64,000 bases of DNA from an uncultured virus (IMG/VR IMGVR_UViG_3300017963_004045) (IMGVR_UViG_3300017963_004045), one strand, 5' to 3'. Shown: positions 1 through 64,000, counted from the stretch's first letter. Notes: a model not told the origin generated them from the letters alone. Numbers and translations: made by a program.

Positions 1-49
1 TGCAACTGCGGAAGGCTGAGAAAGACAGGAAAAACTAACGGGTGTTGGC

Positions 50-814
50 ATGACCAAAATTGAATACTCCAAAACCCATCAAGGTAAGACACACATACTT
101 CACGCAACAGTAGAGAACAGACATGGGGCAAACGACATCAAGGAATACTATGAAGGCAGGGGCGATAGCGTTCTGATTGTCGAGTTCGGCAAGACATATG
201 CGGTCTACAGGTATTCAGTAATCGAGAAAATGAAAGACCTGATTGCTGAGACCATTGGGCACGATTGCGAAATCGTTCACATGGAAGGGCACTACCAAGA
301 CTATGTTGGAAGCAAAGCCTCAACGAGTTGGGGTTGGAAGCAACCGACAGAGTTCAATGGTTATCTGATTGCATTAGCCAGATATTCACCAAGCCACAAA
401 GGACAGAAGCCCGTTTGCCACTTCGACTTCATCGAAAAGTCAGAGGAAAGCAACGGGTGTTATTCGATAAAGCCCAAGATAAAGTTATCTGACATAGTAA
501 ATCTGGACGATTTAACAGAGCCTTTGAACATAGAACGCCCAGACGACAAGGGTAGAAGCGTAGAGGAAGGCTACTTAGGTCATGTTCGCTGTCGTGATTG
601 CGGGAGTCTTTGGCAACCCAATAAGGTCGTTGCTGACCACAACCTACCCAAGAAATACGAGCAGACAGAATACTGTCCGCAATGTAATGGAACTGAGATT
701 GTGGGTGCAACAGTCGAAGATGTGATGATTATCGCCATTGAAAACGGGATAAGTCTGATTGCCTATGGAGAGAAGTCCGTTCTGGGCTTCATGCCCAGAC
801 CGAAGGAGAACTGA
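50..814 (+). CDS. Hypothetical protein with C-terminal CxxC...CxxC zinc ribbon
   Basis: 254-aa ORF with ATG 4 nt after the repeat motif; CRDC and CPQC pairs. Confidence 0.75.
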   Translation: MTKIEYSKTHQGKTHILHATVENRHGANDIKEYYEGRGDSVLIVEFGKTYAVYRYSVIEKMKDLIAETIGHDCEIVHMEGHYQDYVGSKASTSWGWKQPTEFNGYLIALARYSPSHKGQKPVCHFDFIEKSEESNGCYSIKPKIKLSDIVNLDDLTEPLNIERPDDKGRSVEEGYLGHVRCRDCGSLWQPNKVVADHNLPKKYEQTEYCPQCNGTEIVGATVEDVMIIAIENGISLIAYGEKSVLGFMPRPKEN

Positions 815-836
815 GGAAATTACAACGGGTGTTATT

Positions 837-1118
837 ATGCCAAGAGAAATAGTTGAACGCTCATCTGGATATTGGATAGTCAACGAGCATGGGGTAGCAT
901 ACCCAGAGCCATTTGACAGTATTGAAGAGGCACTGGATAAACTTGAAAGTCTTGACAATTGCACACATGATTGGGACGCAGACATGGATGGCTTTGTATC
1001 GTGTCAGCAATGCGGAGAGCCACACCCAGACAATCTGCCAGAGGGACACACGCACTCTCTTCAAGATATACGCCCAGACCTTTTCAATCCAAATGGAACT
1101 CGCAAGGCAGATTACTAA
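837..1118 (+). CDS. Hypothetical protein
   Basis: ATG directly after the motif at 824; the stop TAA overlaps the next motif at 1117. Confidence 0.7.
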   Translation: MPREIVERSSGYWIVNEHGVAYPEPFDSIEEALDKLESLDNCTHDWDADMDGFVSCQQCGEPHPDNLPEGHTHSLQDIRPDLFNPNGTRKADY

Positions 1119-1131
1119 CGGGTGTTGAGCC

Positions 1132-1305
1132 ATGTTGAAAGTCGGTGATAAGGTAACTCATAGACGCACTGGTAACAAGGTCTATACGGTCAAGAAAAAC
1201 ACAGCCTACGGTCTCCCGAATGCGTGGTGTCCATACACACCTGTAGCAGACTATAAAGGCAAGATATTCTGGGTAAGTCTCAACGAGATTACAAAGGTGA
1301 GTTGA
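1132..1305 (+). CDS. Small hypothetical protein (57 aa, MLKVGDKVTH..., SH3/KOW-like start)
   Basis: Translated manually; follows the motif at 1117 and fills the gap to the next gene. Confidence 0.6.
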   Translation: MLKVGDKVTHRRTGNKVYTVKKNTAYGLPNAWCPYTPVADYKGKIFWVSLNEITKVS

Positions 1306-1309
1306 TAAT

Positions 1310-1627
1310 ATGGTTGAAACACTTTGTCCGAAATGCAAAGAGCCAATCTATGTTAATCCAGAGGGTTCAGACAACCCTCTGTTATGGGGAGTCAGGCAGG
1401 ATTGCAAATGCACACTGGGTAAGGAAGAAATGAGCCTTATAATCCATGAGGTCAAATACATACTCAGGCACAACCGCTACAAAGAGGCACTGGATAGGAT
1501 AAGGGGCGTTTGTTCCCAGAACTTCCCATCCGACAGCAAGGACTGGAAACTCAGCGACAGGTTCTGTAACTATCTCGAAGCCAATCTGGACGACATATTG
1601 GAATACTTCGAGGAGGATGACAACTGA
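1310..1627 (+). CDS. Hypothetical Cys-containing protein
   Basis: GGTGA RBS, CPKC motif, tiled with neighbours. Confidence 0.7.
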   Translation: MVETLCPKCKEPIYVNPEGSDNPLLWGVRQDCKCTLGKEEMSLIIHEVKYILRHNRYKEALDRIRGVCSQNFPSDSKDWKLSDRFCNYLEANLDDILEYFEEDDN

Positions 1628-1803
1628 GATGACAAAGCCATCGAACTCGGAGAAAAACAACGGGTGTTAATCATGGCTAAGTGCAAGGATTGTAATAGCA
1701 AGAATATCATAGTCAGGGGACGCACAATCTATTGTGGGGATTGCCTATCAAAACGCATATCTGGGGGCATACACAAATTCAAAGGTCAGAAGAACAGAGG
1801 AAC

Positions 1804-2196
1804 ATGGGCATAGGTGTATCAATGAGACTATCAGGCAAGTGTTGTTTTTGCGGTAAGAAAGGCGACTGGGAAGGCGGTCTCTATCCAGATAGGGACAATG
1901 TAGTTGACAGACCACAGACATGGGCAGGGCATTTTCCTGTCAATGTAGAGAGGCTTCCAAGCGGTTCTTTCAGGACAGAGGATTTAGCGAAGAACAACAT
2001 AATAACGGGCTTGACCTGTCCAGATTGCCACAGAGACAAGAATGAGAAAATAGACTGGGACGCACTGGCAAAGAAGATAATGGTTAGCCACCGACAGAGC
2101 AAGGCAGGGAAGAAGGCATGGCGAACCATGAGGCACAGGAAAAGGACTACCACCCGCACAAGAAAGATGGCAGAGAAAATTAACAAAGGAGAGTGA
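1804..2196 (+). CDS. Hypothetical zinc-finger protein with basic C-terminus
   Basis: CCFC and CPDC pairs; start moved to the ATG after GAGG. Confidence 0.6.
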   Translation: MGIGVSMRLSGKCCFCGKKGDWEGGLYPDRDNVVDRPQTWAGHFPVNVERLPSGSFRTEDLAKNNIITGLTCPDCHRDKNEKIDWDALAKKIMVSHRQSKAGKKAWRTMRHRKRTTTRTRKMAEKINKGE

Positions 2197-2251
2197 TACT
2201 ATACCACAAGAAGAGAAATTCAGAGTAGAATACTGGGCTACCCAAGACCAT

Positions 2252-2926
2252 GTGAAACTTGGACATTCAGATGTCTATGACCATTTCCCGATACTCGCAG
2301 AAGCGGTGCAGGAGGCGAAGGCACTGTTCAGGAGAGGTGCTAAGAGTGTTGAGGTCGTTGGCTTCGACTCTGGGCAATCCTATTTCGTCATTGACGATGA
2401 TGGAGAGGAGTGGCAAATCGAGGGTAGAACATGGAAGGAACTAACACCTGTTGAACAGGAGAAGGTTCAAGACCACTGGACGCAATGCGTAATGGACGAC
2501 TCTATGGAGTGCAAGAAGAACTGCCCTACTGTAGAGAAGTTCTGGGAGAACCACGCTGAGCAAGACTATCCAGAATGGGCAAACTGGGGTGGCTCAGAGA
2601 AGCCCTACAAGATACCCATCATTGAGGTAATCTCAGGCATGGAGACGGAACTGGAACTTGAAGATGAAGAGGAAATCAAGAACTTCGAGACCGCAAAGGC
2701 GAAGGGCGTTGGCGACACCATCTATGTGAACGATTTGGGCGATTGCCAGATTGTGAGCATGGAGATAACCCCAGACAACATTGAGGAAATCAGGAAGGAG
2801 CATGGGGGAGACCTTTTCGTAGCCAATCTGGTGTGCGAAGAGGACGGAAGCATCCGTTGGTATTTGAACCCACAACGAAGCGACATCGGGTTGTTCACAC
2901 GGCTCGTCAAGGAAATCAAGGAATAA
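2252..2926 (+). CDS. Hypothetical acidic protein
   Basis: 224-aa ORF ending just before the motif at 2930; start uncertain. Confidence 0.65.
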   Translation: MKLGHSDVYDHFPILAEAVQEAKALFRRGAKSVEVVGFDSGQSYFVIDDDGEEWQIEGRTWKELTPVEQEKVQDHWTQCVMDDSMECKKNCPTVEKFWENHAEQDYPEWANWGGSEKPYKIPIIEVISGMETELELEDEEEIKNFETAKAKGVGDTIYVNDLGDCQIVSMEITPDNIEEIRKEHGGDLFVANLVCEEDGSIRWYLNPQRSDIGLFTRLVKEIKE

Positions 2927-3592
2927 ATCAACGGGTGTTGCAATGCGAGAGTCCATAGACCGCAAACTATCCACGCAATTGGATAAAGAAACATGGGATA
3001 TAGTCATATCCAGTGGCTCGTGCCCGAACTATATGAATGGCTACTGTTACATGGACGCAAGACGCAAATGCACTGAGGAATTCTGCCCGATAAAAAAGGA
3101 GTGATAAACATGGATATAACACATGAAAAACTACAGGAAATGACCAAAGGAATACTCTATGATGAGGATAGCCCCGAAATCGAAGGCTGTATCTACAAGA
3201 CCGAACAGGGCGAGTGGGTAACAATAGTCTTAACTATGGAAGGGCGATTACTCAGACTCAGGACGGGCTACTGTATGTTCTGCGGAGCATACATACATGG
3301 CAAGGACACCCACAAATGCGGTGAGTAAGGCGGTGGTCAGCATGGACGCAATGCAAAAACTCATTGAAGCAAGAGAGGAAATCCTCATAGCCAACTGGTT
3401 CACGAAAGACATTCTTGAGGACTTGCTCGGCTACAAACTCACCGATGGAGAGTTCAGGGAAATCCTCGAACACTGGCACAATTCAGGGGCATGGAATGAT
3501 GTCTCCGATACGGTCAGGGAGTGGGTGGCTCAGGAGTTCGAGAGGACGAAGGACGGACTCAAAGTCAGAGAAAACTAACGGGTGTTGATAGT

Positions 3593-4090
3593 ATGACACT
3601 GGTAAAGACAAAGGAATACAAATTCGGACTGATTGGCGAGTTCTTGGATGAGTTCAAACTCCATGATAAATTACTGAGCATTCTACAGGAGAATTACAAC
3701 GAGACATACGAATGGGGAGAGAGCAATGAGTATCTCATAGACAAGATGGGCAGGGAAGTCGATTTGGAAGAGATAGTCGCAATGATGGGCGGTATCTGTG
3801 ATGTCATAGAGGCTATGCTTGATGGCATACCCAACAGGAAATTCACGAGAGTATATCTGAAGGAGGATTTCAAACATCAGGTGGAAGCGGAAGATGTTTG
3901 CTTTACCGAGATACTCAGGGGAGAAAAGACCGAACTCCAACAGGTGTTAGAGAGCATTGACCTACTGGCAGAAATGCCAGAACCTCATGTAGTAGTGCTG
4001 AAAGAAGAGCCTTATGACATGGAGGTTATCCGCAAGGAGCATGGTCGCCAGACGGGTTGGATAATCACAGTCCTGAAAGGTAAAAACTAA
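3593..4090 (+). CDS. Hypothetical protein
   Basis: Bounded by motif copies at 3577 and 4089. Confidence 0.7.
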   Translation: MTLVKTKEYKFGLIGEFLDEFKLHDKLLSILQENYNETYEWGESNEYLIDKMGREVDLEEIVAMMGGICDVIEAMLDGIPNRKFTRVYLKEDFKHQVEAEDVCFTEILRGEKTELQQVLESIDLLAEMPEPHVVVLKEEPYDMEVIRKEHGRQTGWIITVLKGKN

Positions 4091-4104
4091 CAGGAGTTGA
4101 AAAC

Positions 4105-4470
4105 ATGGATGAAAAGGAGATAGAGAAGATACTGGGTGAGAACTACGACAGGGATATAGTTAATGAATGCGTGGACGCAAACAGATTAGCAATCAAGCAC
4201 TTCTTCGGGAAGGAAGGGGATTACAGACCAAAGGTCATCAACCATCTGGTCAAGGAGAAGATTACCTTCACAACCGATGTGAACACACACGACACCCTAC
4301 TGGAAATGTGCGTTCAGGTCAACTGCCCCAGATGTTTTTCCGAAATGGAAAGAAAGCACTCTGGAAGCAGTGGGGTAACGACCAATAGCACTTACAAATG
4401 TCCACATTGCGACACCGAACTCTCCATGACCACCGTTCACGATGGTCTCACGGTCAGGTTCAGGGAATAA
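4105..4470 (+). CDS. Hypothetical zinc-ribbon protein
   Basis: CPRC and CPHC pairs; bounded by motif copies at 4089 and 4474. Confidence 0.7.
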   Translation: MDEKEIEKILGENYDRDIVNECVDANRLAIKHFFGKEGDYRPKVINHLVKEKITFTTDVNTHDTLLEMCVQVNCPRCFSEMERKHSGSSGVTTNSTYKCPHCDTELSMTTVHDGLTVRFRE

Positions 4471-4502
4471 TCTAACACCCGTTGTTAGATGGAGGCGATA
4501 CT

Positions 4503-4895
4503 ATGCCAATATTTAACCCAGAGGAATGCCCCCTCTTAGCCAGACTCATTGAAGAGAGGGGCGTGAGCATGGATGATTATCACAATCATGCAGGAACGAT
4601 TGAGGACAACCTCATAAGAGCCTACAGGATGGTCGGTATCCGAGAGGACAAGCAGTATTCTGTTGTTCATCTATTCTGTGGAGAACAAATCAAGCGTCTG
4701 GCTCAGGTCAAGGCAGACTACGAGTTGACAGATGAGGATACAGAACTCTTCGTCAAGTTAAAGGACATGGAGTGGCAACATTACTACGGTGGCAAGTGCC
4801 AGAACTGTAATGGCGAAGGCAAGACTTACCAAGACGGGATAGAGTTTCCGAGAACCTGCAAGGTCTGTGGAGGAACAGGCAAGTCAAGGAATTAG
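4503..4895 (+). CDS. Protein with C-terminal DnaJ-type CxxCxGxG zinc finger
   Basis: CQNCNGEGK and CKVCGGTGK; GGAGG RBS. Confidence 0.7.
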   Translation: MPIFNPEECPLLARLIEERGVSMDDYHNHAGTIEDNLIRAYRMVGIREDKQYSVVHLFCGEQIKRLAQVKADYELTDEDTELFVKLKDMEWQHYYGGKCQNCNGEGKTYQDGIEFPRTCKVCGGTGKSRN

Positions 4896-4927
4896 GGAAC
4901 TTTCCAACAGGTGTTGAGAGGGATAGC

Positions 4928-5506
4928 ATGAGGCTCTACAAAGTGAGTGATTTTTACAATCCACACTACATTCGTGTCGGCAATGAGGTAAGGGTAGTCA
5001 AGAAAATCGTAATATTCAACGACTCAGGGGTAGTCCACCAAATCAACTGGTTCATGGACAAAGAATGCAGGAACTCAGTCCCAATTGATATAGATGGCGT
5101 GGAGGCAATCAGGAAAGCCAAAGAGGAATTCGTCAAGACATACGAGAGAGGGATAGCATACTGGATACCAAAAAAGAAAGAGTCATATGAGAGTAATCGA
5201 GAGAAGCACTGCATACTTTACATCCCTTACAATCTATTGGGCATAAGTGAAGTGGGCAGGAAGCCCCAAACCCTTCCGCAAGGTCATAAGACATGGGATA
5301 GGGTAGAATATTCCATACTGGACGGTCAGGGCTACTTCACGGAGTCAGAGAACGAAAGGCAGACCGATGAGAATAAGAAGAACGAGAAGATTTCCAAACT
5401 CATCGGAATGAGTCCCTTCAAACATCTGGAATACGAAATCACAAGTAACTTTGACGAACTCAAGAAACTTGTTGACACGATTGACTCAATCAAAAGAAGG
5501 AAGTAA
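4928..5506 (+). CDS. Hypothetical protein
   Basis: 192-aa ORF between motif copies at 4906 and 5509. Confidence 0.7.
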   Translation: MRLYKVSDFYNPHYIRVGNEVRVVKKIVIFNDSGVVHQINWFMDKECRNSVPIDIDGVEAIRKAKEEFVKTYERGIAYWIPKKKESYESNREKHCILYIPYNLLGISEVGRKPQTLPQGHKTWDRVEYSILDGQGYFTESENERQTDENKKNEKISKLIGMSPFKHLEYEITSNFDELKKLVDTIDSIKRRK

Positions 5507-5673
5507 TCAACGGGTGTTGAACATGGTTAGCGAACTGGAAGAAGCCTACGAATACTATACCGATGATGACCTGTATTCAATCTACCATAATTGTTGTCCA
5601 GCAGAGAAACGCAGGATTACTATGGAATTAAACAGGCGTGAGAGAGTTAGACAGGAACAAAGGAATTGATAAT

Positions 5674-6093
5674 ATGGAGAAATACGAAGATGAGAGGCTT
5701 GGCGTAGCCAAAGCCATGCAAGAGAGTGGGTGTTCATTTGCGAGAGAACTGGGCAAAGCCTTAGAGAAGGCAGACCTCGATAACACCAGACGGATTAAGA
5801 GAGCCTTCCCAGAATTCTGGGATAGGTATGCTGAGCGTGGAGTCAAGGGCTACAAGAAAGAGCAACTGAGCGAAGAAGATATGCAGACACTGGTAGATAT
5901 GGTTCTAAATCATATTGAGACAGAGATAAGAGGCTATGACGACCTTACCTGTCTCGAAGAGTTGCTGAAACTCACTCCGCAAGAATATCTCTTAGGCTAT
6001 TTAGACGAAGAGGTTAAGGAAGGGTTCTTATCCTCGATAGCACAGAGACAAGCCTCAGAAACGCCTAATACACCCCTTCCTGAAGGAAATTGA
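5674..6093 (+). CDS. Hypothetical protein (phage-type GSFAxxL...AD..N..RI..AFP motif)
   Basis: GCSFARELGKALEKADLDNTRRIKRAFPEFW resembles a small viral family recalled by eye. Confidence 0.65.
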   Translation: MEKYEDERLGVAKAMQESGCSFARELGKALEKADLDNTRRIKRAFPEFWDRYAERGVKGYKKEQLSEEDMQTLVDMVLNHIETEIRGYDDLTCLEELLKLTPQEYLLGYLDEEVKEGFLSSIAQRQASETPNTPLPEGN

Positions 6094-6239
6094 GGGGGTA
6101 TGTGCTTTGCCGAGAAGCAAGGGAATAATAACACTAATAAGAAAAGAAAGTAATAGGCACTCATCACGATTGCGATTCCCGACTCACTCATCGAGAATCT
6201 TGTCGTGGTCAAACAGGGAAAAAACTAACAGGTGTTGAG

Positions 6240-6653
6240 ATGAAAGATGAAGAAAGATACAGAGGAATTGAAGTAGAGTTGCCCACAGGTCAGAAGGCAC
6301 GAGTGCCAATAAGAGTCATACGCTGTTCAGAGTGCAATGATGTTATAGGGTTCTTGACTGCCGATGAAGGTTATGTGCCAGAGGGAAAAATCAAGAGGCT
6401 CTTGCAGACCGCAGTATGTCCAAAGGAAGCCTACCTCTATATAGAGGGCATGGTAAACCCCAATCGAGAGAACTTCAAAGCCCAGACATCAATGACATTG
6501 CTTCAAGCACTGGAAAAGATATTTGAAACCAACGATGTTGAGACAATTGAGGAACTGGAAGAGAAGATGGGCAGTGCTAACCCATTCTCTCAGGTAGCCC
6601 GTAAGATTACAGTGGCAATGGACTTGCTGGACAAGGTTGACGCAGTATCCTAA
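6240..6653 (+). CDS. Hypothetical protein
   Basis: Bounded by motif copies at 6227 and 6652. Confidence 0.7.
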   Translation: MKDEERYRGIEVELPTGQKARVPIRVIRCSECNDVIGFLTADEGYVPEGKIKRLLQTAVCPKEAYLYIEGMVNPNRENFKAQTSMTLLQALEKIFETNDVETIEELEEKMGSANPFSQVARKITVAMDLLDKVDAVS

Positions 6654-6678
6654 CGAGTGTTACAATCGGAGAAGAGAT

Positions 6679-7032
6679 ATGACATCAGAAAAACTACCGC
6701 AAGTCAAAAGGATGAGGTGTAGCCTTTGCGAAATCAAGTATAAAGAGAGTGAACCCAGATACGAGAAATGCAGATATTTCACAAGGGAAAAGGACGAACA
6801 TGGTAAGCCCGTTGGCATACTCGATGTGGAGAACATTGAGAAGCCAGAGCAAAGGAGACTGAGGGAACAGAGGGAGAGACAGCAGAAGAAGGCAAAGGCA
6901 GTCAAGAAACAATCCCTCGCAGGAAAGAAAGACTGGATAAGGCTTAAGAGAAAGGAAGGGATGACCAAGAGAGCAAACCTATTGAGAAGGAAGATGAATA
7001 TTGAGGAACAAGATGAGGAACAAGGAGAGTGA
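6679..7032 (+). CDS. Hypothetical basic protein carrying the shared TKRANLLRRKMNI peptide
   Basis: ORF with GGAG RBS and CSLC motif. Confidence 0.6.
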   Translation: MTSEKLPQVKRMRCSLCEIKYKESEPRYEKCRYFTREKDEHGKPVGILDVENIEKPEQRRLREQRERQQKKAKAVKKQSLAGKKDWIRLKRKEGMTKRANLLRRKMNIEEQDEEQGE

Positions 7033-7354
7033 TAAACTGAACAAAGCAGAGGAAAAACCAACAGAGCCAGAGGAACAGAAAGTCGTGGACAAAGAGTTCG
7101 ACTTTACAGAGGAAGGCGAAGAAGTTCAAGCCTTCTATGAGGACTTGAAGAAATACGCCAAGAAGCATGGACTGGTAATAACCAACATCAAGGGCTGGAC
7201 AAGAGGAAGGATTATCAGGATGGCGAGGAACGATAGGCGTTGTGCCTGTCGCCCCAAACAGAGAACCTGTCCATGTCCTGAAGGACTCGAAGAGTGCAGA
7301 ACCGCAAAAGACCACGAGTGTATCTGTTCGGTGTTCAGACTCGGAAATAAGTAA
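7001..7354 (+). CDS. Ferredoxin-thioredoxin reductase catalytic-subunit-like Fe-S protein
   Basis: Three CxC motifs (CAC, CPC, CIC followed by SVF) match the FTR CPC...CPC...CHC-x-LF pattern; start uncertain. Confidence 0.6.
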   Translation: MRNKMRNKESDKLNKAEEKPTEPEEQKVVDKEFDFTEEGEEVQAFYEDLKKYAKKHGLVITNIKGWTRGRIIRMARNDRRCACRPKQRTCPCPEGLEECRTAKDHECICSVFRLGNK

Positions 7355-7370
7355 CAGTTGTTGAAAGGGG

Positions 7371-7841
7371 GTGAAACCCTTGAAAATAAAAGGGCATGAC
7401 TGCCGAGAAGCCAAACATCTTGGATGGAGAGAGGCAGACTCGAAGAGAGATAAAAATCTTCGTGGAGAACCTATGCACGATGGCTATGTAGCCATTGTTC
7501 GCATTAAGGACTGCCGACTCTATGAGGAAGATGGAAGGGACTTCTACGACTCGAAAGACGCACCCGCCATACCCATAAATCACGGAGCAACTTCCTATGG
7601 TTATGGGAAGGCTTCCGAGAGGAAAGGGAAGCGTTGGGTGTATGATGGAAAATATGGAGACAAACGCAAGTGGGTTCTTGTATCCAGATATAAGACCACG
7701 CCATTCTACGCTGTCAGAGACGCAATCGTATATCAGGGGACTATCCACAATCCCATCAGGGACAATGATGGCTCACCGATGTTTGTAGAGGACACTTGGT
7801 ATGAGGGAGACGAGAAATCTCAAAACGGTCAGGAAATGTGA
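7371..7841 (+). CDS. Hypothetical protein
   Basis: 156-aa ORF after the motif variant at 7353. Confidence 0.65.
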   Translation: MKPLKIKGHDCREAKHLGWREADSKRDKNLRGEPMHDGYVAIVRIKDCRLYEEDGRDFYDSKDAPAIPINHGATSYGYGKASERKGKRWVYDGKYGDKRKWVLVSRYKTTPFYAVRDAIVYQGTIHNPIRDNDGSPMFVEDTWYEGDEKSQNGQEM

Positions 7842-7911
7842 TGATGCGTAAAGACTGGCTTGATTCCTCAAAGGCATAAAACTCGGTAAGTTCCAACGGG
7901 TGTTGAACAGA

Positions 7912-8235
7912 ATGGGGACTTGGGTATACTTCGAGAAATTAGTTCATGGTCATGTTAGCCAGAGGCTCTACAAATACTTTGTAGAAAGCAAAAAAGAACT
8001 TACAAGTGAAAGGCTTGAGAGGTTCGCAGAGCGTTGGGGCGATGAAACAGGAGGGGGGCACAATAGCGGTTACACAGTGAACTGGAAAATCGGAAAGCAC
8101 CCACCTAAAGATTGGTTCATCGATAAGTGCCAAAACATTGATAAGCGAATAAACCATCTCAAGTCGGACAAAGCCTTTTACACCGAACAGGCTAAGAAGT
8201 TTTTCGGGGTGAACTGGTTCAAAAAGGATGGGTAA
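7912..8235 (+). CDS. Hypothetical protein
   Basis: ATG after the motif at 7895. Confidence 0.65.
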   Translation: MGTWVYFEKLVHGHVSQRLYKYFVESKKELTSERLERFAERWGDETGGGHNSGYTVNWKIGKHPPKDWFIDKCQNIDKRINHLKSDKAFYTEQAKKFFGVNWFKKDG

Positions 8236-8746
8236 CATGGTAGCCAAGACAAACAAGGACAAGTGGGCACACAATCTTGACCGATTAGTAGCAGACAAAG
8301 AGAGCGAGTTCATATATGTTCCAGTCCAATACGGTAAACTATCTCACAGAGTTAGACGAGTGAAACTCGTAGATAAGTTGGTTATAATCAGGAACAATAA
8401 GCCAACGGTCTTTAAACTATACGAGATAGCCCAGAGGAATATAGGAGCAGGTAGAAAACTTGTTTGGTTTCACAGAGTCATCAAGAAGGATAGGCTTGGA
8501 CAGGTGTTAGAATTCGATATAATGGCAGACAATCCGAATGCTTGGAGAGGGCTAAAAGCCATCGAGAAGAAGCAGACTGAAGATGGTGTTATAGAAAAAT
8601 ACAAGCAGGAAATGGAAGCAGGAAAGGAATCCACACCATCCAGTCAAAGCACGAGAGAGAGGAGAGAAATCCGAGAATTCCTGAATCGAGTCGGTAGGAG
8701 GCGGGAGTCCGTCCCAGTGAAGCGTAAAGAAGTCGCCAAAAACTAA
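8228..8746 (+). CDS. Hypothetical protein
   Basis: 172-aa ORF; stop overlaps the motif variant at 8745. Confidence 0.65.
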   Translation: MGNMVAKTNKDKWAHNLDRLVADKESEFIYVPVQYGKLSHRVRRVKLVDKLVIIRNNKPTVFKLYEIAQRNIGAGRKLVWFHRVIKKDRLGQVLEFDIMADNPNAWRGLKAIEKKQTEDGVIEKYKQEMEAGKESTPSSQSTRERREIREFLNRVGRRRESVPVKRKEVAKN

Positions 8747-8766
8747 CAACCGTTGGAGATGATTAT

Positions 8767-9141
8767 ATGGGCAAAGAGAAGAAGCGTTTCATCGTAGATG
8801 TCGAAGCAAGACCATGTGGACTGGCAAAGATTACGCCAGATGAAATCCACGAAGCATTGAGAAATCGATACAATAGTAATGTTGGGCTAAAGGTCAAGGA
8901 GATAGAAGAAGCCCCCACAACATTCTTGGAGCATCCCGAAACGCACATGGAAGGCATCATCAGTTATGAGCAGTCAATAAGTCGTGGAAGCCGAGTGGGA
9001 GATTTAGGCATCCAGATTGCAAGAGACCACAGGGTTTGGTTGTGCGTAGATGGAGAAGCCATGATACGATTCAAGCCGAAGGTAGTCGGTGGGAAAACTC
9101 AGCAGAATATAACGCCTGTTAGATTCGACAGGAAGGAATAG
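8767..9141 (+). CDS. Hypothetical protein
   Basis: 124-aa ORF with GGAG RBS. Confidence 0.65.
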   Translation: MGKEKKRFIVDVEARPCGLAKITPDEIHEALRNRYNSNVGLKVKEIEEAPTTFLEHPETHMEGIISYEQSISRGSRVGDLGIQIARDHRVWLCVDGEAMIRFKPKVVGGKTQQNITPVRFDRKE

Positions 9142-9143
9142 CG

Positions 9144-9671
9144 ATGTCGTCAAATTCTGAGGTTAAAAAGTCGATGGAAATATCTATCGATACCGTTCTT
9201 GATTATCTTGAAGGGATGGTCAAGTTCAGGAAGGAAAACATAACCCAACCGCCCAAACTGAAGTATATCTGCACTGAGGACTTCGTTCTACAGAACGGGA
9301 GACCTTTCGAGTTCAGACCACTACCCAAACACATTGCTCCAATGGAAATGAAGGAGTGCTACAGGAACTCCTTCCAGACTCTTATAGACAACCATGATTT
9401 GACCTATTGTGAGGGCTTTGCGACATCGGGAATATTGCCTGTTCTCCACGCCTTCCTCGTTGATATGGAAGGCTATGTTGTAGACCCGACATGGACTGAC
9501 GGAATAGACTACTATGGAGTTCCATTCAAAAGAGAGTTCGTAATCTCCCAGACGATTAAGCAAGAGACCTATGGTCTTATCGATAATTGGTCAATGGGCT
9601 ATCCACTTCTCAGTGGGGAAATCAAGAAGGAGGAGTGGTTCGTCAAGGAACTGCAACTCAGAAATAACTAA
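9144..9671 (+). CDS. Putative papain/transglutaminase-fold protein (C-H-D triad)
   Basis: ECYRNS ... YCEGFA ... VLHAFLVD ... VVDPTW ... YYGVPF. Confidence 0.55.
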   Translation: MSSNSEVKKSMEISIDTVLDYLEGMVKFRKENITQPPKLKYICTEDFVLQNGRPFEFRPLPKHIAPMEMKECYRNSFQTLIDNHDLTYCEGFATSGILPVLHAFLVDMEGYVVDPTWTDGIDYYGVPFKREFVISQTIKQETYGLIDNWSMGYPLLSGEIKKEEWFVKELQLRNN

Positions 9672-9682
9672 CGGGTGTTGAT

Positions 9683-10093
9683 TTGTCTAAGAAGAAATCC
9701 CCAGAAGGCTTTCAGGCAGACGGTGAAGGGTTCTGGATAACTTTCCCAAACGGAGTTACCGTGAGCGTCAGATTCGGCAAGGGACACTATTGCTCAAACA
9801 GACCTTCCAAATACGGAATAGGGGACACCATTCCAGCGTCTCGTAGTGAATGTCCAAACAGCGAAGTAGCCATACTTGATAAGAGAGGGGATTTCATTGT
9901 CAATAAATACCAAGAAGATAGAGCAAACATTGTGTTGAGTTATGTAAGCCCAATGGAACTAATGGACATACTTGACTGGGCTTCTAAGTATGGCACTCCA
10001 GATATGCCTCTACGAGTCAAGAAACCCATAAAGACAAAGCCACTCAGTAAAATAGAAATTGCTCAGAGGAAGATGAAGGTTAGCAAGGAGTAG
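9683..10093 (+). CDS. Hypothetical phage-type protein (FxNGxTVSV motif) with shared C-terminal basic peptide
   Basis: TTG start 4 nt after the motif at 9670; ends LSKIEIAQRKMKVSKE. Confidence 0.7.
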   Translation: MSKKKSPEGFQADGEGFWITFPNGVTVSVRFGKGHYCSNRPSKYGIGDTIPASRSECPNSEVAILDKRGDFIVNKYQEDRANIVLSYVSPMELMDILDWASKYGTPDMPLRVKKPIKTKPLSKIEIAQRKMKVSKE

Positions 10094-10329
10094 ATAGGAT
10101 GTTCAAATTCATAAAGAGATACAGGAGATACCAAGATGCAAAGATGGTCTGGAATAGGATGAAGGGGGCTTGTCGCCATTTCTCTAAAAAAGAAGGCATT
10201 CGATGTGGAAGGGGAAATGAAGGATTAACGGCAGAGGCAATTAAGATAGGTTGCAATCACTCGGACAACATTACTGGCAAGTGTGAGATACTACACTGCC
10301 CAATAATCAACACTCGTTGAGGAATCGAC

Positions 10330-10366
10330 AAACTTAAATAGGGCACTGGCAGGAAGTTTTTTATAC
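10330..10366 (+). promoter_or_regulatory. Archaeal BRE/TATA-like promoter(s) upstream of the GHKL ATPase
   Basis: AAACTTAAATA and GGAAGTTTTTTATA in the intergenic gap before ATG 10398. Confidence 0.55.
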
Positions 10367-10397
10367 TCCACAACAGTTATTCAATTGAGGAATTCGC

Positions 10398-11816
10398 ATG
10401 AAATCGAGCAATTGGTTTGAAGTAGACAAAGCAGGGTTTCAGGCTCTCCAATCTGGAAAGCCAAAATACCACGCTGTAAGGGAACTGATACAGAACGCTC
10501 TTGATGAAGATGTCAAGAGGATTATCGTAACTACGCATTACGACAGAGGCAATCTGGATGTGTGCGTTGAGGACGATGGAGGGGGCTTCAGGGACATTAA
10601 AGACGCATACACCCTGTTCGCTGATACCTATAAGCGTCCAGACGCTACGAAGAGAGGCAGGTTCAATCTTGGTGAGAAACAGGCATTCGCCATATGCAAG
10701 AGTGCCGAAATAAAAACCACATCTGGCACAATCGTCTTTGACGAGAACGGAAGGCACAGGAAAAGGGAAAAGACAGAGAAAGGAACAGTCGTTCAAATCT
10801 TTATGACGAAGGTTACAAGAGAGGAGTATGAGGAAATCTTGGATTTCTTCAAGTTGCTGATTGTCCCACCATCCATTGATTTGGTTATTAACGAAGAGTC
10901 AGCAGTCCAAAGAACGCCCACCCACACCTTCCAAACAAAACTCCAGACAGAATATCTCAAAGACGGGGAGTTCAAGCCCACGAAGAGAATAACGGATGTT
11001 GAACTATTCGATGCAAGAGGTAGAAAAGCCTACCTCTATGAAATGGGCATTCCAGTCTGCGAGATAGATTGCAAATACCATATCAATGTCCAGCAGAGAG
11101 TCCCAATGAGTATGGACAGGGATAAGGTGTCAGAGTCATACCTTCAAGATATTTTCGCAGAGGTATTGAACAACACCTTTGAAGAACTTAACCCAGAGGA
11201 GAGTTCAGAGACTTGGGTAAGAATGGCTACAAGCGATGACAGAATATCAAAAGACGCTATCAAGACGGTTGTTGAGAAGCGTTATGGGGACAAGGTAGTT
11301 GTCGCTACGCCATCAGATAGGCTGAGTGTCGATGACGCAAAGGCACACGGCTTCAATATCCTTCATGGCTCAATGCTCAGTGCTGATGAATGGGAGCAGA
11401 TGAGAAAGCACGATGCAATACAATCATCCCACGATATGTTCGGCAAGACACTGGCTACCGAGACAGATTACATAACCCCGAATCAAGAAATGAAGAGAGT
11501 TGGGCAATTGGCGAAGAAGATTGCCAGACACATCTTCGGCATAGAGATAAGCGTGGTGTTCGTAGACAGCAATGCCAGTCATAGAGCCTACTATGGTGGC
11601 AGACAACTAATATTCAATGTCAGACGGTTGACCCATGACTTCTTCCAACATCCGTTGGATGAAGATGTTCTGGAAATCATAATTCACGAACTGGGGCATG
11701 AGAAAGGTATGCACACAGAGATAGCATACCACCAAGCACTCTGCCAGATAGGGTCAGCACTGATAATGGAAGAGGTCAGGAGAACAGGATTCCTCGATGA
11801 ATTCAAAAACATTTAA
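10398..11816 (+). CDS. GHKL (HATPase_c) ATPase with C-terminal HExxH motif
   Basis: N box RELIQNALD, G1 box VEDDGGGF, G2 box RGRFNLGEK, G3 box KGTVVQI; C-terminal IIIHELGHE. Confidence 0.85.
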   Translation: MKSSNWFEVDKAGFQALQSGKPKYHAVRELIQNALDEDVKRIIVTTHYDRGNLDVCVEDDGGGFRDIKDAYTLFADTYKRPDATKRGRFNLGEKQAFAICKSAEIKTTSGTIVFDENGRHRKREKTEKGTVVQIFMTKVTREEYEEILDFFKLLIVPPSIDLVINEESAVQRTPTHTFQTKLQTEYLKDGEFKPTKRITDVELFDARGRKAYLYEMGIPVCEIDCKYHINVQQRVPMSMDRDKVSESYLQDIFAEVLNNTFEELNPEESSETWVRMATSDDRISKDAIKTVVEKRYGDKVVVATPSDRLSVDDAKAHGFNILHGSMLSADEWEQMRKHDAIQSSHDMFGKTLATETDYITPNQEMKRVGQLAKKIARHIFGIEISVVFVDSNASHRAYYGGRQLIFNVRRLTHDFFQHPLDEDVLEIIIHELGHEKGMHTEIAYHQALCQIGSALIMEEVRRTGFLDEFKNI

Positions 11817-11850
11817 GGATAAGATAACGATAATGATGTGGGGTGTCAAC

Positions 11851-12648
11851 ATGGCAAAGAAAGAGCAGAAAGTAGAAGTCCCAGACGAAGATGAAATCGA
11901 TGAAGAGGTTCTCGACAAAATGCAGTCTTTAGAATGTCCGAAATGCAAGACTCAACTTGAGGTTGTTATCGAAGAGCCAGACAGGGAGATAAACTCAGAT
12001 GAGGACTTTGTTAGCGAAGCCATTGATTTGGGAACGAGGGCTATGGTGGGTGGTCTAACGGATGTTACTTCAGTCATAGTCATCTACAAAGCAGATGATG
12101 GCATAAGAGCCATACCGATAATGCCCAAGCAATTCGTAAGGGAGACAATCGAAACTATGATGGACTTACTGAGGCACATCCAGAGGCATGGATTACCCAC
12201 AGGGCACGAGAGCATGATGATGAGGGAAATGCCCCGCTATTCACAGTCCGAAATGGACAAGGCGAAGTTCCATGCCGATGTAATCTTCAAAGGTTATATC
12301 AGCAAACTCAATGAGGAACTGGGCATAGAAGAAGTTGTCAGGCAAAGCGTAGAAAGAGAGCCATCAAGAACGGACTATCTGGAACTCGCAGTAAAGCAAA
12401 CAATGGTCAATGTCAGATACTTCGATGAACTCAAACTGGACGGTCAGATTAACGCTGTCCGAGAGAACATCATGTCAGTCCACGAGAAATACAAATGTGA
12501 GTGTGGGCAATGCAATAAGCCACCCACAGACTTCAATCACGATGAAATCAAGGACATGATAAGGACGGTGCAGAGGAAACGGCAGAAGGTAAAGTCGGAA
12601 GAATCCAACACCCGTCATTATGATGAGAGCCTGAGTTACTTCGGTTAA
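11851..12648 (+). CDS. Hypothetical protein with CxxC motifs
   Basis: GGGGTG RBS; CPKC and CECGQC. Confidence 0.7.
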   Translation: MAKKEQKVEVPDEDEIDEEVLDKMQSLECPKCKTQLEVVIEEPDREINSDEDFVSEAIDLGTRAMVGGLTDVTSVIVIYKADDGIRAIPIMPKQFVRETIETMMDLLRHIQRHGLPTGHESMMMREMPRYSQSEMDKAKFHADVIFKGYISKLNEELGIEEVVRQSVEREPSRTDYLELAVKQTMVNVRYFDELKLDGQINAVRENIMSVHEKYKCECGQCNKPPTDFNHDEIKDMIRTVQRKRQKVKSEESNTRHYDESLSYFG

Positions 12649-12656
12649 GATGAATC

Positions 12657-12700
12657 GGGTGTGGTGGTTGTCTCACCTTCCTACCGCACCCACCTTAATT
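12657..12700 (+). terminator. GC-rich hairpin after gene, terminator-like
   Basis: GGGTGTGGTGG pairs with CTACCGCACCC, followed by an AT-rich tract. Confidence 0.45.
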
Positions 12701-12875
12701 TATGAGGGATAGAGATGAGGATGGTAATAAAATTGGATTGTCCACTATGCCCAAAGCAGTATCAGAGTCAGAACAAACTTGAGAAGCATTGTGAGAAGGT
12801 TCATGGAATAACCTATCTGGAAGCCATGAAAAGAAAGCAGAGTTACAACAAACCAACAATAAGGAGGGAATAAAC

Positions 12876-13091
12876 ATGGGTAGGAAGAAACTGAGAAGGT
12901 TCACAGTGAATCTGGACGCAAAGTATTCCTTTGATGTCGAAGTCAAAGCGGAGACCGTTGCAGAGGCGAAGCAGAAGGCGTTGGATAAGTTCCTACGCTC
13001 TCAGGGAAAGAAGAAAAGCAATTGGCGGTATTCGTGGGTCGAAAGAGACAAGGATGGCTATGAGGTTGCATCAGGGGGGAGTGGCTATTAG
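12876..13091 (+). CDS. DpnD/PcfM-like small protein
   Basis: FTVNL...FDVEVKAETVAEAKQKA pattern; similar to the ORF at 28867..29049. Confidence 0.5.
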   Translation: MGRKKLRRFTVNLDAKYSFDVEVKAETVAEAKQKALDKFLRSQGKKKSNWRYSWVERDKDGYEVASGGSGY

Positions 13092-13408
13092 AGAGTGTCC
13101 ATATTGCGAGAGAGAGCATGACGGCTCGATGGAAATCTGTGAGAAGTGCCAACATGAAATCTATGTCAGGATGGAGAAGGGTCAATGGATACTGGTCTTG
13201 GACATACTGGGCAGAGCAGACCACCCAGACTTTCCAAAGTCGAATCTCAACATGAAATTAGTCGAGGAAACTTATGAGGAAGTTGCCCGTCAAGTTATTG
13301 AGGACGACCCCTTAGCAGAAGAGGTGCTCAGGCAGAAAAAGTCCCGATGCCGTGATTCAGAGGAGTCAAACACGGAATAAACTAACGAGTGTTGAAGGAG
13401 AAGATTGA

Positions 13409-13777
13409 ATGGGAAATCTCTACAAGCGAGTGGTCTATGTAGGTATCCAAGTTGAGAGGGAAGAAATCCTGAAGAACTTGGGACTGGCAAGGAAGAATGG
13501 AATCGATGATGGGTTCTATGACTTCACCGAAAAGCACAAACTCTGGCTAAATGCACATGAGGGACTGCTCAGGAAGATTGGGCAAATCAATACTGATGAC
13601 AGTCTTATCTGCATCGGCAAGGTGATAGACGCTTCAGGCGAGTGCGAGATACCTGAAAGGCATCTGGACATAATGGAGAAATTCGAGGAAGCCAAATACG
13701 AAGTCTCCGAGTATCTCAGGAAACTGGGAATCTCAATCGGGGATATTGGAATTCACGCTACAACACACTGCTACTGA
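13409..13777 (+). CDS. Hypothetical protein
   Basis: Between motif copies at 13384 and 13787; GGAG RBS. Confidence 0.7.
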   Translation: MGNLYKRVVYVGIQVEREEILKNLGLARKNGIDDGFYDFTEKHKLWLNAHEGLLRKIGQINTDDSLICIGKVIDASGECEIPERHLDIMEKFEEAKYEVSEYLRKLGISIGDIGIHATTHCY

Positions 13778-14096
13778 GAAGGAACTAACGGGTGTTAGGA
13801 TGAGGAAATTCAGAGGACTTGTATATCCAAAGAGGTGTGGTCGTTGCGAACAATTTCCAAATAATGCTCAGAAGTGCAAGAAGGACACCAAAGGCAGAGG
13901 GAAAGTCTATGCCAACGACTACTGTTGCGATAACTTTAATGAGGTTGAAATACTGATAAATCAGGGGTGATGAAAAATGCAAGAAGTATTGGTGAAGAAA
14001 GTAGTTCCAGAGAACTACGAAGAATGTGGGAATACGAACTGTGAGGACTGCATATTCAATTGCGAGAGCCACGCAGAGAGTATCTGGGCAAGGTAA

Positions 14097-14465
14097 ATGC
14101 AACCAACAGGAGTTGAAACCATGCGAGAGAAGATTGAAGAGGCATTGGAAAGAGCCTGTGGGGGAGACCTGTCAGACGGTCAAATTGAGGCGATAGTCAA
14201 GAACATCGAGCCATTGCTTCGGAAATCCAATATGCACTGGAAAATGGTCAAAGAGAAGGACAAAGAAGGGACTTTTACAGTGAGACCATTCAACTGCATA
14301 GCGTCCAGCAGTGATGGGGAACATATCCATAAGATGAGAGAGGGACTAATATTCCAGATGAAAGACGGCAGGGAGTATTTGGTAACTTGGGGAGAAATCT
14401 TCAAGGACTTGCTGAGTGCTATTGACAAAGATAATGTAGAACTGGCTCTCGAAGAGGAGGATTGA
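14097..14465 (+). CDS. Hypothetical protein
   Basis: ORF; true start probably the ATG at 14121 after the motif variant at 14105. Confidence 0.6.
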   Translation: MQPTGVETMREKIEEALERACGGDLSDGQIEAIVKNIEPLLRKSNMHWKMVKEKDKEGTFTVRPFNCIASSSDGEHIHKMREGLIFQMKDGREYLVTWGEIFKDLLSAIDKDNVELALEEED

Positions 14466-14469
14466 TAAC

Positions 14470-14847
14470 ATGAGCAAGAACAAGAATTTCAAGGACGATA
14501 CGCTGGAGGCAATCCACAACATCATCCATGAGGTAATGGTGGAGCATACTGGGTGGCATGGGAGCAGTTGCAAGACCTGTTCCGAAGTCGTCTATAATCT
14601 GAAGGAACTATTCGACAAGATGGGTTGGGAGAAGCAACCAACACCAGAGGAAAGCGGTCATATCGAGGTTACTGCATGGTTGAACGGTTTCACCATAGAT
14701 GAGGGTGGAGAACGGGAGACCAGAGTGGACATATCTTGGAACTCATCTGGGTTATTCGCCACAGTTGAACACAAGGGCAAGGAAGAGAGATGGCAAATCT
14801 CTTGGCAAAGGCTGTTCCAACAGATGTTGAACTCAATATGGAGTTGA
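14470..14847 (+). CDS. Hypothetical protein
   Basis: GGAGG RBS; tiled with neighbours. Confidence 0.65.
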   Translation: MSKNKNFKDDTLEAIHNIIHEVMVEHTGWHGSSCKTCSEVVYNLKELFDKMGWEKQPTPEESGHIEVTAWLNGFTIDEGGERETRVDISWNSSGLFATVEHKGKEERWQISWQRLFQQMLNSIWS

Positions 14848-14851
14848 ACAC

Positions 14852-15214
14852 ATGACAAAGTTAAGATTACTGAAAAGGCTTAAAGAGGATGAGATACCGC
14901 TTGAGCCATGTGAAAAATGTGGCACACCCCATGCGAAGAGAAATCTGGAAGGGTGTCATAACTGCCAGAAATCCATTACGGAATCGGACATCATCGAATT
15001 CTCGTTCTGTAATGAACCCCACCAGTCCTGCTCCAGAAAGTGCGTTCATGACTTCATAGATATGAGGCTGGACGACCTTCTTGGCGAGGACAGAGACACG
15101 AATATGAGGGAATGTGAGGACTGCGGTAAATCAATGGCAAGGTATACCGACAGGGAATATCGATGCACGAATCACAATTGCGAGTCCTTCGGGAAACCCA
15201 TAAAATTCGGATAA
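14852..15214 (+). CDS. Multi-CxxC zinc-finger protein
   Basis: CEKC, CHNC, CEDC and further Cys. Confidence 0.65.
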   Translation: MTKLRLLKRLKEDEIPLEPCEKCGTPHAKRNLEGCHNCQKSITESDIIEFSFCNEPHQSCSRKCVHDFIDMRLDDLLGEDRDTNMRECEDCGKSMARYTDREYRCTNHNCESFGKPIKFG

Positions 15215-15245
15215 AAACAACGACTGTTAAAAGGAGGAGATAAAC

Positions 15246-15800
15246 ATGAGCAAAGAAACAGTGGCGAATGCACTGGCAGAGTATATCTTTGAAAGGGAGC
15301 AGACGCTGGAAGAGATTGAGGTCGATTACAAAGCACTCAAGAGAAGGAGAACTCAACTCAGGAAAGAAGTGAAACAGGCGAAGTCTGAACTTGAGGCACT
15401 CGGAGTTAAGCCTACCATAGAGCCAAGCGGTAAGGTGGCAACAGAGCCAAGAGAATACCAGACTTCAGGCAAGAAGAAAGAATACCCCAATGGTAATGAG
15501 TCGAAAAGGACAGGCTCAAGAGAGAAGGCTAAGAATTATATTGAGAAATACCTTCCAAATATACCAGAAGGGATGCTAATCAAGGACATTGCCGAAGTAG
15601 AAGATGTTGACCAAGCAAATGTCTGGGAAGCCATCAAGGAACTTCTGGATGAGAAGCCCAACATCTACGAATACTACAAGGACTTGGACACCAAGTTCAA
15701 CTGTCGAGGCATTAGGCTAATCGGGAGTGAGATTGATAGCCGACCAAAGACCGAGATGCGAACCTACAACACGGATGTCGAAGATGAAAGCAAGGAATAA
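15246..15800 (+). CDS. Coiled-coil plus putative HTH protein
   Basis: N-terminal heptad-like region; LIKDIAEVEDVDQANVWEAIKEL is HTH-like; strong GGAGGAG RBS. Confidence 0.6.
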   Translation: MSKETVANALAEYIFEREQTLEEIEVDYKALKRRRTQLRKEVKQAKSELEALGVKPTIEPSGKVATEPREYQTSGKKKEYPNGNESKRTGSREKAKNYIEKYLPNIPEGMLIKDIAEVEDVDQANVWEAIKELLDEKPNIYEYYKDLDTKFNCRGIRLIGSEIDSRPKTEMRTYNTDVEDESKE

Positions 15801-16278
15801 TTCAACACTCGTTGGAGGTGGTTGATTGGGAAAGAAAGAGATATTGACGAGCAAGGAAATAGAGCGTTTACGGAAGTCAAGAAAGGTTCATCTTGGCTAT
15901 ATAGACAACTCCGCAGAACATGGGGTAACTACCCTATGCGGTAACAGGAGAATGAGGTTTGTCGTGGAAGCAAACGAGGTCGATGAAGTAACCTGCATCG
16001 AATGTCGCCAAATACTCATGCAGAAGGTTGCCTGTTGGGATGATGAGGATGTCGGAGATTAAAACTCGGAAAGAACCAACGAATGTTGAAAGAACATTTC
16101 AGGCAATGACCTTACCAAGCGACAGAATAAAGAAATCGCCAAGATTCAGGCAGTGTCCATTCTCAGATGAGGGTTGCATTTGGTGGTGTCATTCCATCAC
16201 AGTGGAAAGAGCCGAAGAGGAACTTACAAAGCATCTTAAAAAGGAGCACAATGTAATTGACATGGAGGTGAAAAAGGC

Positions 16279-17007
16279 ATGAAATTAAACGAGTCTGGCG
16301 GGGATATGTATGAGGATACTTATACAACCAATCCGCTTGGAGGAAGGTGTAAGCACCAGTGCCTCTACTGTTATGTAGAGGATTTAAGGAGATTCCCTCA
16401 CCTGAACGAAAAATACAGTGGTGAAATCAGGCTGATTCCGAAAGTCCTCACTGGCAATACAGGAACAGGCAAGACGATATTCGTATGTTCCTGCAACGAT
16501 ATGTTCCAGAAGGACGCAAAGGAAGAGGACATCATTGCGATACTGGAAGAGTGCAATCGCTATCCAGATAACACCTACATCTTCCAGAGCAAGAACCCTA
16601 TGAAGATGTTGGCTTACATGAACCGCTTCCCGCCCAACAGCATATTCATCACTACAATAGAGACGAACAGACAGGCACTGATTGAGGAACAGAGCAAAGC
16701 CCCCTCAGTAATCGACAGGGCACAAGCATTGAGGGTATTGTCAGACAAGTTCTTAGCCTTTGCACATCAAGAGGGAAAGAACTGGCAGATTTCAATAACG
16801 ATTGAGCCAATCATGGACTATGATGTTGAGGTCTTAGCGAACATCGTGAGGGCGTTGCGTCCCGACTATGTGAGCATAGGTGCGGATAGCAAGGACTCTG
16901 GCTTGACAGAACCGACTGCGGAGAAGGTAAGGCAGTTAATCGGTGCAATAGAAGGTTACACCAGAGTAGTGCAGAAACCCAACCTTAAGAGGCTGATAGA
17001 GGGATAA
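16279..17007 (+). CDS. DUF5131 / phage Gp37-Gp68-type radical-SAM-like protein
   Basis: NPLGGRCKHQCLYCY (CxxxCxxC), IFVCSCNDMF, ITIEPI and VSIGADS motifs. Confidence 0.8.
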   Translation: MKLNESGGDMYEDTYTTNPLGGRCKHQCLYCYVEDLRRFPHLNEKYSGEIRLIPKVLTGNTGTGKTIFVCSCNDMFQKDAKEEDIIAILEECNRYPDNTYIFQSKNPMKMLAYMNRFPPNSIFITTIETNRQALIEEQSKAPSVIDRAQALRVLSDKFLAFAHQEGKNWQISITIEPIMDYDVEVLANIVRALRPDYVSIGADSKDSGLTEPTAEKVRQLIGAIEGYTRVVQKPNLKRLIEG

Positions 17008-17189
17008 GATGTTCAAGGTTACGGGAGCAGTCAATGGTGGAGAACACGATGGCAAGAGATTCGCTCTCCTCAAGGGCTTCAAGCGAAAGTATGAGGCAGA
17101 GGAGTTCATAGCCAGATATAATAAGAAGCAGGGCAGACGATTCAGACAACTTAGGGCTGAGAAAGAGGAATAATCTAACGGGTGTTACT

Positions 17190-18170
17190 ATGCAGAACTG
17201 GGTAGACTGTATAACATTATTGGAAAACATGGTCGAAATTGAGGCAAATAAGGGGGAATATCCAGAGCATTGGGATATACCTAAAGGCACTGAGAAACCA
17301 TACCGTATTCCACACAAGGCAGATGTCAGTCCAGATGGGGTAGGGATGGCATATCAGCACTTGAAGGCGATGAGACTCGCAAGGGTATACGAAATTGATG
17401 GCAGAATGCAAAGGACATTGTGCCTGACACCCAATAGACCAAGACACATCGAATTGCCATTCAGTCATGTGTTCCTGAACCCATCAATCGAGTTCAATGA
17501 CACAATGGTATTGGGGATACTCTTAATCAAGGATGGAAGGGAGGATAAGGGAGATGGAGACATACTAATAACAGTCGTATTGCAGAAGGCACTGGACAAG
17601 CCAAAGGACATCAAACTATCCGAATGGCTGAGGAAAACAAGGAACAGTTATTCAAACATGGTTGAAATAGACTCTTGGGCAATCTGGCTGAACAAGAAAA
17701 ACCCAGAGCACGATAATGAGTTGGACAAATATGTTGGAGGAAATCTATGCAGTATGCTACGAAGAGCGACAATGAACTTCAATGACTTCTTGGAGCACCC
17801 AGAGATAGTGCTGAAGTTTAGAGACCGCACCAAACAGAACGAGAAGAGGGAAAGAAGAGGGAAGAATCCATATCCCGACTCAACACTCATTAAAGTTACA
17901 GGGCAACTAAAGATATATCTGGACAGTATGAAAAACAACGGCAATGGAGACAACATGGGCGGTTGTTGGGAAGTTGCAGGTCATTGGAGAACTTACAGGC
18001 ATCCAAGATACTCAAGGCGAAGGAGAAGTGAAAGACAATTCATTCACCCCTACATAAAAGGGACTGGCGAACCTGAAATAAAGCGGAGAAAGATAGACCA
18101 ATCCAGAAGAGGAAAGGACAATTTGCTCAGAGGAAAAAAGGCTCGTAAGAAGAAACGAGGAAAGAAGTAA
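17190..18170 (+). CDS. Hypothetical viral protein with C-terminal VxGHWR...IxPYxKG motif
   Basis: VAGHWRTY...FIHPYIKG; bounded by motif copies at 17177 and 18169. Confidence 0.7.
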   Translation: MQNWVDCITLLENMVEIEANKGEYPEHWDIPKGTEKPYRIPHKADVSPDGVGMAYQHLKAMRLARVYEIDGRMQRTLCLTPNRPRHIELPFSHVFLNPSIEFNDTMVLGILLIKDGREDKGDGDILITVVLQKALDKPKDIKLSEWLRKTRNSYSNMVEIDSWAIWLNKKNPEHDNELDKYVGGNLCSMLRRATMNFNDFLEHPEIVLKFRDRTKQNEKRERRGKNPYPDSTLIKVTGQLKIYLDSMKNNGNGDNMGGCWEVAGHWRTYRHPRYSRRRRSERQFIHPYIKGTGEPEIKRRKIDQSRRGKDNLLRGKKARKKKRGKK

Positions 18171-18359
18171 CAGGTGTTGAAATGAAAATATTGATAACGG
18201 CTGGAGAGTTGCAGGAAAGAGACAAATGGCTTGAGTTCTGCAACATGAAAGGAGTCAATGTATACGCTCTCAAGGAAGGTCTCATGACGGATGACGAGGA
18301 GTTCACTCTGACAGAGGAAGAGGCGAAGGAACTTGGGTTGATTTACAACGGTGGTTAGA

Positions 18360-18647
18360 ATGAGCGAAAAGATACTTAGCCAATCAGGAAGAGAACTGTC
18401 TCCATTCAGCGTCAAGACAAGGAGAATAAAGAAACAAATTCGTGCTGTGGATGAGTGGCTACTCAAAGAGGCGGTGAAAGAGGCAGATTCAATGGGCGAT
18501 GACCACAACCTTACAATGTTCAAGGGGATTAATACCGAAGTGAAGCACGATGACGGTGGATTCCTCACCATAGCAGAAAGAGATATGCTGAACCTCTACC
18601 TATTTGGACACGAAGATGGGATAGAAATTAGATGGAGTAAACCTTGA
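18360..18647 (+). CDS. Hypothetical protein
   Basis: Between AACGGTGGTT variants at 18347 and 18650. Confidence 0.6.
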   Translation: MSEKILSQSGRELSPFSVKTRRIKKQIRAVDEWLLKEAVKEADSMGDDHNLTMFKGINTEVKHDDGGFLTIAERDMLNLYLFGHEDGIEIRWSKP

Positions 18648-18893
18648 ATAACGGTGGTTGAAATGTATATGAAGATACACATAGAAGGAAATGAGAAAAG
18701 CGTAGGCGAAGCATGGAAGCAGATTATGAAAGCCCTTCGACAGATAGAATTTAACGAAGGTGTCGATATAGAGGCAAAGTCATCACCAGTAGATTTATGG
18801 AGCGAGTGATTTGGGTATGAAATATACTTTCGGTAATCCCATGAACGAACTTAAATAATCAGCAATGAATATCAGTCAATAGGAGGAATTCAA

Positions 18894-19514
18894 ATGATAA
18901 GCGGAAGATTCTCACAATTCTATATAGATGTGGGAGCAATCAGCAAAGAAAAGAAAGCCAAACTGGACGAGATAGGTATGTCTCAAGACTTGGGCTTTGG
19001 CTTGACGAGATACTGGTTCAACTATAACAAGATAGATACTGTCGAAAAGATAATGGAGGACAGGGTAGTAATCGATGTGAAGCACCAGAAGAAGCACATC
19101 GCTGAGGCAATATTCCATGATGAAGGTCTGGGCAAGATTACGATAACTATGGGCGAGGAAGCCGTCAAGATAGACGAATTCATGAAATGGAAATCAATCG
19201 TAGCCAAGATACTGCAAGATGACCCGATGGCAAGGAACAGCGACAAATGGCTCTATATCAAAGTGCTTCAATACATGGGATATGCGGTTCATGGAGACTA
19301 TGAAGCAGTTCTGAGTATGCCAAACTGGGAGACAATATCCAGAGTTAGAAGGAGATTCCAACAGGACGATATGTATCTGCCAGACCCAGACATAGCAGAA
19401 GGTCGTAGACAATGCGAGAAGCAGATGAGAGACATCAACAAGTGGCATCCAAAGGACAATGAAATGAAGGTAGACATGGAAGCCGAGACGAAGGCAATCA
19501 ATAAAATGGAGTAG
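18894..19514 (+). CDS. Hypothetical protein, paralog of 29302..29688 (RNSDK...MP..ETI.R.RR domain)
   Basis: Upstream TATA-like GAACTTAAATA, GGAGG RBS and shared motifs. Confidence 0.75.
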   Translation: MISGRFSQFYIDVGAISKEKKAKLDEIGMSQDLGFGLTRYWFNYNKIDTVEKIMEDRVVIDVKHQKKHIAEAIFHDEGLGKITITMGEEAVKIDEFMKWKSIVAKILQDDPMARNSDKWLYIKVLQYMGYAVHGDYEAVLSMPNWETISRVRRRFQQDDMYLPDPDIAEGRRQCEKQMRDINKWHPKDNEMKVDMEAETKAINKME

Positions 19515-20161
19515 AAAGTAACGGGTGTTATCCAATGATATGCCCTCATCAAGAAGGAAGAGTAGATTGCCAGTATCCAGAGTTAGCGAACTGCTTCGAT
19601 TGTAAGGTTTATTTTGACTTTGCCGAGAAGATGAAGGACAAATATGATGGATGGAAACAGGTATGGCTTAATCTTAGATTCAGGAACATGAAAAAGGGAA
19701 GGGTCAGAAGGATATTCAAGAGAATTCACAACAATAAAATCGAGCCAGACTATTACGGAGAAAGGAGAAGATAACATGGATGATAGATATTACAAAGCAT
19801 TGAAGGAAATCCGAAAGGAACTGGACGGTGTTAAACTATTCAGCCCGAAGGAAGAGCAGAACGCTCAACGAGAGAGTGCCTGTATGGGTATCAACGAGAT
19901 ACTGGAAAGATTCGACCTTTGAGGTGGTCTTATGGGGGATAAAACAGAAGGCAGAGGTCTGGGAGTAATAACGAGAGAGACTGGAACTTCATTGAAAAGC
20001 AAGATAGCCATAACCATAAGAGATGTGGACTCAGGGGTGTTCATAGACATACATTTTGAGCCAGAGGAATTCGCAATGGCATCAACAGGTCAGATGTCCC
20101 CATGTTCATATCGGGTAGTAACGACCAAATGAGGTGAGCCAGATTATTACGAAAAGAGGAG

Positions 20162-20608
20162 ATGATAATTATGACATCGAGATATTGTAGCCAGTTCAGT
20201 GCGATTTGCATGGGTTTGTTCTACGCAGGTAGACCAGACCTTTATCACAAGGATGTGAAGTTCGAGATTCCAGAGCATATCCCAGAGGAGAACAAGCCAC
20301 AGAGCACGAGGCTGAGGAAGGCAGTCGAGAGACAGAACCCACAGCCGAAAGTCAAGAACGAGATACCAGAGGGGTCAGAGCAGATAAAGACACTGGAAGA
20401 ACTTCTGAGGCTGAAAGAGGATGAAATAACACTCGTTGAAGGCGAAGGTGTTGCCCAGTTGGGCGGTAACAAACTACCAGACTGCAAGATGGTAGAGTTC
20501 AAGAACATTGTTGGCAAAACCATAAGGGTAGCGTCTTGCAGGTTCAGGGAGGACGAATGGGACTGTTGGCTGATTGACCCAGATACGGGGATGGGCTGGA
20601 GGTGTTGA
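20162..20608 (+). CDS. Hypothetical protein
   Basis: 148-aa ORF with GAGGAG RBS. Confidence 0.65.
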   Translation: MIIMTSRYCSQFSAICMGLFYAGRPDLYHKDVKFEIPEHIPEENKPQSTRLRKAVERQNPQPKVKNEIPEGSEQIKTLEELLRLKEDEITLVEGEGVAQLGGNKLPDCKMVEFKNIVGKTIRVASCRFREDEWDCWLIDPDTGMGWRC

Positions 20609-20829
20609 GAATGCCAGAAAAGAAAAGAATGTGGAGGGGGCAGGACTTGGATGCAATACCGCCAGAAGAAAGAACCACTCAAGACTATTTCGAGCCAATC
20701 TATGAGGAAAACCCCTGTGAAGCGTGTCAAAGATACAAGGATACCGATGAGGGTAAATTTCCCTGTTCCCATTGCCTACTTCACCCATATGTGAAAGAAG
20801 GTAAGCCATACGAATTATGAGGTAATCCA

Positions 20830-21234
20830 ATGGTGATTAGAGTCCAGATTTCTAAGGTGGATAAGTCATCAAGGGGAAAATTCAAGGTTGTAGTTCCAAA
20901 GAACTGGGACAGACCAAAGCACAAAGGACTTACGATACCGAAGAATGCAATTTATCACACCTATAACGGTCATTTCAGAGGGGACATAAGCATAGATAAC
21001 CATGTCTACTGGGACGCAGAATTGAACATGGTTGCTCAATATCGAGAAGAACAACGGATGTTGGGTTGGTATATGGATGATGTCCCGAAGGGAGTAATCA
21101 CACAGCACAGGAATCATCTCAAGAATTGGATTGAGCAGAAGGAGAAACCACCTGAGCCAGAACCAGAGCCAGAACCTGAGTATCGACCAAGAACAAGATT
21201 AGAGATTGCAAGGAGCAAACTTGTGGGAGCGTGA
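20830..21234 (+). CDS. Hypothetical protein with PE linker and shared C-terminal basic peptide
   Basis: PEPEPEPE followed by RTRLEIARSKLVGA. Confidence 0.7.
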   Translation: MVIRVQISKVDKSSRGKFKVVVPKNWDRPKHKGLTIPKNAIYHTYNGHFRGDISIDNHVYWDAELNMVAQYREEQRMLGWYMDDVPKGVITQHRNHLKNWIEQKEKPPEPEPEPEPEYRPRTRLEIARSKLVGA

Positions 21235-21238
21235 ATCT

Positions 21239-21643
21239 ATGGGAGACCCCCAACCGAGAGACTTGGATTTAACACACTGGCGTTGCCAAAGAACGCTAAG
21301 GTCAATAGCCTGTTTTTCCACATGGAGAGAAGGCGAAAGGCATGAACTTCACAAAGGTTTAAATCTTGTAGGTCATTATGCGTGGCTATACGAGAGGACG
21401 CTGACAGAAGCCATCTTGTTCGACTACGAAAAGAGATATATCGACCAGATGGAAGAACAGGGACTAATAGAGAGAACCACAGAAGCGGGAACTCGCTTCC
21501 TTCGGCTGACGAAGAAGGGATGGCGAATATTCGCTGAAATCCAGATGGAAGGAACAGAGCACTGGGACACCTCAGAGGGCTATTCACCGACCAAGAGGCT
21601 TGATGTCGCCAAGCGTAAGATGAAATTGAACTTGGAGAATTGA
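21239..21643 (+). CDS. Winged-helix-like protein with shared C-terminal basic peptide
   Basis: MEEQGLIER...LRLTKKG wing pattern; ends TKRLDVAKRKMKLNLEN. Confidence 0.6.
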   Translation: MGDPQPRDLDLTHWRCQRTLRSIACFSTWREGERHELHKGLNLVGHYAWLYERTLTEAILFDYEKRYIDQMEEQGLIERTTEAGTRFLRLTKKGWRIFAEIQMEGTEHWDTSEGYSPTKRLDVAKRKMKLNLEN

Positions 21644-21889
21644 ACATGAAGGACTACAATGTTTACGAGAACGAATTCAGTCATACAGTAGTAAAATGTC
21701 CATATTGCAAGAGGCAATTCACTTTATCCTCTTGGATAAGGGTCAGAGTCGAAGGAATCATGGTCAGTCTGAGCCACCAGTTGAGAGAAAACCCCGTTCT
21801 CGTGAAGGGAAGAGTCGGTAAAATGCAACGGGTGTTATTCAACAAGAAACAACTTGAGAAGTTGAGAAAGACAGTGAGGTGCTAATGTC

Positions 21890-22258
21890 ATGAAGCGTGA
21901 AATCGCAGAGTTACTGATTAAGTCAGCAAGGGAAAAGGCAGAGAAGTTCTCGAATCCAAACAGACTCCAAAATTACACACAGGAGACCTTCAAGGTAGTC
22001 AAGATTGTCCCGTTGAGCGATGAAGTTGCATGGGTCTATTATGAGAAGAAGAAAGGGAACATAGCCAGAGCACTGTTCATATGGACAAATCGTGGTAGGG
22101 TAAACACTAAGTTAATCAACGGTTGGATTGGCTTCTTCCCATCCGATAGCCATATGCTCGGCTTGTCAAAGGCAGTAACGGACAAGCACGATGTAGAGGA
22201 ATTCAATTTCGATATATTCCATCCAAATTACAAAGATAAGGAGGTAGAGAAGAAATGA
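21890..22258 (+). CDS. Hypothetical protein
   Basis: GAGGTG RBS, 122 aa. Confidence 0.65.
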   Translation: MKREIAELLIKSAREKAEKFSNPNRLQNYTQETFKVVKIVPLSDEVAWVYYEKKKGNIARALFIWTNRGRVNTKLINGWIGFFPSDSHMLGLSKAVTDKHDVEEFNFDIFHPNYKDKEVEKK

Positions 22259-22380
22259 AATGCCCATTTGATGATGAAGCATCAGAGCAATGCATACACA
22301 AACAGGAAAATGGAGATTGCACTGGCTACTGTGCCAGAATATCCGTAAACGATATGGCAATTATGGAATCATGATGAATC

Positions 22381-22474
22381 GGAGAATCAGGGTCGGGGGA
22401 GCGAAATGATTTCTAAGCGATGGTTCGTCAGAAGTCATGCGAATTCCTCTCGTAGCGAACCCGTCCCTGCTCCA
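22381..22474 (+). ncRNA. Candidate structured ncRNA (long imperfect hairpin)
   Basis: Intergenic. Nested pairs: GGAG/CTCC, CAGGG/CCCTG, CGGG/CCCG, GGGGA/TTCCT, ATGATTTCT/AGAAGTCAT, GCGA/TCGT. Strand not certain. Confidence 0.5.
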
Positions 22475-22504
22475 ATAACTCAGTAGAAAGCAACAGGTGT
22501 TGAG

Positions 22505-23050
22505 TTGAAGAAGAAATGTGCAATATGCCAGACAGAGAGAACGCTACCGAACCGAGATGCATTCATAGATGAGGGATGGCAGATTGTGGAAGATGGCTAT
22601 ACAAAAGTTGCACATTACTTCTGTCCAGAGGAATCACCAAAGAATGTTGTGAACTTCATCTACAAACAAGGCATAGGGCTGAAGGCTGATAGGGAAACAA
22701 AGAGGAAGTTGAGGGAAAATGCGATTGAGAGTGAAAAACAAAGACAGTTCAGCAGTGGTAAAACATCTGGCAGAATAACGGCAGTCAGGGATAAACTGAG
22801 GGTAGGCTGGATAAATTGCTCGAAATGTGGAGACCCTCAACCAGAGCATAAATTAGAGGCTCAGAAAGGCGGTGAATTGCTATGCAAGAAGTGTGTGGAC
22901 GAGAAGGAAGCCAAGAAACTCATCATCAAGAAAGAAAAGAAAGAAGCCAGAGCGAAGAAGTTGGCTGAGAAGAGGGAGCAGGAAAGAATCAAGAAGGAGG
23001 AAGAAAAATGCCAGAAATCAGGCATAAGAGATTTACGCCATTGGACTTGA
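22505..23050 (+). CDS. Zinc-finger protein with Lys/Glu-rich tail
   Basis: TTG start after the motif at 22492; CAIC, CSKC, CKKC. Confidence 0.65.
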   Translation: MKKKCAICQTERTLPNRDAFIDEGWQIVEDGYTKVAHYFCPEESPKNVVNFIYKQGIGLKADRETKRKLRENAIESEKQRQFSSGKTSGRITAVRDKLRVGWINCSKCGDPQPEHKLEAQKGGELLCKKCVDEKEAKKLIIKKEKKEARAKKLAEKREQERIKKEEEKCQKSGIRDLRHWT

Positions 23051-23544
23051 AGGAGATTGATGCCAATGTCTGCCAGTCTCATGTGTGTAGACCTGAGACA
23101 AGAATGCGGTGCGAGGCTACCCAGAGATGCAGTGCGAACTGGTGCGAAAGGGACAAAGCCAGACTCATAGACATGGACTTGACGGATTTCAGTGATATAA
23201 AGGACAGAGCCTTCGAGACAAGGGATTATACTGAATTGACAGAAGTTGAGAACCGAATCAGGAATGTCCAGCACCAGATATTCAGGAGATGCAGACCAAT
23301 CGAATATGTAATCAAGGATTATAGACCAGAGTTACCAAGACACCTATCAATATTAATGAGGGATGCTTGTAAGACGACAGGGACATTAAACCCAGACGAA
23401 AATCTTCCGTTATTTGAAGAGTATCTCACGGAGGCTGAATACGATGAGGTCAGAGCCTTCTACCAATGGTGCGTTGATAATAACAGGACATTCGGGCACA
23501 ATATCCAGAGCGTTTATAGGCAATTCAGGAAGGAAACGAGTTGA
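23008..23544 (+). CDS. Hypothetical protein
   Basis: GGAGG RBS, 178 aa. Confidence 0.65.
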   Translation: MPEIRHKRFTPLDLKEIDANVCQSHVCRPETRMRCEATQRCSANWCERDKARLIDMDLTDFSDIKDRAFETRDYTELTEVENRIRNVQHQIFRRCRPIEYVIKDYRPELPRHLSILMRDACKTTGTLNPDENLPLFEEYLTEAEYDEVRAFYQWCVDNNRTFGHNIQSVYRQFRKETS

Positions 23545-23548
23545 TTGA

Positions 23549-23977
23549 ATGAGGTCTGGGCAGTCTATCAAGGAAAACGAACTTTGCTTCACGCTAATGT
23601 GTTCCCGATGCAAAGGCAAGGTAATCTTCCCAATGTCCACAAAGCCAGAAGAGGCTAAGAAGAAACTCAGAGATAAATACAACTGGACAGAAGAAAAAGA
23701 GGGAAGCATGAAGAGACTGCTCTGCGAATATTGTTCTGGACTTGCCGTTGACGAATTCAAAGGTAAGAAGAAATCCAAGAATAAAAACAAGAAAAAGGAT
23801 AAGGAAGAATCCGATACCGCCCCCAAGCAGGGTGATGCTGAGGACAAGAAAACAGAGAAGAAAGCAACACCCGTTAAAGAAGAGCCAGAAGGTAAAGTTG
23901 AGGTGGTGTTCGTAGACAAGAAACCCTCAAAACAGAGAAGCCTCAACGACTTGAAGAAGTTAAAACTCGGAGAATAG
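23549..23977 (+). CDS. Zinc-finger protein with Lys-rich tail
   Basis: CSRC and CEYC. Confidence 0.65.
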   Translation: MRSGQSIKENELCFTLMCSRCKGKVIFPMSTKPEEAKKKLRDKYNWTEEKEGSMKRLLCEYCSGLAVDEFKGKKKSKNKNKKKDKEESDTAPKQGDAEDKKTEKKATPVKEEPEGKVEVVFVDKKPSKQRSLNDLKKLKLGE

Positions 23978-23992
23978 TAACAGGCGTTGAAA

Positions 23993-25627
23993 ATGTCAGA
24001 GAAGGATAATCAAATCAAGAGAGTATTGGGAAATAAAGTCATCGTAGACTTAAACCGCATGAGAGGTTATAGGGCAATGCCACCAAGAAATGCTCGTGTT
24101 AAAGCAATCCAGAGATGTGCAAGGGGGACGAAAACAGAGAGCAGAAAGGAATGCTTCGATTCCCCTCCGAAAATAAAGGAAGGCAGAGAAAGATGTCTCT
24201 ACTGGCACGAAGAGAGGCAGGAATGCATATTAGTTGCTGGAGACGGTCTGGAATGTCTTTATCCAGATTGCGATGATTATGTAGAGATGAAGGCAAACGA
24301 ATCGAGAATATCTTCCCCAGAGCAGATTAGAAGCCCCCAGAGAGAGACAACCACGAACAAAGAATATCACAATATGCTGATAGAGAAATGGCTTCAGGAT
24401 GGGGTCATCACGGAGAAGGAGGCTCAAGCAATCAGGGACGGTCTGGACGGCAAGAGGCAGATAAAATCAACACCAGTTGAAGCAGAGAAGCCAATAGACC
24501 ACACAAGCGTTAGACTCAAGAAGATGAAGGAGAAGATGGGTCTGAAGAGACCAGATGAGAAGGAAAGGGAAAAGGAAAAGAGCCTGAAAGAGAGATATGA
24601 TTATCTGGATGATTACGACATCAAGGAAGTCAAAAGGCTGATGAAACTCCCAAGAAAGAAGTGGAACGATGTCTTGCTGGATTTTGCCTACCGCTTCAAT
24701 TTAAACATGAATACAGAGGTAGATAGAGAATCAATGGCTGTGTTCATGATACAGCATCGCAAAGACGAAATTGAGAAATCCGCTAAGGCGGGAGTCATAA
24801 ATCTTAACAATCTAACTTACAAGGAACTGGTATCTCTGGCTCATCGACTCGAAAAGCAACTGTCAAGAGCGTATCCAAACTTCAAAATCAACAAGAATAG
24901 TCGAAGGTATGAACTCATAGACCAAATTAGAGATGCAATGAGGGAATTCCATTCAAGAATAGACATAGACCTCGTGCCACTGTGCCCGAACTGTGCAGAG
25001 AGGCTTATAGAAGATGGTAACGAACTCATGTTAACGGAGTCCGAACAAATAAGATGCATGGAATGTTCATTCGAGTGCGAAGGCTGTGGCGGTATTTTCT
25101 CAATTGAACAAAGGCGAGGGGACAATCTCTGTCGGGAATGCGATAGAAGAAAGACACTTGAAAGGAGAGGCAGACCAAAATCATGGAGTTACAAACACAC
25201 CTCAAAGGAAGGGCACATCAGGAAACGCTTCTCATCCGACAAAATTCAGAGGAATGCCATTGGAGAGCCTGTTGAAGTTGACGATATAACAGGCAAGAAG
25301 AAAATGGCACTTGAAAAGATGAGGGACTCTAAGTCAAAGAAAGCATCCCCGTTGGACGAGATATTAGAAGAGGCGTTCAAGGAAGAAGATGGCGAAGGCT
25401 TCACCCTATTGAAATCAGCCACAATCTATCCAGTCGAAAGAATGTGGCTTGAGTTCTACGAATACAAGGACATTCAGAAGATTGCCAGAGCACTTGAAAA
25501 GCATCTCGAAGAGAAATTAGGTGAGTCTTGCACCATCAACAAGAAAGCGAACAAGGACAATCTAATTTCCCAGATAGAATCCGTTGCTAAGGCTTTCGGA
25601 GTTAAGAACATCGAGATTGAGGATTAA
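23993..25627 (+). CDS. Multidomain protein with two HeH (Rho-N/SAP-like) repeats and CxxC fingers
   Basis: LTYKELVSLAHRLE...INKNSRRYELIDQI and YEYKDIQKIARALE...INKKANKDNLISQI; CPNC, CMEC, CEGC, CREC. Confidence 0.7.
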   Translation: MSEKDNQIKRVLGNKVIVDLNRMRGYRAMPPRNARVKAIQRCARGTKTESRKECFDSPPKIKEGRERCLYWHEERQECILVAGDGLECLYPDCDDYVEMKANESRISSPEQIRSPQRETTTNKEYHNMLIEKWLQDGVITEKEAQAIRDGLDGKRQIKSTPVEAEKPIDHTSVRLKKMKEKMGLKRPDEKEREKEKSLKERYDYLDDYDIKEVKRLMKLPRKKWNDVLLDFAYRFNLNMNTEVDRESMAVFMIQHRKDEIEKSAKAGVINLNNLTYKELVSLAHRLEKQLSRAYPNFKINKNSRRYELIDQIRDAMREFHSRIDIDLVPLCPNCAERLIEDGNELMLTESEQIRCMECSFECEGCGGIFSIEQRRGDNLCRECDRRKTLERRGRPKSWSYKHTSKEGHIRKRFSSDKIQRNAIGEPVEVDDITGKKKMALEKMRDSKSKKASPLDEILEEAFKEEDGEGFTLLKSATIYPVERMWLEFYEYKDIQKIARALEKHLEEKLGESCTINKKANKDNLISQIESVAKAFGVKNIEIED

Positions 25628-25638
25628 CGGGTGTTGAA

Positions 25639-26289
25639 ATGGAGAAGAACCAGAGCATCAGAATAAGCAAGATGAGGAGAAGGCTCGGTCTTGAGCCAGA
25701 GCCAGAGAAACCAAAGCCGAGACCTCGTGATGGTAGCGGAAAGGGTGTAAGGCTAAGTAAAGCCAGACTGAGCAAAGACAGTGAAACAATCGATAGATTG
25801 CATGAGAATGGAGAGATTACAACCACAGAATATCAGAACATCAAGAAGAGGCTTGAAGCACTTCAGAAAGACATCGCAATCCTAAAAGACGGAATGGACG
25901 GCAGAGAGATAGGGGTATGTGCAGGTTGCGAGGATAGATTCGATAGAGAAGAACTAATGACCCATCGCAATGGCAGTGATTTACTATGTGAGGATTGCAG
26001 GTATCATTGCTACTGGTGTGATGATGTTCTTACAGAAGATGAAGCGTTTGTAACCGAAAGCGGTGAGCACATCTGCGAAGGCTGTATGACGAACTGTCCA
26101 CTCTGCGACTCCATCAATCATCCAGACGAGTTGGAAGAGAATACCGATACAGGAGACTATGTATGCGAAGATTGTTACAGTCAATGGAAAGAAGAGAAGG
26201 AAGAGGAGGAGAGTGAACGGGAAAGAGAGGAAGAAGGGGAACAGGCAAAATACCTGAGAAAAGTCCTTTACATTAAGCAGGTGAATTAA
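25639..26289 (+). CDS. Multi-zinc-finger protein with acidic tail
   Basis: Six CxxC pairs in repeating CxxC...LCEDC units; ATG 4 nt after the motif at 25626. Confidence 0.75.
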   Translation: MEKNQSIRISKMRRRLGLEPEPEKPKPRPRDGSGKGVRLSKARLSKDSETIDRLHENGEITTTEYQNIKKRLEALQKDIAILKDGMDGREIGVCAGCEDRFDREELMTHRNGSDLLCEDCRYHCYWCDDVLTEDEAFVTESGEHICEGCMTNCPLCDSINHPDELEENTDTGDYVCEDCYSQWKEEKEEEESEREREEEGEQAKYLRKVLYIKQVN

Positions 26290-26370
26290 GAAACACGGAA
26301 TAATCTAACACTCGTTCATTCATCGACCAATTTTTAAAGGCATACCGCATATCCCTGCTCTACTTCGGAG

Positions 26371-26598
26371 TTGGTCGCTGTGGAGTTTGACGGATACGAT
26401 ATTACAAGGCGTGGCTATTGCTTGATTTGTGGGACGAGATTAATGACTGGAGAGGTTTGTCATGATTGCTATGACCCGACAGAAACGAGAAGGGAATTAT
26501 GGGAGAGGGTTCTACAGGCGAACCCTAATGATGCAAAGGAGTTGATGATAGCAAGAGAGATACCGAAGGAGCAGAGTAGTCTGATGTCATTCAGATGA
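26371..26598 (+). CDS. Small zinc-finger protein
   Basis: CLIC and CHDC; upstream TATA-like ATTTTTAAAG. Confidence 0.5.
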   Translation: MVAVEFDGYDITRRGYCLICGTRLMTGEVCHDCYDPTETRRELWERVLQANPNDAKELMIAREIPKEQSSLMSFR

Positions 26599-26624
26599 AA
26601 GGGATGGGAAAAAATGAGAGGCTT

Positions 26625-26679
26625 GTCGCAAATACTGGACATCAGAAAAAGTCGCACATTTGTCGCACTTTTTGTCGCA
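26625..26679. repeat. Four GTCGCA direct repeats (iteron/operator-like)
   Basis: GTCGCA at 26625, 26651, 26662, 26674; the last three are spaced 11-12 bp. Confidence 0.7.
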
Positions 26680-26696
26680 TATCATAGGGGGTAATC

Positions 26697-27854
26697 ATGC
26701 CCCCCCGAAGTTCTCGGAGGGGCAAGGCTTCCAGACCAAAGGACATTGATGAGGCGAAGGAGTTCTTAGAAAGTCGAAAAGGCGAAGAGTTCCATACAAA
26801 GTATATCGCTGGACACATCCAAAGGAAGAATAAAGATGACCGTCCATACAAGAGGATATATGATTCTGTAAGGAGAGGACTGGAGAGGCTCAGGGAAGGA
26901 GGAGAAGTCCAGTCCGTCAAGAAGGGCAGAGATGTATTCTGGATAATCCCTTCTGCCGAGACAGTTGATGAGCAAGTTCTGGAACTCGAAAGACAACTTG
27001 GGGACATCATAATAGACCCCAAGCGTCCACCACCAGAACTCCACAATGTCCATTTCTACATCAAAAAGGAGAACTGCGACAAATTTGAAGTCCCCCTTTC
27101 AGACAGGTTGAAAACGCTGTTTAACACCATCGACCCACGCTCAGCCTACCAGAGACTACTTAAAACAGCCAGTGGGAGGGTGTCGCAGATAAGGGGAGGC
27201 GTGATGGAATACCATGAATGGAAGGGCAGGACGGTCTGTCTTGAACTCTACGGCACAGGCTCTATGAACATCACCATAAACGCTTCCGAGCACCCACTGT
27301 CCATCGAGGACTACCTATTCTTTGAGGAGTGGCTTGATGCCACCCTCAAAGCAAGAACGGGCTACAGTTTCATCGAGTTGCAGGACATCACTACAGTCTG
27401 TTGGGAATGGGCAGTAGACAGTCTCCCGCCAGAGAGAATCGACCTCAGTGGCAAATACGCCATCACGGTCAGGCAGTTTGACGGCATGGTGTCCCGACTC
27501 TACCTAAAACACTTCAAGGACGGCACAATCAAGGAAAGGATGGAGCAGGTCGTGAACACCGAGATAAAATACGATGAATGGATGCAGGGGAGTTTGGTGC
27601 AGATGGCAGGAGGTGTCAACAGCCAGTTCCTCATCCGAGAGTCCTTCGAGCACAAGAAGAACATGGAAGCGATGGCTAAGGTGTTGGAGGCTCAGGGCAA
27701 CGCCCTCATCACAAACCAGAATGTCTTGCAGAAGCAGGGTAACGACACCGAGCACCTTCAACGCTGTATCGAGAAGATAGCCAAAGACATGAACATCACG
27801 CTCCCGAAGAAGCGTAACAGCCTCAAAGAAAAGGACACCGAGCCAGAGAACTAA
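26697..27854 (+). CDS. N-terminal winged-HTH protein, possible replication initiator or regulator, with C-terminal coiled coil
   Basis: IYDSVRRGLERLREGGEVQSVKKGRDVFW is wHTH-like; LHN motif; function inferred. Confidence 0.6.
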   Translation: MPPRSSRRGKASRPKDIDEAKEFLESRKGEEFHTKYIAGHIQRKNKDDRPYKRIYDSVRRGLERLREGGEVQSVKKGRDVFWIIPSAETVDEQVLELERQLGDIIIDPKRPPPELHNVHFYIKKENCDKFEVPLSDRLKTLFNTIDPRSAYQRLLKTASGRVSQIRGGVMEYHEWKGRTVCLELYGTGSMNITINASEHPLSIEDYLFFEEWLDATLKARTGYSFIELQDITTVCWEWAVDSLPPERIDLSGKYAITVRQFDGMVSRLYLKHFKDGTIKERMEQVVNTEIKYDEWMQGSLVQMAGGVNSQFLIRESFEHKKNMEAMAKVLEAQGNALITNQNVLQKQGNDTEHLQRCIEKIAKDMNITLPKKRNSLKEKDTEPEN

Positions 27855-27932
27855 CACTCGTTAGAATTAGGGATTATCCCAAGATTGCAGTCAGTTTTAT
27901 GGAAAGTCCCAGAAAATTAGGATAATGATAAA

Positions 27933-28178
27933 ATGAACCCGAAGAAAATAAAGGAATGGATACTGTCCCTCCACCGAGAGCCAGACCAAAGTGCACCCAT
28001 GTTGGCGAAGAAATCAAAGGTAACTCCAGCCACAGTCCGTAATTACATGGAGGTTCTGGAGGAACTGGAAATCGTGGATTCGAGCACCTACATAGAATGC
28101 AAGGACGGAAGGAGTTACAGAACCTACCGCCTCAGCATCCCGTTCAAGAAATTTCTAAGAGGGACTGAATTGGTATGA
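27933..28178 (+). CDS. Winged-HTH DNA-binding protein
   Basis: SAPMLAKKSKVTPATVRNYMEVLEELEIV...RTYRL. Confidence 0.75.
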   Translation: MNPKKIKEWILSLHREPDQSAPMLAKKSKVTPATVRNYMEVLEELEIVDSSTYIECKDGRSYRTYRLSIPFKKFLRGTELV

Positions 28179-29301
28179 AGAAACTATCTTCAGTAAAGAT
28201 ACTATAGATAGTAAAGACATGGGTTGAGCCAGATGATGAAAGAACGGCTCAGTCACATGACCGATGAGGAGAAGGTAGAGGCTCGAAAGAAAGCGATGAA
28301 CATGACTGGCAGAGAGATGACCGCAGAGGTTCGGAAGGAGACACCACCGCCCTACTGGGACATCGAGAACAGAAGCGGACAGTGGAAAGATGTATAAGAT
28401 ATGTCCAGATTGCAGTTCCAAGATGCTCCAGTCCCGTAAGGAATGCACCATCTGTGGGCATCGGTTCAAAGAGGAGGAGAATCATAGCCAAAAATCGCTA
28501 TGAAGAAATGATTGAGACTCGTCTTAAAAGGCATCTTATGGTTAAAGATAGACGCAAAGAGGTATATTAGCCAGTCGCTCTGAATTCCTCTTTATGTCTA
28601 AATTTAACCATTATTTGCCTTATATTTAGTCAAGTAAATATTAAGAGTTTGAGAACATTTAAAATACATACAAAAAAAATGTATCTAAAAAAATTATATC
28701 TTAAAAAAAATAGACATAATCCATAAGGGAAATGTCGCTATGGAAGGCAACATCCAGATTGGTCTATTATGCAGGGGTATGCTGATAGCCCTACAAAAGC
28801 CAGTCATCGAAAATAAGGCTATCGCCCTCTCACAGCATAATAGATTAATATGAGAATCATAAAAGTTTGAGAACAATAAATGGAGGTGAAAAAATCGGAA
28901 AATATAGAGTGTATTTCGACCAAGTGAACGCAACCTATTTCGATGTCAGTGCCAGAAGCAAAGACGAGGCACTGAAGAAGGGGAGGAAAGAGTGGAAGGA
29001 AAGTCTGGACGGGTTTCACCCAGAAGCCACAGTCGAAAGGCTAAAATGAAGTGCAGTCCAGAGGACTGTGAAATATTCAAAGGCAAGATATTAGCCTGTC
29101 GAGATTGTGAGGCGATGAAAAGTGGAGAAATGCGGAGCAAATGTAACACCGAAGAAAGGATGTGAGTTCCACTTCTGCACACTTGAGAAAGGGCACACTG
29201 GCAAACATAAATGTCCATGTGGCTTCAAGTGGAGAGAAGGCGAAATTATCTTATAAAGAAAAAAATATTAAATGAAGGAATAGCGATACAAGGCTGATTC
29301 A

Positions 29302-29688
29302 ATGAAGAAAGATGTTTTGGCAATGAGGCAGATAGTGGACGAGGTAATGTCCAACCATCCTGAAACGAGAAACTCAGATAAGTTATTGACATTCAAAGTC
29401 CTTGAGAGACTGGGCTTGATTACAGACACTGGACACGGCTACTATTTCACGAAGTCAAAGATAAGCGAAATGCCATCCTTCCAGTCCATCAGGCTCGTAA
29501 GACAAATCATCCAGAACCAAGAAAAGCGTCTGCTACCCACAGACCCAGAGGTTATGAGGCTACGCAGAATTTATGATGCAGAGATGAAGGACATCCACAA
29601 ATGGTATGATGATGACGAGGAGAACCCAGACGACCTGATAAACAACTTCGACAGGGACGACAGACAGAGACGATTTAGAGTAAAATAA
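29302..29688 (+). CDS. Hypothetical protein, paralog of the C-terminal half of 18894..19514
   Basis: TRNSDKLLTFKVL...MPSFQSIRLVRQIIQ...LLPTDPEV...MKDIHKW. Confidence 0.75.
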   Translation: MKKDVLAMRQIVDEVMSNHPETRNSDKLLTFKVLERLGLITDTGHGYYFTKSKISEMPSFQSIRLVRQIIQNQEKRLLPTDPEVMRLRRIYDAEMKDIHKWYDDDEENPDDLINNFDRDDRQRRFRVK

Positions 29689-30135
29689 CAACAGTTAAAT
29701 AATACTCGTCTGATACACACTCTCATGAGGTCTATAAGGGAGAATGTTACATTCTACGGTCAGAGGCTCGGTTTACTTGTTGCTTCAGGAATACTTCTCA
29801 GTGTCATGGCACTGGCTCTCTTAGAGGCTGTGGGCATCAAAGTAGTCTGAGGGATAAGTTGAAGGTGCTGGATGGAACGATTGCACTCTATGAGCCGAAG
29901 CCAAAGAGGTTCACATACGAGAACTTCAAGTTGATGTTGTATGTGATTCCAGTAATGATGACTCTGGTAATCTATCAATATGTCTGGAGGGACTTGTGAA
30001 TCATGTTATACATGCCCGACCCAAGACCAATGGTAAGAGCAATCATAGACTGGCAGAATGCGATTACGGGGCTTCTGGATGCAATTGACAAGGCAGGATT
30101 GATAGCATGAGGATGGATAAGTTACAACGGGTGTT

Positions 30136-30432
30136 GTGGTCTATCATGTGCTTAGAGGTCTTTACCATGTTCCACATACCGTTCTGGCAGAGCATCGGGG
30201 CACTACCATGACCGAAGATAAGAAATCGAGAAAGGACAAGACTGTTGACGAACTAATCGGCATGGGTGTGCTCTGCGGATTCGGAGGTGTAATACTGTCT
30301 GTCATCGTGGCGGTGATGTATAAGAGTGTATTCTGCCACATCATGTCATTCGTGTTCTTCATCACCTTCATAGCCTCAGTGACTCTAATGAAGAGGAGGA
30401 AGAAACTTGAGGGAAAGGAAGATGAACAGTGA
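30136..30432 (+). CDS. Small two-TM membrane protein
   Basis: Two hydrophobic stretches and a basic tail; start uncertain. Confidence 0.55.
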   Translation: MVYHVLRGLYHVPHTVLAEHRGTTMTEDKKSRKDKTVDELIGMGVLCGFGGVILSVIVAVMYKSVFCHIMSFVFFITFIASVTLMKRRKKLEGKEDEQ

Positions 30433-30894
30433 CGGAGACCATGAAAGATGGGTTACATTCGGTGTAATCGCCTTTGTCTTAGCACTCTACATATCTTACC
30501 CGTTTTGGTAGGTGACGGACTTTTCGCTTGATTCTGCGAAACAACCGTCACCTGCACCGAAATGCGACAAGGAGAGTCTCGGAAGATGAGGAAAGGGATT
30601 ATTTCAATTGGAAAAATAGGAAAATCAGGAAAACTTGTCGGAAACCCGCCCTGCTCGGCATTATCGCAATGCCGAAACATTAGCGGAGTAAGTCTTGACA
30701 TTCTTATATAGAATGTAAAAAGAAAGACACTGGCTACCTTTCAAGAGGGTTGTTTGTTTGACATTACCCTATAGCAACCGTAAACCTTTTTAACACCCTC
30801 ATCTATTACGGTAATCTAAAGTGTCATGTAAGGGAAAGGCATTGTCATAATGCTCAGACCAACGGGCATGACAAGAATGCAACGGGTGTTGAAA

Positions 30895-31554
30895 ATGCAG
30901 AGGCGACAAGGAAATGCGAACAATCGCAAGAAACGGTCAAAAGTTAGGCATAGCAAAGCAGATGCACTTCCCGAAACAGATTTGAGGAAATTGATAGAAG
31001 AAGCGAAATCGGAAATTTTCGATGAACTCGTTGTAACTCTATCGGGATATGAAGGTATGAGAGAAGGAGAGATAGCACACATGGAGAGAGGGTGGATTGA
31101 TTTTCAGAAGGAGGAGATTACTGTTCCAAGTGAACAGCCCTGCCGAGCAATCAAAGGAAAGCCCTGCTCTGAATGTATCAAGAAAAGAGATGGGATTTGG
31201 AAGCCCAAGACACTCGAAGGAGCAAGGGTCATACCTATCAGGATTCAAGCAAAGGATGTAATAAGCCGATATTTCAACGCCTTCCGTAGAGTCGGTTGCA
31301 CACGGCAGACTGTCTACAACCACATCACAGATGTCGCTAAGAGGGTCAAATTGGCTAAGAAAGTCTATCCGCACTCATTGAGGTCTACATCAGCCTCTCT
31401 ATGGGGGCTTACGGGCATATCTGCCCCGTCCCTGTGCAAAATCATGGGATGGAAGAACATCACTTCCGCACTGCCCTATGTAACGGCTGATACGGACACT
31501 GCGTTGAAGGAAGCGAAGGCGAAAGACAAGAAGCATTTCTATGGAGAGGATTGA
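30895..31554 (+). CDS. Tyrosine recombinase/integrase, SNJ2-like (catalytic domain only, Cys-rich insertion)
   Basis: Catalytic set GMREGEI (R), WKPKT (K), YPHSLR (HxxR), MGW (W), LPY (Y). The PC..x..PCSEC insertion before WxPKT resembles SNJ2-family integrases. ATG is 5 nt after the motif at 30881. Confidence 0.88.
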   Translation: MQRRQGNANNRKKRSKVRHSKADALPETDLRKLIEEAKSEIFDELVVTLSGYEGMREGEIAHMERGWIDFQKEEITVPSEQPCRAIKGKPCSECIKKRDGIWKPKTLEGARVIPIRIQAKDVISRYFNAFRRVGCTRQTVYNHITDVAKRVKLAKKVYPHSLRSTSASLWGLTGISAPSLCKIMGWKNITSALPYVTADTDTALKEAKAKDKKHFYGED

Positions 31555-32137
31555 TATGAGTAAGAATAAAATTGAAGGAATGAACCCGAATGTCGATTGC
31601 ACGACAGAGGGACTTCATGTGGGGCAGGTGTGCGATTACAAGGAAGGTCTCCCTACAGTCATATTGCAGGTCGAGATACTTGGAATTGAAGAGGAGAATA
31701 AAGGTCACAGAATCATTTTCAAGATTCTGAAGAGTCCCACAGACCCGAAGGCAGTTGGACAGACATCAAGCATCTGGAATGCTGGAATCGAGGAAGGGGA
31801 GCAAGGCTACTACTACGGTGGAATGGGACGCTTCTCCGACAAGGGAACACATGTCAGGGAGGAATAATCATGGTAAAGACTGAGAGAGGGGTCAACATTG
31901 ACTGGAACAACGAGATTGTAGAACGGGGCTTCAAGCAAGAGGTGGGGCAGTGCTTCGTCATGGACGCTGACATCGAACACCCTGACGGCAGTGAAATGCA
32001 GATGAGACTCAACATATGTCGGAAGAGCGAAGATGAATTGACAATGACGGGGGCTATGGAATTTGACCGAGAAGGTCTCACGCAGATAAACAGCACCTAC
32101 AAGAAAAATCAACCCATGCCGAAGGAGGATTGATTCA

Positions 32138-32644
32138 ATGAGTGGGGAAAAGTATGCGGAAGAGCACAAGAAAGTCAAAGACATCATCGACAGAATGTGC
32201 AAAGAGGCGGGTTCAACGGCTGTTGTAATATCCTACATTGGGAAAGAACTCGACATGGACAGCAGGGTTGTCAACGGTCATTTGAGAGTAATGGAGATAG
32301 ATGGCGTTGGGGAGATAATAATTCAAGGAGACCGCCCACACATCTTCAAAATGCGGGATAAAGATTATTTCTATCAAACCTATCGAAAATGTTTGAAGCG
32401 ACTCTCAAAGCACCTTATGGGCAGGAAAGCCTTCGACTCTATTGTAGAACACAGTTACGGTGTGCCGATAACTGCGATGGAGTTAGCCAAGTTAGGAAAT
32501 CACTCCTTGAGAGATACCATGAAGGGGCTTGATAATTTGCTGACTTACGCTGGAGAACTCGTCAGAATAACACAGGTGGGAAATGTAGACCGCTATTACA
32601 TTCCAAGAATTTACTGTGAACTTCATAAAGCAGGAGGGAGATGA
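32138..32644 (+). CDS. Tandem winged-HTH-like protein
   Basis: ISYIGKELDMDSRVVNGHLRVME and TAMELAKLGNHSLRDTMKGLDNL. Confidence 0.55.
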   Translation: MSGEKYAEEHKKVKDIIDRMCKEAGSTAVVISYIGKELDMDSRVVNGHLRVMEIDGVGEIIIQGDRPHIFKMRDKDYFYQTYRKCLKRLSKHLMGRKAFDSIVEHSYGVPITAMELAKLGNHSLRDTMKGLDNLLTYAGELVRITQVGNVDRYYIPRIYCELHKAGGR

Positions 32645-32648
32645 TATT

Positions 32649-33107
32649 ATGGGACACTGTGAGATATGCGAACAGGACATCATCGAGGATGGGATTTGTA
32701 GTGATTGCGTAGAGGAGGCACAAGAAATAGGCATCAAAATATTGCAGGAGAGGAAAGATAAACCTCAATCCAGCATCGAGGAATACGAGAAGAGCCGTGA
32801 GAGGCAGTGTCTGGAGAAGTTAATGGAAATGCTCTACGGCAACAGGCAGATAACTCTCAAGAGCGATTTCGAGAAGCCTTACGAACTAACATTCGTTGAA
32901 TTGAGCACAGAGAAGGAGGATTACGGGCAACCGCAATCCCAAGTCCACACCCATTGCTCTGTCGATACCCATGAAGAGATGAACCAAGATAGTATCGACA
33001 TGGCTGTGGAATCGTTCATCAACCACATCATCGGGGATAAGGGCGGTCTGAATTGGCACATGGACTTCGAGAAGGTCAAAGAGCCACCGCACAAGATGGA
33101 GGAATAA
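32649..33107 (+). CDS. Hypothetical protein with N-terminal zinc finger
   Basis: CEIC and CSDC. Confidence 0.6.
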   Translation: MGHCEICEQDIIEDGICSDCVEEAQEIGIKILQERKDKPQSSIEEYEKSRERQCLEKLMEMLYGNRQITLKSDFEKPYELTFVELSTEKEDYGQPQSQVHTHCSVDTHEEMNQDSIDMAVESFINHIIGDKGGLNWHMDFEKVKEPPHKMEE

Positions 33108-33718
33108 GCATGGAAATCAAGAAGTTCGAGAAGGTAAAGATAAAATCAACTGGTGAAATAGTCACCGCATTGGCAGAGAATCATGGTCGAGGAATATTTC
33201 ACTTCAGGAAGGAAGATGGTGAGCAAGGTCTGTTCTTAGGCAGTATTGAGGAAGAGATTGAGCAACTCGAACCCAGACTACCAGAGACAAGGATGGTTGG
33301 CTTCAAGATACCGAACCACTACTGCCGACACTATGTAGAGCCATTCGGTTGCAACAAGGACAAGGAACTTCATACATGTTGCATCGAGGAATGCACCATG
33401 CCAGATGTATTCTTGGGCATTGACCCGACCAAGCATGTTGAACTGAAGGAGAAGGAGTAAGATGGGAAGGTTGAGCCGTGAAGAGCAGAGGGAATGGGAC
33501 GAACTCAACATCCCGCCCAGTGCAACGATTGTCATCAAGAAGTTCGAGGACAATCCGAAGCAACTGATACCATTCCACGAGTTCCACCATCTGATAGGAT
33601 ACCCAATAAACTCTGCGTTCAGGTGCGGTGCAATCTGGCTAATGAAAATCAACGATGAATTACATTTGAAATTGACGAAGAAGGGAAAGAGAGTATTGGA
33701 ACTGATGGAGGTCTGAAT

Positions 33719-34138
33719 ATGGTGATAGAAGTCAAGGACGAGTTTGAGGCGACAGTGAAGAGGTTCAAGGTAGAGGAAGAGTTCAAAGAATGGTTCATCC
33801 AGAAACTCAGAGCACTGAGAGGCTCGGAATTCCGTAAGGAAGGAGACTGGTATATGGACAGAATCCACGAGCAGGTTTCAACACCCGTTAAAACAATATT
33901 CGGCAAGAAGGAAATGAAGGTATGGAAAGGGTTCTGCCACATATACTTCGATGTTGATGAGGACGACCAAAGCGTTCTCTACATCAGAATTCGTGTAAAC
34001 AAGAGGGAGGACATTCCCTTAGTAGAAAAGATTCTCAAAGACTCGAAATGGGATACAGATGACCGCTTCCATATCACTATAGAGTGGGACTTTGGCTACT
34101 CAGAGACCCATAGGAAGGTAGTTTCAGGAGAACTTTAG
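33719..34138 (+). CDS. Hypothetical protein
   Basis: GGAGGT RBS, 139 aa. Confidence 0.65.
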   Translation: MVIEVKDEFEATVKRFKVEEEFKEWFIQKLRALRGSEFRKEGDWYMDRIHEQVSTPVKTIFGKKEMKVWKGFCHIYFDVDEDDQSVLYIRIRVNKREDIPLVEKILKDSKWDTDDRFHITIEWDFGYSETHRKVVSGEL

Positions 34139-34957
34139 ATGGCAGAAGAGGAGATGAGTATCGAGAGAAGAACCGAACTCATGATGAGAGCCAGTATGCG
34201 AAACTGGTGGGAAGTAGTCAAGGATTTGGATATACCAATGCCAAAGACTGTGTTATTTCCCCTGAATAAGTCGGATACCATCGCCCTTCACTGCATGACA
34301 GAGAGACCAATTCCCGATAAATTAAAAGAGGACTTGGTATTGGCAGGGGATTCCATAGGTTATCCACTATTTCTAAGGACTGACCAGACATCATGTAAGC
34401 ACGACTGGGAAGAGACTTGCTATGTAGAGAGCAGGGATGTATTATTCCAGCATATCCACAACCTCATAGATGTCAGTAGCATGTTAGGGGGCATGGGTCT
34501 ACCAACATATGCTCTGGTATTCAGAGAATTCATACCGATGGACACTCAGTTCATGGCGTTCAAGGGGATGCCAGTCAACCCAGAGAGGAGATATTTCGCT
34601 GAGGGTGGTGTCATAAACTGCGTCCATCACTATTGGGTAAAAGGTGCAATCAGGTTCTATGGCAGACCAGAGCCAGAGGGATGGCAGGAGAGACTGTCTC
34701 AGATGAACGCAGAGGCTGAGGCAGAGAATCGAAAGATGGATGAATACGCAAAGGCAATTTCCATCAGGCTCTCCAAATGCATCGGTGAGGATTGGTCAAT
34801 CGACTTCTGCAAGGGCAAGGATGGAGTCTGGTATTTCATTGATTGTGCTCCAGCCCCAATCTCATGGCATCCGTTACACGAAGGGGAGAAAGACCCTGAA
34901 ATAGAGAAATACGAATCAATATTTGGCGATTTGATAGGAGGGAAGGAAGATGAATAA
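34139..34957 (+). CDS. ATP-grasp-like protein
   Basis: PMPKT, YPLFLRTD..SCKH, VFREFI, ERRYF and WSIDF...WYFID motifs fit the ATP-grasp fold. Confidence 0.55.
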   Translation: MAEEEMSIERRTELMMRASMRNWWEVVKDLDIPMPKTVLFPLNKSDTIALHCMTERPIPDKLKEDLVLAGDSIGYPLFLRTDQTSCKHDWEETCYVESRDVLFQHIHNLIDVSSMLGGMGLPTYALVFREFIPMDTQFMAFKGMPVNPERRYFAEGGVINCVHHYWVKGAIRFYGRPEPEGWQERLSQMNAEAEAENRKMDEYAKAISIRLSKCIGEDWSIDFCKGKDGVWYFIDCAPAPISWHPLHEGEKDPEIEKYESIFGDLIGGKEDE

Positions 34958-35336
34958 AGAATACGACTGGAGAAACTTCGAGAAGGACAAGGAGAACGCA
35001 ATCTTGGTCAGGTGTTTCGGTGTCGATGACGACAAGGTAAGGAACATTGGTGCGGAGAAGCCCGTTCAATTATGGAGAAAAGGTAAGTTCGTAACCGAAA
35101 TGACCAAGACTGTGGAAATTCTCAACGAGAAGATTGGGAAGGGAATATGGCAGAACTACCCTCTCGTTGACTATTACGATGCCTGTCCCGTCTGCGGGAA
35201 ACTGATGAGAGTCCAAGCAATCAGGGGGACAACTTGGTTAGCCTGTTGTTCTAAAGATTGCTATACAACATATGTTGATGAGCACCCAAATATGTTCTTC
35301 AGGGATGAGCAGGAGGAGAGCCAAGATGATAAATAA
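34950..35336 (+). CDS. Hypothetical protein with CPVC...CCSKDC finger
   Basis: Tiled ORF. Confidence 0.6.
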   Translation: MNKEYDWRNFEKDKENAILVRCFGVDDDKVRNIGAEKPVQLWRKGKFVTEMTKTVEILNEKIGKGIWQNYPLVDYYDACPVCGKLMRVQAIRGTTWLACCSKDCYTTYVDEHPNMFFRDEQEESQDDK

Positions 35337-35672
35337 ATGCGGTAAGACAGTAAATGCCGAGAATGTTGCTGGACTACTTGTGCACTCATTTAAAATAAAT
35401 GAGAATGGAAAGCACGAAAATGATTTCATTCACATATGCGAACTTGAAGAGGGTCATGAGGGAAACCATGTTTGCAGTTGTGGAGTAGCATTCCCAGATG
35501 AAGAGGTTCTGAATGAAATCCAACTGGAGAACCTGAAGGCAAAGCACCAGACTCTCTTGAGGCAGGAGATGAGGCTCAAGGATGAGACAATAGAGATGGA
35601 GAAGAAGTTGGACGACAAGAGGAAAGAGATTGGGGTTATCAGAGATAAGATTCAAGAATTAGTCGAGGAGGA

Positions 35673-36278
35673 ATGAACATGTCTGAAAAGATTTCAATAG
35701 AGAGGCTACACGAATTGATGAGAGCCGACAAGTTCTGTCGGGAGATGGGCTTAGACCTGCGTAGAGTGAAGGAATTCGATGGGGAGATACTCAAGGCAGT
35801 CTCTAACGCTTTAGTCAAGAAATACGGGCACAAGATAGTCTCTAACAAGGAAATTGGAGAGATGGTCTCTCTGATGATGGATTTGGAGAGCAAGTATCGG
35901 GAACTCTTGGACGACAAGGACAAGCCCTCAGCCTATCGCACACTGGAGCAGGAAATCCAAGACCTGTGGCGAAGCAGGAACATGGAAGTAAAGCAAATAG
36001 AGGTTAAAGGTCTCGAAGGCAACGATATGCAATGGTGTATCACTGCCGATACCAAACGAACACCCGTTGAAATGGAACAAATGATAGAGTCCTACACACT
36101 CACGCTGAAAGTCGTAAAGGTGAATGTCCCAGAGAGCAAACCTTGTGCGTCATATAATGAAGGCTTCGCCACACCGAACCCCGACTACTTCGATGACTGC
36201 CTATGTTTGGGTTGCTCGTTCTTCTTTATCTGCCAAGATTTGAAGGTCAAACAAATCAGTATTGATAGGATGGGATAA
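35673..36278 (+). CDS. Hypothetical protein
   Basis: 201-aa ORF with GAGGAGG RBS. Confidence 0.65.
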   Translation: MNMSEKISIERLHELMRADKFCREMGLDLRRVKEFDGEILKAVSNALVKKYGHKIVSNKEIGEMVSLMMDLESKYRELLDDKDKPSAYRTLEQEIQDLWRSRNMEVKQIEVKGLEGNDMQWCITADTKRTPVEMEQMIESYTLTLKVVKVNVPESKPCASYNEGFATPNPDYFDDCLCLGCSFFFICQDLKVKQISIDRMG

Positions 36279-36279
36279 A

Positions 36280-36741
36280 ATGCAGGATGTAGAGGCACAG
36301 ATTGAGAGAGCCAGAAACCCAGATGTCCAAGACCTATGGGACAGATATGTATATGAAATGAAAGACTGGGAGACTATAGGTATCAAGGGATTCTTGGAAT
36401 GGCTGAATGAAAACGGCTTTGTAAAACTGAGAGGAAACAAACTCGAAGCCACAGTTCTGCCGAATGGAATGACCTTCATGCAATGGAAGAAAGCCAGAAT
36501 AAGCCTGAAGGACAGATTCATAAGGAAAGGGGGATTCATCGGTGCGTCCATTGGAATTCCTGTCACGGTTTTCATCTTCTACAATAATACAACACACATA
36601 CTGGGAATCATATTGATAGGTCTCATAGGGGGTCTCGTAGGGGCGATTGTTGGGGCATTCATAGGAAGTTGGATTGCAGACCTCAAGAATTGGCGAAAGA
36701 ACAGAAAAGCCGAATACGAGCAATACAGGAAGGGAGAGTGA
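36280..36741 (+). CDS. Membrane protein with glycine-zipper TM helices
   Basis: GGFIGASIG and GLIGGLVGAIVGAFIG (GxxxG repeats). Confidence 0.7.
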   Translation: MQDVEAQIERARNPDVQDLWDRYVYEMKDWETIGIKGFLEWLNENGFVKLRGNKLEATVLPNGMTFMQWKKARISLKDRFIRKGGFIGASIGIPVTVFIFYNNTTHILGIILIGLIGGLVGAIVGAFIGSWIADLKNWRKNRKAEYEQYRKGE

Positions 36742-37920
36742 TACATTGTCCAAGAAGAAGAAAGGTTGGTTCGTTGCAGTCCCGTTGACCCCTCATCTGA
36801 AATGCCCCTATTCATGGGAAGGGACGGTAGCGGGGAAAAGAATGTGCTCCCACCATAAGAACAATAACAAACCCTGTGAACACGACAGTTGCCCAATAAG
36901 AAGAACATTAAGGTGGGGTAAGCCAGAGGAGGAGAAAAAGGGCTGTTCAGTGACCATGTTCACCAACAATATAGAATATTTGGAGAGGATGAACGGGAAG
37001 AAGGTCGTAAAGCCTGAGATAGTTAACGAGATGTTAAATTTGCTTGGCGAAGTCGAGAGACTCCACGCCTCACTTCCAGATGTAACGGATGTTGAAACCC
37101 TATACTGTCCCAAATGCAAGTCAGAGCAGGAGATGAGTTACGATGGCAACTATACCTGTCAGAAATGCGGATATAGTTTCGCAGGAAACCCCCCAGAAAT
37201 CAGAGCCGAATTGAAGGCAGGGGAGGAGAAATAAGATGGCTAAGAACCCATGCAGAGGGTGTGTCCGTGTCGGATTCAAGAAGGAACGCAAAACTCGTGT
37301 TAGAGGCGAGTTCCTTCCGATACCGATGAAGCGTTGCCATGTTTGTATCCGAAACCCGAAGGTCAGGGCGAAGAAGGGCTGGAGCAGTGCCTTCTGGCTT
37401 AGATACAAGGACTACTACTTGTCTAAGGAAGAGTTTACTCATGACAAGGCATACCGAAGGGGCATGGGTGCAGTCTGCGATGACGGTCACGGTGGCAGGT
37501 TGCTACATCACAACACCCGTTCAAGTTATACAAAGAGAGAACGCAAGTTCCTGAAGAAGCGTGGACACGCACTAAGGAGGCAATAATATGGCAGACTGGA
37601 AATGCGGATACTGTGGAGCATTGAACGATGAGAGGACATACAAGAACAGGTGCAGGGTCTGTAACAGGAGCAGGGAAGAGCATGAGATAAAGCCAAGAGG
37701 TAGATAGCATGGGAAAGAAGTGTAAGCACAACGCATTGATAAAGCGATTTCAGGGGCAAGGCAAGTTCGGGGAGCAAGAAGGCTATTGCTCTCAACAATG
37801 CAAGAAGATGGTGAAGGTATTTGTGCCGAAACCAAAGGAAGATGAACTGAGCCAGTGTCCGCACTGTCTTTGCATGACCAAGACGATTGCTGGAAAATGT
37901 CTCAAATGTAAGAAGGAGAA

Positions 37921-38571
37921 GTGATTCAAATGGGTGGAAGATACATAGTAACTGGTGCTGAACTTGGGATATTGATTGCAACGCCAGACCAATCGAGGAG
38001 GTCAGAATTGGTGGATGAAATAATCGCAAAGGGATACCTCTGCGATGACATCCCAATCGAAGAACTGGTCAAGCAGTTGAGACCACTCAAAAGAGAGGAA
38101 TACATCATTCACATGATGGCTCTCATGCTCGGAGACGACATAGAGGTAGATGGGAAGATGGTCAGGAGTCTGAAATGTTTTGACGCTCAGCAAATGCTAT
38201 TCATAATAATGAAGAGGCTTGAGGAACAGGGCATCAAGTTAATCATTCCATATTATTGGTCAACACATGGAATAAGGATAGAACTCAACCAATTGGTAGA
38301 GATGTATCCGAAGATAAAATGGACTTGCTACAAGCACGAGTTTGAGAACTGCCCATATAAACTGGAATGCGACTTCAAAGGTAAATACATGGGTCAGAAA
38401 CAAGAGATAGTTAAAAAGTCTCAAGGCGTATGGGAGGGCTGTGGTCACAAGGTAAGGGCAGTCATTTTGGACAACAACCCATTTTCTGTGTCGAGTCATC
38501 TTGGTTATCTTGAGAACAATCCAAAGAATCTATGCCATGAATGTTGGCTGAAGGATAATGAGGAGAAGTGA
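37921..38571 (+). CDS. Hypothetical protein
   Basis: 216-aa ORF with Cys-rich C-terminus. Confidence 0.6.
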   Translation: MIQMGGRYIVTGAELGILIATPDQSRRSELVDEIIAKGYLCDDIPIEELVKQLRPLKREEYIIHMMALMLGDDIEVDGKMVRSLKCFDAQQMLFIIMKRLEEQGIKLIIPYYWSTHGIRIELNQLVEMYPKIKWTCYKHEFENCPYKLECDFKGKYMGQKQEIVKKSQGVWEGCGHKVRAVILDNNPFSVSSHLGYLENNPKNLCHECWLKDNEEK

Positions 38572-38739
38572 AATCATGGTAAATGCAGAGGAAGTAGCCA
38601 AAGTCAACGCTGAGGCAATAATCGGGAATGTGAATCTCATGTATCAAAATAACACTGCAAGAAGATATTATCTGGCTCTCTTGGATGGGCTGAAGCCAGA
38701 GTTGGTAAAGAGAGGCATCAGGATAATCGTAGATGAGGT

Positions 38740-39408
38740 GTGAACATGATAGTCTATCATAACTGTCCAGAAAATCAAATGCGACTCTTCGATGAGCAGA
38801 AGGAGTGGGACGGCAAAGGAGGTGGAATCGTGGAGTTCAATACTGACGCAGAAGGCAATACGATTGCCGTCTGTCGAGATTGCGGACTGGTAATACCATC
38901 TGACGAAATGCCAAAGACAGTCCCTATAACAGCAATCCAACTATCAGAAGAAGAGATATTTGAACTCTGGGACACAATCGTATGGGTCTTGACTGAGCCA
39001 ACAGAATTCGATGATGAAGAGCAGAATCGAGTCTTGGAAGGTATAAGGAAGAAACTAACAATCGTTGGAAGCGAAATACCAGAACAAGAGCAAACCCCAA
39101 TTAAGGTAATCTCAATAAAGGACTTCCAGAAGAGGATGACGGAATCAGATAGAGTGACTGGAGTGGAACTATGTTGGAACTATAGTTCAATGCCAAAGAA
39201 GATTCTCATAGAACTCGCAAAGGACAAGAAAGTAGTCGAGAAGATGTATGAGAAAGCACTTAAGAACCCCATGAGAATTCCACATCTGATACAATCTGCA
39301 ACCCTATTGCTGATGAAAGAGATGAACACAGACTGTCTGGAACTGAGAAGCGATGAAGGTCACATAATAAAGATAAAGGTAAAAAAACCGAAGGAGGTGG
39401 AGACTTAA
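38740..39408 (+). CDS. Hypothetical protein with TFIIB-like zinc-ribbon pattern near the N-terminus
   Basis: IVEFNTDAEGNTIAVCRDCGLVI. Confidence 0.6.
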   Translation: MNMIVYHNCPENQMRLFDEQKEWDGKGGGIVEFNTDAEGNTIAVCRDCGLVIPSDEMPKTVPITAIQLSEEEIFELWDTIVWVLTEPTEFDDEEQNRVLEGIRKKLTIVGSEIPEQEQTPIKVISIKDFQKRMTESDRVTGVELCWNYSSMPKKILIELAKDKKVVEKMYEKALKNPMRIPHLIQSATLLLMKEMNTDCLELRSDEGHIIKIKVKKPKEVET

Positions 39409-39409
39409 T

Positions 39410-39591
39410 AGCGAGGTAGGATAGCATGGTCAATTCCATCAGGCTCATAATAGGATATAGTCAGTAGGTTTCTGCCCTGAATCCTCCACTGGCATGTTCA
39501 ACAAAATCAAGGTATTGGGTTCACCCCGAACTTAACACCTCCGAAAATATGAGATACCTGAATAGCAGTGGTTCAAATCCACTCCTCGCTA
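39410..39591 (+). tRNA. tRNA-Met (CAT), initiator-type, with a 106-nt intron at 37/38 (39450..39555)
   Basis: Acceptor AGCGAGG/CCTCGCT plus A with an A1-U72 pair; anticodon stem TCAGG/CCTGA; CAT at 39446-39448; T arm AGTGG-TTCAAAT-CCACT; BHB helix CTCA/TGAG with 3-nt bulges; CCA not encoded. Confidence 0.92.
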
Positions 39592-39593
39592 TA

Positions 39594-39680
39594 GGTGGTT
39601 TGGCGATGACGACAGAATGGAGAACTGACGCTTGGCTAAGCGAATGATGAAGAGGTGAACCGCATAGCCAAACCATCACC
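39594..39680 (+). ncRNA. Candidate box C/D-like sRNA directly downstream of the tRNA
   Basis: Terminal stem GGTGGTTTGGC/GCCAAACCATC; C ATGACGA (39606), D' CTGA (39625), internal hairpin CGCTT/AAGCG, C' ATGATGA (39644); terminal D box non-canonical. Confidence 0.5.
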
Positions 39681-39927
39681 AATATTGGACTGAGGTGAAA
39701 TATATGGAAAATGAAGAAATTCGGAAACTTGTGCTTGAGAAAGGGAACGGGCTGAAAATCGGCAGTTGTGACAACATCCGAACAGATGATGAAGATTCCA
39801 TAGTAACTCTTCACACCTGCCGAATCGGTAGTCAAGACTTCGATGTTGATGTCGTGACAGTAGACAAGGAAAGCGGACAAAGGACAGAGAAAGGCAAACT
39901 GGTCATTCGGGACGGTCAGATAACAGA

Positions 39928-40383
39928 GTGAAATCGCCTATAGGAGTTGGTCAGATGAGGAAATTAAACACAAATGAGACGCACCCTGAATACTGGAAGT
40001 TCCACGAGAAGAGGCTCTTGGCAGAGGTCAAGGAACTCGGTCTAAAGGCAGACTTCCTGCACACCCGTAGCACCAGAGTTACAGAAAACAAGAAAGGAGT
40101 ATCCATTGATGTCCCAATGCCACGACCCTTTGCCGATAGACCAGACAGGTTCTATACAGACATTACAGGGGCATATCTCTGGACAGAGGAAGAACTGGAA
40201 AGGCTTAAGGAATTCAAGAAAGAGCACCCCGATGACGAGAGCAATGTATATCAACCAGTAGCGGAAGGTAGAGCATACTGTTCCCATCTGGACAACTTCA
40301 GCAAAAGGATTGGCAGAACCATCGCCCTCGACAGGGCATTGGAGTCTTACCGTGAGAAAACCAAAGAACAGGGAAATAACTAA
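39928..40383 (+). CDS. Hypothetical phage-type protein (CSxxDNFxKxxGRxIAL motif)
   Basis: AYCSHLDNFSKRIGRTIALDRAL; stop overlaps the motif at 40382. Confidence 0.65.
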   Translation: MKSPIGVGQMRKLNTNETHPEYWKFHEKRLLAEVKELGLKADFLHTRSTRVTENKKGVSIDVPMPRPFADRPDRFYTDITGAYLWTEEELERLKEFKKEHPDDESNVYQPVAEGRAYCSHLDNFSKRIGRTIALDRALESYREKTKEQGNN

Positions 40384-40407
40384 CACCCGTTGAAACGGGG
40401 GGATTAT

Positions 40408-41577
40408 ATGACAGAAGCAAAGAGCAAGATACTGCTCTGCCCTCACTGTGGAGCAGAGACCTCTCATACCGTAGAGGAGACCGAAGGAAGTGTAATGAAC
40501 ACTTGTAGCCAGTGCGGTCAAGGTCATGGTTATATGACCTTCGGGATAGACCCCAATTTCGGTCAGATGTTCACAGAAATGGTTCGCCAGAGGGCTTGGT
40601 GGGAATGCGAGAGAGATAAAGCAAAACTGATGCTCTTGGAGTCCCTGAAGGGAATCACAGGGAAACAAGCAGACGACATCATTGATGGTAGGATGAAACT
40701 CGTCACTGTAAACAGAGGGACAGTCGAAAGCGTGGAGGACAACTGGACACCGCCATATGAAGAGATGGAGACCGCCAGAGCATACATAGAGGAAACCCTG
40801 CTATTCTGCAAGGTTCACACGGAGAGTTTCAATGAAGAGAAATCGTGTTTCCAGACGGTAAATTGGGCATGGGCAGATATGCTACCCAAAGGAGACAAAC
40901 TCTTTCTGATGAATGAGTCTGATGCTATACGAGACCTGATGAAGCGGAACATCTGGGAAGCCAAAAGTAGAGCCTACACACTGAGGAAGGTTGCCCATGA
41001 CATGATGATAGCGAACTCTGGAGATTTCAAAGAGAAGAGACAGAGGGCTAAGGATAGAGAAAAGGAAGAGCGTAGCGATACGATTCGTGGGTCTGTTCTG
41101 GATAGGGTCTATGATGGTGCAAAGCAGATGATTGAGAACTCAGACTTAGACCCTGAAATGAAAGAAAGGATGATACGCATCAATGAAGGTCAAAAACAGA
41201 GAATGAAAGAGGGCGAGACCAAGATTGTCCCTGATGCTCATTACGACTTCGACACTGGTTGGCTCGATAGGAACGGCATTTACTACGGTTGCGAAGTCGG
41301 TCAACACATCAATCTCGCTCAGGAACTGGCTAAACGATTCGTCAATCCCAAGACCAAGAACGGTGAGAGAGATTTAGAGGTCGCAGGTTGGGTCAAGTGT
41401 TCTGACAAGCGTTGGTATTATGCTCCAGACGATGACCTGCCCCTGAATGAACTTCAATGCAAGGTTCTTGAGGAATGGGCAGAGGTTTGGGCTAAGGATG
41501 GCAAGATAAAATGGAATGGTCGTATGGTCAATGTCTATGAGGTCACAGCCACTAAAGGCGAAGTGGAGAAGTGGTAA
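40408..41577 (+). CDS. Hypothetical protein with N-terminal zinc ribbon and C-terminal GWLxxxG...H...GWVK domain
   Basis: CPHC and CSQC; GWLDRNGIYYGC...H...LEVAGWVK. Confidence 0.7.
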   Translation: MTEAKSKILLCPHCGAETSHTVEETEGSVMNTCSQCGQGHGYMTFGIDPNFGQMFTEMVRQRAWWECERDKAKLMLLESLKGITGKQADDIIDGRMKLVTVNRGTVESVEDNWTPPYEEMETARAYIEETLLFCKVHTESFNEEKSCFQTVNWAWADMLPKGDKLFLMNESDAIRDLMKRNIWEAKSRAYTLRKVAHDMMIANSGDFKEKRQRAKDREKEERSDTIRGSVLDRVYDGAKQMIENSDLDPEMKERMIRINEGQKQRMKEGETKIVPDAHYDFDTGWLDRNGIYYGCEVGQHINLAQELAKRFVNPKTKNGERDLEVAGWVKCSDKRWYYAPDDDLPLNELQCKVLEEWAEVWAKDGKIKWNGRMVNVYEVTATKGEVEKW

Positions 41578-41973
41578 GATGGGAAGGGTTAGAATCAGAG
41601 AATCAACGGCTGTTGCTTTGATTAGAAAGGGCATATGCGGAATAGACGACTTTGAATGGGAGGACAATAGCCAGAGACAGAGCCTCATCAACGAATTCGG
41701 AGGGATTTGAAATGGGCAGAGTCTATCAACTAAGGTGTCAAACCTGCCATGAAAAGATTGATTGGTCGGACAGGGAAGGCGAGGATTTCAGTCAGCACAT
41801 GGATAGAATTACAGAGGAATCCGAAAATCTGGATGAGACATTCTTCTTCGATGAGGCGTTCAACAATTGCGAAGAGTTCGACTCAGAGAAGGATAAGCCA
41901 CTTGATGTCCAGAAACTGAAAGCATGGCTCGACAAACATGAGGGTCACACAATAATATTTGGATGGTGATAAA

Positions 41974-42522
41974 TTGTCAGAAAAGATACTATTTTACTCA
42001 AGGAAGAAGGAATATGGCTTCCTATCAAACTTCGAGCCATCACTGATGATAATTGATGGTAGAAAATACAAGACAAACGAACACTATTATCAGAGCCAGA
42101 AGGCAATTTCTGAGGAAATAAGAGAGTGGATTCGCACAGCCCCGACACCTTTCTTGGCTATGAGGGGTGGGCGTTCCTTAAGAGCATGGGAAATCGAACA
42201 GAACTGGGAATCAATGAAGGAAGTCATCATGCTGAAGGGACTGAGGGAAAAGTTCAGCCAGAACTATCCTCTCCGTAAGAAATTACTGGACACTGGCGAT
42301 GCCACGCTTCATGAGGACAGCCCAAAGGACAAGTATTGGGGAATCAAAGGCAAAGACAGGCTTGGCAAACTTCTAATGCAGGTCAGAGACGAGATTAGGG
42401 AAGGTAAACTACCCCTGAAGGACAAGAGTTGTTCTCTCTGCAAGAAAGAACCAGAAGAAGGGCAGATATGTGGGCGTTGCGATGATTTCAATCATTTTGA
42501 GCCAAAGGAAGGAGTGATTTAG
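41974..42522 (+). CDS. NADAR (YbiA-like) family N-glycosidase / ADP-ribosyl hydrolase with C-terminal zinc finger
   Basis: YGFLSNF, TNEHYYQSQKA, KFSQN..LRKKLLDTG, EDSPKDKYWG, GKDRLGKLLMQVR. Confidence 0.92.
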   Translation: MSEKILFYSRKKEYGFLSNFEPSLMIIDGRKYKTNEHYYQSQKAISEEIREWIRTAPTPFLAMRGGRSLRAWEIEQNWESMKEVIMLKGLREKFSQNYPLRKKLLDTGDATLHEDSPKDKYWGIKGKDRLGKLLMQVRDEIREGKLPLKDKSCSLCKKEPEEGQICGRCDDFNHFEPKEGVI

Positions 42523-42828
42523 ATGCCAAAGAAGAAAGTAAAGAGAAAACGCTGTTATAACTGCGGGAGCAGTCGAGTGAAGAAGAACATGAGATATGAC
42601 CCCTCAAAGAAGAAGTGGCTTTGTATCGACTGTTCAGAGCACAAGTCCTCTACGGAGGCAATGAGAGAGCACAAACCAAGCCTACCACCACCAATCGACT
42701 TCACACCGTTAAGGGAGCACGAAGTCGCAAAGAAGCCATGTCCATCTTGTGATGGCACTATGGTTGACAAGGGGGGCTTCTGGAAGTGCGTGAATTGTGG
42801 AGGCTTCACAAGACTCAGCAACGGATGA
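42523..42828 (+). CDS. Double zinc-ribbon protein
   Basis: Four CxxC pairs. Confidence 0.65.
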   Translation: MPKKKVKRKRCYNCGSSRVKKNMRYDPSKKKWLCIDCSEHKSSTEAMREHKPSLPPPIDFTPLREHEVAKKPCPSCDGTMVDKGGFWKCVNCGGFTRLSNG

Positions 42829-42846
42829 GATTTAACGGGTGTTGAT

Positions 42847-43572
42847 TTGAAGGAAAGCGTCAGGGTTCGGAAGTTGAGGCACAGGATGGGTATATACAGA
42901 GGTATCGAGCAACTGCCCTTCTTCTTCCCAGAATGCGTTGAATTCAAGGATGGGATGTGCCAGAGGACTATAGAATTCTATGGACTGCCAGTGCCGTGTG
43001 TTTGTGATGGGATGACTGGCAGATGCGAAGCCCAGAACCCCATCTATAGTAACCTCTGGCATAGACACCCCAAATACAGAGCATCCCTGAGTTATCGACA
43101 ACTTCAGAGGTTTGCCGAGTTTGTTGAGAGAGAATGTGAAGTCTCGATAAAGAAGAACCAATCCAAACCAGACCTTAGAAGAGATATAATGAAATCCATA
43201 AGACATCAATTGCTCTTCAATAGTAAACTTGAGAAGGTCGAGATGAGGTATGGCACAATCACATACTACAGGAACAAGACTGTCGTAACCTCAGAATGCA
43301 TTCTCAGGGAAAGATTGTTGGAAGATTACATGAAAGATATGAGGAAAGTGCTGGACGATACATTTGGCAAGAACGAGTGCGGGATGAACTACGATAAATA
43401 TTCGGGGGAACTGACCGTCTGGAAAGATGGTGCAGTAATCTTCAGAGTCAAGAGCGACATCTTGGAAAGGGAAACCCCATTGTCTATGGACAAGGCTATG
43501 GTTATGGATATTCAAAGCCAAATGATAGAGCAGGTCATGACGGTCATGGATGCTATGAAGGTGAAAGCATGA
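42847..43572 (+). CDS. Hypothetical protein with shared N-terminal basic peptide
   Basis: TTG start 4 nt after the motif at 42834; begins ESVRVRKLRHRMGI. Confidence 0.7.
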   Translation: MKESVRVRKLRHRMGIYRGIEQLPFFFPECVEFKDGMCQRTIEFYGLPVPCVCDGMTGRCEAQNPIYSNLWHRHPKYRASLSYRQLQRFAEFVERECEVSIKKNQSKPDLRRDIMKSIRHQLLFNSKLEKVEMRYGTITYYRNKTVVTSECILRERLLEDYMKDMRKVLDDTFGKNECGMNYDKYSGELTVWKDGAVIFRVKSDILERETPLSMDKAMVMDIQSQMIEQVMTVMDAMKVKA

Positions 43573-44087
43573 AAGAGACAGAGGAAATAGACTTCAGCAA
43601 ATACCCAGACGCTGTAAAATGTGGGGTATGCGACCACTATCTAACTCTCGGTGAGAGATGCAGAAACGACATCGTAGAAGAGGGCAACACACTCTTTCAC
43701 AGAGCCTGTCTGAAAGGTGCGAAAGCATATCTGAAGAAGAGACAAGGGGAGGGATACCAGATAGACCTTCAGACGATAATCGAGATGGCTCAAGAGTTCG
43801 AGTGTTGTCCTGATTGCGGGAACACAGAGTTTCCCGATACTGTCCATTACTGTCCGAAATGTATGACCCGCATATCTACTCCAGAGGATGCAGTATGGTT
43901 TGCTAAATATCTGGAGAACAAATTCAAGAACATACCTCACTGTCCGCAATGTAATAAGAAGATGAGGCTGAAGGGAACAGAGGACGGGCTGAAGGCATAT
44001 GGCTGTGATGATTGCGACATCATAGACTGGTTCTGTGGTAAATGTGGCATGGAGAAGAGCCTTTGCAGTTGTAAGGAGGCAGAGTAA
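43569..44087 (+). CDS. Multi-zinc-finger protein
   Basis: Six or more CxxC pairs. Confidence 0.7.
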   Translation: MKETEEIDFSKYPDAVKCGVCDHYLTLGERCRNDIVEEGNTLFHRACLKGAKAYLKKRQGEGYQIDLQTIIEMAQEFECCPDCGNTEFPDTVHYCPKCMTRISTPEDAVWFAKYLENKFKNIPHCPQCNKKMRLKGTEDGLKAYGCDDCDIIDWFCGKCGMEKSLCSCKEAE

Positions 44088-45266
44088 TGGATAATAGATG
44101 CAAAGCAAGGAATTGCATTTGGAACAATCAAAGCAACCCAGAAGGTTGCGACACAGGGGCTACTGTCTACATTGACGAAGATGGGAAATGCAGTGGCTTT
44201 GAGACTAAGGAGGAATGAAAATGGGAACACTATATGTATTCGTAAACATAGGAGACAGGAAATATCTCGACCTTCCCGCAGGGAAATTAGCCGAGATAAA
44301 AGGATGCCAGATGTGTAAGGACATGATAGCACAATATCTGACTGGGTTTTACTCAGGCGGGAGTAGTGCCGACATCTGCTTCATAGAAAATGTGAGATTC
44401 TACGACAAATTGAACAAAGAGCATGAGTTTGAGGACATCACAGCAGATGTTCTATTCGACATGTTTGAGGATGGCTATCAGCCTAAATTCCATCAGTTCA
44501 ACTGGATATACAAGAAATTCGAGGAAAAAGGACGGCTAAAAGACCTTACAAGATGGTTCGAGGAATGGGACAAGAAAAAGAAATAACGGGTGTTAGATTG
44601 AAGGGAACAATGACCTTAGAAGAAGCACTGACTGAAATGGAGCGAAACACCTTCGAGTTCACAGAAGAGAGAAGAAATCACTTCATCAACCTATGGAACA
44701 TCTTCCAGAAGAACAGAGCCAAAGGCATCTACACAGAAGGGCACATCTTCCACAACGCCAGTGATAAGGACTTCGTTCTGACACTCTGTATTGAATTCAA
44801 TGACCTGTTCGTTAACATATCAAGAATGGAAGCCAGTAGCGACAGAAAGATATGGAGAATGTTTCACGAGAAAGGTCATCTGACAGATAAAGAACTGAAG
44901 AAAAAAATCAACCAAATCAACTATCGGCTGAAGAAGAAAACCGAGATACCAGACAGATTCGATAATGAACTAATCAAGATTGCAAACATAGGAAACTGAA
45001 GGAGGAAAAAATATGGCAGGTAAAGACGGAATAGACTTCAAAATGGAGAAGCAGGACATAAAAGTAATACAGAAAGAAGTGAAAGTAGGTGAGTGTAAGG
45101 ACTTCAAGATACCTCTACCGCCCCACAATCAAGTGATTAGGGGCTGTAAAATATCAGAGGATGTCATAGAAGCCACGCAGATAAAGATAGACAAGAAAAC
45201 GAAGGAGGAAACAGCACTATCGAAATACAGATATGAAAAGAACAAAGGAATCAAGAAATTAGAGGT

Positions 45267-45554
45267 ATGAAGGAGCGTGATGACATGGCTGAGGGCGATA
45301 AAACAAGCATCACCATCAAGAAGGGGTCAACTGAGCGTCTCAACAGTCTCAAGAGGAAGTTGTCATTCGAGAAAGACAAAGATTTATCTATCGATGACAC
45401 AATACAGTTCCTCTTGGATTACTACGAAGAGAACTCCAAAAATGTTGAAGAAGAGGGAGAGCCAGATGACAAACCCGAAGATGAGGATGAAGAGGAATCT
45501 CCGTTTGAAAAATTCGGAGACGAAGATAAGGAAAAGAGAAAGAAGAGCAAGTAG
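45267..45554 (+). CDS. Ribbon-helix-helix / archaeal antitoxin-like DNA-binding protein with acidic tail
   Basis: KTSITIKKGSTERLNSLK...SIDDTIQFLLD. Confidence 0.6.
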   Translation: MKERDDMAEGDKTSITIKKGSTERLNSLKRKLSFEKDKDLSIDDTIQFLLDYYEENSKNVEEEGEPDDKPEDEDEEESPFEKFGDEDKEKRKKSK

Positions 45555-45702
45555 GGTCTGGGGAATTGAATACAAACCTCGTGGTCATCTGAGGAAGTGG
45601 AATATGGTGTGTTCCTGTTCCATGTGCCGAGACCAGAAGTTCAAAGACAAGGGCTTTAGCAAGTCTCGTAACAGGGAACTTAGGTTCAGACTATCCACAT
45701 GA
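45481..45702 (+). CDS. Small basic CSCxMC protein overlapping the previous gene
   Basis: MRMKRNLRLKNSETKIRKRERR...VCSCSMCRDQK fills the otherwise empty 45555-45702. Confidence 0.5.
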   Translation: MRMKRNLRLKNSETKIRKRERRASRVWGIEYKPRGHLRKWNMVCSCSMCRDQKFKDKGFSKSRNRELRFRLST

Positions 45703-45906
45703 ATATTCCGCAACCGATGATATAACCAAGCGGTGAGCCAATCCAAAAGGAAGGTGCAGGATGGATGCTGAAGATTGCTTCATGAGGGTAAAGTGGGTCT
45801 CAGAAGAAATAGAGTGCACTCCAGAGGAACTTATATCTGCGATAGAATGCAACATCACTCATGAAGAAATTAAAGCCCAAATAGAAGCAATGAGGGGAGA
45901 TAGCAA

Positions 45907-46788
45907 ATGACCCTGATGGCAATCTGTGGTCTTGGGTATGACGAACTTTGCGATAAGATAAAGAAAGGAACATGCCCTGAAGCACACAGAATAGGAGTAA
46001 ATCCAGATAACCTGAATTCTTATGCTTTAGTTTTCAGAAACGGAGGAGTCACATACTGCTACCAGAACTACTGTAAACATCAAATGGGTGTATGTGAGAT
46101 TAAGTTCGATTGGCTAACCTACCGACTCAACTTGACCGAAAAGGAAGAAGCATTTCTGAAGAGAATGGGTTGGGACTTTCTACTCGATGAAATATGGGTG
46201 AGGGCGAATTCGTTCTATCCAATCTCAGGTGGAATAGAGGACTATTATGAAGGGACAGTTCCTGCCAGACCATTCGGTATGTTTGCAGAGGAAGGAGACA
46301 TCATAGTATATTATGAATATGATGAAGGCGGGGGAAAGAGATTCTATGATGCCCCAGACGGATTAAAGAGTGCAAGGCTTCGCAAGATGGCAATCAAACT
46401 AAACACGCTGAAATCTTCAGAGGACGAAGAGTTCTGGTCAGATAGGTTCTCAGTGGTCGAGCAATACGAGGTGGATAACGCAGACAACTGTTATCCGTAT
46501 GGGGTAATAATAAAGCACCCAAAGAACACCCCGTTCAACCTACTGGAATATACCTATCAGAAGAACCTGTTCGGCAAGTTTACACACATCATGAGACACG
46601 ATTTAACACCAGATGACTTAATGGGGATAGCGAGGAAACTGGGTTCTGAGAATTATGAGGCTATACTGAAGAAGCCAGAGATTGCGGAGACGATATTCAG
46701 AGAAGGAAGAATATACCTTTCATCATTTCACCCAAACCAACACAGGTTGGAATTAGAAGGAGTTGATATAGTTGGTCAGACAGATTGA
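45907..46788 (+). CDS. Hypothetical protein
   Basis: 293-aa ORF with GGGGAG RBS. Confidence 0.7.
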   Translation: MTLMAICGLGYDELCDKIKKGTCPEAHRIGVNPDNLNSYALVFRNGGVTYCYQNYCKHQMGVCEIKFDWLTYRLNLTEKEEAFLKRMGWDFLLDEIWVRANSFYPISGGIEDYYEGTVPARPFGMFAEEGDIIVYYEYDEGGGKRFYDAPDGLKSARLRKMAIKLNTLKSSEDEEFWSDRFSVVEQYEVDNADNCYPYGVIIKHPKNTPFNLLEYTYQKNLFGKFTHIMRHDLTPDDLMGIARKLGSENYEAILKKPEIAETIFREGRIYLSSFHPNQHRLELEGVDIVGQTD

Positions 46789-46944
46789 AATATCATGTAA
46801 AAGGTTCAAGGACTGCGACCCAGACGGTAAGCCATGCAAACTCGTGGAGACTATATTGGAAAACCTCGAAAGAGGGGATGAAGTCTGGTGCGGTTCTGGA
46901 ATCATAGAGAAGATAAACTGGACAGATAGATAGGAGTTGGTCAA

Positions 46945-47208
46945 ATGTCGAAAGAAAGAATGATACTAATAACCAAGAAGGAATGCAAAAAATGTGAGTA
47001 TGTGAAGAGCAAGATACCAGAAGGGATGGATATACTCATGCTTGACGCTGAAACAAAAGAGGGCATGAGTTATCTGGCACTTGCCGAAAGCATAGGGAAG
47101 CCTATGCCCATACTCTTGAAAGAGAATGGCAAATTCGAGCCAGATAAGGTCGAAGGTGCTATTAACATCAAGAATGCAATTCTGGATGCTTGGAAGAATA
47201 ACGGTTGA
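46945..47208 (+). CDS. Glutaredoxin/thioredoxin-fold protein
   Basis: LITKKECKKCEYVK (CxxC) and the cis-Pro-like MPILL. Confidence 0.65.
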   Translation: MSKERMILITKKECKKCEYVKSKIPEGMDILMLDAETKEGMSYLALAESIGKPMPILLKENGKFEPDKVEGAINIKNAILDAWKNNG

Positions 47209-47831
47209 AGAATACCCAGACAGGTAAAGGGGGTGCAGTCATCAGAGCAGAGATAGTGGAAATCAAATCGAGGAAGGTCAAGAGGAAGGATGTAGACCTG
47301 CCCAAGAGAGTAGAGTTGATAGCAGAGAACAAGGACGAGGAAATACTATTGTCCTACATAGTGAAGATGTCCAGCGTTGACGCATTCAAACCGACAATGA
47401 AGAAAATGCAAGAAATGATACGGGAAGGAATCTTGGAGCAGGATGGTAAGGAGTGGAAGTTCAACATGCATAAGGTAATGCAGGAAACCACCCCAGACAT
47501 AATGTTTGGATAGAAACAACGGGTGTTAGAACACTTACGGTGATGTCCAGTTCCGATTTATATACTTATGAAATCATAGGAGAATAGCAATGGCAAAGCA
47601 AGTAAAATACTGTCAAATCTGTAAACAATTCCATGCTGACGGGATGTGCGAAGGCAGTCCAGTCGGGGTAGTAAGATACCAGAGGAAGAGTCCACAAGAA
47701 CTTGACACAATGAGAAAGATATTCGAGGATAAATTCGATGATAAATGCCTTAACATAAAGGAGACCAAGAAAGCCTATGTATTCAAGTTTACAAATAGGC
47801 GACCATATGTAGTTCCAAAGGAGAAGAACTG

Positions 47832-48278
47832 ATGAGCCAGAAGAATGTGGTAATGTATCATGATACCACAATAGACCACCTCCAAGAGATATTGATGAAA
47901 GGACTTAAGGCTCAGAAGCCATTCAAGAGGGAAAGGAAACCAAATGGTGTATATCTGACGACATCCAGATTCAGATGGATGTTCTGGGCTACGGATAGGC
48001 ATGTATACATCGAAACCATGAAGGACTGCGAGAAGATACCGCTTGGAGTAGAAATCAAGGTTAACACAACTGGTCTTGAAGTTGTTCCAGATGGGACATT
48101 CGGATACGCAAAAGACGAAGATAAGGTAGAACCAGACAAAGACTTCATATGCCTTCAGGACATATCGCCTGATAGAATTGTTGAGGTCTTGGTGGAGAAG
48201 AGGACAGACCCAACAAAGTTCGGGGGGTTTGAACCGATAGACATTCAAGAATATATAACGGGTGTTGAAAGTGTCTAA
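47832..48278 (+). CDS. ADP-ribosyltransferase-fold protein (Tpt1/KptA/DarT-like)
   Basis: MYHDTT...EILMKGLK...GVYLTT...DISPDRI. Confidence 0.65.
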   Translation: MSQKNVVMYHDTTIDHLQEILMKGLKAQKPFKRERKPNGVYLTTSRFRWMFWATDRHVYIETMKDCEKIPLGVEIKVNTTGLEVVPDGTFGYAKDEDKVEPDKDFICLQDISPDRIVEVLVEKRTDPTKFGGFEPIDIQEYITGVESV

Positions 48279-48624
48279 GAAAAGTTCAACAGCAATCGCA
48301 TCAGAGAGAGAAGCACTCAGGGAAAGTCAACTAAAGGAGGAAGGCTGGATAACCACCAGAGTAACCAAGAAGAGTCGTTGGTCAGAAGGCAAGGACTTCT
48401 TTGGGATAGGGGATATAATAGCCCTGAAGCCAGACAGGATAAGGATTTGCAATGTATCAAGTTATAATGCATATGGCAAAGTAGAGGAAATGGTTATTTG
48501 GCTAAGAAATAACAAAGGTAAGATTCCACCGAATGTTGAGGTAGAAGTCTCTGTCTGGAAGCCCCCTTCAAAGACGCTTGGTGAGAGGTTCATAGTTACC
48601 CTAATAACACAGGATGAGGTCTGA
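48271..48624 (+). CDS. PD-(D/E)xK nuclease, archaeal Holliday-junction-resolvase-like
   Basis: E...LKEEGWITTR...DFFGIGDIIALK; the final catalytic motif is degenerate (CNVS); GTG start after the motif at 48257. Confidence 0.5.
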   Translation: MSKKSSTAIASEREALRESQLKEEGWITTRVTKKSRWSEGKDFFGIGDIIALKPDRIRICNVSSYNAYGKVEEMVIWLRNNKGKIPPNVEVEVSVWKPPSKTLGERFIVTLITQDEV

Positions 48625-48969
48625 TGATAAAGGAAGGTAAGTTACTTTGCGATGATTGTGGGCATCAGATTAAGGCACTACGGGGCGATAGAGCCTTAGG
48701 CGAGGCAGGAGGTTGGACGGACTATAGAACGGCTCAGAAGCATATCTGTATGACCTGTAGCGACAAGAAATGGGATGAGTTGTGGAAACAAGCCGACCCC
48801 TGCGGTCAATGTGAGACACAGCCTTGTGAGAGGGGTAGGGACTGTTGGTGGAATCCTTCCTTCGGCACTTGGTATCCTTATGAGACTTATTTTGCGGAGA
48901 GAGTTAAGAAGCCAAAGGCAAGAAAAGAAAAACCGCAGATGAAATTAAAGATAATAGGAGGAAAAGCAG

Positions 48970-49482
48970 ATGACATTAGAGCATCCAGAGAAATTGAAAG
49001 CCATAAGTTTCGCATGGACAACCCCATCAGTAGTGGCAGAGAGGAAAAGACACACCCGTAGGTTCTGGAAGCCACACTATGCTAAGAGGTGGCACAAAGG
49101 CGACTTAGCGTGGGCATTGTCCCGACAGTATCAATACGGTGGGGAACGGGTAGCAATAATAGAGATTCAAGAAGAGCCATACGAGGAAAACCTGAAGGTC
49201 TGGGATAAAAGAGAAGAGGAATTCTACGAGTTAGAGGGGTTCGGATTCTTAGATGACAAGAAAATCGCTCCAGCAAATGCCCTGTCACCCCTAATGCAGA
49301 TGACTCATTGGTGGCTCGATACTTGCGAAAGCCCGTTTGTAGTCGAATTTAAGCCACGCAAGATAGATGAAGAGATGAGAGAGAAATACACTCAGCCAGA
49401 GGTAATCAAGAATTGCCGTGAGAACCTGTTCAAGAGCCTAACCGATATGACAATAGAAGAATATGTAAAGGCGGTAGCATGA
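48970..49482 (+). CDS. ASCH-domain protein
   Basis: ISFAW...KRHTRRFW...KGD...EGF...FVVEF. Confidence 0.65.
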   Translation: MTLEHPEKLKAISFAWTTPSVVAERKRHTRRFWKPHYAKRWHKGDLAWALSRQYQYGGERVAIIEIQEEPYEENLKVWDKREEEFYELEGFGFLDDKKIAPANALSPLMQMTHWWLDTCESPFVVEFKPRKIDEEMREKYTQPEVIKNCRENLFKSLTDMTIEEYVKAVA

Positions 49483-49826
49483 GCACACAGAGAAGAATTA
49501 CGATTGAAAACATCACTGACCCAGAGGAAGCGGAAAAGGTCGAAGAGAGCCTGAAAGTTGCAAAACGCAACTTAGAGGATGAGATAGAGGTTGACAGGTC
49601 TAAAGCCAGAAACACAAGATATTACAAAGAAGAGTGGGATTGCGTCCCAATCAAGATATTCTGCATCCCGCATGGCTCAATAGAAGATAAGAACCTGACG
49701 CTTAAGATTGTAAGCATATTCGACCTTTCTGAAGTTGCTGAGGAACTCCCAGACCCACACGCTCTCGAAAGGGAAATATCTCATTGGAACAATCTTCTGT
49801 CGAAAGCACTTGCCTCACTTGTATAA
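49479..49826 (+). CDS. Hypothetical protein (last gene of the + strand run)
   Basis: 115-aa ORF. Confidence 0.6.
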   Translation: MSTQRRITIENITDPEEAEKVEESLKVAKRNLEDEIEVDRSKARNTRYYKEEWDCVPIKIFCIPHGSIEDKNLTLKIVSIFDLSEVAEELPDPHALEREISHWNNLLSKALASLV

Positions 49827-49833
49827 AGAGAAA

Positions 49834-49948
49834 GGGGTGGGCAGTGATAATGCCTATCATTCGTCAATGACTGGCATAGGGACTCATAATCACAGTGCCC
49901 CAGACTGAGGTATACCTATTATTCTGCCCACTGGTCAGACCGTTGACC
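49834..49948 (-). ncRNA. Candidate multibranched ncRNA
   Basis: Closing stem GTGGGCAG/CTGCCCAC with two internal hairpins; minus-strand TATA at 49973-49981 and a T-rich run after 49834. Confidence 0.5.
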
Positions 49949-50221
49949 GATTAATATATAAAACACCCGAACTATATAAAACTAACGGGTGTTACTTTTT
50001 ACCCTGTTAGACGCATAGAAACGCATAGCAGGGGCAGGGGAACGGGTTCGTTGCCCCTGTGTCTCAACCGTTAAGACAGTTTAGACATTTTAAGCCAGAC
50101 GACTCTCAAAGAAAACAACACCCGTTACTTTCTTCCGTGAATGAGCAAATATATGCTCACTAAGACCCTTAGACGGGGGCATCTTCTCCGCACATACGCA
50201 TGACACATACGCACATGCAAG

Positions 50222-50386
50222 TCAATATGATAGCCATCCCTGAGTCCTATCGTATCGCTCTGGCTCTCTACCTTTTTTGACTAAGGCTCTATTTCTCAAT
50301 CGATGAGACCTTCGATGATGTCGTCTAACCCATGACTTTTCTTTATCGAACCAGTTCGGCTCGTATTTCCTGATAGTGCGTGACAT
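50222..50386 (-). CDS. Small basic protein (54 aa, MSRTIRKY...RRHHRRSHR...GWLSY)
   Basis: Translated manually; GGTGA RBS upstream. Confidence 0.65.
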   Translation of the reverse strand: MSRTIRKYEPNWFDKEKSWVRRHHRRSHRLRNRALVKKGREPERYDRTQGWLSY

Positions 50387-50590
50387 CTCAGAGCGTCATT
50401 TCACCTGCCTAACATCGACTGACTGAACTGGATGAACCTCTAATACAATCTCCTTCTGACTTAGTGGGTAGCCTATTTCCTGCCTCATTTTGGGCGTAAT
50501 CGGGCAAACTATCTCTATCATTTCTGGATTGCCTAAACTGTCTATGTTTTTTTGTATGACCCTACAGTTCTCATACGGTTCATAGTCCAT

Positions 50591-51058
50591 TCAATCCCTC
50601 GCCAGTGCCATGTATAGGACTGAGAAGAGGAATCCAATCATCGTTGCGACAGTCCAACTGAAATCCCAACCGAACAATTGATTGCCGATGTAGAGAATTA
50701 TTCCCCCGAAGAAGATGAATATAGAGAACATGAACAGAAAAATGATAAGCATTGCAACAGCCAGACTGCCCACCAAAACGGAATCATTAGGCAAGAACTG
50801 AATAACAACCAATGTGAGGATTGAAAAGACTGCAAAGAGCATGAAAACAGACTCAAGCATAGGCTCTGCAACCGTCATCATTAAGAGCATATATATCAAG
50901 CCAGTGAAGAGCAACATTGCAGACACTCTGCTGTGATTCCTTGCAGTGTCTCTCAGGAAAGATGGTCTATCATAAGGCGATGCTCTGGCTCTTGATTGTC
51001 TCTGGATTTTCACTTGCCTTTCTGCTTGACTTCGGTGAACAATCTCGTAATCGTCCAT
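50591..51058 (-). CDS. Multi-TM membrane protein
   Basis: About 4 hydrophobic segments; start reassigned to the ATG after the GAGG RBS. Confidence 0.7.
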   Translation of the reverse strand: MDDYEIVHRSQAERQVKIQRQSRARASPYDRPSFLRDTARNHSRVSAMLLFTGLIYMLLMMTVAEPMLESVFMLFAVFSILTLVVIQFLPNDSVLVGSLAVAMLIIFLFMFSIFIFFGGIILYIGNQLFGWDFSWTVATMIGFLFSVLYMALARD

Positions 51059-51172
51059 TCTATTCCTCACTAAACGAAGTCTAAAATTCATAAGAAATAT
51101 AATAAGTTTCCGAGCAAAAAATTTATCAAACGAAATATTTTTAGGATTGAAGCCCATATTGGTATCGGTAAT

Positions 51173-51325
51173 ATGGCTGAAGAAAAGGGAGTCCCCAAGA
51201 GGGATGGTTCAGGCAGAGGTAGAAGGCTAAACAGAGGCAGAGGCGAATGCGACCCTCCCGAAGATAAAGGAATTGGTGCTGGACAACCAAGACCTCGTGG
51301 CAGGGGCAGGAACAGAAGATATTAA
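51173..51325 (+). CDS. Small Gly/Arg-rich protein (50 aa, GVPKRDGSGRGRRLNRGRG)
   Basis: Translated manually; divergent from 50591..51058 across an AT-rich promoter region. Confidence 0.65.
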   Translation: MAEEKGVPKRDGSGRGRRLNRGRGECDPPEDKGIGAGQPRPRGRGRNRRY

Positions 51326-51375
51326 TAGAATTCTCAATTGAAAAAACTATTAATACTCGTAAATCGATACCTATT

Positions 51376-51550
51376 AGAGACAGTAAGGCATAGAGAACTT
51401 GACTCTCATTGTCTCTGTCAGTTAAAATTGAAATAAAGCCAACGATGGAGTGGTTGGAGCGAGTCCGAAGTAACGGTGTGCAGGACTGAGAAACTGCCGT
51501 GAAGTAAAAGGAATTCCCAACTCACGATGAAGTCAGGGCACTTTACTTTG
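51376..51550 (+). ncRNA. Candidate structured ncRNA or 5' leader
   Basis: TATA (TATTAATA at 51348) about 25 nt upstream; stems AGAGACAGT/ATTGTCTCT, CCAAC/GTTGG, AGTCC/GGACT, AAGTAAA/TTTACTT. Confidence 0.45.
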
Positions 51551-51560
51551 AGGGACGAAG

Positions 51561-51887
51561 ATGAATCCGCAATTCTGGAAAAGGGCGATTCTTGGTTGGG
51601 TTGTAGTATTGGCAATCATTGTCGCATGGGGCTTTATCTCAACAGACCCGTCAAGTTATCAATTAATCATATCTCTTGTGGCACTCGTTATCTGGGTTCT
51701 GCTTATTCTTGTATGGTTCATTGCAGAGGATACACAATTTGATATTCCAGAACCAAAGGAAGAGCCAGAATGGAGTTATGTATACAAAGGAGACGACACT
51801 TCGGGTTCATCAGGGAAGGCAATAATGTGGCTATTATACTTGTTAGCCATGATATTAATCGGCTTAGCAATCTTATCCCAAATTTAA
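51561..51887 (+). CDS. Three-TM membrane protein
   Basis: Three hydrophobic segments. Confidence 0.7.
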   Translation: MNPQFWKRAILGWVVVLAIIVAWGFISTDPSSYQLIISLVALVIWVLLILVWFIAEDTQFDIPEPKEEPEWSYVYKGDDTSGSSGKAIMWLLYLLAMILIGLAILSQI

Positions 51888-52024
51888 ACATCAGGATTAC
51901 CTCCCCCCTTTTTTTTTATTTCCACCTTGTAATTAAAGGCAATCCTGTGGAGGACACCCGAAGGAAAGAAAATATAAATAAATTTCGATAGATAGACTTA
52001 TATTATTGTTTCACATTATCTCTC

Positions 52025-52169
52025 GTTGCTCAGAACATGTTTGAGGGTTTGGAGATTACACCCAGACCCTCAGCATCTCCAACCATCAAGATAAACTCTT
52101 CCCCACTTGGGCGAGGCTTATCTCTCTCCAACCTGTTGGTCTCCAGCCAACAAACGCTTCGCCCTTTTT
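52025..52169 (+). ncRNA. Candidate sRNA with repeated TCTCCA motifs
   Basis: TATA CTTATATT at 51997; stems GAGGGTTTGG/CCAGACCCTC, GGGCGAGG/CTTCGCCC, TGTTGG/CCAACA; ends in TTTTT. Confidence 0.55.
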
Positions 52170-52224
52170 ACTTAATTAGATTAATATTTTTTCAATGAAA
52201 AAATTATATACTTGTAATGCATAG

Positions 52225-52540
52225 GGGTTGGCAAGAAGCGGTGCTTGATGCTGTGAGGTTCTGGTTAGAGTGCATCCATCCCTCTATACTTTTAAACCTC
52301 TCTGGGGCAAGGCTTCGACAAGACCAACTCCGAAGGGGGTTTCGGAACACCTTCCTTTCCCCCTTCTTCAATACACTATATCGTGGAGAGTGTGTGGGTC
52401 TCCAAACTTGAATCTCTTCCGTTGGGGGTAATTCCAAGTTACCCACAGATTCAACCATTGCCTACAATCCCATCAGGGCAATGGGCGAAGGAGTTGTTAA
52501 CCTTCGCAAGTTTCATAGTTGCCCACACCTCTCCACTGGA
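52225..52540 (+). ncRNA. Candidate large multibranched ncRNA
   Basis: TATA TTATATA at 52204; long stem GTGGAGAGTGTGTGGG/CCCACACCTCTCCAC (52383..52536) encloses several hairpins. Confidence 0.55.
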
Positions 52541-52954
52541 CACACTCGCACAATTATGGCAGAAAGAAGAAGTAAGCCAAGAGACAGGAAAACTGTCGAT
52601 ACACACAGAAGGGGAGGAGTTACATGGAAAGGTAGTAGAGGAGAAGATATTCTGATGCTCTGCTTCATCACCTTTGTAATGTTATTCGGATACTATGGTT
52701 TTTACATATCAGGAATGAAGCACCCGATATGTGCTGTTCCCTTCATAATTCTAACAATACTATTTGCCTATATTATGATTAAAAGAATCCGAGCATATTG
52801 AAAAAATCTCGACAGGTCAAAATTATCAACGCTAATAGGCTTGTTTTAAGCCCTATGCTACGCAAAGGACTCGCAGGTGTAGAGAGTAGGGTAGAGGAGA
52901 AAGGCTCTTAAAACGGCTTAAAACGGCTTCTTTTGTAATCTAATCTAACACCCG

Positions 52955-53572
52955 TTAGTTTTCGACAAAGCACAGGTCGTCCCCGATACCGCACTTCCTA
53001 CGGGTGAGTAAACCGCCAAAGAACACGCCAACAAGCATGAATGCAAAGGGAACTCCGAAATCCCAAGCATAATAATTGGTCGTGAGAGTCAATATGCCTT
53101 CAAGGACGACATCTCCTATGAACGCAAGAACCCCTATGGATATGGGGATAGATGGTCTCTCGCTGATTGCAAGACCATAGAGGGCTAAGAAGGTCAGAGA
53201 TATTCCAAGAGGAAATGCGTGGAGAACACCGAATATGAGAGTAATCACGCCCAAGATTGGGAGAAGCCTGACCATGAATGTAAACCTCTGGCTTTCATCA
53301 TATTGCTTGAAAAGTGCAATGACCATCACTCCTGCGAGAAGCAGACCCGTCCCATAAGCCAATAGAATCTCAATTGGAATCTCAAGGACGAAGAACAAAT
53401 CTGTTTCATGATATTGCCAACGATGATTTGCTACACCCCAGTATTCAACTAAGAATCCAGCAATGATACCGATTATGAAGAGCATAGTGAGATTCTTGCT
53501 GTGCTCCCGATAAAAGTAATAAGAAATAGCCAGAGCCACCAAACAAAGTATGAATAGCCCTGCCAACATCAT
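52955..53572 (-). CDS. Multi-TM membrane protein (lycopene-cyclase/CruF-like E..G...W.Y...IPIE pattern)
   Basis: GFLVEYWGVANHRWQY...EIPIEILLAY; 6-7 TMs; stop overlaps the motif at 52947. Confidence 0.55.
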   Translation of the reverse strand: MMLAGLFILCLVALAISYYFYREHSKNLTMLFIIGIIAGFLVEYWGVANHRWQYHETDLFFVLEIPIEILLAYGTGLLLAGVMVIALFKQYDESQRFTFMVRLLPILGVITLIFGVLHAFPLGISLTFLALYGLAISERPSIPISIGVLAFIGDVVLEGILTLTTNYYAWDFGVPFAFMLVGVFFGGLLTRRKCGIGDDLCFVEN

Positions 53573-53573
53573 T

Positions 53574-54512
53574 TTATACCACGCTCACGAAAGAAAATTC
53601 CTCATCATTCTGTCTCGAAGTCACTTGCACCATCTCATAATCCTTACCTACAATGGTTGCCTTCTTCTTATACTTATCTGGAATGACGGTGCAAGTTGGA
53701 CAATCCTCATCATCTTTAGGTCTGGCTGTTCTCTTTTTCTTCGTTTTCTTCTTTTTCTCTGGCTTTAACTCAGGCTTGGGAGCAGGTTTGGGCTTAGGTT
53801 TAGGACTCGAAATACCCATGTTCTGATTTCCCTCTTCATCCTGTCTCGAAGTCTTAGGTAAATCACCCACCCATTTCTTCCGAGCCACTCTCCTTCTCTG
53901 GTCTCTCGACCATTCTCTCATATTTTCAGCCATCTTGTTCGAGACCTTTCCTTTACTGAAAGAATGAGCGAAGGAATCGGCATTGTCTCTCATGTTGGAC
54001 ATAAATGATTTTTCATCTGAACTCTCCGTGAAACCAATGCCCTCAGAAGCCAATCCAGAGAGTTTAGATAGGGAATCCTCAGTAAGAGATTCGCATCTTC
54101 CAGATTTACTCCGCATATTCTTAAGAACCTCTATATTCAGCGTAGCCCAATCGCTAAGTTCCACTGCCTCTTCATCAGTCAACTGCCCTTCATCCAGCCT
54201 CCTCTTGAACTGTAGTCCTTCTTTACGAAGTGCAGTATAATATTCTCTCTCAGTCGATAAGTCAGAAGTCTTTATACCTCGCTTCGCCAGTCCAATAATC
54301 GTTGGCATGTGTTTCTCTGGGTTGCATTTACACTCTTTCCAAGAGCCATCATGAAAGTGCAACTCAATAAGACCTAACTGGTCAATCAACTTGTCTGTCG
54401 TTGTTTTACATACCCTATAAGAACCATCTCTTAGGTCAAGTTCTATTAGATTCAGTTGCTCCACAATCGCTTCGTAAGTGTAATCTCTGTCGTTGGGAAA
54501 GACTTTCAACAT
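53574..54512 (-). CDS. Hypothetical protein with internal duplication and PK-rich linker
   Basis: EQLNLIELDLRDGSY / DQLGLIELHFHDGSW; KPKPKPAPKP. Confidence 0.7.
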   Translation of the reverse strand: MLKVFPNDRDYTYEAIVEQLNLIELDLRDGSYRVCKTTTDKLIDQLGLIELHFHDGSWKECKCNPEKHMPTIIGLAKRGIKTSDLSTEREYYTALRKEGLQFKRRLDEGQLTDEEAVELSDWATLNIEVLKNMRSKSGRCESLTEDSLSKLSGLASEGIGFTESSDEKSFMSNMRDNADSFAHSFSKGKVSNKMAENMREWSRDQRRRVARKKWVGDLPKTSRQDEEGNQNMGISSPKPKPKPAPKPELKPEKKKKTKKKRTARPKDDEDCPTCTVIPDKYKKKATIVGKDYEMVQVTSRQNDEEFSFVSVV

Positions 54513-54783
54513 TCTGCACCCGCATCCTGAACCTATATATTCAGGAGTTTATATTAAATTTTCGCAACCTATCTCTTTCGTTGATATTGATAATCTGAGG
54601 TATTCCTGAAGAAAATTAGGAATATAATTACGCCCAGAACAATCAATGCCAACAGATGAATCAAGATATAGGCTACCCCAACAATGATAGCAATGAGCAG
54701 TATCATGTAGAATACTTTCATATTATCGGATTCGGGAATAGGCATTTTATCGTCAAACTATATAGAGCAATTGTAATATTAAT

Positions 54784-55266
54784 CTATCTATCGCCCAACA
54801 AATGAGCATAGTAACCGATGGTCACATAGAAGAATATAACGACATTCAGACCGAAAATGTAAGAGAAAAACAGTCCAGCAATAATACCCATGCTCTTGTA
54901 ATACTTATGTGTAATTCCCCTGTGATTGAGGAACAAAATCAGAAATAAAAAAACCAATATGGCTATAGTCTCAAATTTTCTTGTCCCAGACACGATGAAA
55001 GCGATTGCCAATAGCAGAAGAAGAGCAGTCGTCCATTGGTATGCCTTTGAAGTCCCTATATCTATATCTGGCAATATTGAAGCATAGACCAATAGAACGA
55101 ATGCTATGATTATGATAGGGATATAGATTCCACCAATCTCGAATGTGCCAAATATGTCGAAGTGAATCATGGAGAAACCAGAAAATAACTGTATGAAGAT
55201 TAGAACGACTGTTAGAATTATACCAACAACAACTCCAATCTGCATATGCCCCTTCCAATCAGACAA
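54784..55266 (-). CDS. YdjM/DUF457-like membrane-bound metal-dependent hydrolase
   Basis: WKGH, SILPDID, HRGITH, GYYAHLLGD. Confidence 0.85.
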   Translation of the reverse strand: MSDWKGHMQIGVVVGIILTVVLIFIQLFSGFSMIHFDIFGTFEIGGIYIPIIIIAFVLLVYASILPDIDIGTSKAYQWTTALLLLLAIAFIVSGTRKFETIAILVFLFLILFLNHRGITHKYYKSMGIIAGLFFSYIFGLNVVIFFYVTIGYYAHLLGDR

Positions 55267-55683
55267 TCACTCACCTCCAGAATACATTCGTCTGCTCGGA
55301 TGGTCTGGCGGTATGATAGCAATCATGTGCTTAGGATAATCTCTGAAATTGAATTCTCTGATGCCCACACATTCTCCAGAAAAGTCTTTGTTACACTTCC
55401 CAATGTTGAAGTTCTGCAACGCAAATTGGACTATGGAAGCGTCTATTATTGCCCCATCCTTAAGTTCTACCCAACAATGTTCGCCCATATACTTACCATC
55501 AAGGTCATGCATCTCCCCAACGACCCTCTCACCTCCAGATTGGTCAGCAATGTCGCCTGATATAACACCGCAATTGCAAGTGCTCGGAGGCTCTTCATCA
55601 TATTCCACAATAAGTTCTTCGCACCTCTGGACTATTAAATCAAGTTCCTTTCTACCAATACTTTTAATAGTCCAGTCTACCAT
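55267..55683 (-). CDS. Putative transglutaminase/papain-fold protein
   Basis: NCGVIS ... EHCWVEL ... IIDASIVQF. Confidence 0.55.
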   Translation of the reverse strand: MVDWTIKSIGRKELDLIVQRCEELIVEYDEEPPSTCNCGVISGDIADQSGGERVVGEMHDLDGKYMGEHCWVELKDGAIIDASIVQFALQNFNIGKCNKDFSGECVGIREFNFRDYPKHMIAIIPPDHPSRRMYSGGE

Positions 55684-55686
55684 ATA

Positions 55687-56049
55687 TCATCCCCTCTTAG
55701 GCAAATCAAAAGACCTTCTGCAACGACCAGTTGCTGAGACCTTGAAATCACCCTCTTCAGTCATAGAGACACTGACCTTCCCAAAGTCGCACTCATAGGG
55801 ATTTCCATATCTTGTATATATGACCTTTTTCTTGTGCTCCAGTTGTTTCTTAGCCTTTCTCCTAAGAGAACTCTTGGTTGTTCCACGAGGCGTATCAACA
55901 ATAACACTCGTTGGATATTCGTATTCCCTATATTCCTCAAGGACAACATGTTTGACATCAGATTTCTTTACAATACCTCCAGCGACATCATCCCCAACAC
56001 GAATCTCAAAACCTTTTTTATATCTGGATGGCAAAGGCATAATAATCAC
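55687..56049 (-). CDS. Hypothetical basic protein
   Basis: Tiled ORF. Confidence 0.6.
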   Translation of the reverse strand: MIIMPLPSRYKKGFEIRVGDDVAGGIVKKSDVKHVVLEEYREYEYPTSVIVDTPRGTTKSSLRRKAKKQLEHKKKVIYTRYGNPYECDFGKVSVSMTEEGDFKVSATGRCRRSFDLPKRG

Positions 56050-56501
56050 ACCCTTGTTCTTTGGACTTCAGAAATGTCAATATCCATATCCTCAGCGATT
56101 CTCAGCATTCGTCTGAAACCTTCTTCACCAATATCGTTCTCTCTCGTTAAAATCCAAACGCTATCAAGACCACTTGTAACAATAGCCTTATCATAATTGC
56201 CATCTTCATCTTTTTCAAGGTATCTTATTTTATAATCAGACCTGAAGATAGGAAAGGATTTCGGGAAGAAACCAACTTTAAGCCTCATTGGTTCATCAGT
56301 TGCAAATGCTCGACCCTCCGCACTATCTAAACCATCTGGCTTAGTGCAAGTATTGATAACTCTCACAACCCCTTCTTTGACAATGCTATAATCAGCCATT
56401 GAATTTTTGCAATCCTTAGAGAACCAAAGTGGAGTAGAACCCTGTTCATGCCAAGTTCCGAGATATTTTTCTAATTCAAATTCCTCTGGCTTTACAGACA
56501 T
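56046..56501 (-). CDS. Lipocalin (Blc/TIL-like), no lipoprotein signal
   Basis: SCR1 EKYLGTWHEQ, VRVINTC, LKVGFF, YDKAIV, SCR3 WILTR; ATG follows the motif at 56506. Confidence 0.9.
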   Translation of the reverse strand: MSVKPEEFELEKYLGTWHEQGSTPLWFSKDCKNSMADYSIVKEGVVRVINTCTKPDGLDSAEGRAFATDEPMRLKVGFFPKSFPIFRSDYKIRYLEKDEDGNYDKAIVTSGLDSVWILTRENDIGEEGFRRMLRIAEDMDIDISEVQRTRV

Positions 56502-56513
56502 ATTCAACACCCG

Positions 56514-56906
56514 TTAATCTTCCTCCACGAGCATATAGTCCTCTTCATGGAATTCTTCCTGCTCGGTCTCAGGGCTTCCCGATACGGGTCTGAACTCTGG
56601 CATATTGGAATGGAAGCCTGTGCTCCTGTCGGTGCATAGAATAAGGAAAAGATACTCACCATACTGGTCTGAGCCTTCCTCAAAGGAGTTTTGCAGTTGT
56701 TCTCTCAATTGCTCAATCTTTTTATCAGATAATTTGAACTTCTCCTTGAGTTCACGAAGCGGTCTATCTGGGTCGAAGTAAACCCCCTCTTTCATCATAT
56801 TATTGAATAGTTCAATAGCCTCATCCCTGTTCATAGCACCATAGTAATTGAAGCATTCATCGGTGATGTCTATGCTCTCAGTGAATTTCTTCTTATCCTT
56901 TGCCAT
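56514..56906 (-). CDS. Hypothetical acidic protein
   Basis: Stop overlaps the motif at 56506. Confidence 0.65.
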   Translation of the reverse strand: MAKDKKKFTESIDITDECFNYYGAMNRDEAIELFNNMMKEGVYFDPDRPLRELKEKFKLSDKKIEQLREQLQNSFEEGSDQYGEYLFLILCTDRSTGFHSNMPEFRPVSGSPETEQEEFHEEDYMLVEED

Positions 56907-56915
56907 AGAATCTAC

Positions 56916-57275
56916 CTATCTAAATCGATTATGTTCTCCATATCTTTTGTTAACGATTAATGCTGTGACTATGAGTGCAATAACACCCACAACCATCAAC
57001 AAACCAGTCATTTGACCATCATTATATGCAACATACATCAAGAATAATATGACTAAGAATTGAACGATTGATATTATTAGCCTTGTCCCAGTCATACCCA
57101 ATTGTTTTGGAAAATGGTCAATTAGAATCAAAGAGAATAGAACAGTAAACAGAAGGTCATAGATTGTGAAACCATTGACATACAATATTAGGAAGAAGAT
57201 TAGGATAAACGCCAAGACAATCCAATACTCTCGGCTATTGATACAACCTTTCCTGATGTCGCACCAATCGTTCAT
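56916..57275 (-). CDS. Four-TM membrane protein
   Basis: Hydrophobic segments. Confidence 0.7.
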   Translation of the reverse strand: MNDWCDIRKGCINSREYWIVLAFILIFFLILYVNGFTIYDLLFTVLFSLILIDHFPKQLGMTGTRLIISIVQFLVILFLMYVAYNDGQMTGLLMVVGVIALIVTALIVNKRYGEHNRFR

Positions 57276-57547
57276 GCCAGACCCCCGAAAAAGATGAAAT
57301 GTATGAATATCCCAATCATACCGAATACAAAGTCGCTCAAAATATTTATACTTGTCTCATAGCGACCCGAAAGCCTCCAACGAAAGAACGCCTCTCCGAT
57401 GAATAGATATTCTGCAACCTCATATATTACTATGGCTATGAAAACCCAGAAATAAGAAATAAAGCAACAAAGAAGAAAAGCAACTAAGAAATGCAGAAGA
57501 GACCAAAAATCAACGGCTTCCCTGTCAACATATTTTCGCTCAGCCAT
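57272..57547 (-). CDS. Small membrane protein with DxWSxxH...E..E...E...N...D motif (DUF2585-like)
   Basis: DFWSLLHF, YEVAE, ETSINILSD. Confidence 0.6.
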   Translation of the reverse strand: MAERKYVDREAVDFWSLLHFLVAFLLCCFISYFWVFIAIVIYEVAEYLFIGEAFFRWRLSGRYETSINILSDFVFGMIGIFIHFIFFGGLA

Positions 57548-57965
57548 CAGAAACCCCCAGATGTTCCCTGATTATCTTCTCAAGGCGGTCAACCCGTTCT
57601 ACATCCCTGATACCAGAGAAATATATCTCGTCAGCATAACCACTTCCACACTCAATAGTTATAAATTCCTCATCTTCTGGGAACGCCTCATTGAAACCCC
57701 ACTGTCTGAGGTATTCCATGCCGTTTGGATGCTCTCCATTTGCATCTATGAACTTATCCCTAACCTTCAGAACACAATGGGCAGGGAGGCTCTCTCCAGC
57801 ATATCCTTCGTTTTCATAAGAGCAACAGATGTTCCCACCCAACACTCGTTGAAGTGCCTCTGCGAAATTACCACAATCTCCAGCGTGACCATAGAATCCA
57901 TGTGATTCCATATCTATACGAATATCGTTCATCTTCTGAATAACGGAATCTGGCTCAATCTTCAC
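57540..57965 (-). CDS. Putative papain/transglutaminase-fold protein
   Basis: GDCGNFAEAL ... AHCVL ... FIDANG; GTG start after GGAGGT. Confidence 0.55.
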   Translation of the reverse strand: MKIEPDSVIQKMNDIRIDMESHGFYGHAGDCGNFAEALQRVLGGNICCSYENEGYAGESLPAHCVLKVRDKFIDANGEHPNGMEYLRQWGFNEAFPEDEEFITIECGSGYADEIYFSGIRDVERVDRLEKIIREHLGVSDG

Positions 57966-58428
57966 GATATACCTCCACAATCGCTTCAGCAGGAATTCGT
58001 GCATTACCAATATCACAAACAATTGATTGAATGTTGGTTAATGCCCAGTCAATCGGTTCTTCGCCCCTTTCCTCCAGAACTTTCTCCCAATAATCTCTTG
58101 CATCTTCAGGAGCGAAACTCCAATATTCTTCAGGACAATCTCCGAATTCTTCTCTGTCATTCTCAGGGACTGGAACAACGAACCTCTCAAGCAATAGAAT
58201 ATCATCCATCTGGCAATTCTTCCTTATGTATTCGTCATCAACCTCAAGAATAAGGACAACAGGCTTGTCATCAGCAAACTTACCTCTAAGGTCAGAACCC
58301 ATCTCAACTGTCTTACGAGACCACATTACAGCATCATTAGGCTCATTTGTGAGGTAAGGCTTGTAGAGGTATCCATCCTTTTTTATTTCCTCAAGGTGCT
58401 TTTCGGATGTTCCGTGATAAAGCCTCAC
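57955..58428 (-). CDS. ADP-ribosyltransferase-fold protein
   Basis: LYHGTS...IKKDG...PYLT...A..WS...PVVLILEV...IPAEAI. Confidence 0.65.
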   Translation of the reverse strand: MRLYHGTSEKHLEEIKKDGYLYKPYLTNEPNDAVMWSRKTVEMGSDLRGKFADDKPVVLILEVDDEYIRKNCQMDDILLLERFVVPVPENDREEFGDCPEEYWSFAPEDARDYWEKVLEERGEEPIDWALTNIQSIVCDIGNARIPAEAIVEVYRED

Positions 58429-58860
58429 CTATTCCCCCTCCCAGTAATCAAGGAACGCATCTCCGACTTTGTATTTTTGCAAATCCCAGTAATAGTAATC
58501 AATAGCCTTAATGAACTCTGGCGAGATGTCCTCACCATCAGTCATATAGCCCCCGCAACCATCACTTAAAAGACGAATATTCTCAGGTAATTCAATCTCG
58601 ATAACACACATATTATCTCGATTGCCTTCCAACTTTCTCAGTAGGCTTGGATATGGTGCATCTTTGGATGCCTCATAAGAATAATGCCAAGCACTCTCCC
58701 AGTCATCAGTTAAAAAAACCCCTCTTTCAGCACCACGACTTGTAATATCACAAGCCTCTGGCTCAAGAGTTTCAGGATGGACTGGAGGCATAGTGTGAAG
58801 CAAACCCCTATTCCTTATGGAATCAACATTCTTGCAATGAGTTCCATGAAACCAAATCAT
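58429..58860 (-). CDS. ADP-ribosyltransferase-fold protein (Tpt1/KptA-like)
   Basis: WFHGT...SIRNRGL...GVFLT...AWHYS...VIEI...ISPEFI. Confidence 0.7.
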   Translation of the reverse strand: MIWFHGTHCKNVDSIRNRGLLHTMPPVHPETLEPEACDITSRGAERGVFLTDDWESAWHYSYEASKDAPYPSLLRKLEGNRDNMCVIEIELPENIRLLSDGCGGYMTDGEDISPEFIKAIDYYYWDLQKYKVGDAFLDYWEGE

Positions 58861-59147
58861 TTTTCACCTCTGAATATGAACTCGAACCCTGCGGTCTGTA
58901 TAAAGCAGACCTCCTCATTGCCTATCCTACTACTGTAGAAAGCATGGTCTGGGTCATCAGCGACAAAATCTTCCAATGTCTCATCATCTTCCAGCAACGA
59001 ACTGGTATCTGCACACATCTCGAATTCAACGAGTGTTATTCTCTCTTTGTTGTCCATCATCTCTTTCCAGAAATGCTCTCCTTCCTCGCCTTCTGACCTT
59101 AATCTAAAACAATCCTTGTAGAATCTTTTAGTTGGACAAGCCTTCAA
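58857..59147 (-). CDS. Hypothetical phage-type protein (C-terminal AGFEFIF)
   Basis: Tiled ORF. Confidence 0.6.
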   Translation of the reverse strand: MKACPTKRFYKDCFRLRSEGEEGEHFWKEMMDNKERITLVEFEMCADTSSLLEDDETLEDFVADDPDHAFYSSRIGNEEVCFIQTAGFEFIFRGEK

Positions 59148-60637
59148 AGGTCTCTCCTCCCGATTCTCTTATCAGGTGAGCACCTCTGTTCTCCAAGAAG
59201 CCCAACCATTAACTTATCAGACTCGCCATCTGGACAAGCATGTGGGAAAACACACGAGACGGCATTCTTATGTAGGTCATCAGAGACACAAACCTCCGTC
59301 ATAATCTCCAATTCTTCTCTTGCCTTACGAGTTTTTATGATTTTCTTCTTCCAATCTGGCTCACCCTTATAGGGTGCGATTCTACCACTCATCCACCTTT
59401 CAGCGTCATCACCTTCAAAATCATCGGGAACGCCATGAATGTATCCAAGCGATTGTCCGCTAATCTTCATCTTTGCCTCTGGGCTTAGGTCATCCCAACT
59501 ACCCACTCTATCAAGTTCTTTCTTCACTGGCAACCATTCTCTACATCTCTTGAAGTAATGCATACCAACGGTGGGAACATCATAAACAGCGTGACCATAG
59601 TTATCAGCCATTTCATCATATGGATTAAGAGGACTCTCATTAGATGGTATGTCTCTGTGGCAAAGATGAACACTGAAAACCTCAGCATCTGGGAATGCTC
59701 TCCTAACATTATGATAGGCACTATTAATCTGCATACCCGAAGCAACTATATCATCTACAATGACCACTCTCTTAACAGCATCAGACTTGTCTCCAAGCCA
59801 GTTAGCACCTCTGGGTCTAAACAATCTATCTCTCATCTCAGGCGGGAGGTCATTGTATGCCCAAGTGCTGTATTTTTTATCAAAGCCAGAATATTTGAGA
59901 ACCTCTAATCTGCCCCCCTCACCAATTATTTCCCACTCATCCCAAGCCATAGCAATATCGCTTGGAATATTGTGTTTAGGAATCTGATTGGCATATGAGA
60001 ATATACTGAGGGTTTCATGCCCCCCTCGTGGAGTAGTAACATATATAGTTCCACCATCCTCCAGTATCATCCTCAAGAATGTATCATCAAAAGGAACAGT
60101 CTCGGAATATTCTCTATGTTTCTGAGTATCAACAAATATCTCTGTGTTGGGGTGTCTCTTTACCAATCTCATCTTCTCCTCAATAGGCATGGTCTCCCAG
60201 ATTCTCTCGCCCAATTCATACCCAAGCAACTTCATTGCATTGTATTCCTCATCTCTATCATACATCACAATACTTTGAAGATAATCCTCAACAATATCCT
60301 GAGTAGGCTCATTATCTTCGACTTTTTCAATCTCCAATTCTAACTTCCCCCTAAGATAGTTCTGGGTTCTCTTCGGTAGGCGACTCCAACTTCTTTTGAA
60401 CATTTCCTCATCTTCAATGTTCACCTCAAGCGACTTAGCCCAAGCCTTCCTTGTCTTGGGGCTTAGAGAATTCCAAGTATCTGGCATACGGTTTAAAGGG
60501 ATGGGAAACTGCTTAACAAAATCATCAATCTCTTCGCAAGTGACCCCTTTAAGGTTAGGATACTGTGGACAAAGCGGAATCCAACGCCTGTTGGTTTCGG
60601 CTTCCTTGCCTATTATCTCCCAGTCCTTCTTGCCCAT
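59144..60637 (-). CDS. Type I phosphoribosyltransferase-domain protein (PRTase-CE-like)
   Basis: PRPP-binding loop VVIVDDIVASGMQI; C-terminal VFPHACPD. Confidence 0.7.
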   Translation of the reverse strand: MGKKDWEIIGKEAETNRRWIPLCPQYPNLKGVTCEEIDDFVKQFPIPLNRMPDTWNSLSPKTRKAWAKSLEVNIEDEEMFKRSWSRLPKRTQNYLRGKLELEIEKVEDNEPTQDIVEDYLQSIVMYDRDEEYNAMKLLGYELGERIWETMPIEEKMRLVKRHPNTEIFVDTQKHREYSETVPFDDTFLRMILEDGGTIYVTTPRGGHETLSIFSYANQIPKHNIPSDIAMAWDEWEIIGEGGRLEVLKYSGFDKKYSTWAYNDLPPEMRDRLFRPRGANWLGDKSDAVKRVVIVDDIVASGMQINSAYHNVRRAFPDAEVFSVHLCHRDIPSNESPLNPYDEMADNYGHAVYDVPTVGMHYFKRCREWLPVKKELDRVGSWDDLSPEAKMKISGQSLGYIHGVPDDFEGDDAERWMSGRIAPYKGEPDWKKKIIKTRKAREELEIMTEVCVSDDLHKNAVSCVFPHACPDGESDKLMVGLLGEQRCSPDKRIGRRDL

Positions 60638-60643
60638 AGCACC

Positions 60644-61315
60644 TCACAACCATTCCTCTGGAATCGCCCTCTCCCTGACATACTGGCTTTCCAGTTGCTT
60701 GAAAGCCCAATCCTTGATTTGCTCTCTCTTATCTACACCTGCTTTTTGTCCAGCCTCATAACTGAATCTGAATAGTGGCAATTCCTTCATGAGAAATCTG
60801 TGGTCATTTAGGAATTCAGGGTCAGCGTTCTCGATTACCAGTTCATTCGCATCAAGCGTTGCCAATCCTGTTTCTATGGCTCTTGTCCATAAGTCTCTGC
60901 ACCACCAACTTTCAGAGCCATTAGACCAGAAACAGTATGCTTCTGTGCCCTTCACAGGGACTTCCCGCTTACCATAATAATTTCTCTCTGCCACTTCATC
61001 ATTGAACCTCGATAATGTTGCTCTTTGCTCAGGGCTTAATGCATTGACAACATCCACCATCTTATTATCTATGACCGTCTCGACTCTGTTCTTACCGCCC
61101 TCAACATCAACTGCCGAGTGCATGACTGAACGAATATAAGACTGTTTCTTAATCTGCTTTCTGTCCCCCTCTTCCATAGCCTCGACCATCTCTCTGAATA
61201 ATTGTCCCTTATTGCCAATGACCTCTCTATCGACCTCTACAGCCATTTCGTAGGCTCTATCAATGCCGAACAGTTCCATCTCACTGGCAAGTCTGTAAGC
61301 CTCTCTATCACTCAT
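60644..61315 (-). CDS. Hypothetical protein
   Basis: Start reassigned to MSDREA after the GGAGG RBS. Confidence 0.65.
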   Translation of the reverse strand: MSDREAYRLASEMELFGIDRAYEMAVEVDREVIGNKGQLFREMVEAMEEGDRKQIKKQSYIRSVMHSAVDVEGGKNRVETVIDNKMVDVVNALSPEQRATLSRFNDEVAERNYYGKREVPVKGTEAYCFWSNGSESWWCRDLWTRAIETGLATLDANELVIENADPEFLNDHRFLMKELPLFRFSYEAGQKAGVDKREQIKDWAFKQLESQYVRERAIPEEWL

Positions 61316-62546
61316 AGAATTCCTCCCTGTAAATATAATAGATGCATGATAGCATAACACCCGTTGATATGCATATCATAGAGACATACATCCAGAACAG
61401 GTCATACTCCACGACACTCTCTATATCTGGAATTATCGCCTCTGCTGTGGAGTTAAGATAAACAACATAGATATTATAATCATCAGGGCTATAAGTATCA
61501 TATCCATCAAATGCAACCAGATAATCTCCATTTTCATAACCGAACATATCAAAGTGAATGCCCTTGTAAGCAAGTTCATCAACTAAGGTGAAGTATTCTC
61601 CAGTTGAAAAGTCATACACCTCAGCATACCACAAACCCTGAGAATCATTCCAAGCGGAATATACAACAAGGTCATCGTAAAATCCACCCCAATAAGAATA
61701 CTGGTAATCTGAGTCACTCCCCTCTGAGATATTAAACCATTCTTCAGTTGTTATGTTGTATGACCAAATATGGGGGGTATTTAGAGTAACTTCAAGCGTG
61801 GCTACTATGGTGTCTCCCCAAATGTCGCCTATGCCATCACACCCAACGCAAGGAGAACCCCAGATACAGATTGGCACACCATCATTCAAATCAACATATG
61901 TTAAATTAGAATAACCATCTATAGAAGAATTATAGAATATAACATAATCCCCAAAGACATTCGCATAGCCACAGCGTTGCCAACTATCATTAGTGATATT
62001 GTTGTAAGTTTCAGAAACAATATCATAGACCATCAAGGTAGTTGCATTATAACCCTGAACAACGGTGTCCTCCCATATGCAAGGGGGATAACCATGACAG
62101 CCCGATAGCAAAGTAGTTGTATTGGTCGAAATCTTATGCAAGTATAATGCAGAATTGCGAACATTCATGACCATGTAATCCCCATAAATGTCAGAATAAG
62201 CAATGGGATAAGTCCCACTATTGTCGAAATCAATTCTCCTGAACTCTTCACCAGAATCCAAATCATAGATGACGAAATCGTATTCATAATAATCGAAATA
62301 ACACATGTTGTCATCATATATCGCTGGAAGATAGGTATAGTTGTAATCAGTAATGCGAATCGGGTCTGACATTTCAAAAAGTCCATCATCGACAGTCACA
62401 CTGGACTCAGTATCCAATACAATGGTGCTCTCCCGAATACCATAACCGCCAAAGTAGATGAACGCTGGAATAATGAAGCATATTACTATCCCAAACAAAA
62501 TCTCTTCCTTGTAGTTCCTAACATCATATTTTCGACTCATAGCCAA
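61308..62546 (-). CDS. Membrane-anchored beta-propeller surface protein (methanogen-type IxGDxVV repeats)
   Basis: Repeats DIYGDYMV, CIWEDTVV, NVFGDYVI, DIWGDTIV, GFYDDLVV; N- and C-terminal TMs; many NxS/T sequons. Confidence 0.75.
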   Translation of the reverse strand: MAMSRKYDVRNYKEEILFGIVICFIIPAFIYFGGYGIRESTIVLDTESSVTVDDGLFEMSDPIRITDYNYTYLPAIYDDNMCYFDYYEYDFVIYDLDSGEEFRRIDFDNSGTYPIAYSDIYGDYMVMNVRNSALYLHKISTNTTTLLSGCHGYPPCIWEDTVVQGYNATTLMVYDIVSETYNNITNDSWQRCGYANVFGDYVIFYNSSIDGYSNLTYVDLNDGVPICIWGSPCVGCDGIGDIWGDTIVATLEVTLNTPHIWSYNITTEEWFNISEGSDSDYQYSYWGGFYDDLVVYSAWNDSQGLWYAEVYDFSTGEYFTLVDELAYKGIHFDMFGYENGDYLVAFDGYDTYSPDDYNIYVVYLNSTAEAIIPDIESVVEYDLFWMYVSMICISTGVMLSCIYYIYREEFYE

Positions 62547-63274
62547 TCACCTTCATCATCCATTTCTCCTTGTTCAATCCACCAATCCTTGAATTCCTCA
62601 TCTCCGACTTTGCAACCAAAGTCCTCTGCAATCTCTAATGTTGTCTTATCCTCGAAATTCCACCAAGAATCACTCTGAACCTTATCAAAGTTTATCTTGG
62701 GTTCTCTTTCATCTATGACATGATGTAGATTTCTCAATACTGACAAATCGTGTTTGATTTGTGATTTCAACTCTTTCCTATCCTTCGGTATTGGCGACAT
62801 CCAATCCCTGTTATATTCCTTAATTTGATTGACAATATGTAGAAAATCATCATATACAATGATGTGGGTATCTTCCCAACCAATGAACACATTCTTTATT
62901 CCTTTTGCACGACCCTCAACTACAATCTGCTCACCCTCATCATCGTCCTCCTCAGAGTAATAGGAATAGTTGAAATTACTGGCATTTAAAAGCCACTCTT
63001 CGAGAACTTCCTTTGCATGTTTCTCAAGGGCACTAATATAGGCGTTCTCCTGCATATTGCATATGGAGTTATGAACCTCACTCATTTCACATCCAGAAAT
63101 CTTATTGTCCGCTATCAACCTCTTCTTCTCAGAGTCCTCAACATAACATAGGTCGAACTTCATAGCCCACTCCCAGATATTAGTCCAAGAAGCATCATCT
63201 GGCAAAATCTTAAGGTCGCTCATAAGGTCATCTGTTTTAGCAACAATCCTGAATGTTCTGCTCAAGCCCACCAC
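62537..63274 (-). CDS. Hypothetical acidic protein
   Basis: 245-aa ORF; start uncertain. Confidence 0.65.
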   Translation of the reverse strand: MVGLSRTFRIVAKTDDLMSDLKILPDDASWTNIWEWAMKFDLCYVEDSEKKRLIADNKISGCEMSEVHNSICNMQENAYISALEKHAKEVLEEWLLNASNFNYSYYSEEDDDEGEQIVVEGRAKGIKNVFIGWEDTHIIVYDDFLHIVNQIKEYNRDWMSPIPKDRKELKSQIKHDLSVLRNLHHVIDEREPKINFDKVQSDSWWNFEDKTTLEIAEDFGCKVGDEEFKDWWIEQGEMDDEGDWL

Positions 63275-63783
63275 CCCATCATTATCGCCAAATATATCGG
63301 AACGATTCCAACAATCGTTGAAATTGAAATCGCTAAGATGACATTATATCTGGTATCGCCATAATCTTGTTTCATCAGATAATTTGAAGCCTTTAGCATA
63401 ATCTCAAAGGCTATGAAGCCATAGATGAACCATAGAATCGTATCCAAATCTGGATACCACATATAGTAATATCTGAGAACATAGAATGAGAACTGAGTAG
63501 TAAACAAAGCCAGAACACCAATTATAATCCTCTCTCTGGTAGTATCCGCAACGCTGTAGATATAATACCAATGGTCTGTTACTACACCAAATCCAACCAA
63601 AGCCATAAGAATCAAGACATTGACGACCTGAAGTCCGACAAGTGCATTGATATAACCACTTGGAAGGTAAACGCCCACCCTATTGAAGAACAACAAAATT
63701 ATGAAGGCTACCACTGGTAGAAAATAAAAGGGCGTTGGTTTTATCTGTTGAACAGATACTATATCGAAGTCATCTTCTGTCAT
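63262..63783 (-). CDS. Multi-TM membrane protein
   Basis: About 5 hydrophobic segments; start reassigned to MTEDD after GAGG. Confidence 0.65.
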   Translation of the reverse strand: MTEDDFDIVSVQQIKPTPFYFLPVVAFIILLFFNRVGVYLPSGYINALVGLQVVNVLILMALVGFGVVTDHWYYIYSVADTTRERIIIGVLALFTTQFSFYVLRYYYMWYPDLDTILWFIYGFIAFEIMLKASNYLMKQDYGDTRYNVILAISISTIVGIVPIYLAIMMGWWA

Positions 63784-64000
63784 TTTTGTCCTCTCTTTAA
63801 CCGCATTTAGATTACGGCAGTTACGGTTCTGCCCATGAGGAAATAAGAAGAGGTGGGGGCGAACCCCCATTTACTTCACTCATGTATCTGTGGCGATGGG
63901 ATGTGTCCCATTATGAAGTTGTCATTCTGCCTGACGAATGCTTCCGCTTCACCTACGGTTGCGAAATGTAGGCAGATTTCCATATGTCTCGCATCATTGC

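Follow-up and report, generated by a model that had tools for sequence, protein, structure and literature searches.

What is the short, quasi-palindromic motif that recurs across the 64-kb stretch of DNA analysed here (the window), mostly between genes and also inside them? The exact 10-mer AACGGGTGTT is present 32 times in the window, on the plus strand in 22 cases and on the minus strand in 10, versus 0.03 expected, and none of 100 shuffles reached this number. The original prediction is confirmed in its count, its strand split and its positions. With respect to transcription, 26 of the 32 copies are co-oriented and six are reversed (4474, 23866, 33880, 36059, 37512 and 40382). More generally, the window contains 85 AAC-N4-GTT sites for 16-17 expected, with GGGT (22), ACCC (10), ACTC (7), AGGT (5), GGAT (4), GAGT (3) and others as centres, in agreement with the centres listed earlier. 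The consensus proposed from inspection, YAACR-NN-YGTTR, fits 66 of these 85 sites, and the mirror-breaking form YAACY-NN-RGTTR is found in none. The true unit is a degenerate 12-bp palindrome with 66 copies, about one per kb. AAC-N8-GTT is also raised in the whole window (39 copies), because many junctions read AACTAAC.

The commonest 12-bp form, TAACGGGTGTTG, is an imperfect palindrome whose two arms read AACG and AACA, and AACG-NN-CGTT is absent from the window. Among the 66 sites the flanking positions -1 and +10 vary independently (T/G 25, C/G 19, C/A 12, T/A 10), and the symmetry therefore exists only at the purine/pyrimidine level. The half-sites are 5 bp long and separated by a 2-bp centre, which places their own centres only 7 bp apart, a short distance for a classical HTH dimer. 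The original prediction had also raised enrichment and regular spacing; in addition to the excess described above, inter-site distances have a coefficient of variation of 0.68, compared with 0.98 for random placement, and none of 5000 random placements was as low. Site density is alike in the arms with and without junction spacers. According to their positions, the 85 sites comprise 42 with a start codon at most 25 nt downstream, 34 in gene interiors, five at gene ends that lack a start within 25 nt, and four others (Table 1).

Table 1. Sites and other features of the window; 'after' denotes the distance from the site to the next start codon.
Coordinates	Strand	Feature
37..63319		span of the 85 AAC-N4-GTT sites, 66 fitting YAACR-NN-YGTTR
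37..46	+	AACGGGTGTT; junction, ATG 3 nt after
452..461	+	AACGGGTGTT; interior of ORF 50-814, full upstream module present
824..833	+	AACGGGTGTT; junction, ATG 3 nt after
1117..1126	+	AACGGGTGTT; junction, upstream TAA overlaps, ATG 5 nt after
1659..1668	+	AACGGGTGTT; ATG 4 nt after (46-codon ORF)
2443..2452		AACACCTGTT; interior
2930..2939	+	AACGGGTGTT; junction, ATG 3 nt after
3577..3586	+	AACGGGTGTT; junction, TAA overlaps, ATG 6 nt after
3939..3948		AACAGGTGTT; interior
4474..4483	-	AACGGGTGTT; reversed centre, junction, separate GGAGG, ATG 19 nt after
4906..4915		AACAGGTGTT; junction, own GAGAGGG, start 12 nt after
5509..5518	+	AACGGGTGTT; junction, ATG 4 nt after
6227..6236		AACAGGTGTT; junction, ATG 3 nt after
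6652..6661		AACGAGTGTT; TAA overlaps, start 17 nt after
7353..7362		AACAGTTGTT; TAA overlaps, GTG 8 nt after (GGGG)
7895..7904	+	AACGGGTGTT; junction, ATG 7 nt after
8745..8754		AACAACCGTT; TAA overlaps, GGAG then ATG 12 nt after
9111..9120		AACGCCTGTT; close to gene end, start 23 nt after
9670..9679	+	AACGGGTGTT; junction, TAA overlaps, TTG 3 nt after
10309..10318		AACACTCGTT; end of ORF 10099-10320
10991..11000		AACGGATGTT; inside GHKL ATPase gene
11647..11656		AACATCCGTT; inside GHKL ATPase gene
12057..12066		AACGGATGTT; interior
13384..13393		AACGAGTGTT; junction, GAAGGAG then ATG 15 nt after
13787..13796	+	AACGGGTGTT; junction, ATG 3 nt after
14819..14828		AACAGATGTT; close to gene end, start 23 nt after
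15219..15228		AACGACTGTT; junction, AGGAGG then ATG 17 nt after
15804..15813		AACACTCGTT; junction, GGAGGTG then TTG 12 nt after
16078..16087		AACGAATGTT; start 18 nt after
17177..17186	+	AACGGGTGTT; junction, ATG 3 nt after
18169..18178		AACAGGTGTT; TAA overlaps, ATG 3 nt after
19520..19529	+	AACGGGTGTT; junction, ATG 5 nt after
20428..20437		AACACTCGTT; interior
21053..21062		AACGGATGTT; interior
21221..21643	+	140-aa candidate reader, marginal HTH_45 winged-helix match below cut-off (E 2e-3)
21827..21836	+	AACGGGTGTT; in ORF 21640-21885, stop 49 nt on; other-frame ORF ends 8 nt upstream
22492..22501		AACAGGTGTT; TTG 3 nt after
23866..23875	-	AACGGGTGTT; reversed, interior
23979..23988		AACAGGCGTT; ATG 4 nt after (546-aa gene)
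25626..25635	+	AACGGGTGTT; junction, TAA overlaps, ATG 3 nt after
27853..27862		AACACTCGTT; stop TAA of 26697-27854 overlaps, no start within 25 nt
27933..28178	+	81-aa candidate reader, marginal winged-helix matches below Pfam cut-offs (HTH_11 E 4e-4, HTH_24 E 5e-3)
30126..30135	+	AACGGGTGTT; immediately 5' of GTG 30136
30881..30890	+	AACGGGTGTT; 4 nt 5' of ATG 30895, tyrosine recombinase gene
30895..31554	+	tyrosine recombinase (integrase) of the element (Phage_integrase E 2e-11; phrog_216 E 3e-20)
32215..32224		AACGGCTGTT; interior
32888..32897		AACATTCGTT; interior
33880..33889	-	AACGGGTGTT; reversed, interior
35267..35276		AACATATGTT; interior
36059..36068	-	AACGGGTGTT; reversed, interior; flank G, hence outside the 12-mer pattern
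37084..37093		AACGGATGTT; interior
37512..37521	-	AACGGGTGTT; reversed, interior; C at +10, hence outside the 12-mer pattern
39057..39066		AACAATCGTT; interior
39567..39591	+	25-nt copy of archaeal initiator tRNA-Met 3' end, attP-like core, sets host domain
40382..40391	-	AACGGGTGTT; reversed centre, junction, TAA overlaps, GGGGGG, ATG 16 nt after
41605..41614		AACGGCTGTT; start codon 3 nt after
42834..42843	+	AACGGGTGTT; junction, TTG 3 nt after
44585..44594	+	AACGGGTGTT; junction, TAA overlaps, TTG 3 nt after
47518..47527	+	AACGGGTGTT; gene end, no start within 25 nt
48257..48266	+	AACGGGTGTT; GTG 4 nt after
49984..49993	+	AACGGGTGTT; non-coding zone of converging gene arms, TATA-like boxes before, T5 run after
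50117..50126	-	AACGGGTGTT; co-oriented with minus arm, past its last ORF, then T-rich run
52947..52956	-	AACGGGTGTT; stop TAA of 52955-53572 overlaps, no start after
55903..55912		AACGAGTGTT (minus-strand reading); interior
56506..56515	-	AACGGGTGTT; minus-arm junction, TAA overlaps, ATG 4 nt after
57841..57850		AACGAGTGTT (minus-strand reading); interior
59028..59037		AACACTCGTT (minus-strand reading); interior
60583..60592		AACAGGCGTT (minus-strand reading); interior
61356..61365	-	AACGGGTGTT; in ORF 61308-62546, stop 48 nt on, next start about 40 nt on
61893..61902		AACATATGTT; interior
62300..62309		AACATGTGTT; interior
63310..63319		AACGATTGTT (minus-strand reading); interior

The element is archaeal, since it carries an initiator-tRNA 3' fragment together with an integrase, and it is best explained as a temperate virus or plasmid of archaea. 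Its 389-aa protein recurs without a single change on a 126.8-kb contig, and the element is therefore probably at least 126.8 kb long. In 10 archaeal genomes, AACGGGTGTT occurs 0 to 8 times per 1.2-3.2 Mb, compared with 32 times in 64 kb here; the motif is private to the element. Short palindromes are otherwise under extreme selection in this genome, which is thus clearly shaped by DNA-reading enzymes.

A start codon lies at most 25 nt downstream of 36 of the 66 palindromes, and the junction sites are directly 3' of the upstream stop codon, whose TAA overlaps the site in about 16 cases. The layout described earlier at 1117, 3577, 9670, 18169 and 25626, in which the TAA of TAAC is the upstream stop, holds at all five positions, with the start 3-6 nt further on. 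Its flip to the minus strand was found at 56506, where the layout is identical, but not at 52947, where a stop overlaps the site with no start after it. As 23 of the 27 purine-centred junction sites are located 0-7 nt 5' of the start with no other Shine-Dalgarno sequence, GGGTG serves as one, in keeping with the original idea of a double use. At junction sites 12-19 nt away from the start or with a flipped centre (4474, 8745, 15804 and 40382), GGAGG, GGAG or GGGGGG precedes the start codon, and 101 of 135 genes have ordinary GGAGG-type runs and no site.

The position of the sites before starts, their overlap with upstream stops and the co-orientation of most exact copies with transcription would be expected of a purely translational signal acting on the mRNA at gene junctions. 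Such a module would halt the upstream ribosome, offer GGGUG as a Shine-Dalgarno sequence between conserved bases and perhaps bind an RNA-binding factor, the other copies being by-products. In mycobacteriophages of Cluster K, start-associated sequences are found 3-7 bp before starts; their Shine-Dalgarno core is framed by outer bases that are symmetric, and some of them contain the upstream stop (PMC3203893). The layout of the junction sites matches this description. Nevertheless, we regard this explanation as unlikely. The sites with flipped centres require their own GGAGG, and the five gene-end sites have no start after them; two further sites are located where the converging arms end. RNA pairing is not supported either, as C..A mismatches between the flanks show no depletion (12 versus 10.3 expected) and the sites fold only 0.9 kcal/mol better than shuffles.

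The copies inside genes also argue against a translational role. Genes of at least 100 aa contain 21 copies of the symmetric 12-mer at 45 nt or more from their ends, versus a mean of 1.83 and a maximum of 6 in 1000 synonymous-codon shuffles, which do not keep codon-pair context, and five asymmetric or flank-swapped control patterns are at expectation in the same test. Thus, at the level of sequence the site is more than a ribosome-binding site, as had been proposed. Intragenic exact copies number four in forward orientation (0.13 expected) and four in reverse (0.24 expected), and AAC-N4-GTT is present 39 times instead of 10.7; none of 1000 codon-preserving shuffles reached any of these counts. 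The reverse and deep intragenic copies are 10-30 times more frequent than synonymous shuffling predicts, and their consensus is symmetric (n=34: Y at -1 in 27, R at 3 in 31, Y at 6 in 30 and R at +10 in 29). Purine and pyrimidine centres are found at 12 and 10 interior sites, respectively, for 0.8 expected of each. Only AAC-N4-GTT is strongly enriched in gene interiors (z 9.4), unlike AAC-N1-GTT and AAC-N7-GTT, which have the same relation to the reading frame. Interior sites use the minor codons CTA/TTA for Leu and CGG/CGA for Arg. The intragenic copies listed in the original prediction are interior, yet two of them, 21827 and 61356, are no more than 50 nt away from a stop.

The palindrome is spaced evenly and, within genes, shows no dependence on frame or orientation; instead of a regulator, an enzymatic or structural system might read it, as a signal for methylation, nicking or packaging or as a label that tells the element's own DNA from that of the host. 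The selection on short palindromes elsewhere in the genome is consistent with this reading. However, the window yielded no match to a methyltransferase, nuclease or terminase family, and a modification motif needs neither enrichment nor a preference for junctions. Furthermore, restriction targets are usually avoided, whereas this motif accumulates, and we hold such a system to be improbable. Searches for a DNA-binding protein that might read the site returned only marginal, sub-threshold Pfam matches as hints of DNA binding. Among the wHTH/RHH binders suggested earlier, 27933-28178 has a marginal wHTH match, but 26697, 32138 and 45267 are without any family match.

Junction copies have about 15 additional semi-conserved bases upstream, which interior copies lack and which a plain operator leaves unexplained. 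They consist of a box, ACNYRG, at -14..-9, at a constant distance of 8 nt from the site, followed by a C-free, A-rich octamer that carries TAA/TAG in several frames. This shared extension could indicate that the junction module, about 28 nt with multi-frame stops, the site and the Shine-Dalgarno sequence, is a portable linker between gene cassettes. It would be kept because related elements exchange small accessory genes by crossing over there, either through homology or with the help of a site-specific recombinase. The junction copies indeed flank small ORFan genes on one strand, and the recombinase gene begins right after a site. Nevertheless, a linker would not account for the 24 symmetric sites in gene interiors, known tyrosine-recombinase core sites have far longer arms, and no repeat longer than 16 nt recurs, all of which makes this scenario quite doubtful.

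It is highly improbable that the motif is a promoter or initiator element before each gene, yielding leaderless or short-leader transcripts. Conserved regulatory sequences can precede many small genes in archaeal viruses (PMC11065993), and the site at 49984 is just downstream of TATA-like boxes. However, there is no conserved AT-rich box at BRE/TATA distance (at most 0.35 bit at -24..-13), and with the A-rich octamer as TATA box transcription would start within the gene itself. Sigma-70-like promoters are no more frequent than in shuffles, and interior sites would fire within genes.

The remaining explanation, to which we give an even chance, is that a dimeric DNA-binding protein binds the motif at sites distributed over the element and that the motif has been co-opted as a Shine-Dalgarno sequence. 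From the counts and geometry of the sites we infer binding by a protein, its dimeric state and an effect of binding, and the original reading of a dimeric-protein site beyond ribosome binding is partly supported. In this reading the site is selected as double-stranded DNA, and its putative reader would be a dimeric, sequence-specific protein that the element itself encodes. In so tightly packed a genome, the cheapest location is the 11-16 nt separating a stop from the next start. There, the free 4-bp centre is set to GGGT, AGGT or GGAG, which places GGGUG or AGGUG in the mRNA at a distance of 5-9 nt from the start codon, so that one stretch of DNA doubles as a Shine-Dalgarno sequence; with a centre pointing the opposite way, a separate GGAGG is supplied. 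Where genes overlap and leave no spacer, the site is encoded in codons, mostly as xYA-ACR-NNY-GTT-Rxx (Thr-x-Val).

Precedents for such a site may be seen in the stoperators (PMC9283540), in the archaeal HSR1 box, CTAAC-N5-GTTAG (PMC2396416), and in the virus-specific regulatory sequences ahead of small early genes of archaeal viruses (PMC11065993). As its leading role, the binding site might form a genome-wide set of operators or roadblocks by which many small genes would be kept silent or timed; alternatively, it might serve as a genome-organising mark.

The original prediction had counted 32 exact copies of the 10-mer AACGGGTGTT, 22 on the + strand and 10 on the - strand, and our search of the window recovered all of them at the same positions, with 0.03 copies expected from dinucleotide-preserving shuffles. 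Relative to transcription, 26 of the 32 copies are co-oriented and 6 are reversed, the genes running on the + strand up to ~50 kb and on the - strand beyond. The window has ~44% G+C, and its coding strand is purine-rich. If only the arms AAC and GTT are retained, AAC-N4-GTT (hereafter, the site) is found 85 times vs 16-17 expected, with the same variants of the 4-bp centre as those initially listed. Among all trinucleotide inverted pairs at spacings of 0 to 10, it is by far the strongest outlier (z 17). The second one, AAC-N8-GTT (z 5.8), arises because many junctions, i.e. the stop-to-start spacers between genes, read AACTAAC. AAC-N5-GTT was found 13 times vs 16 expected. AAC-N6-GTT is depleted, with 3 copies overall and, within gene interiors, 2 vs 9.1 in shuffles, and AACGTT is absent because it contains ACGT. 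The proposed consensus YAAC-RNNY-GTTR also stands, since the window harbours 66 symmetric copies (YAACR-NN-YGTTR) vs none of YAACY-NN-RGTTR. Thirty-six of these 66 copies are at junctions and 24 inside genes. The spacing of the 85 sites is more even than random (CV 0.68 vs 0.98), with none of 5000 random placements as low, and their density is similar in operons whose genes overlap and leave no spacer between them.

Selection on the sites inside genes was assessed by shuffling synonymous codons 1000 times within each gene and counting the sites located at least 21 nt from the gene ends. The predicted excess of intragenic and reverse-orientation copies over such codon-preserving shuffles is present, as no shuffle reached the observed number for any pattern (see the table). 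This excess is restricted to the N4 spacing (z 9.4), N1 and N7 of equal codon phase not being enriched, and the everted GTT-Nk-AAC forms are flat in gene interiors across the spacing scan. The interior consensus is symmetric (n=34), with Y at position -1 in 27/34 sites, R at position 3 in 31/34, Y at position 6 in 30/34 and R at position +10 in 29/34. In genes of at least 100 aa and at least 45 nt from the gene ends, the symmetric pattern was found 21 times vs 1.83 in shuffles (never more than 6 in any of 1000 shuffles). The five control patterns, asymmetric or flank-swapped, were at expectation, with 0, 1, 0, 2 and 6 copies observed vs 0.44, 0.80, 0.75, 1.04 and 4.05, respectively. The interior sites are mostly in one codon phase (Thr-x-Val), and the minor codons CTA/TTA and CGG/CGA are drawn on. 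Codon-pair context is not preserved when synonymous codons are shuffled; the controls for spacing and symmetry argue against an artefact of that kind.

Alignment of the junction sites revealed a module of more than 10 nt composed, in this order, of a weak ACNYRG box at a fixed position 8 nt upstream, an A-rich octamer without C that usually contains TAA or TAG, and Y-AAC-NNNN-GTT-R. The upstream stop codon is found 1-20 nt before the site and is the TAA of TAAC itself at ~16 sites. In the ORF set of this analysis, 34 of the 135 genes have a site at most 32 nt from their start, and start correction adds three more, at 4503, 23993 and 40408. Most purine-centred junction sites (23/27) precede the start by 0-7 nt and are the sole Shine-Dalgarno run there. 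This places GGGTG or AGGTG 5-9 nt from the start codon, which supports the suggestion that GGGTG doubles as a Shine-Dalgarno sequence. The GGGTG, AGGTG and AGGAG centres are similar to the GGAGG(TG) runs found before other genes and would pair with a 16S rRNA 3' end of the form ...CACCUCC. Where the site is 12-19 nt from the start, or has a flipped centre (4474, 8745, 15804 and 40382), a separate GGAGG, GGAG or GGGGGG comes between the site and the start.

The remaining 101 genes of the 135 are devoid of a site and have GGAGG-type runs instead, often within the end of the upstream gene, which indicates that the host reads canonical Shine-Dalgarno sequences. A mere Shine-Dalgarno sequence would be kept on the sense strand only, with no selection elsewhere, and this expectation failed, as interior copies are found in both orientations far above synonymous shuffles. 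Together with the 101 site-less genes, this supports the view that the motif is not just a ribosome-binding site. The centre of the site can substitute for a Shine-Dalgarno sequence, but the site is not the ribosome-binding site of the genome as a whole.

Counts of sites inside genes and coordinates of features in the window
Feature	Position	Observed	Shuffle mean	Remark
Interior exact 10-mer, forward		4	0.13	
Interior exact 10-mer, reverse		4	0.24	
Interior purine-centred family		12	0.82	
Interior pyrimidine-centred family		10	0.83	
Interior AAC-N4-GTT		39	10.7	
Gene-end sites	26307, 27853, 29687, 47518, 52947	5		No start within 25 nt
Sites ending the two converging arms	49984, 50117	2		T-runs after the sites
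25-nt exact copy of archaeal initiator tRNA-Met 3' end	39567-39591			In non-coding gap 39409-39694; likely attachment core
Tyrosine recombinase gene	30895-31554			~8 kb from 39567-39591

Where the two arms of genes converge (49950-50130), the sites AACACCCGAA (at 49962) and AACGGGTGTT (at 49984) are near-perfect inverted copies of each other and form an 8-bp stem (-11 kcal/mol). T-runs follow both terminal sites, and this region also contains two TATA-like boxes and, near 50030-50065, a hairpin rich in G+C. It may act as a terminator zone or encode a small RNA. A direct repeat made of two copies of CTTAAAACGG (GCCGTTTTAAG on the - strand) is found at 52905-52930, immediately downstream of the site at 52947 that marks a gene end.

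We considered whether the site acts as an RNA structure and rejected two candidates. Folds of the upstream box (ACTCRG) with the site centre have weak energies, and the same boxes occur with every type of centre, indicating no compensation between the two. Regarding an RNA mini-hairpin of the arms, the flanks (positions -1 and +10) vary independently, the mean MFE is -6.0 vs -5.2 in shuffles, and AAC pairs with GTT in the minimum-energy folds of 21/66 sites. Sigma-70 promoters and intrinsic (hairpin) terminators were at shuffle level in two regions, and scans of the window detected no Rfam family and, with ARAGORN, no tRNA. An archaeal BRE/TATA promoter has an AT-rich TATA box ~24-30 nt ahead of the transcript start, preceded by a purine-rich BRE, and the sites have no conserved AT-rich block at that distance.

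Of the sixteen 4-bp palindromes, nine do not occur in the window (ACGT, AGCT, CCGG, CGCG, CTAG, GATC, GCGC, GGCC and GTAC), where base composition predicts 148-231 copies of each. There are likewise no copies of CCNGG, CGNCG, GCNGC, GGNCC, CCNNGG, CGNNCG, GCNNGC and GGNNCC (148 each expected); the N3-spaced forms have normal counts. In all, 43 of the 64 6-bp palindromes are missing, and the 4-bp palindromes that remain are CATG, TCGA, TGCA and those made of A and T only. As a consequence of this purge, the 135 predicted proteins (19,287 aa) contain no Ala-Ala (35 expected), Pro-Gly or Gly-Pro (44 each), and no Trp-Pro or Pro-Trp (12.6 each). The purge far exceeds any restriction-site avoidance that we know of; a halovirus paper (PMC7230728) is said to mention absent GATC and CTAG. 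Against the background of this purge, the enrichment of a single palindrome stands out all the more. Targets of restriction-modification systems are short palindromes that mobile DNA avoids. In contrast, the site is enriched at least 5-fold in a DNA that is devoid of nine 4-bp palindromes.

The 135 ORFs are nearly all orphans in Pfam and PHROGs scans. Those with a family code for a tyrosine recombinase, a GHKL ATPase, a DUF5131/radical-SAM-like protein, an ATP-grasp protein, a NADAR domain and a lipocalin, and many others yielded marginal zinc-ribbon, C2H2 and winged-helix matches. No capsid, portal or terminase families were seen in these scans. The tRNA-Met fragment (see the table) was found as an exact match in 31 genome records, 30 of which are titled as archaea, and ARAGORN identified tRNA-Met genes (anticodon CAT) in 10 of the 12 matching loci submitted. 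As the archaeal matches are spread over many phyla, they fix the domain of the host and not its lineage. The combination of this fragment with the recombinase identifies the element as a temperate archaeal virus or plasmid. The nearest Atlas structures of a beta-propeller protein of the element are mainly in archaeal clusters. The public runs that contain this DNA, as near-identical copies only, are labelled sediment and seawater metagenomes, and no RNA run was present among those listed. We also observed that the gene for the GHKL-type ATPase (472 aa) overlaps the next ORF, of 283 aa and without family (10398-12648). This pair could represent a two-part ATPase system, for defence or topoisomerase-like. 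Four copies of (T)GTCGCA within ~65 nt (26625-26690), directly 5' of a 385-aa gene (26697-27854), look like a separate local operator.

Searches for related elements were performed with both the motif and the proteins. A 15-mer matched 29 loci of IMG/VR in a single copy each, as expected by chance; two large proteins had no match in IMG/VR, and neither had a 546-aa protein among 5.8 billion proteins. In metagenome contigs, a two-site pattern yielded 92 matching stretches, with just one weak protein match to the window. Many-copy metagenome loci were discarded as relatives, the six examined being tandem repeats, none with dispersed copies like those of the window. The unrelated metagenome contigs L040, L042, L048, L072 and L096 have tandem arrays of 16-23-nt units such as TTATAAACGGGTGTTG, which mix AACGGGTGTT, AACGAGTGTT and AACGGATGTT, centre variants that are also present in the window. 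No protein similarity was found between these contigs and the window.

The only protein family of the window with relatives is that of 40408-41577, a 389-aa protein whose N-terminal part resembles a zinc ribbon. This family has no Pfam domain but invariant W, C, G and H columns, and comprises 119 relatives at E <=0.001, 41 of them at E <=1e-10. One relative (P0001) shows 98% identity, and P0002-P0026 show 29-45%. A cluster member of equal length is encoded on a contig of 126.8 kb, which indicates that the window is part of the element. The family was not found in IMG/VR. Among sampled genomes, it was present in 2/301 of the phylum of a Thermoplasmatales-titled genome and in 0/301 of each of two other archaeal phyla; a further sample gave 1/26, a genome already counted among the 2/301. 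Two genomic loci harbouring this family were rejected as related elements, because that protein is all they have in common with the window, both the motif and the palindrome purge being absent from them. The 10-mer was found in 0-8 copies in each of 10 archaeal genomes, i.e. at chance level, and the 12-mer matched 22 of 401 sampled genomes, with at most 2 copies per genome, i.e. at control level. In the full-text literature of the one library searched, primer use only was found for the 10-mer and its complement among the 15 papers listed of 44 matching.

We then compared the site with known systems. Integron attC sites have AAC ... GTT triplets at cassette ends, in an imperfect palindrome of ~57-141 nt with paired R and L boxes. 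The site shares such conserved triplets, but they are 4 nt apart, with no longer inverted repeat around them.

The closest known layout is that of the start-associated sequences (SAS) of Cluster K mycobacteriophages. Like the site, these 13-mers are short repeats typically 3-7 bp before starts (of non-structural genes for the SAS), mostly in one orientation and absent from host genomes; their function is given as unproven (PMC3203893). In both cases symmetric outer bases surround a Shine-Dalgarno core (GGG-N7-CCC for the SAS, AAC-N4-GTT for the site), and the upstream stop is sometimes within the repeat (PMC3203893). Nevertheless, the SAS, with the consensus GGGATAGGAGCCC, belong to actinophages and are described there as essentially confined to gene starts (PMC3203893), whereas the site keeps its arms with any centre, has 24 symmetric intragenic copies in both orientations and some gene-end copies without a start, and belongs to an element with an archaeal host.

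The closest proposed function, by analogy, is that of the Cluster A stoperators (L5 gp71 type), the transcriptional role of the site being putative. According to PMC9283540, more than 20 such short sites are dispersed, many of them in short intergenic spaces, and one repressor silences genome-wide by blocking both initiation and elongation. Tens of dispersed sites are similarly found here in short intergenic spaces (66, of which 36 at junctions). Unlike the stoperators, which are asymmetric, monomer-bound 13-mers described as active in one orientation only (PMC9283540), the site is a palindrome at the purine/pyrimidine level, with interior orientations of 12 vs 10. No Cluster A-type immunity repressor family was detected in the Pfam and PHROGs scans of the 135 ORFs, the window being part of the element.

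In Archaeoglobus, the HSR1/Phr box, CTAAC-N5-GTTAG, is bound by a winged-helix repressor near the starts of transcription units (PMC2396416). It is an archaeal palindromic operator with similar arms, (C)TAAC ... GTTA(G), but its spacer is N5, whereas that of the site is strictly N4 (85 vs 16 expected, with 13 vs 16 for N5). Furthermore, HSR1 boxes are reported in a few copies per genome, downstream of BRE/TATA (PMC2396416), in contrast with ~1 site per kb here. Only the site at 49984 is downstream of TATA-like boxes, and no TATA-like block was seen at the others.

Lastly, early and anti-defence genes of archaeal viruses have virus-specific upstream regulatory sequences thought to contain a repressor site, with Aca8 as the proposed repressor; these motifs of 30-75 nt are built on a strong BRE/TATA promoter (PMC11065993). 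They resemble the site in being common to many small ORFan genes of one virus and different between viruses. However, the module described here has no recognisable TATA box, is 3-7 nt from the start within operons and also has intragenic counterparts. Thus, the site has some, but not all, of the defining features of the SAS, the stoperators, the HSR1 box and the archaeal-virus upstream sequences, and we group it with the dispersed-operator kind as a member of none of the four.

The site combines two separable signals, a symmetric DNA word that is maintained whatever the strand, the frame or the presence of a nearby start, and a purine centre chosen at junctions. The former is the kind of target expected for a DNA-binding protein that is dimeric and sequence-specific, and the latter would supply the Shine-Dalgarno sequence of the downstream gene. 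We therefore interpret the site as a probable distributed operator-type binding site, fitted into the shortest possible spacer between stop and start. The leading candidate for its role is to silence or time the many small genes across the genome; we infer the binding, the protein that reads the site and the effect. Candidate readers are 27933-28178, 21221-21643, C2H2 and zinc-ribbon ORFs such as 12715-12873 and 36746-37234, and ORFs of the element beyond the window. Nevertheless, several features argue against this interpretation. The commonest form of the site is not a perfect palindrome, the centres of the half-sites are just 7 bp apart, and the flanks vary independently. Moreover, the junction module has extra conserved bases missing from the interior sites; these fit a translational or cassette-linker contribution.

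An alternative role is genome organisation or self-marking. We also entertain, as an unlikely possibility, a private address system, in which an element-encoded dimer would recognise the site to tell its own DNA from that of the host. The palindrome would then be placed at intervals of about 1 kb, if necessary by the use of rare codons, amid the near-total loss of short G+C-containing palindromes. It might serve for selective packaging, for shielding or compaction, or for sparing the element's DNA from its own nucleases, and its letters would be reused for ribosome binding by roughly one gene in four. If true, archaeal viruses or plasmids would have a novel type of self-marking, beyond a repressor-operator set.

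Dispersed operator-like sites are known in a few actinophage groups, and conserved upstream sequences in some crenarchaeal viruses. In the literature searched, there is no earlier description of a palindrome tiling a whole archaeal element, forced into coding sequence and doubling as a Shine-Dalgarno sequence. Considered as a distributed operator-type site, it opens a way to study how genes are controlled in a large archaeal mobile element composed almost entirely of ORFans, and one short oligonucleotide, such as the native form TAACGGGTGTTG, could fish out the putative master DNA-binding protein of that element. The site also illustrates how far DNA-level signals can override codon choice and, together with the palindrome purge, makes the element well suited to studies of how host defences sculpt genomes.
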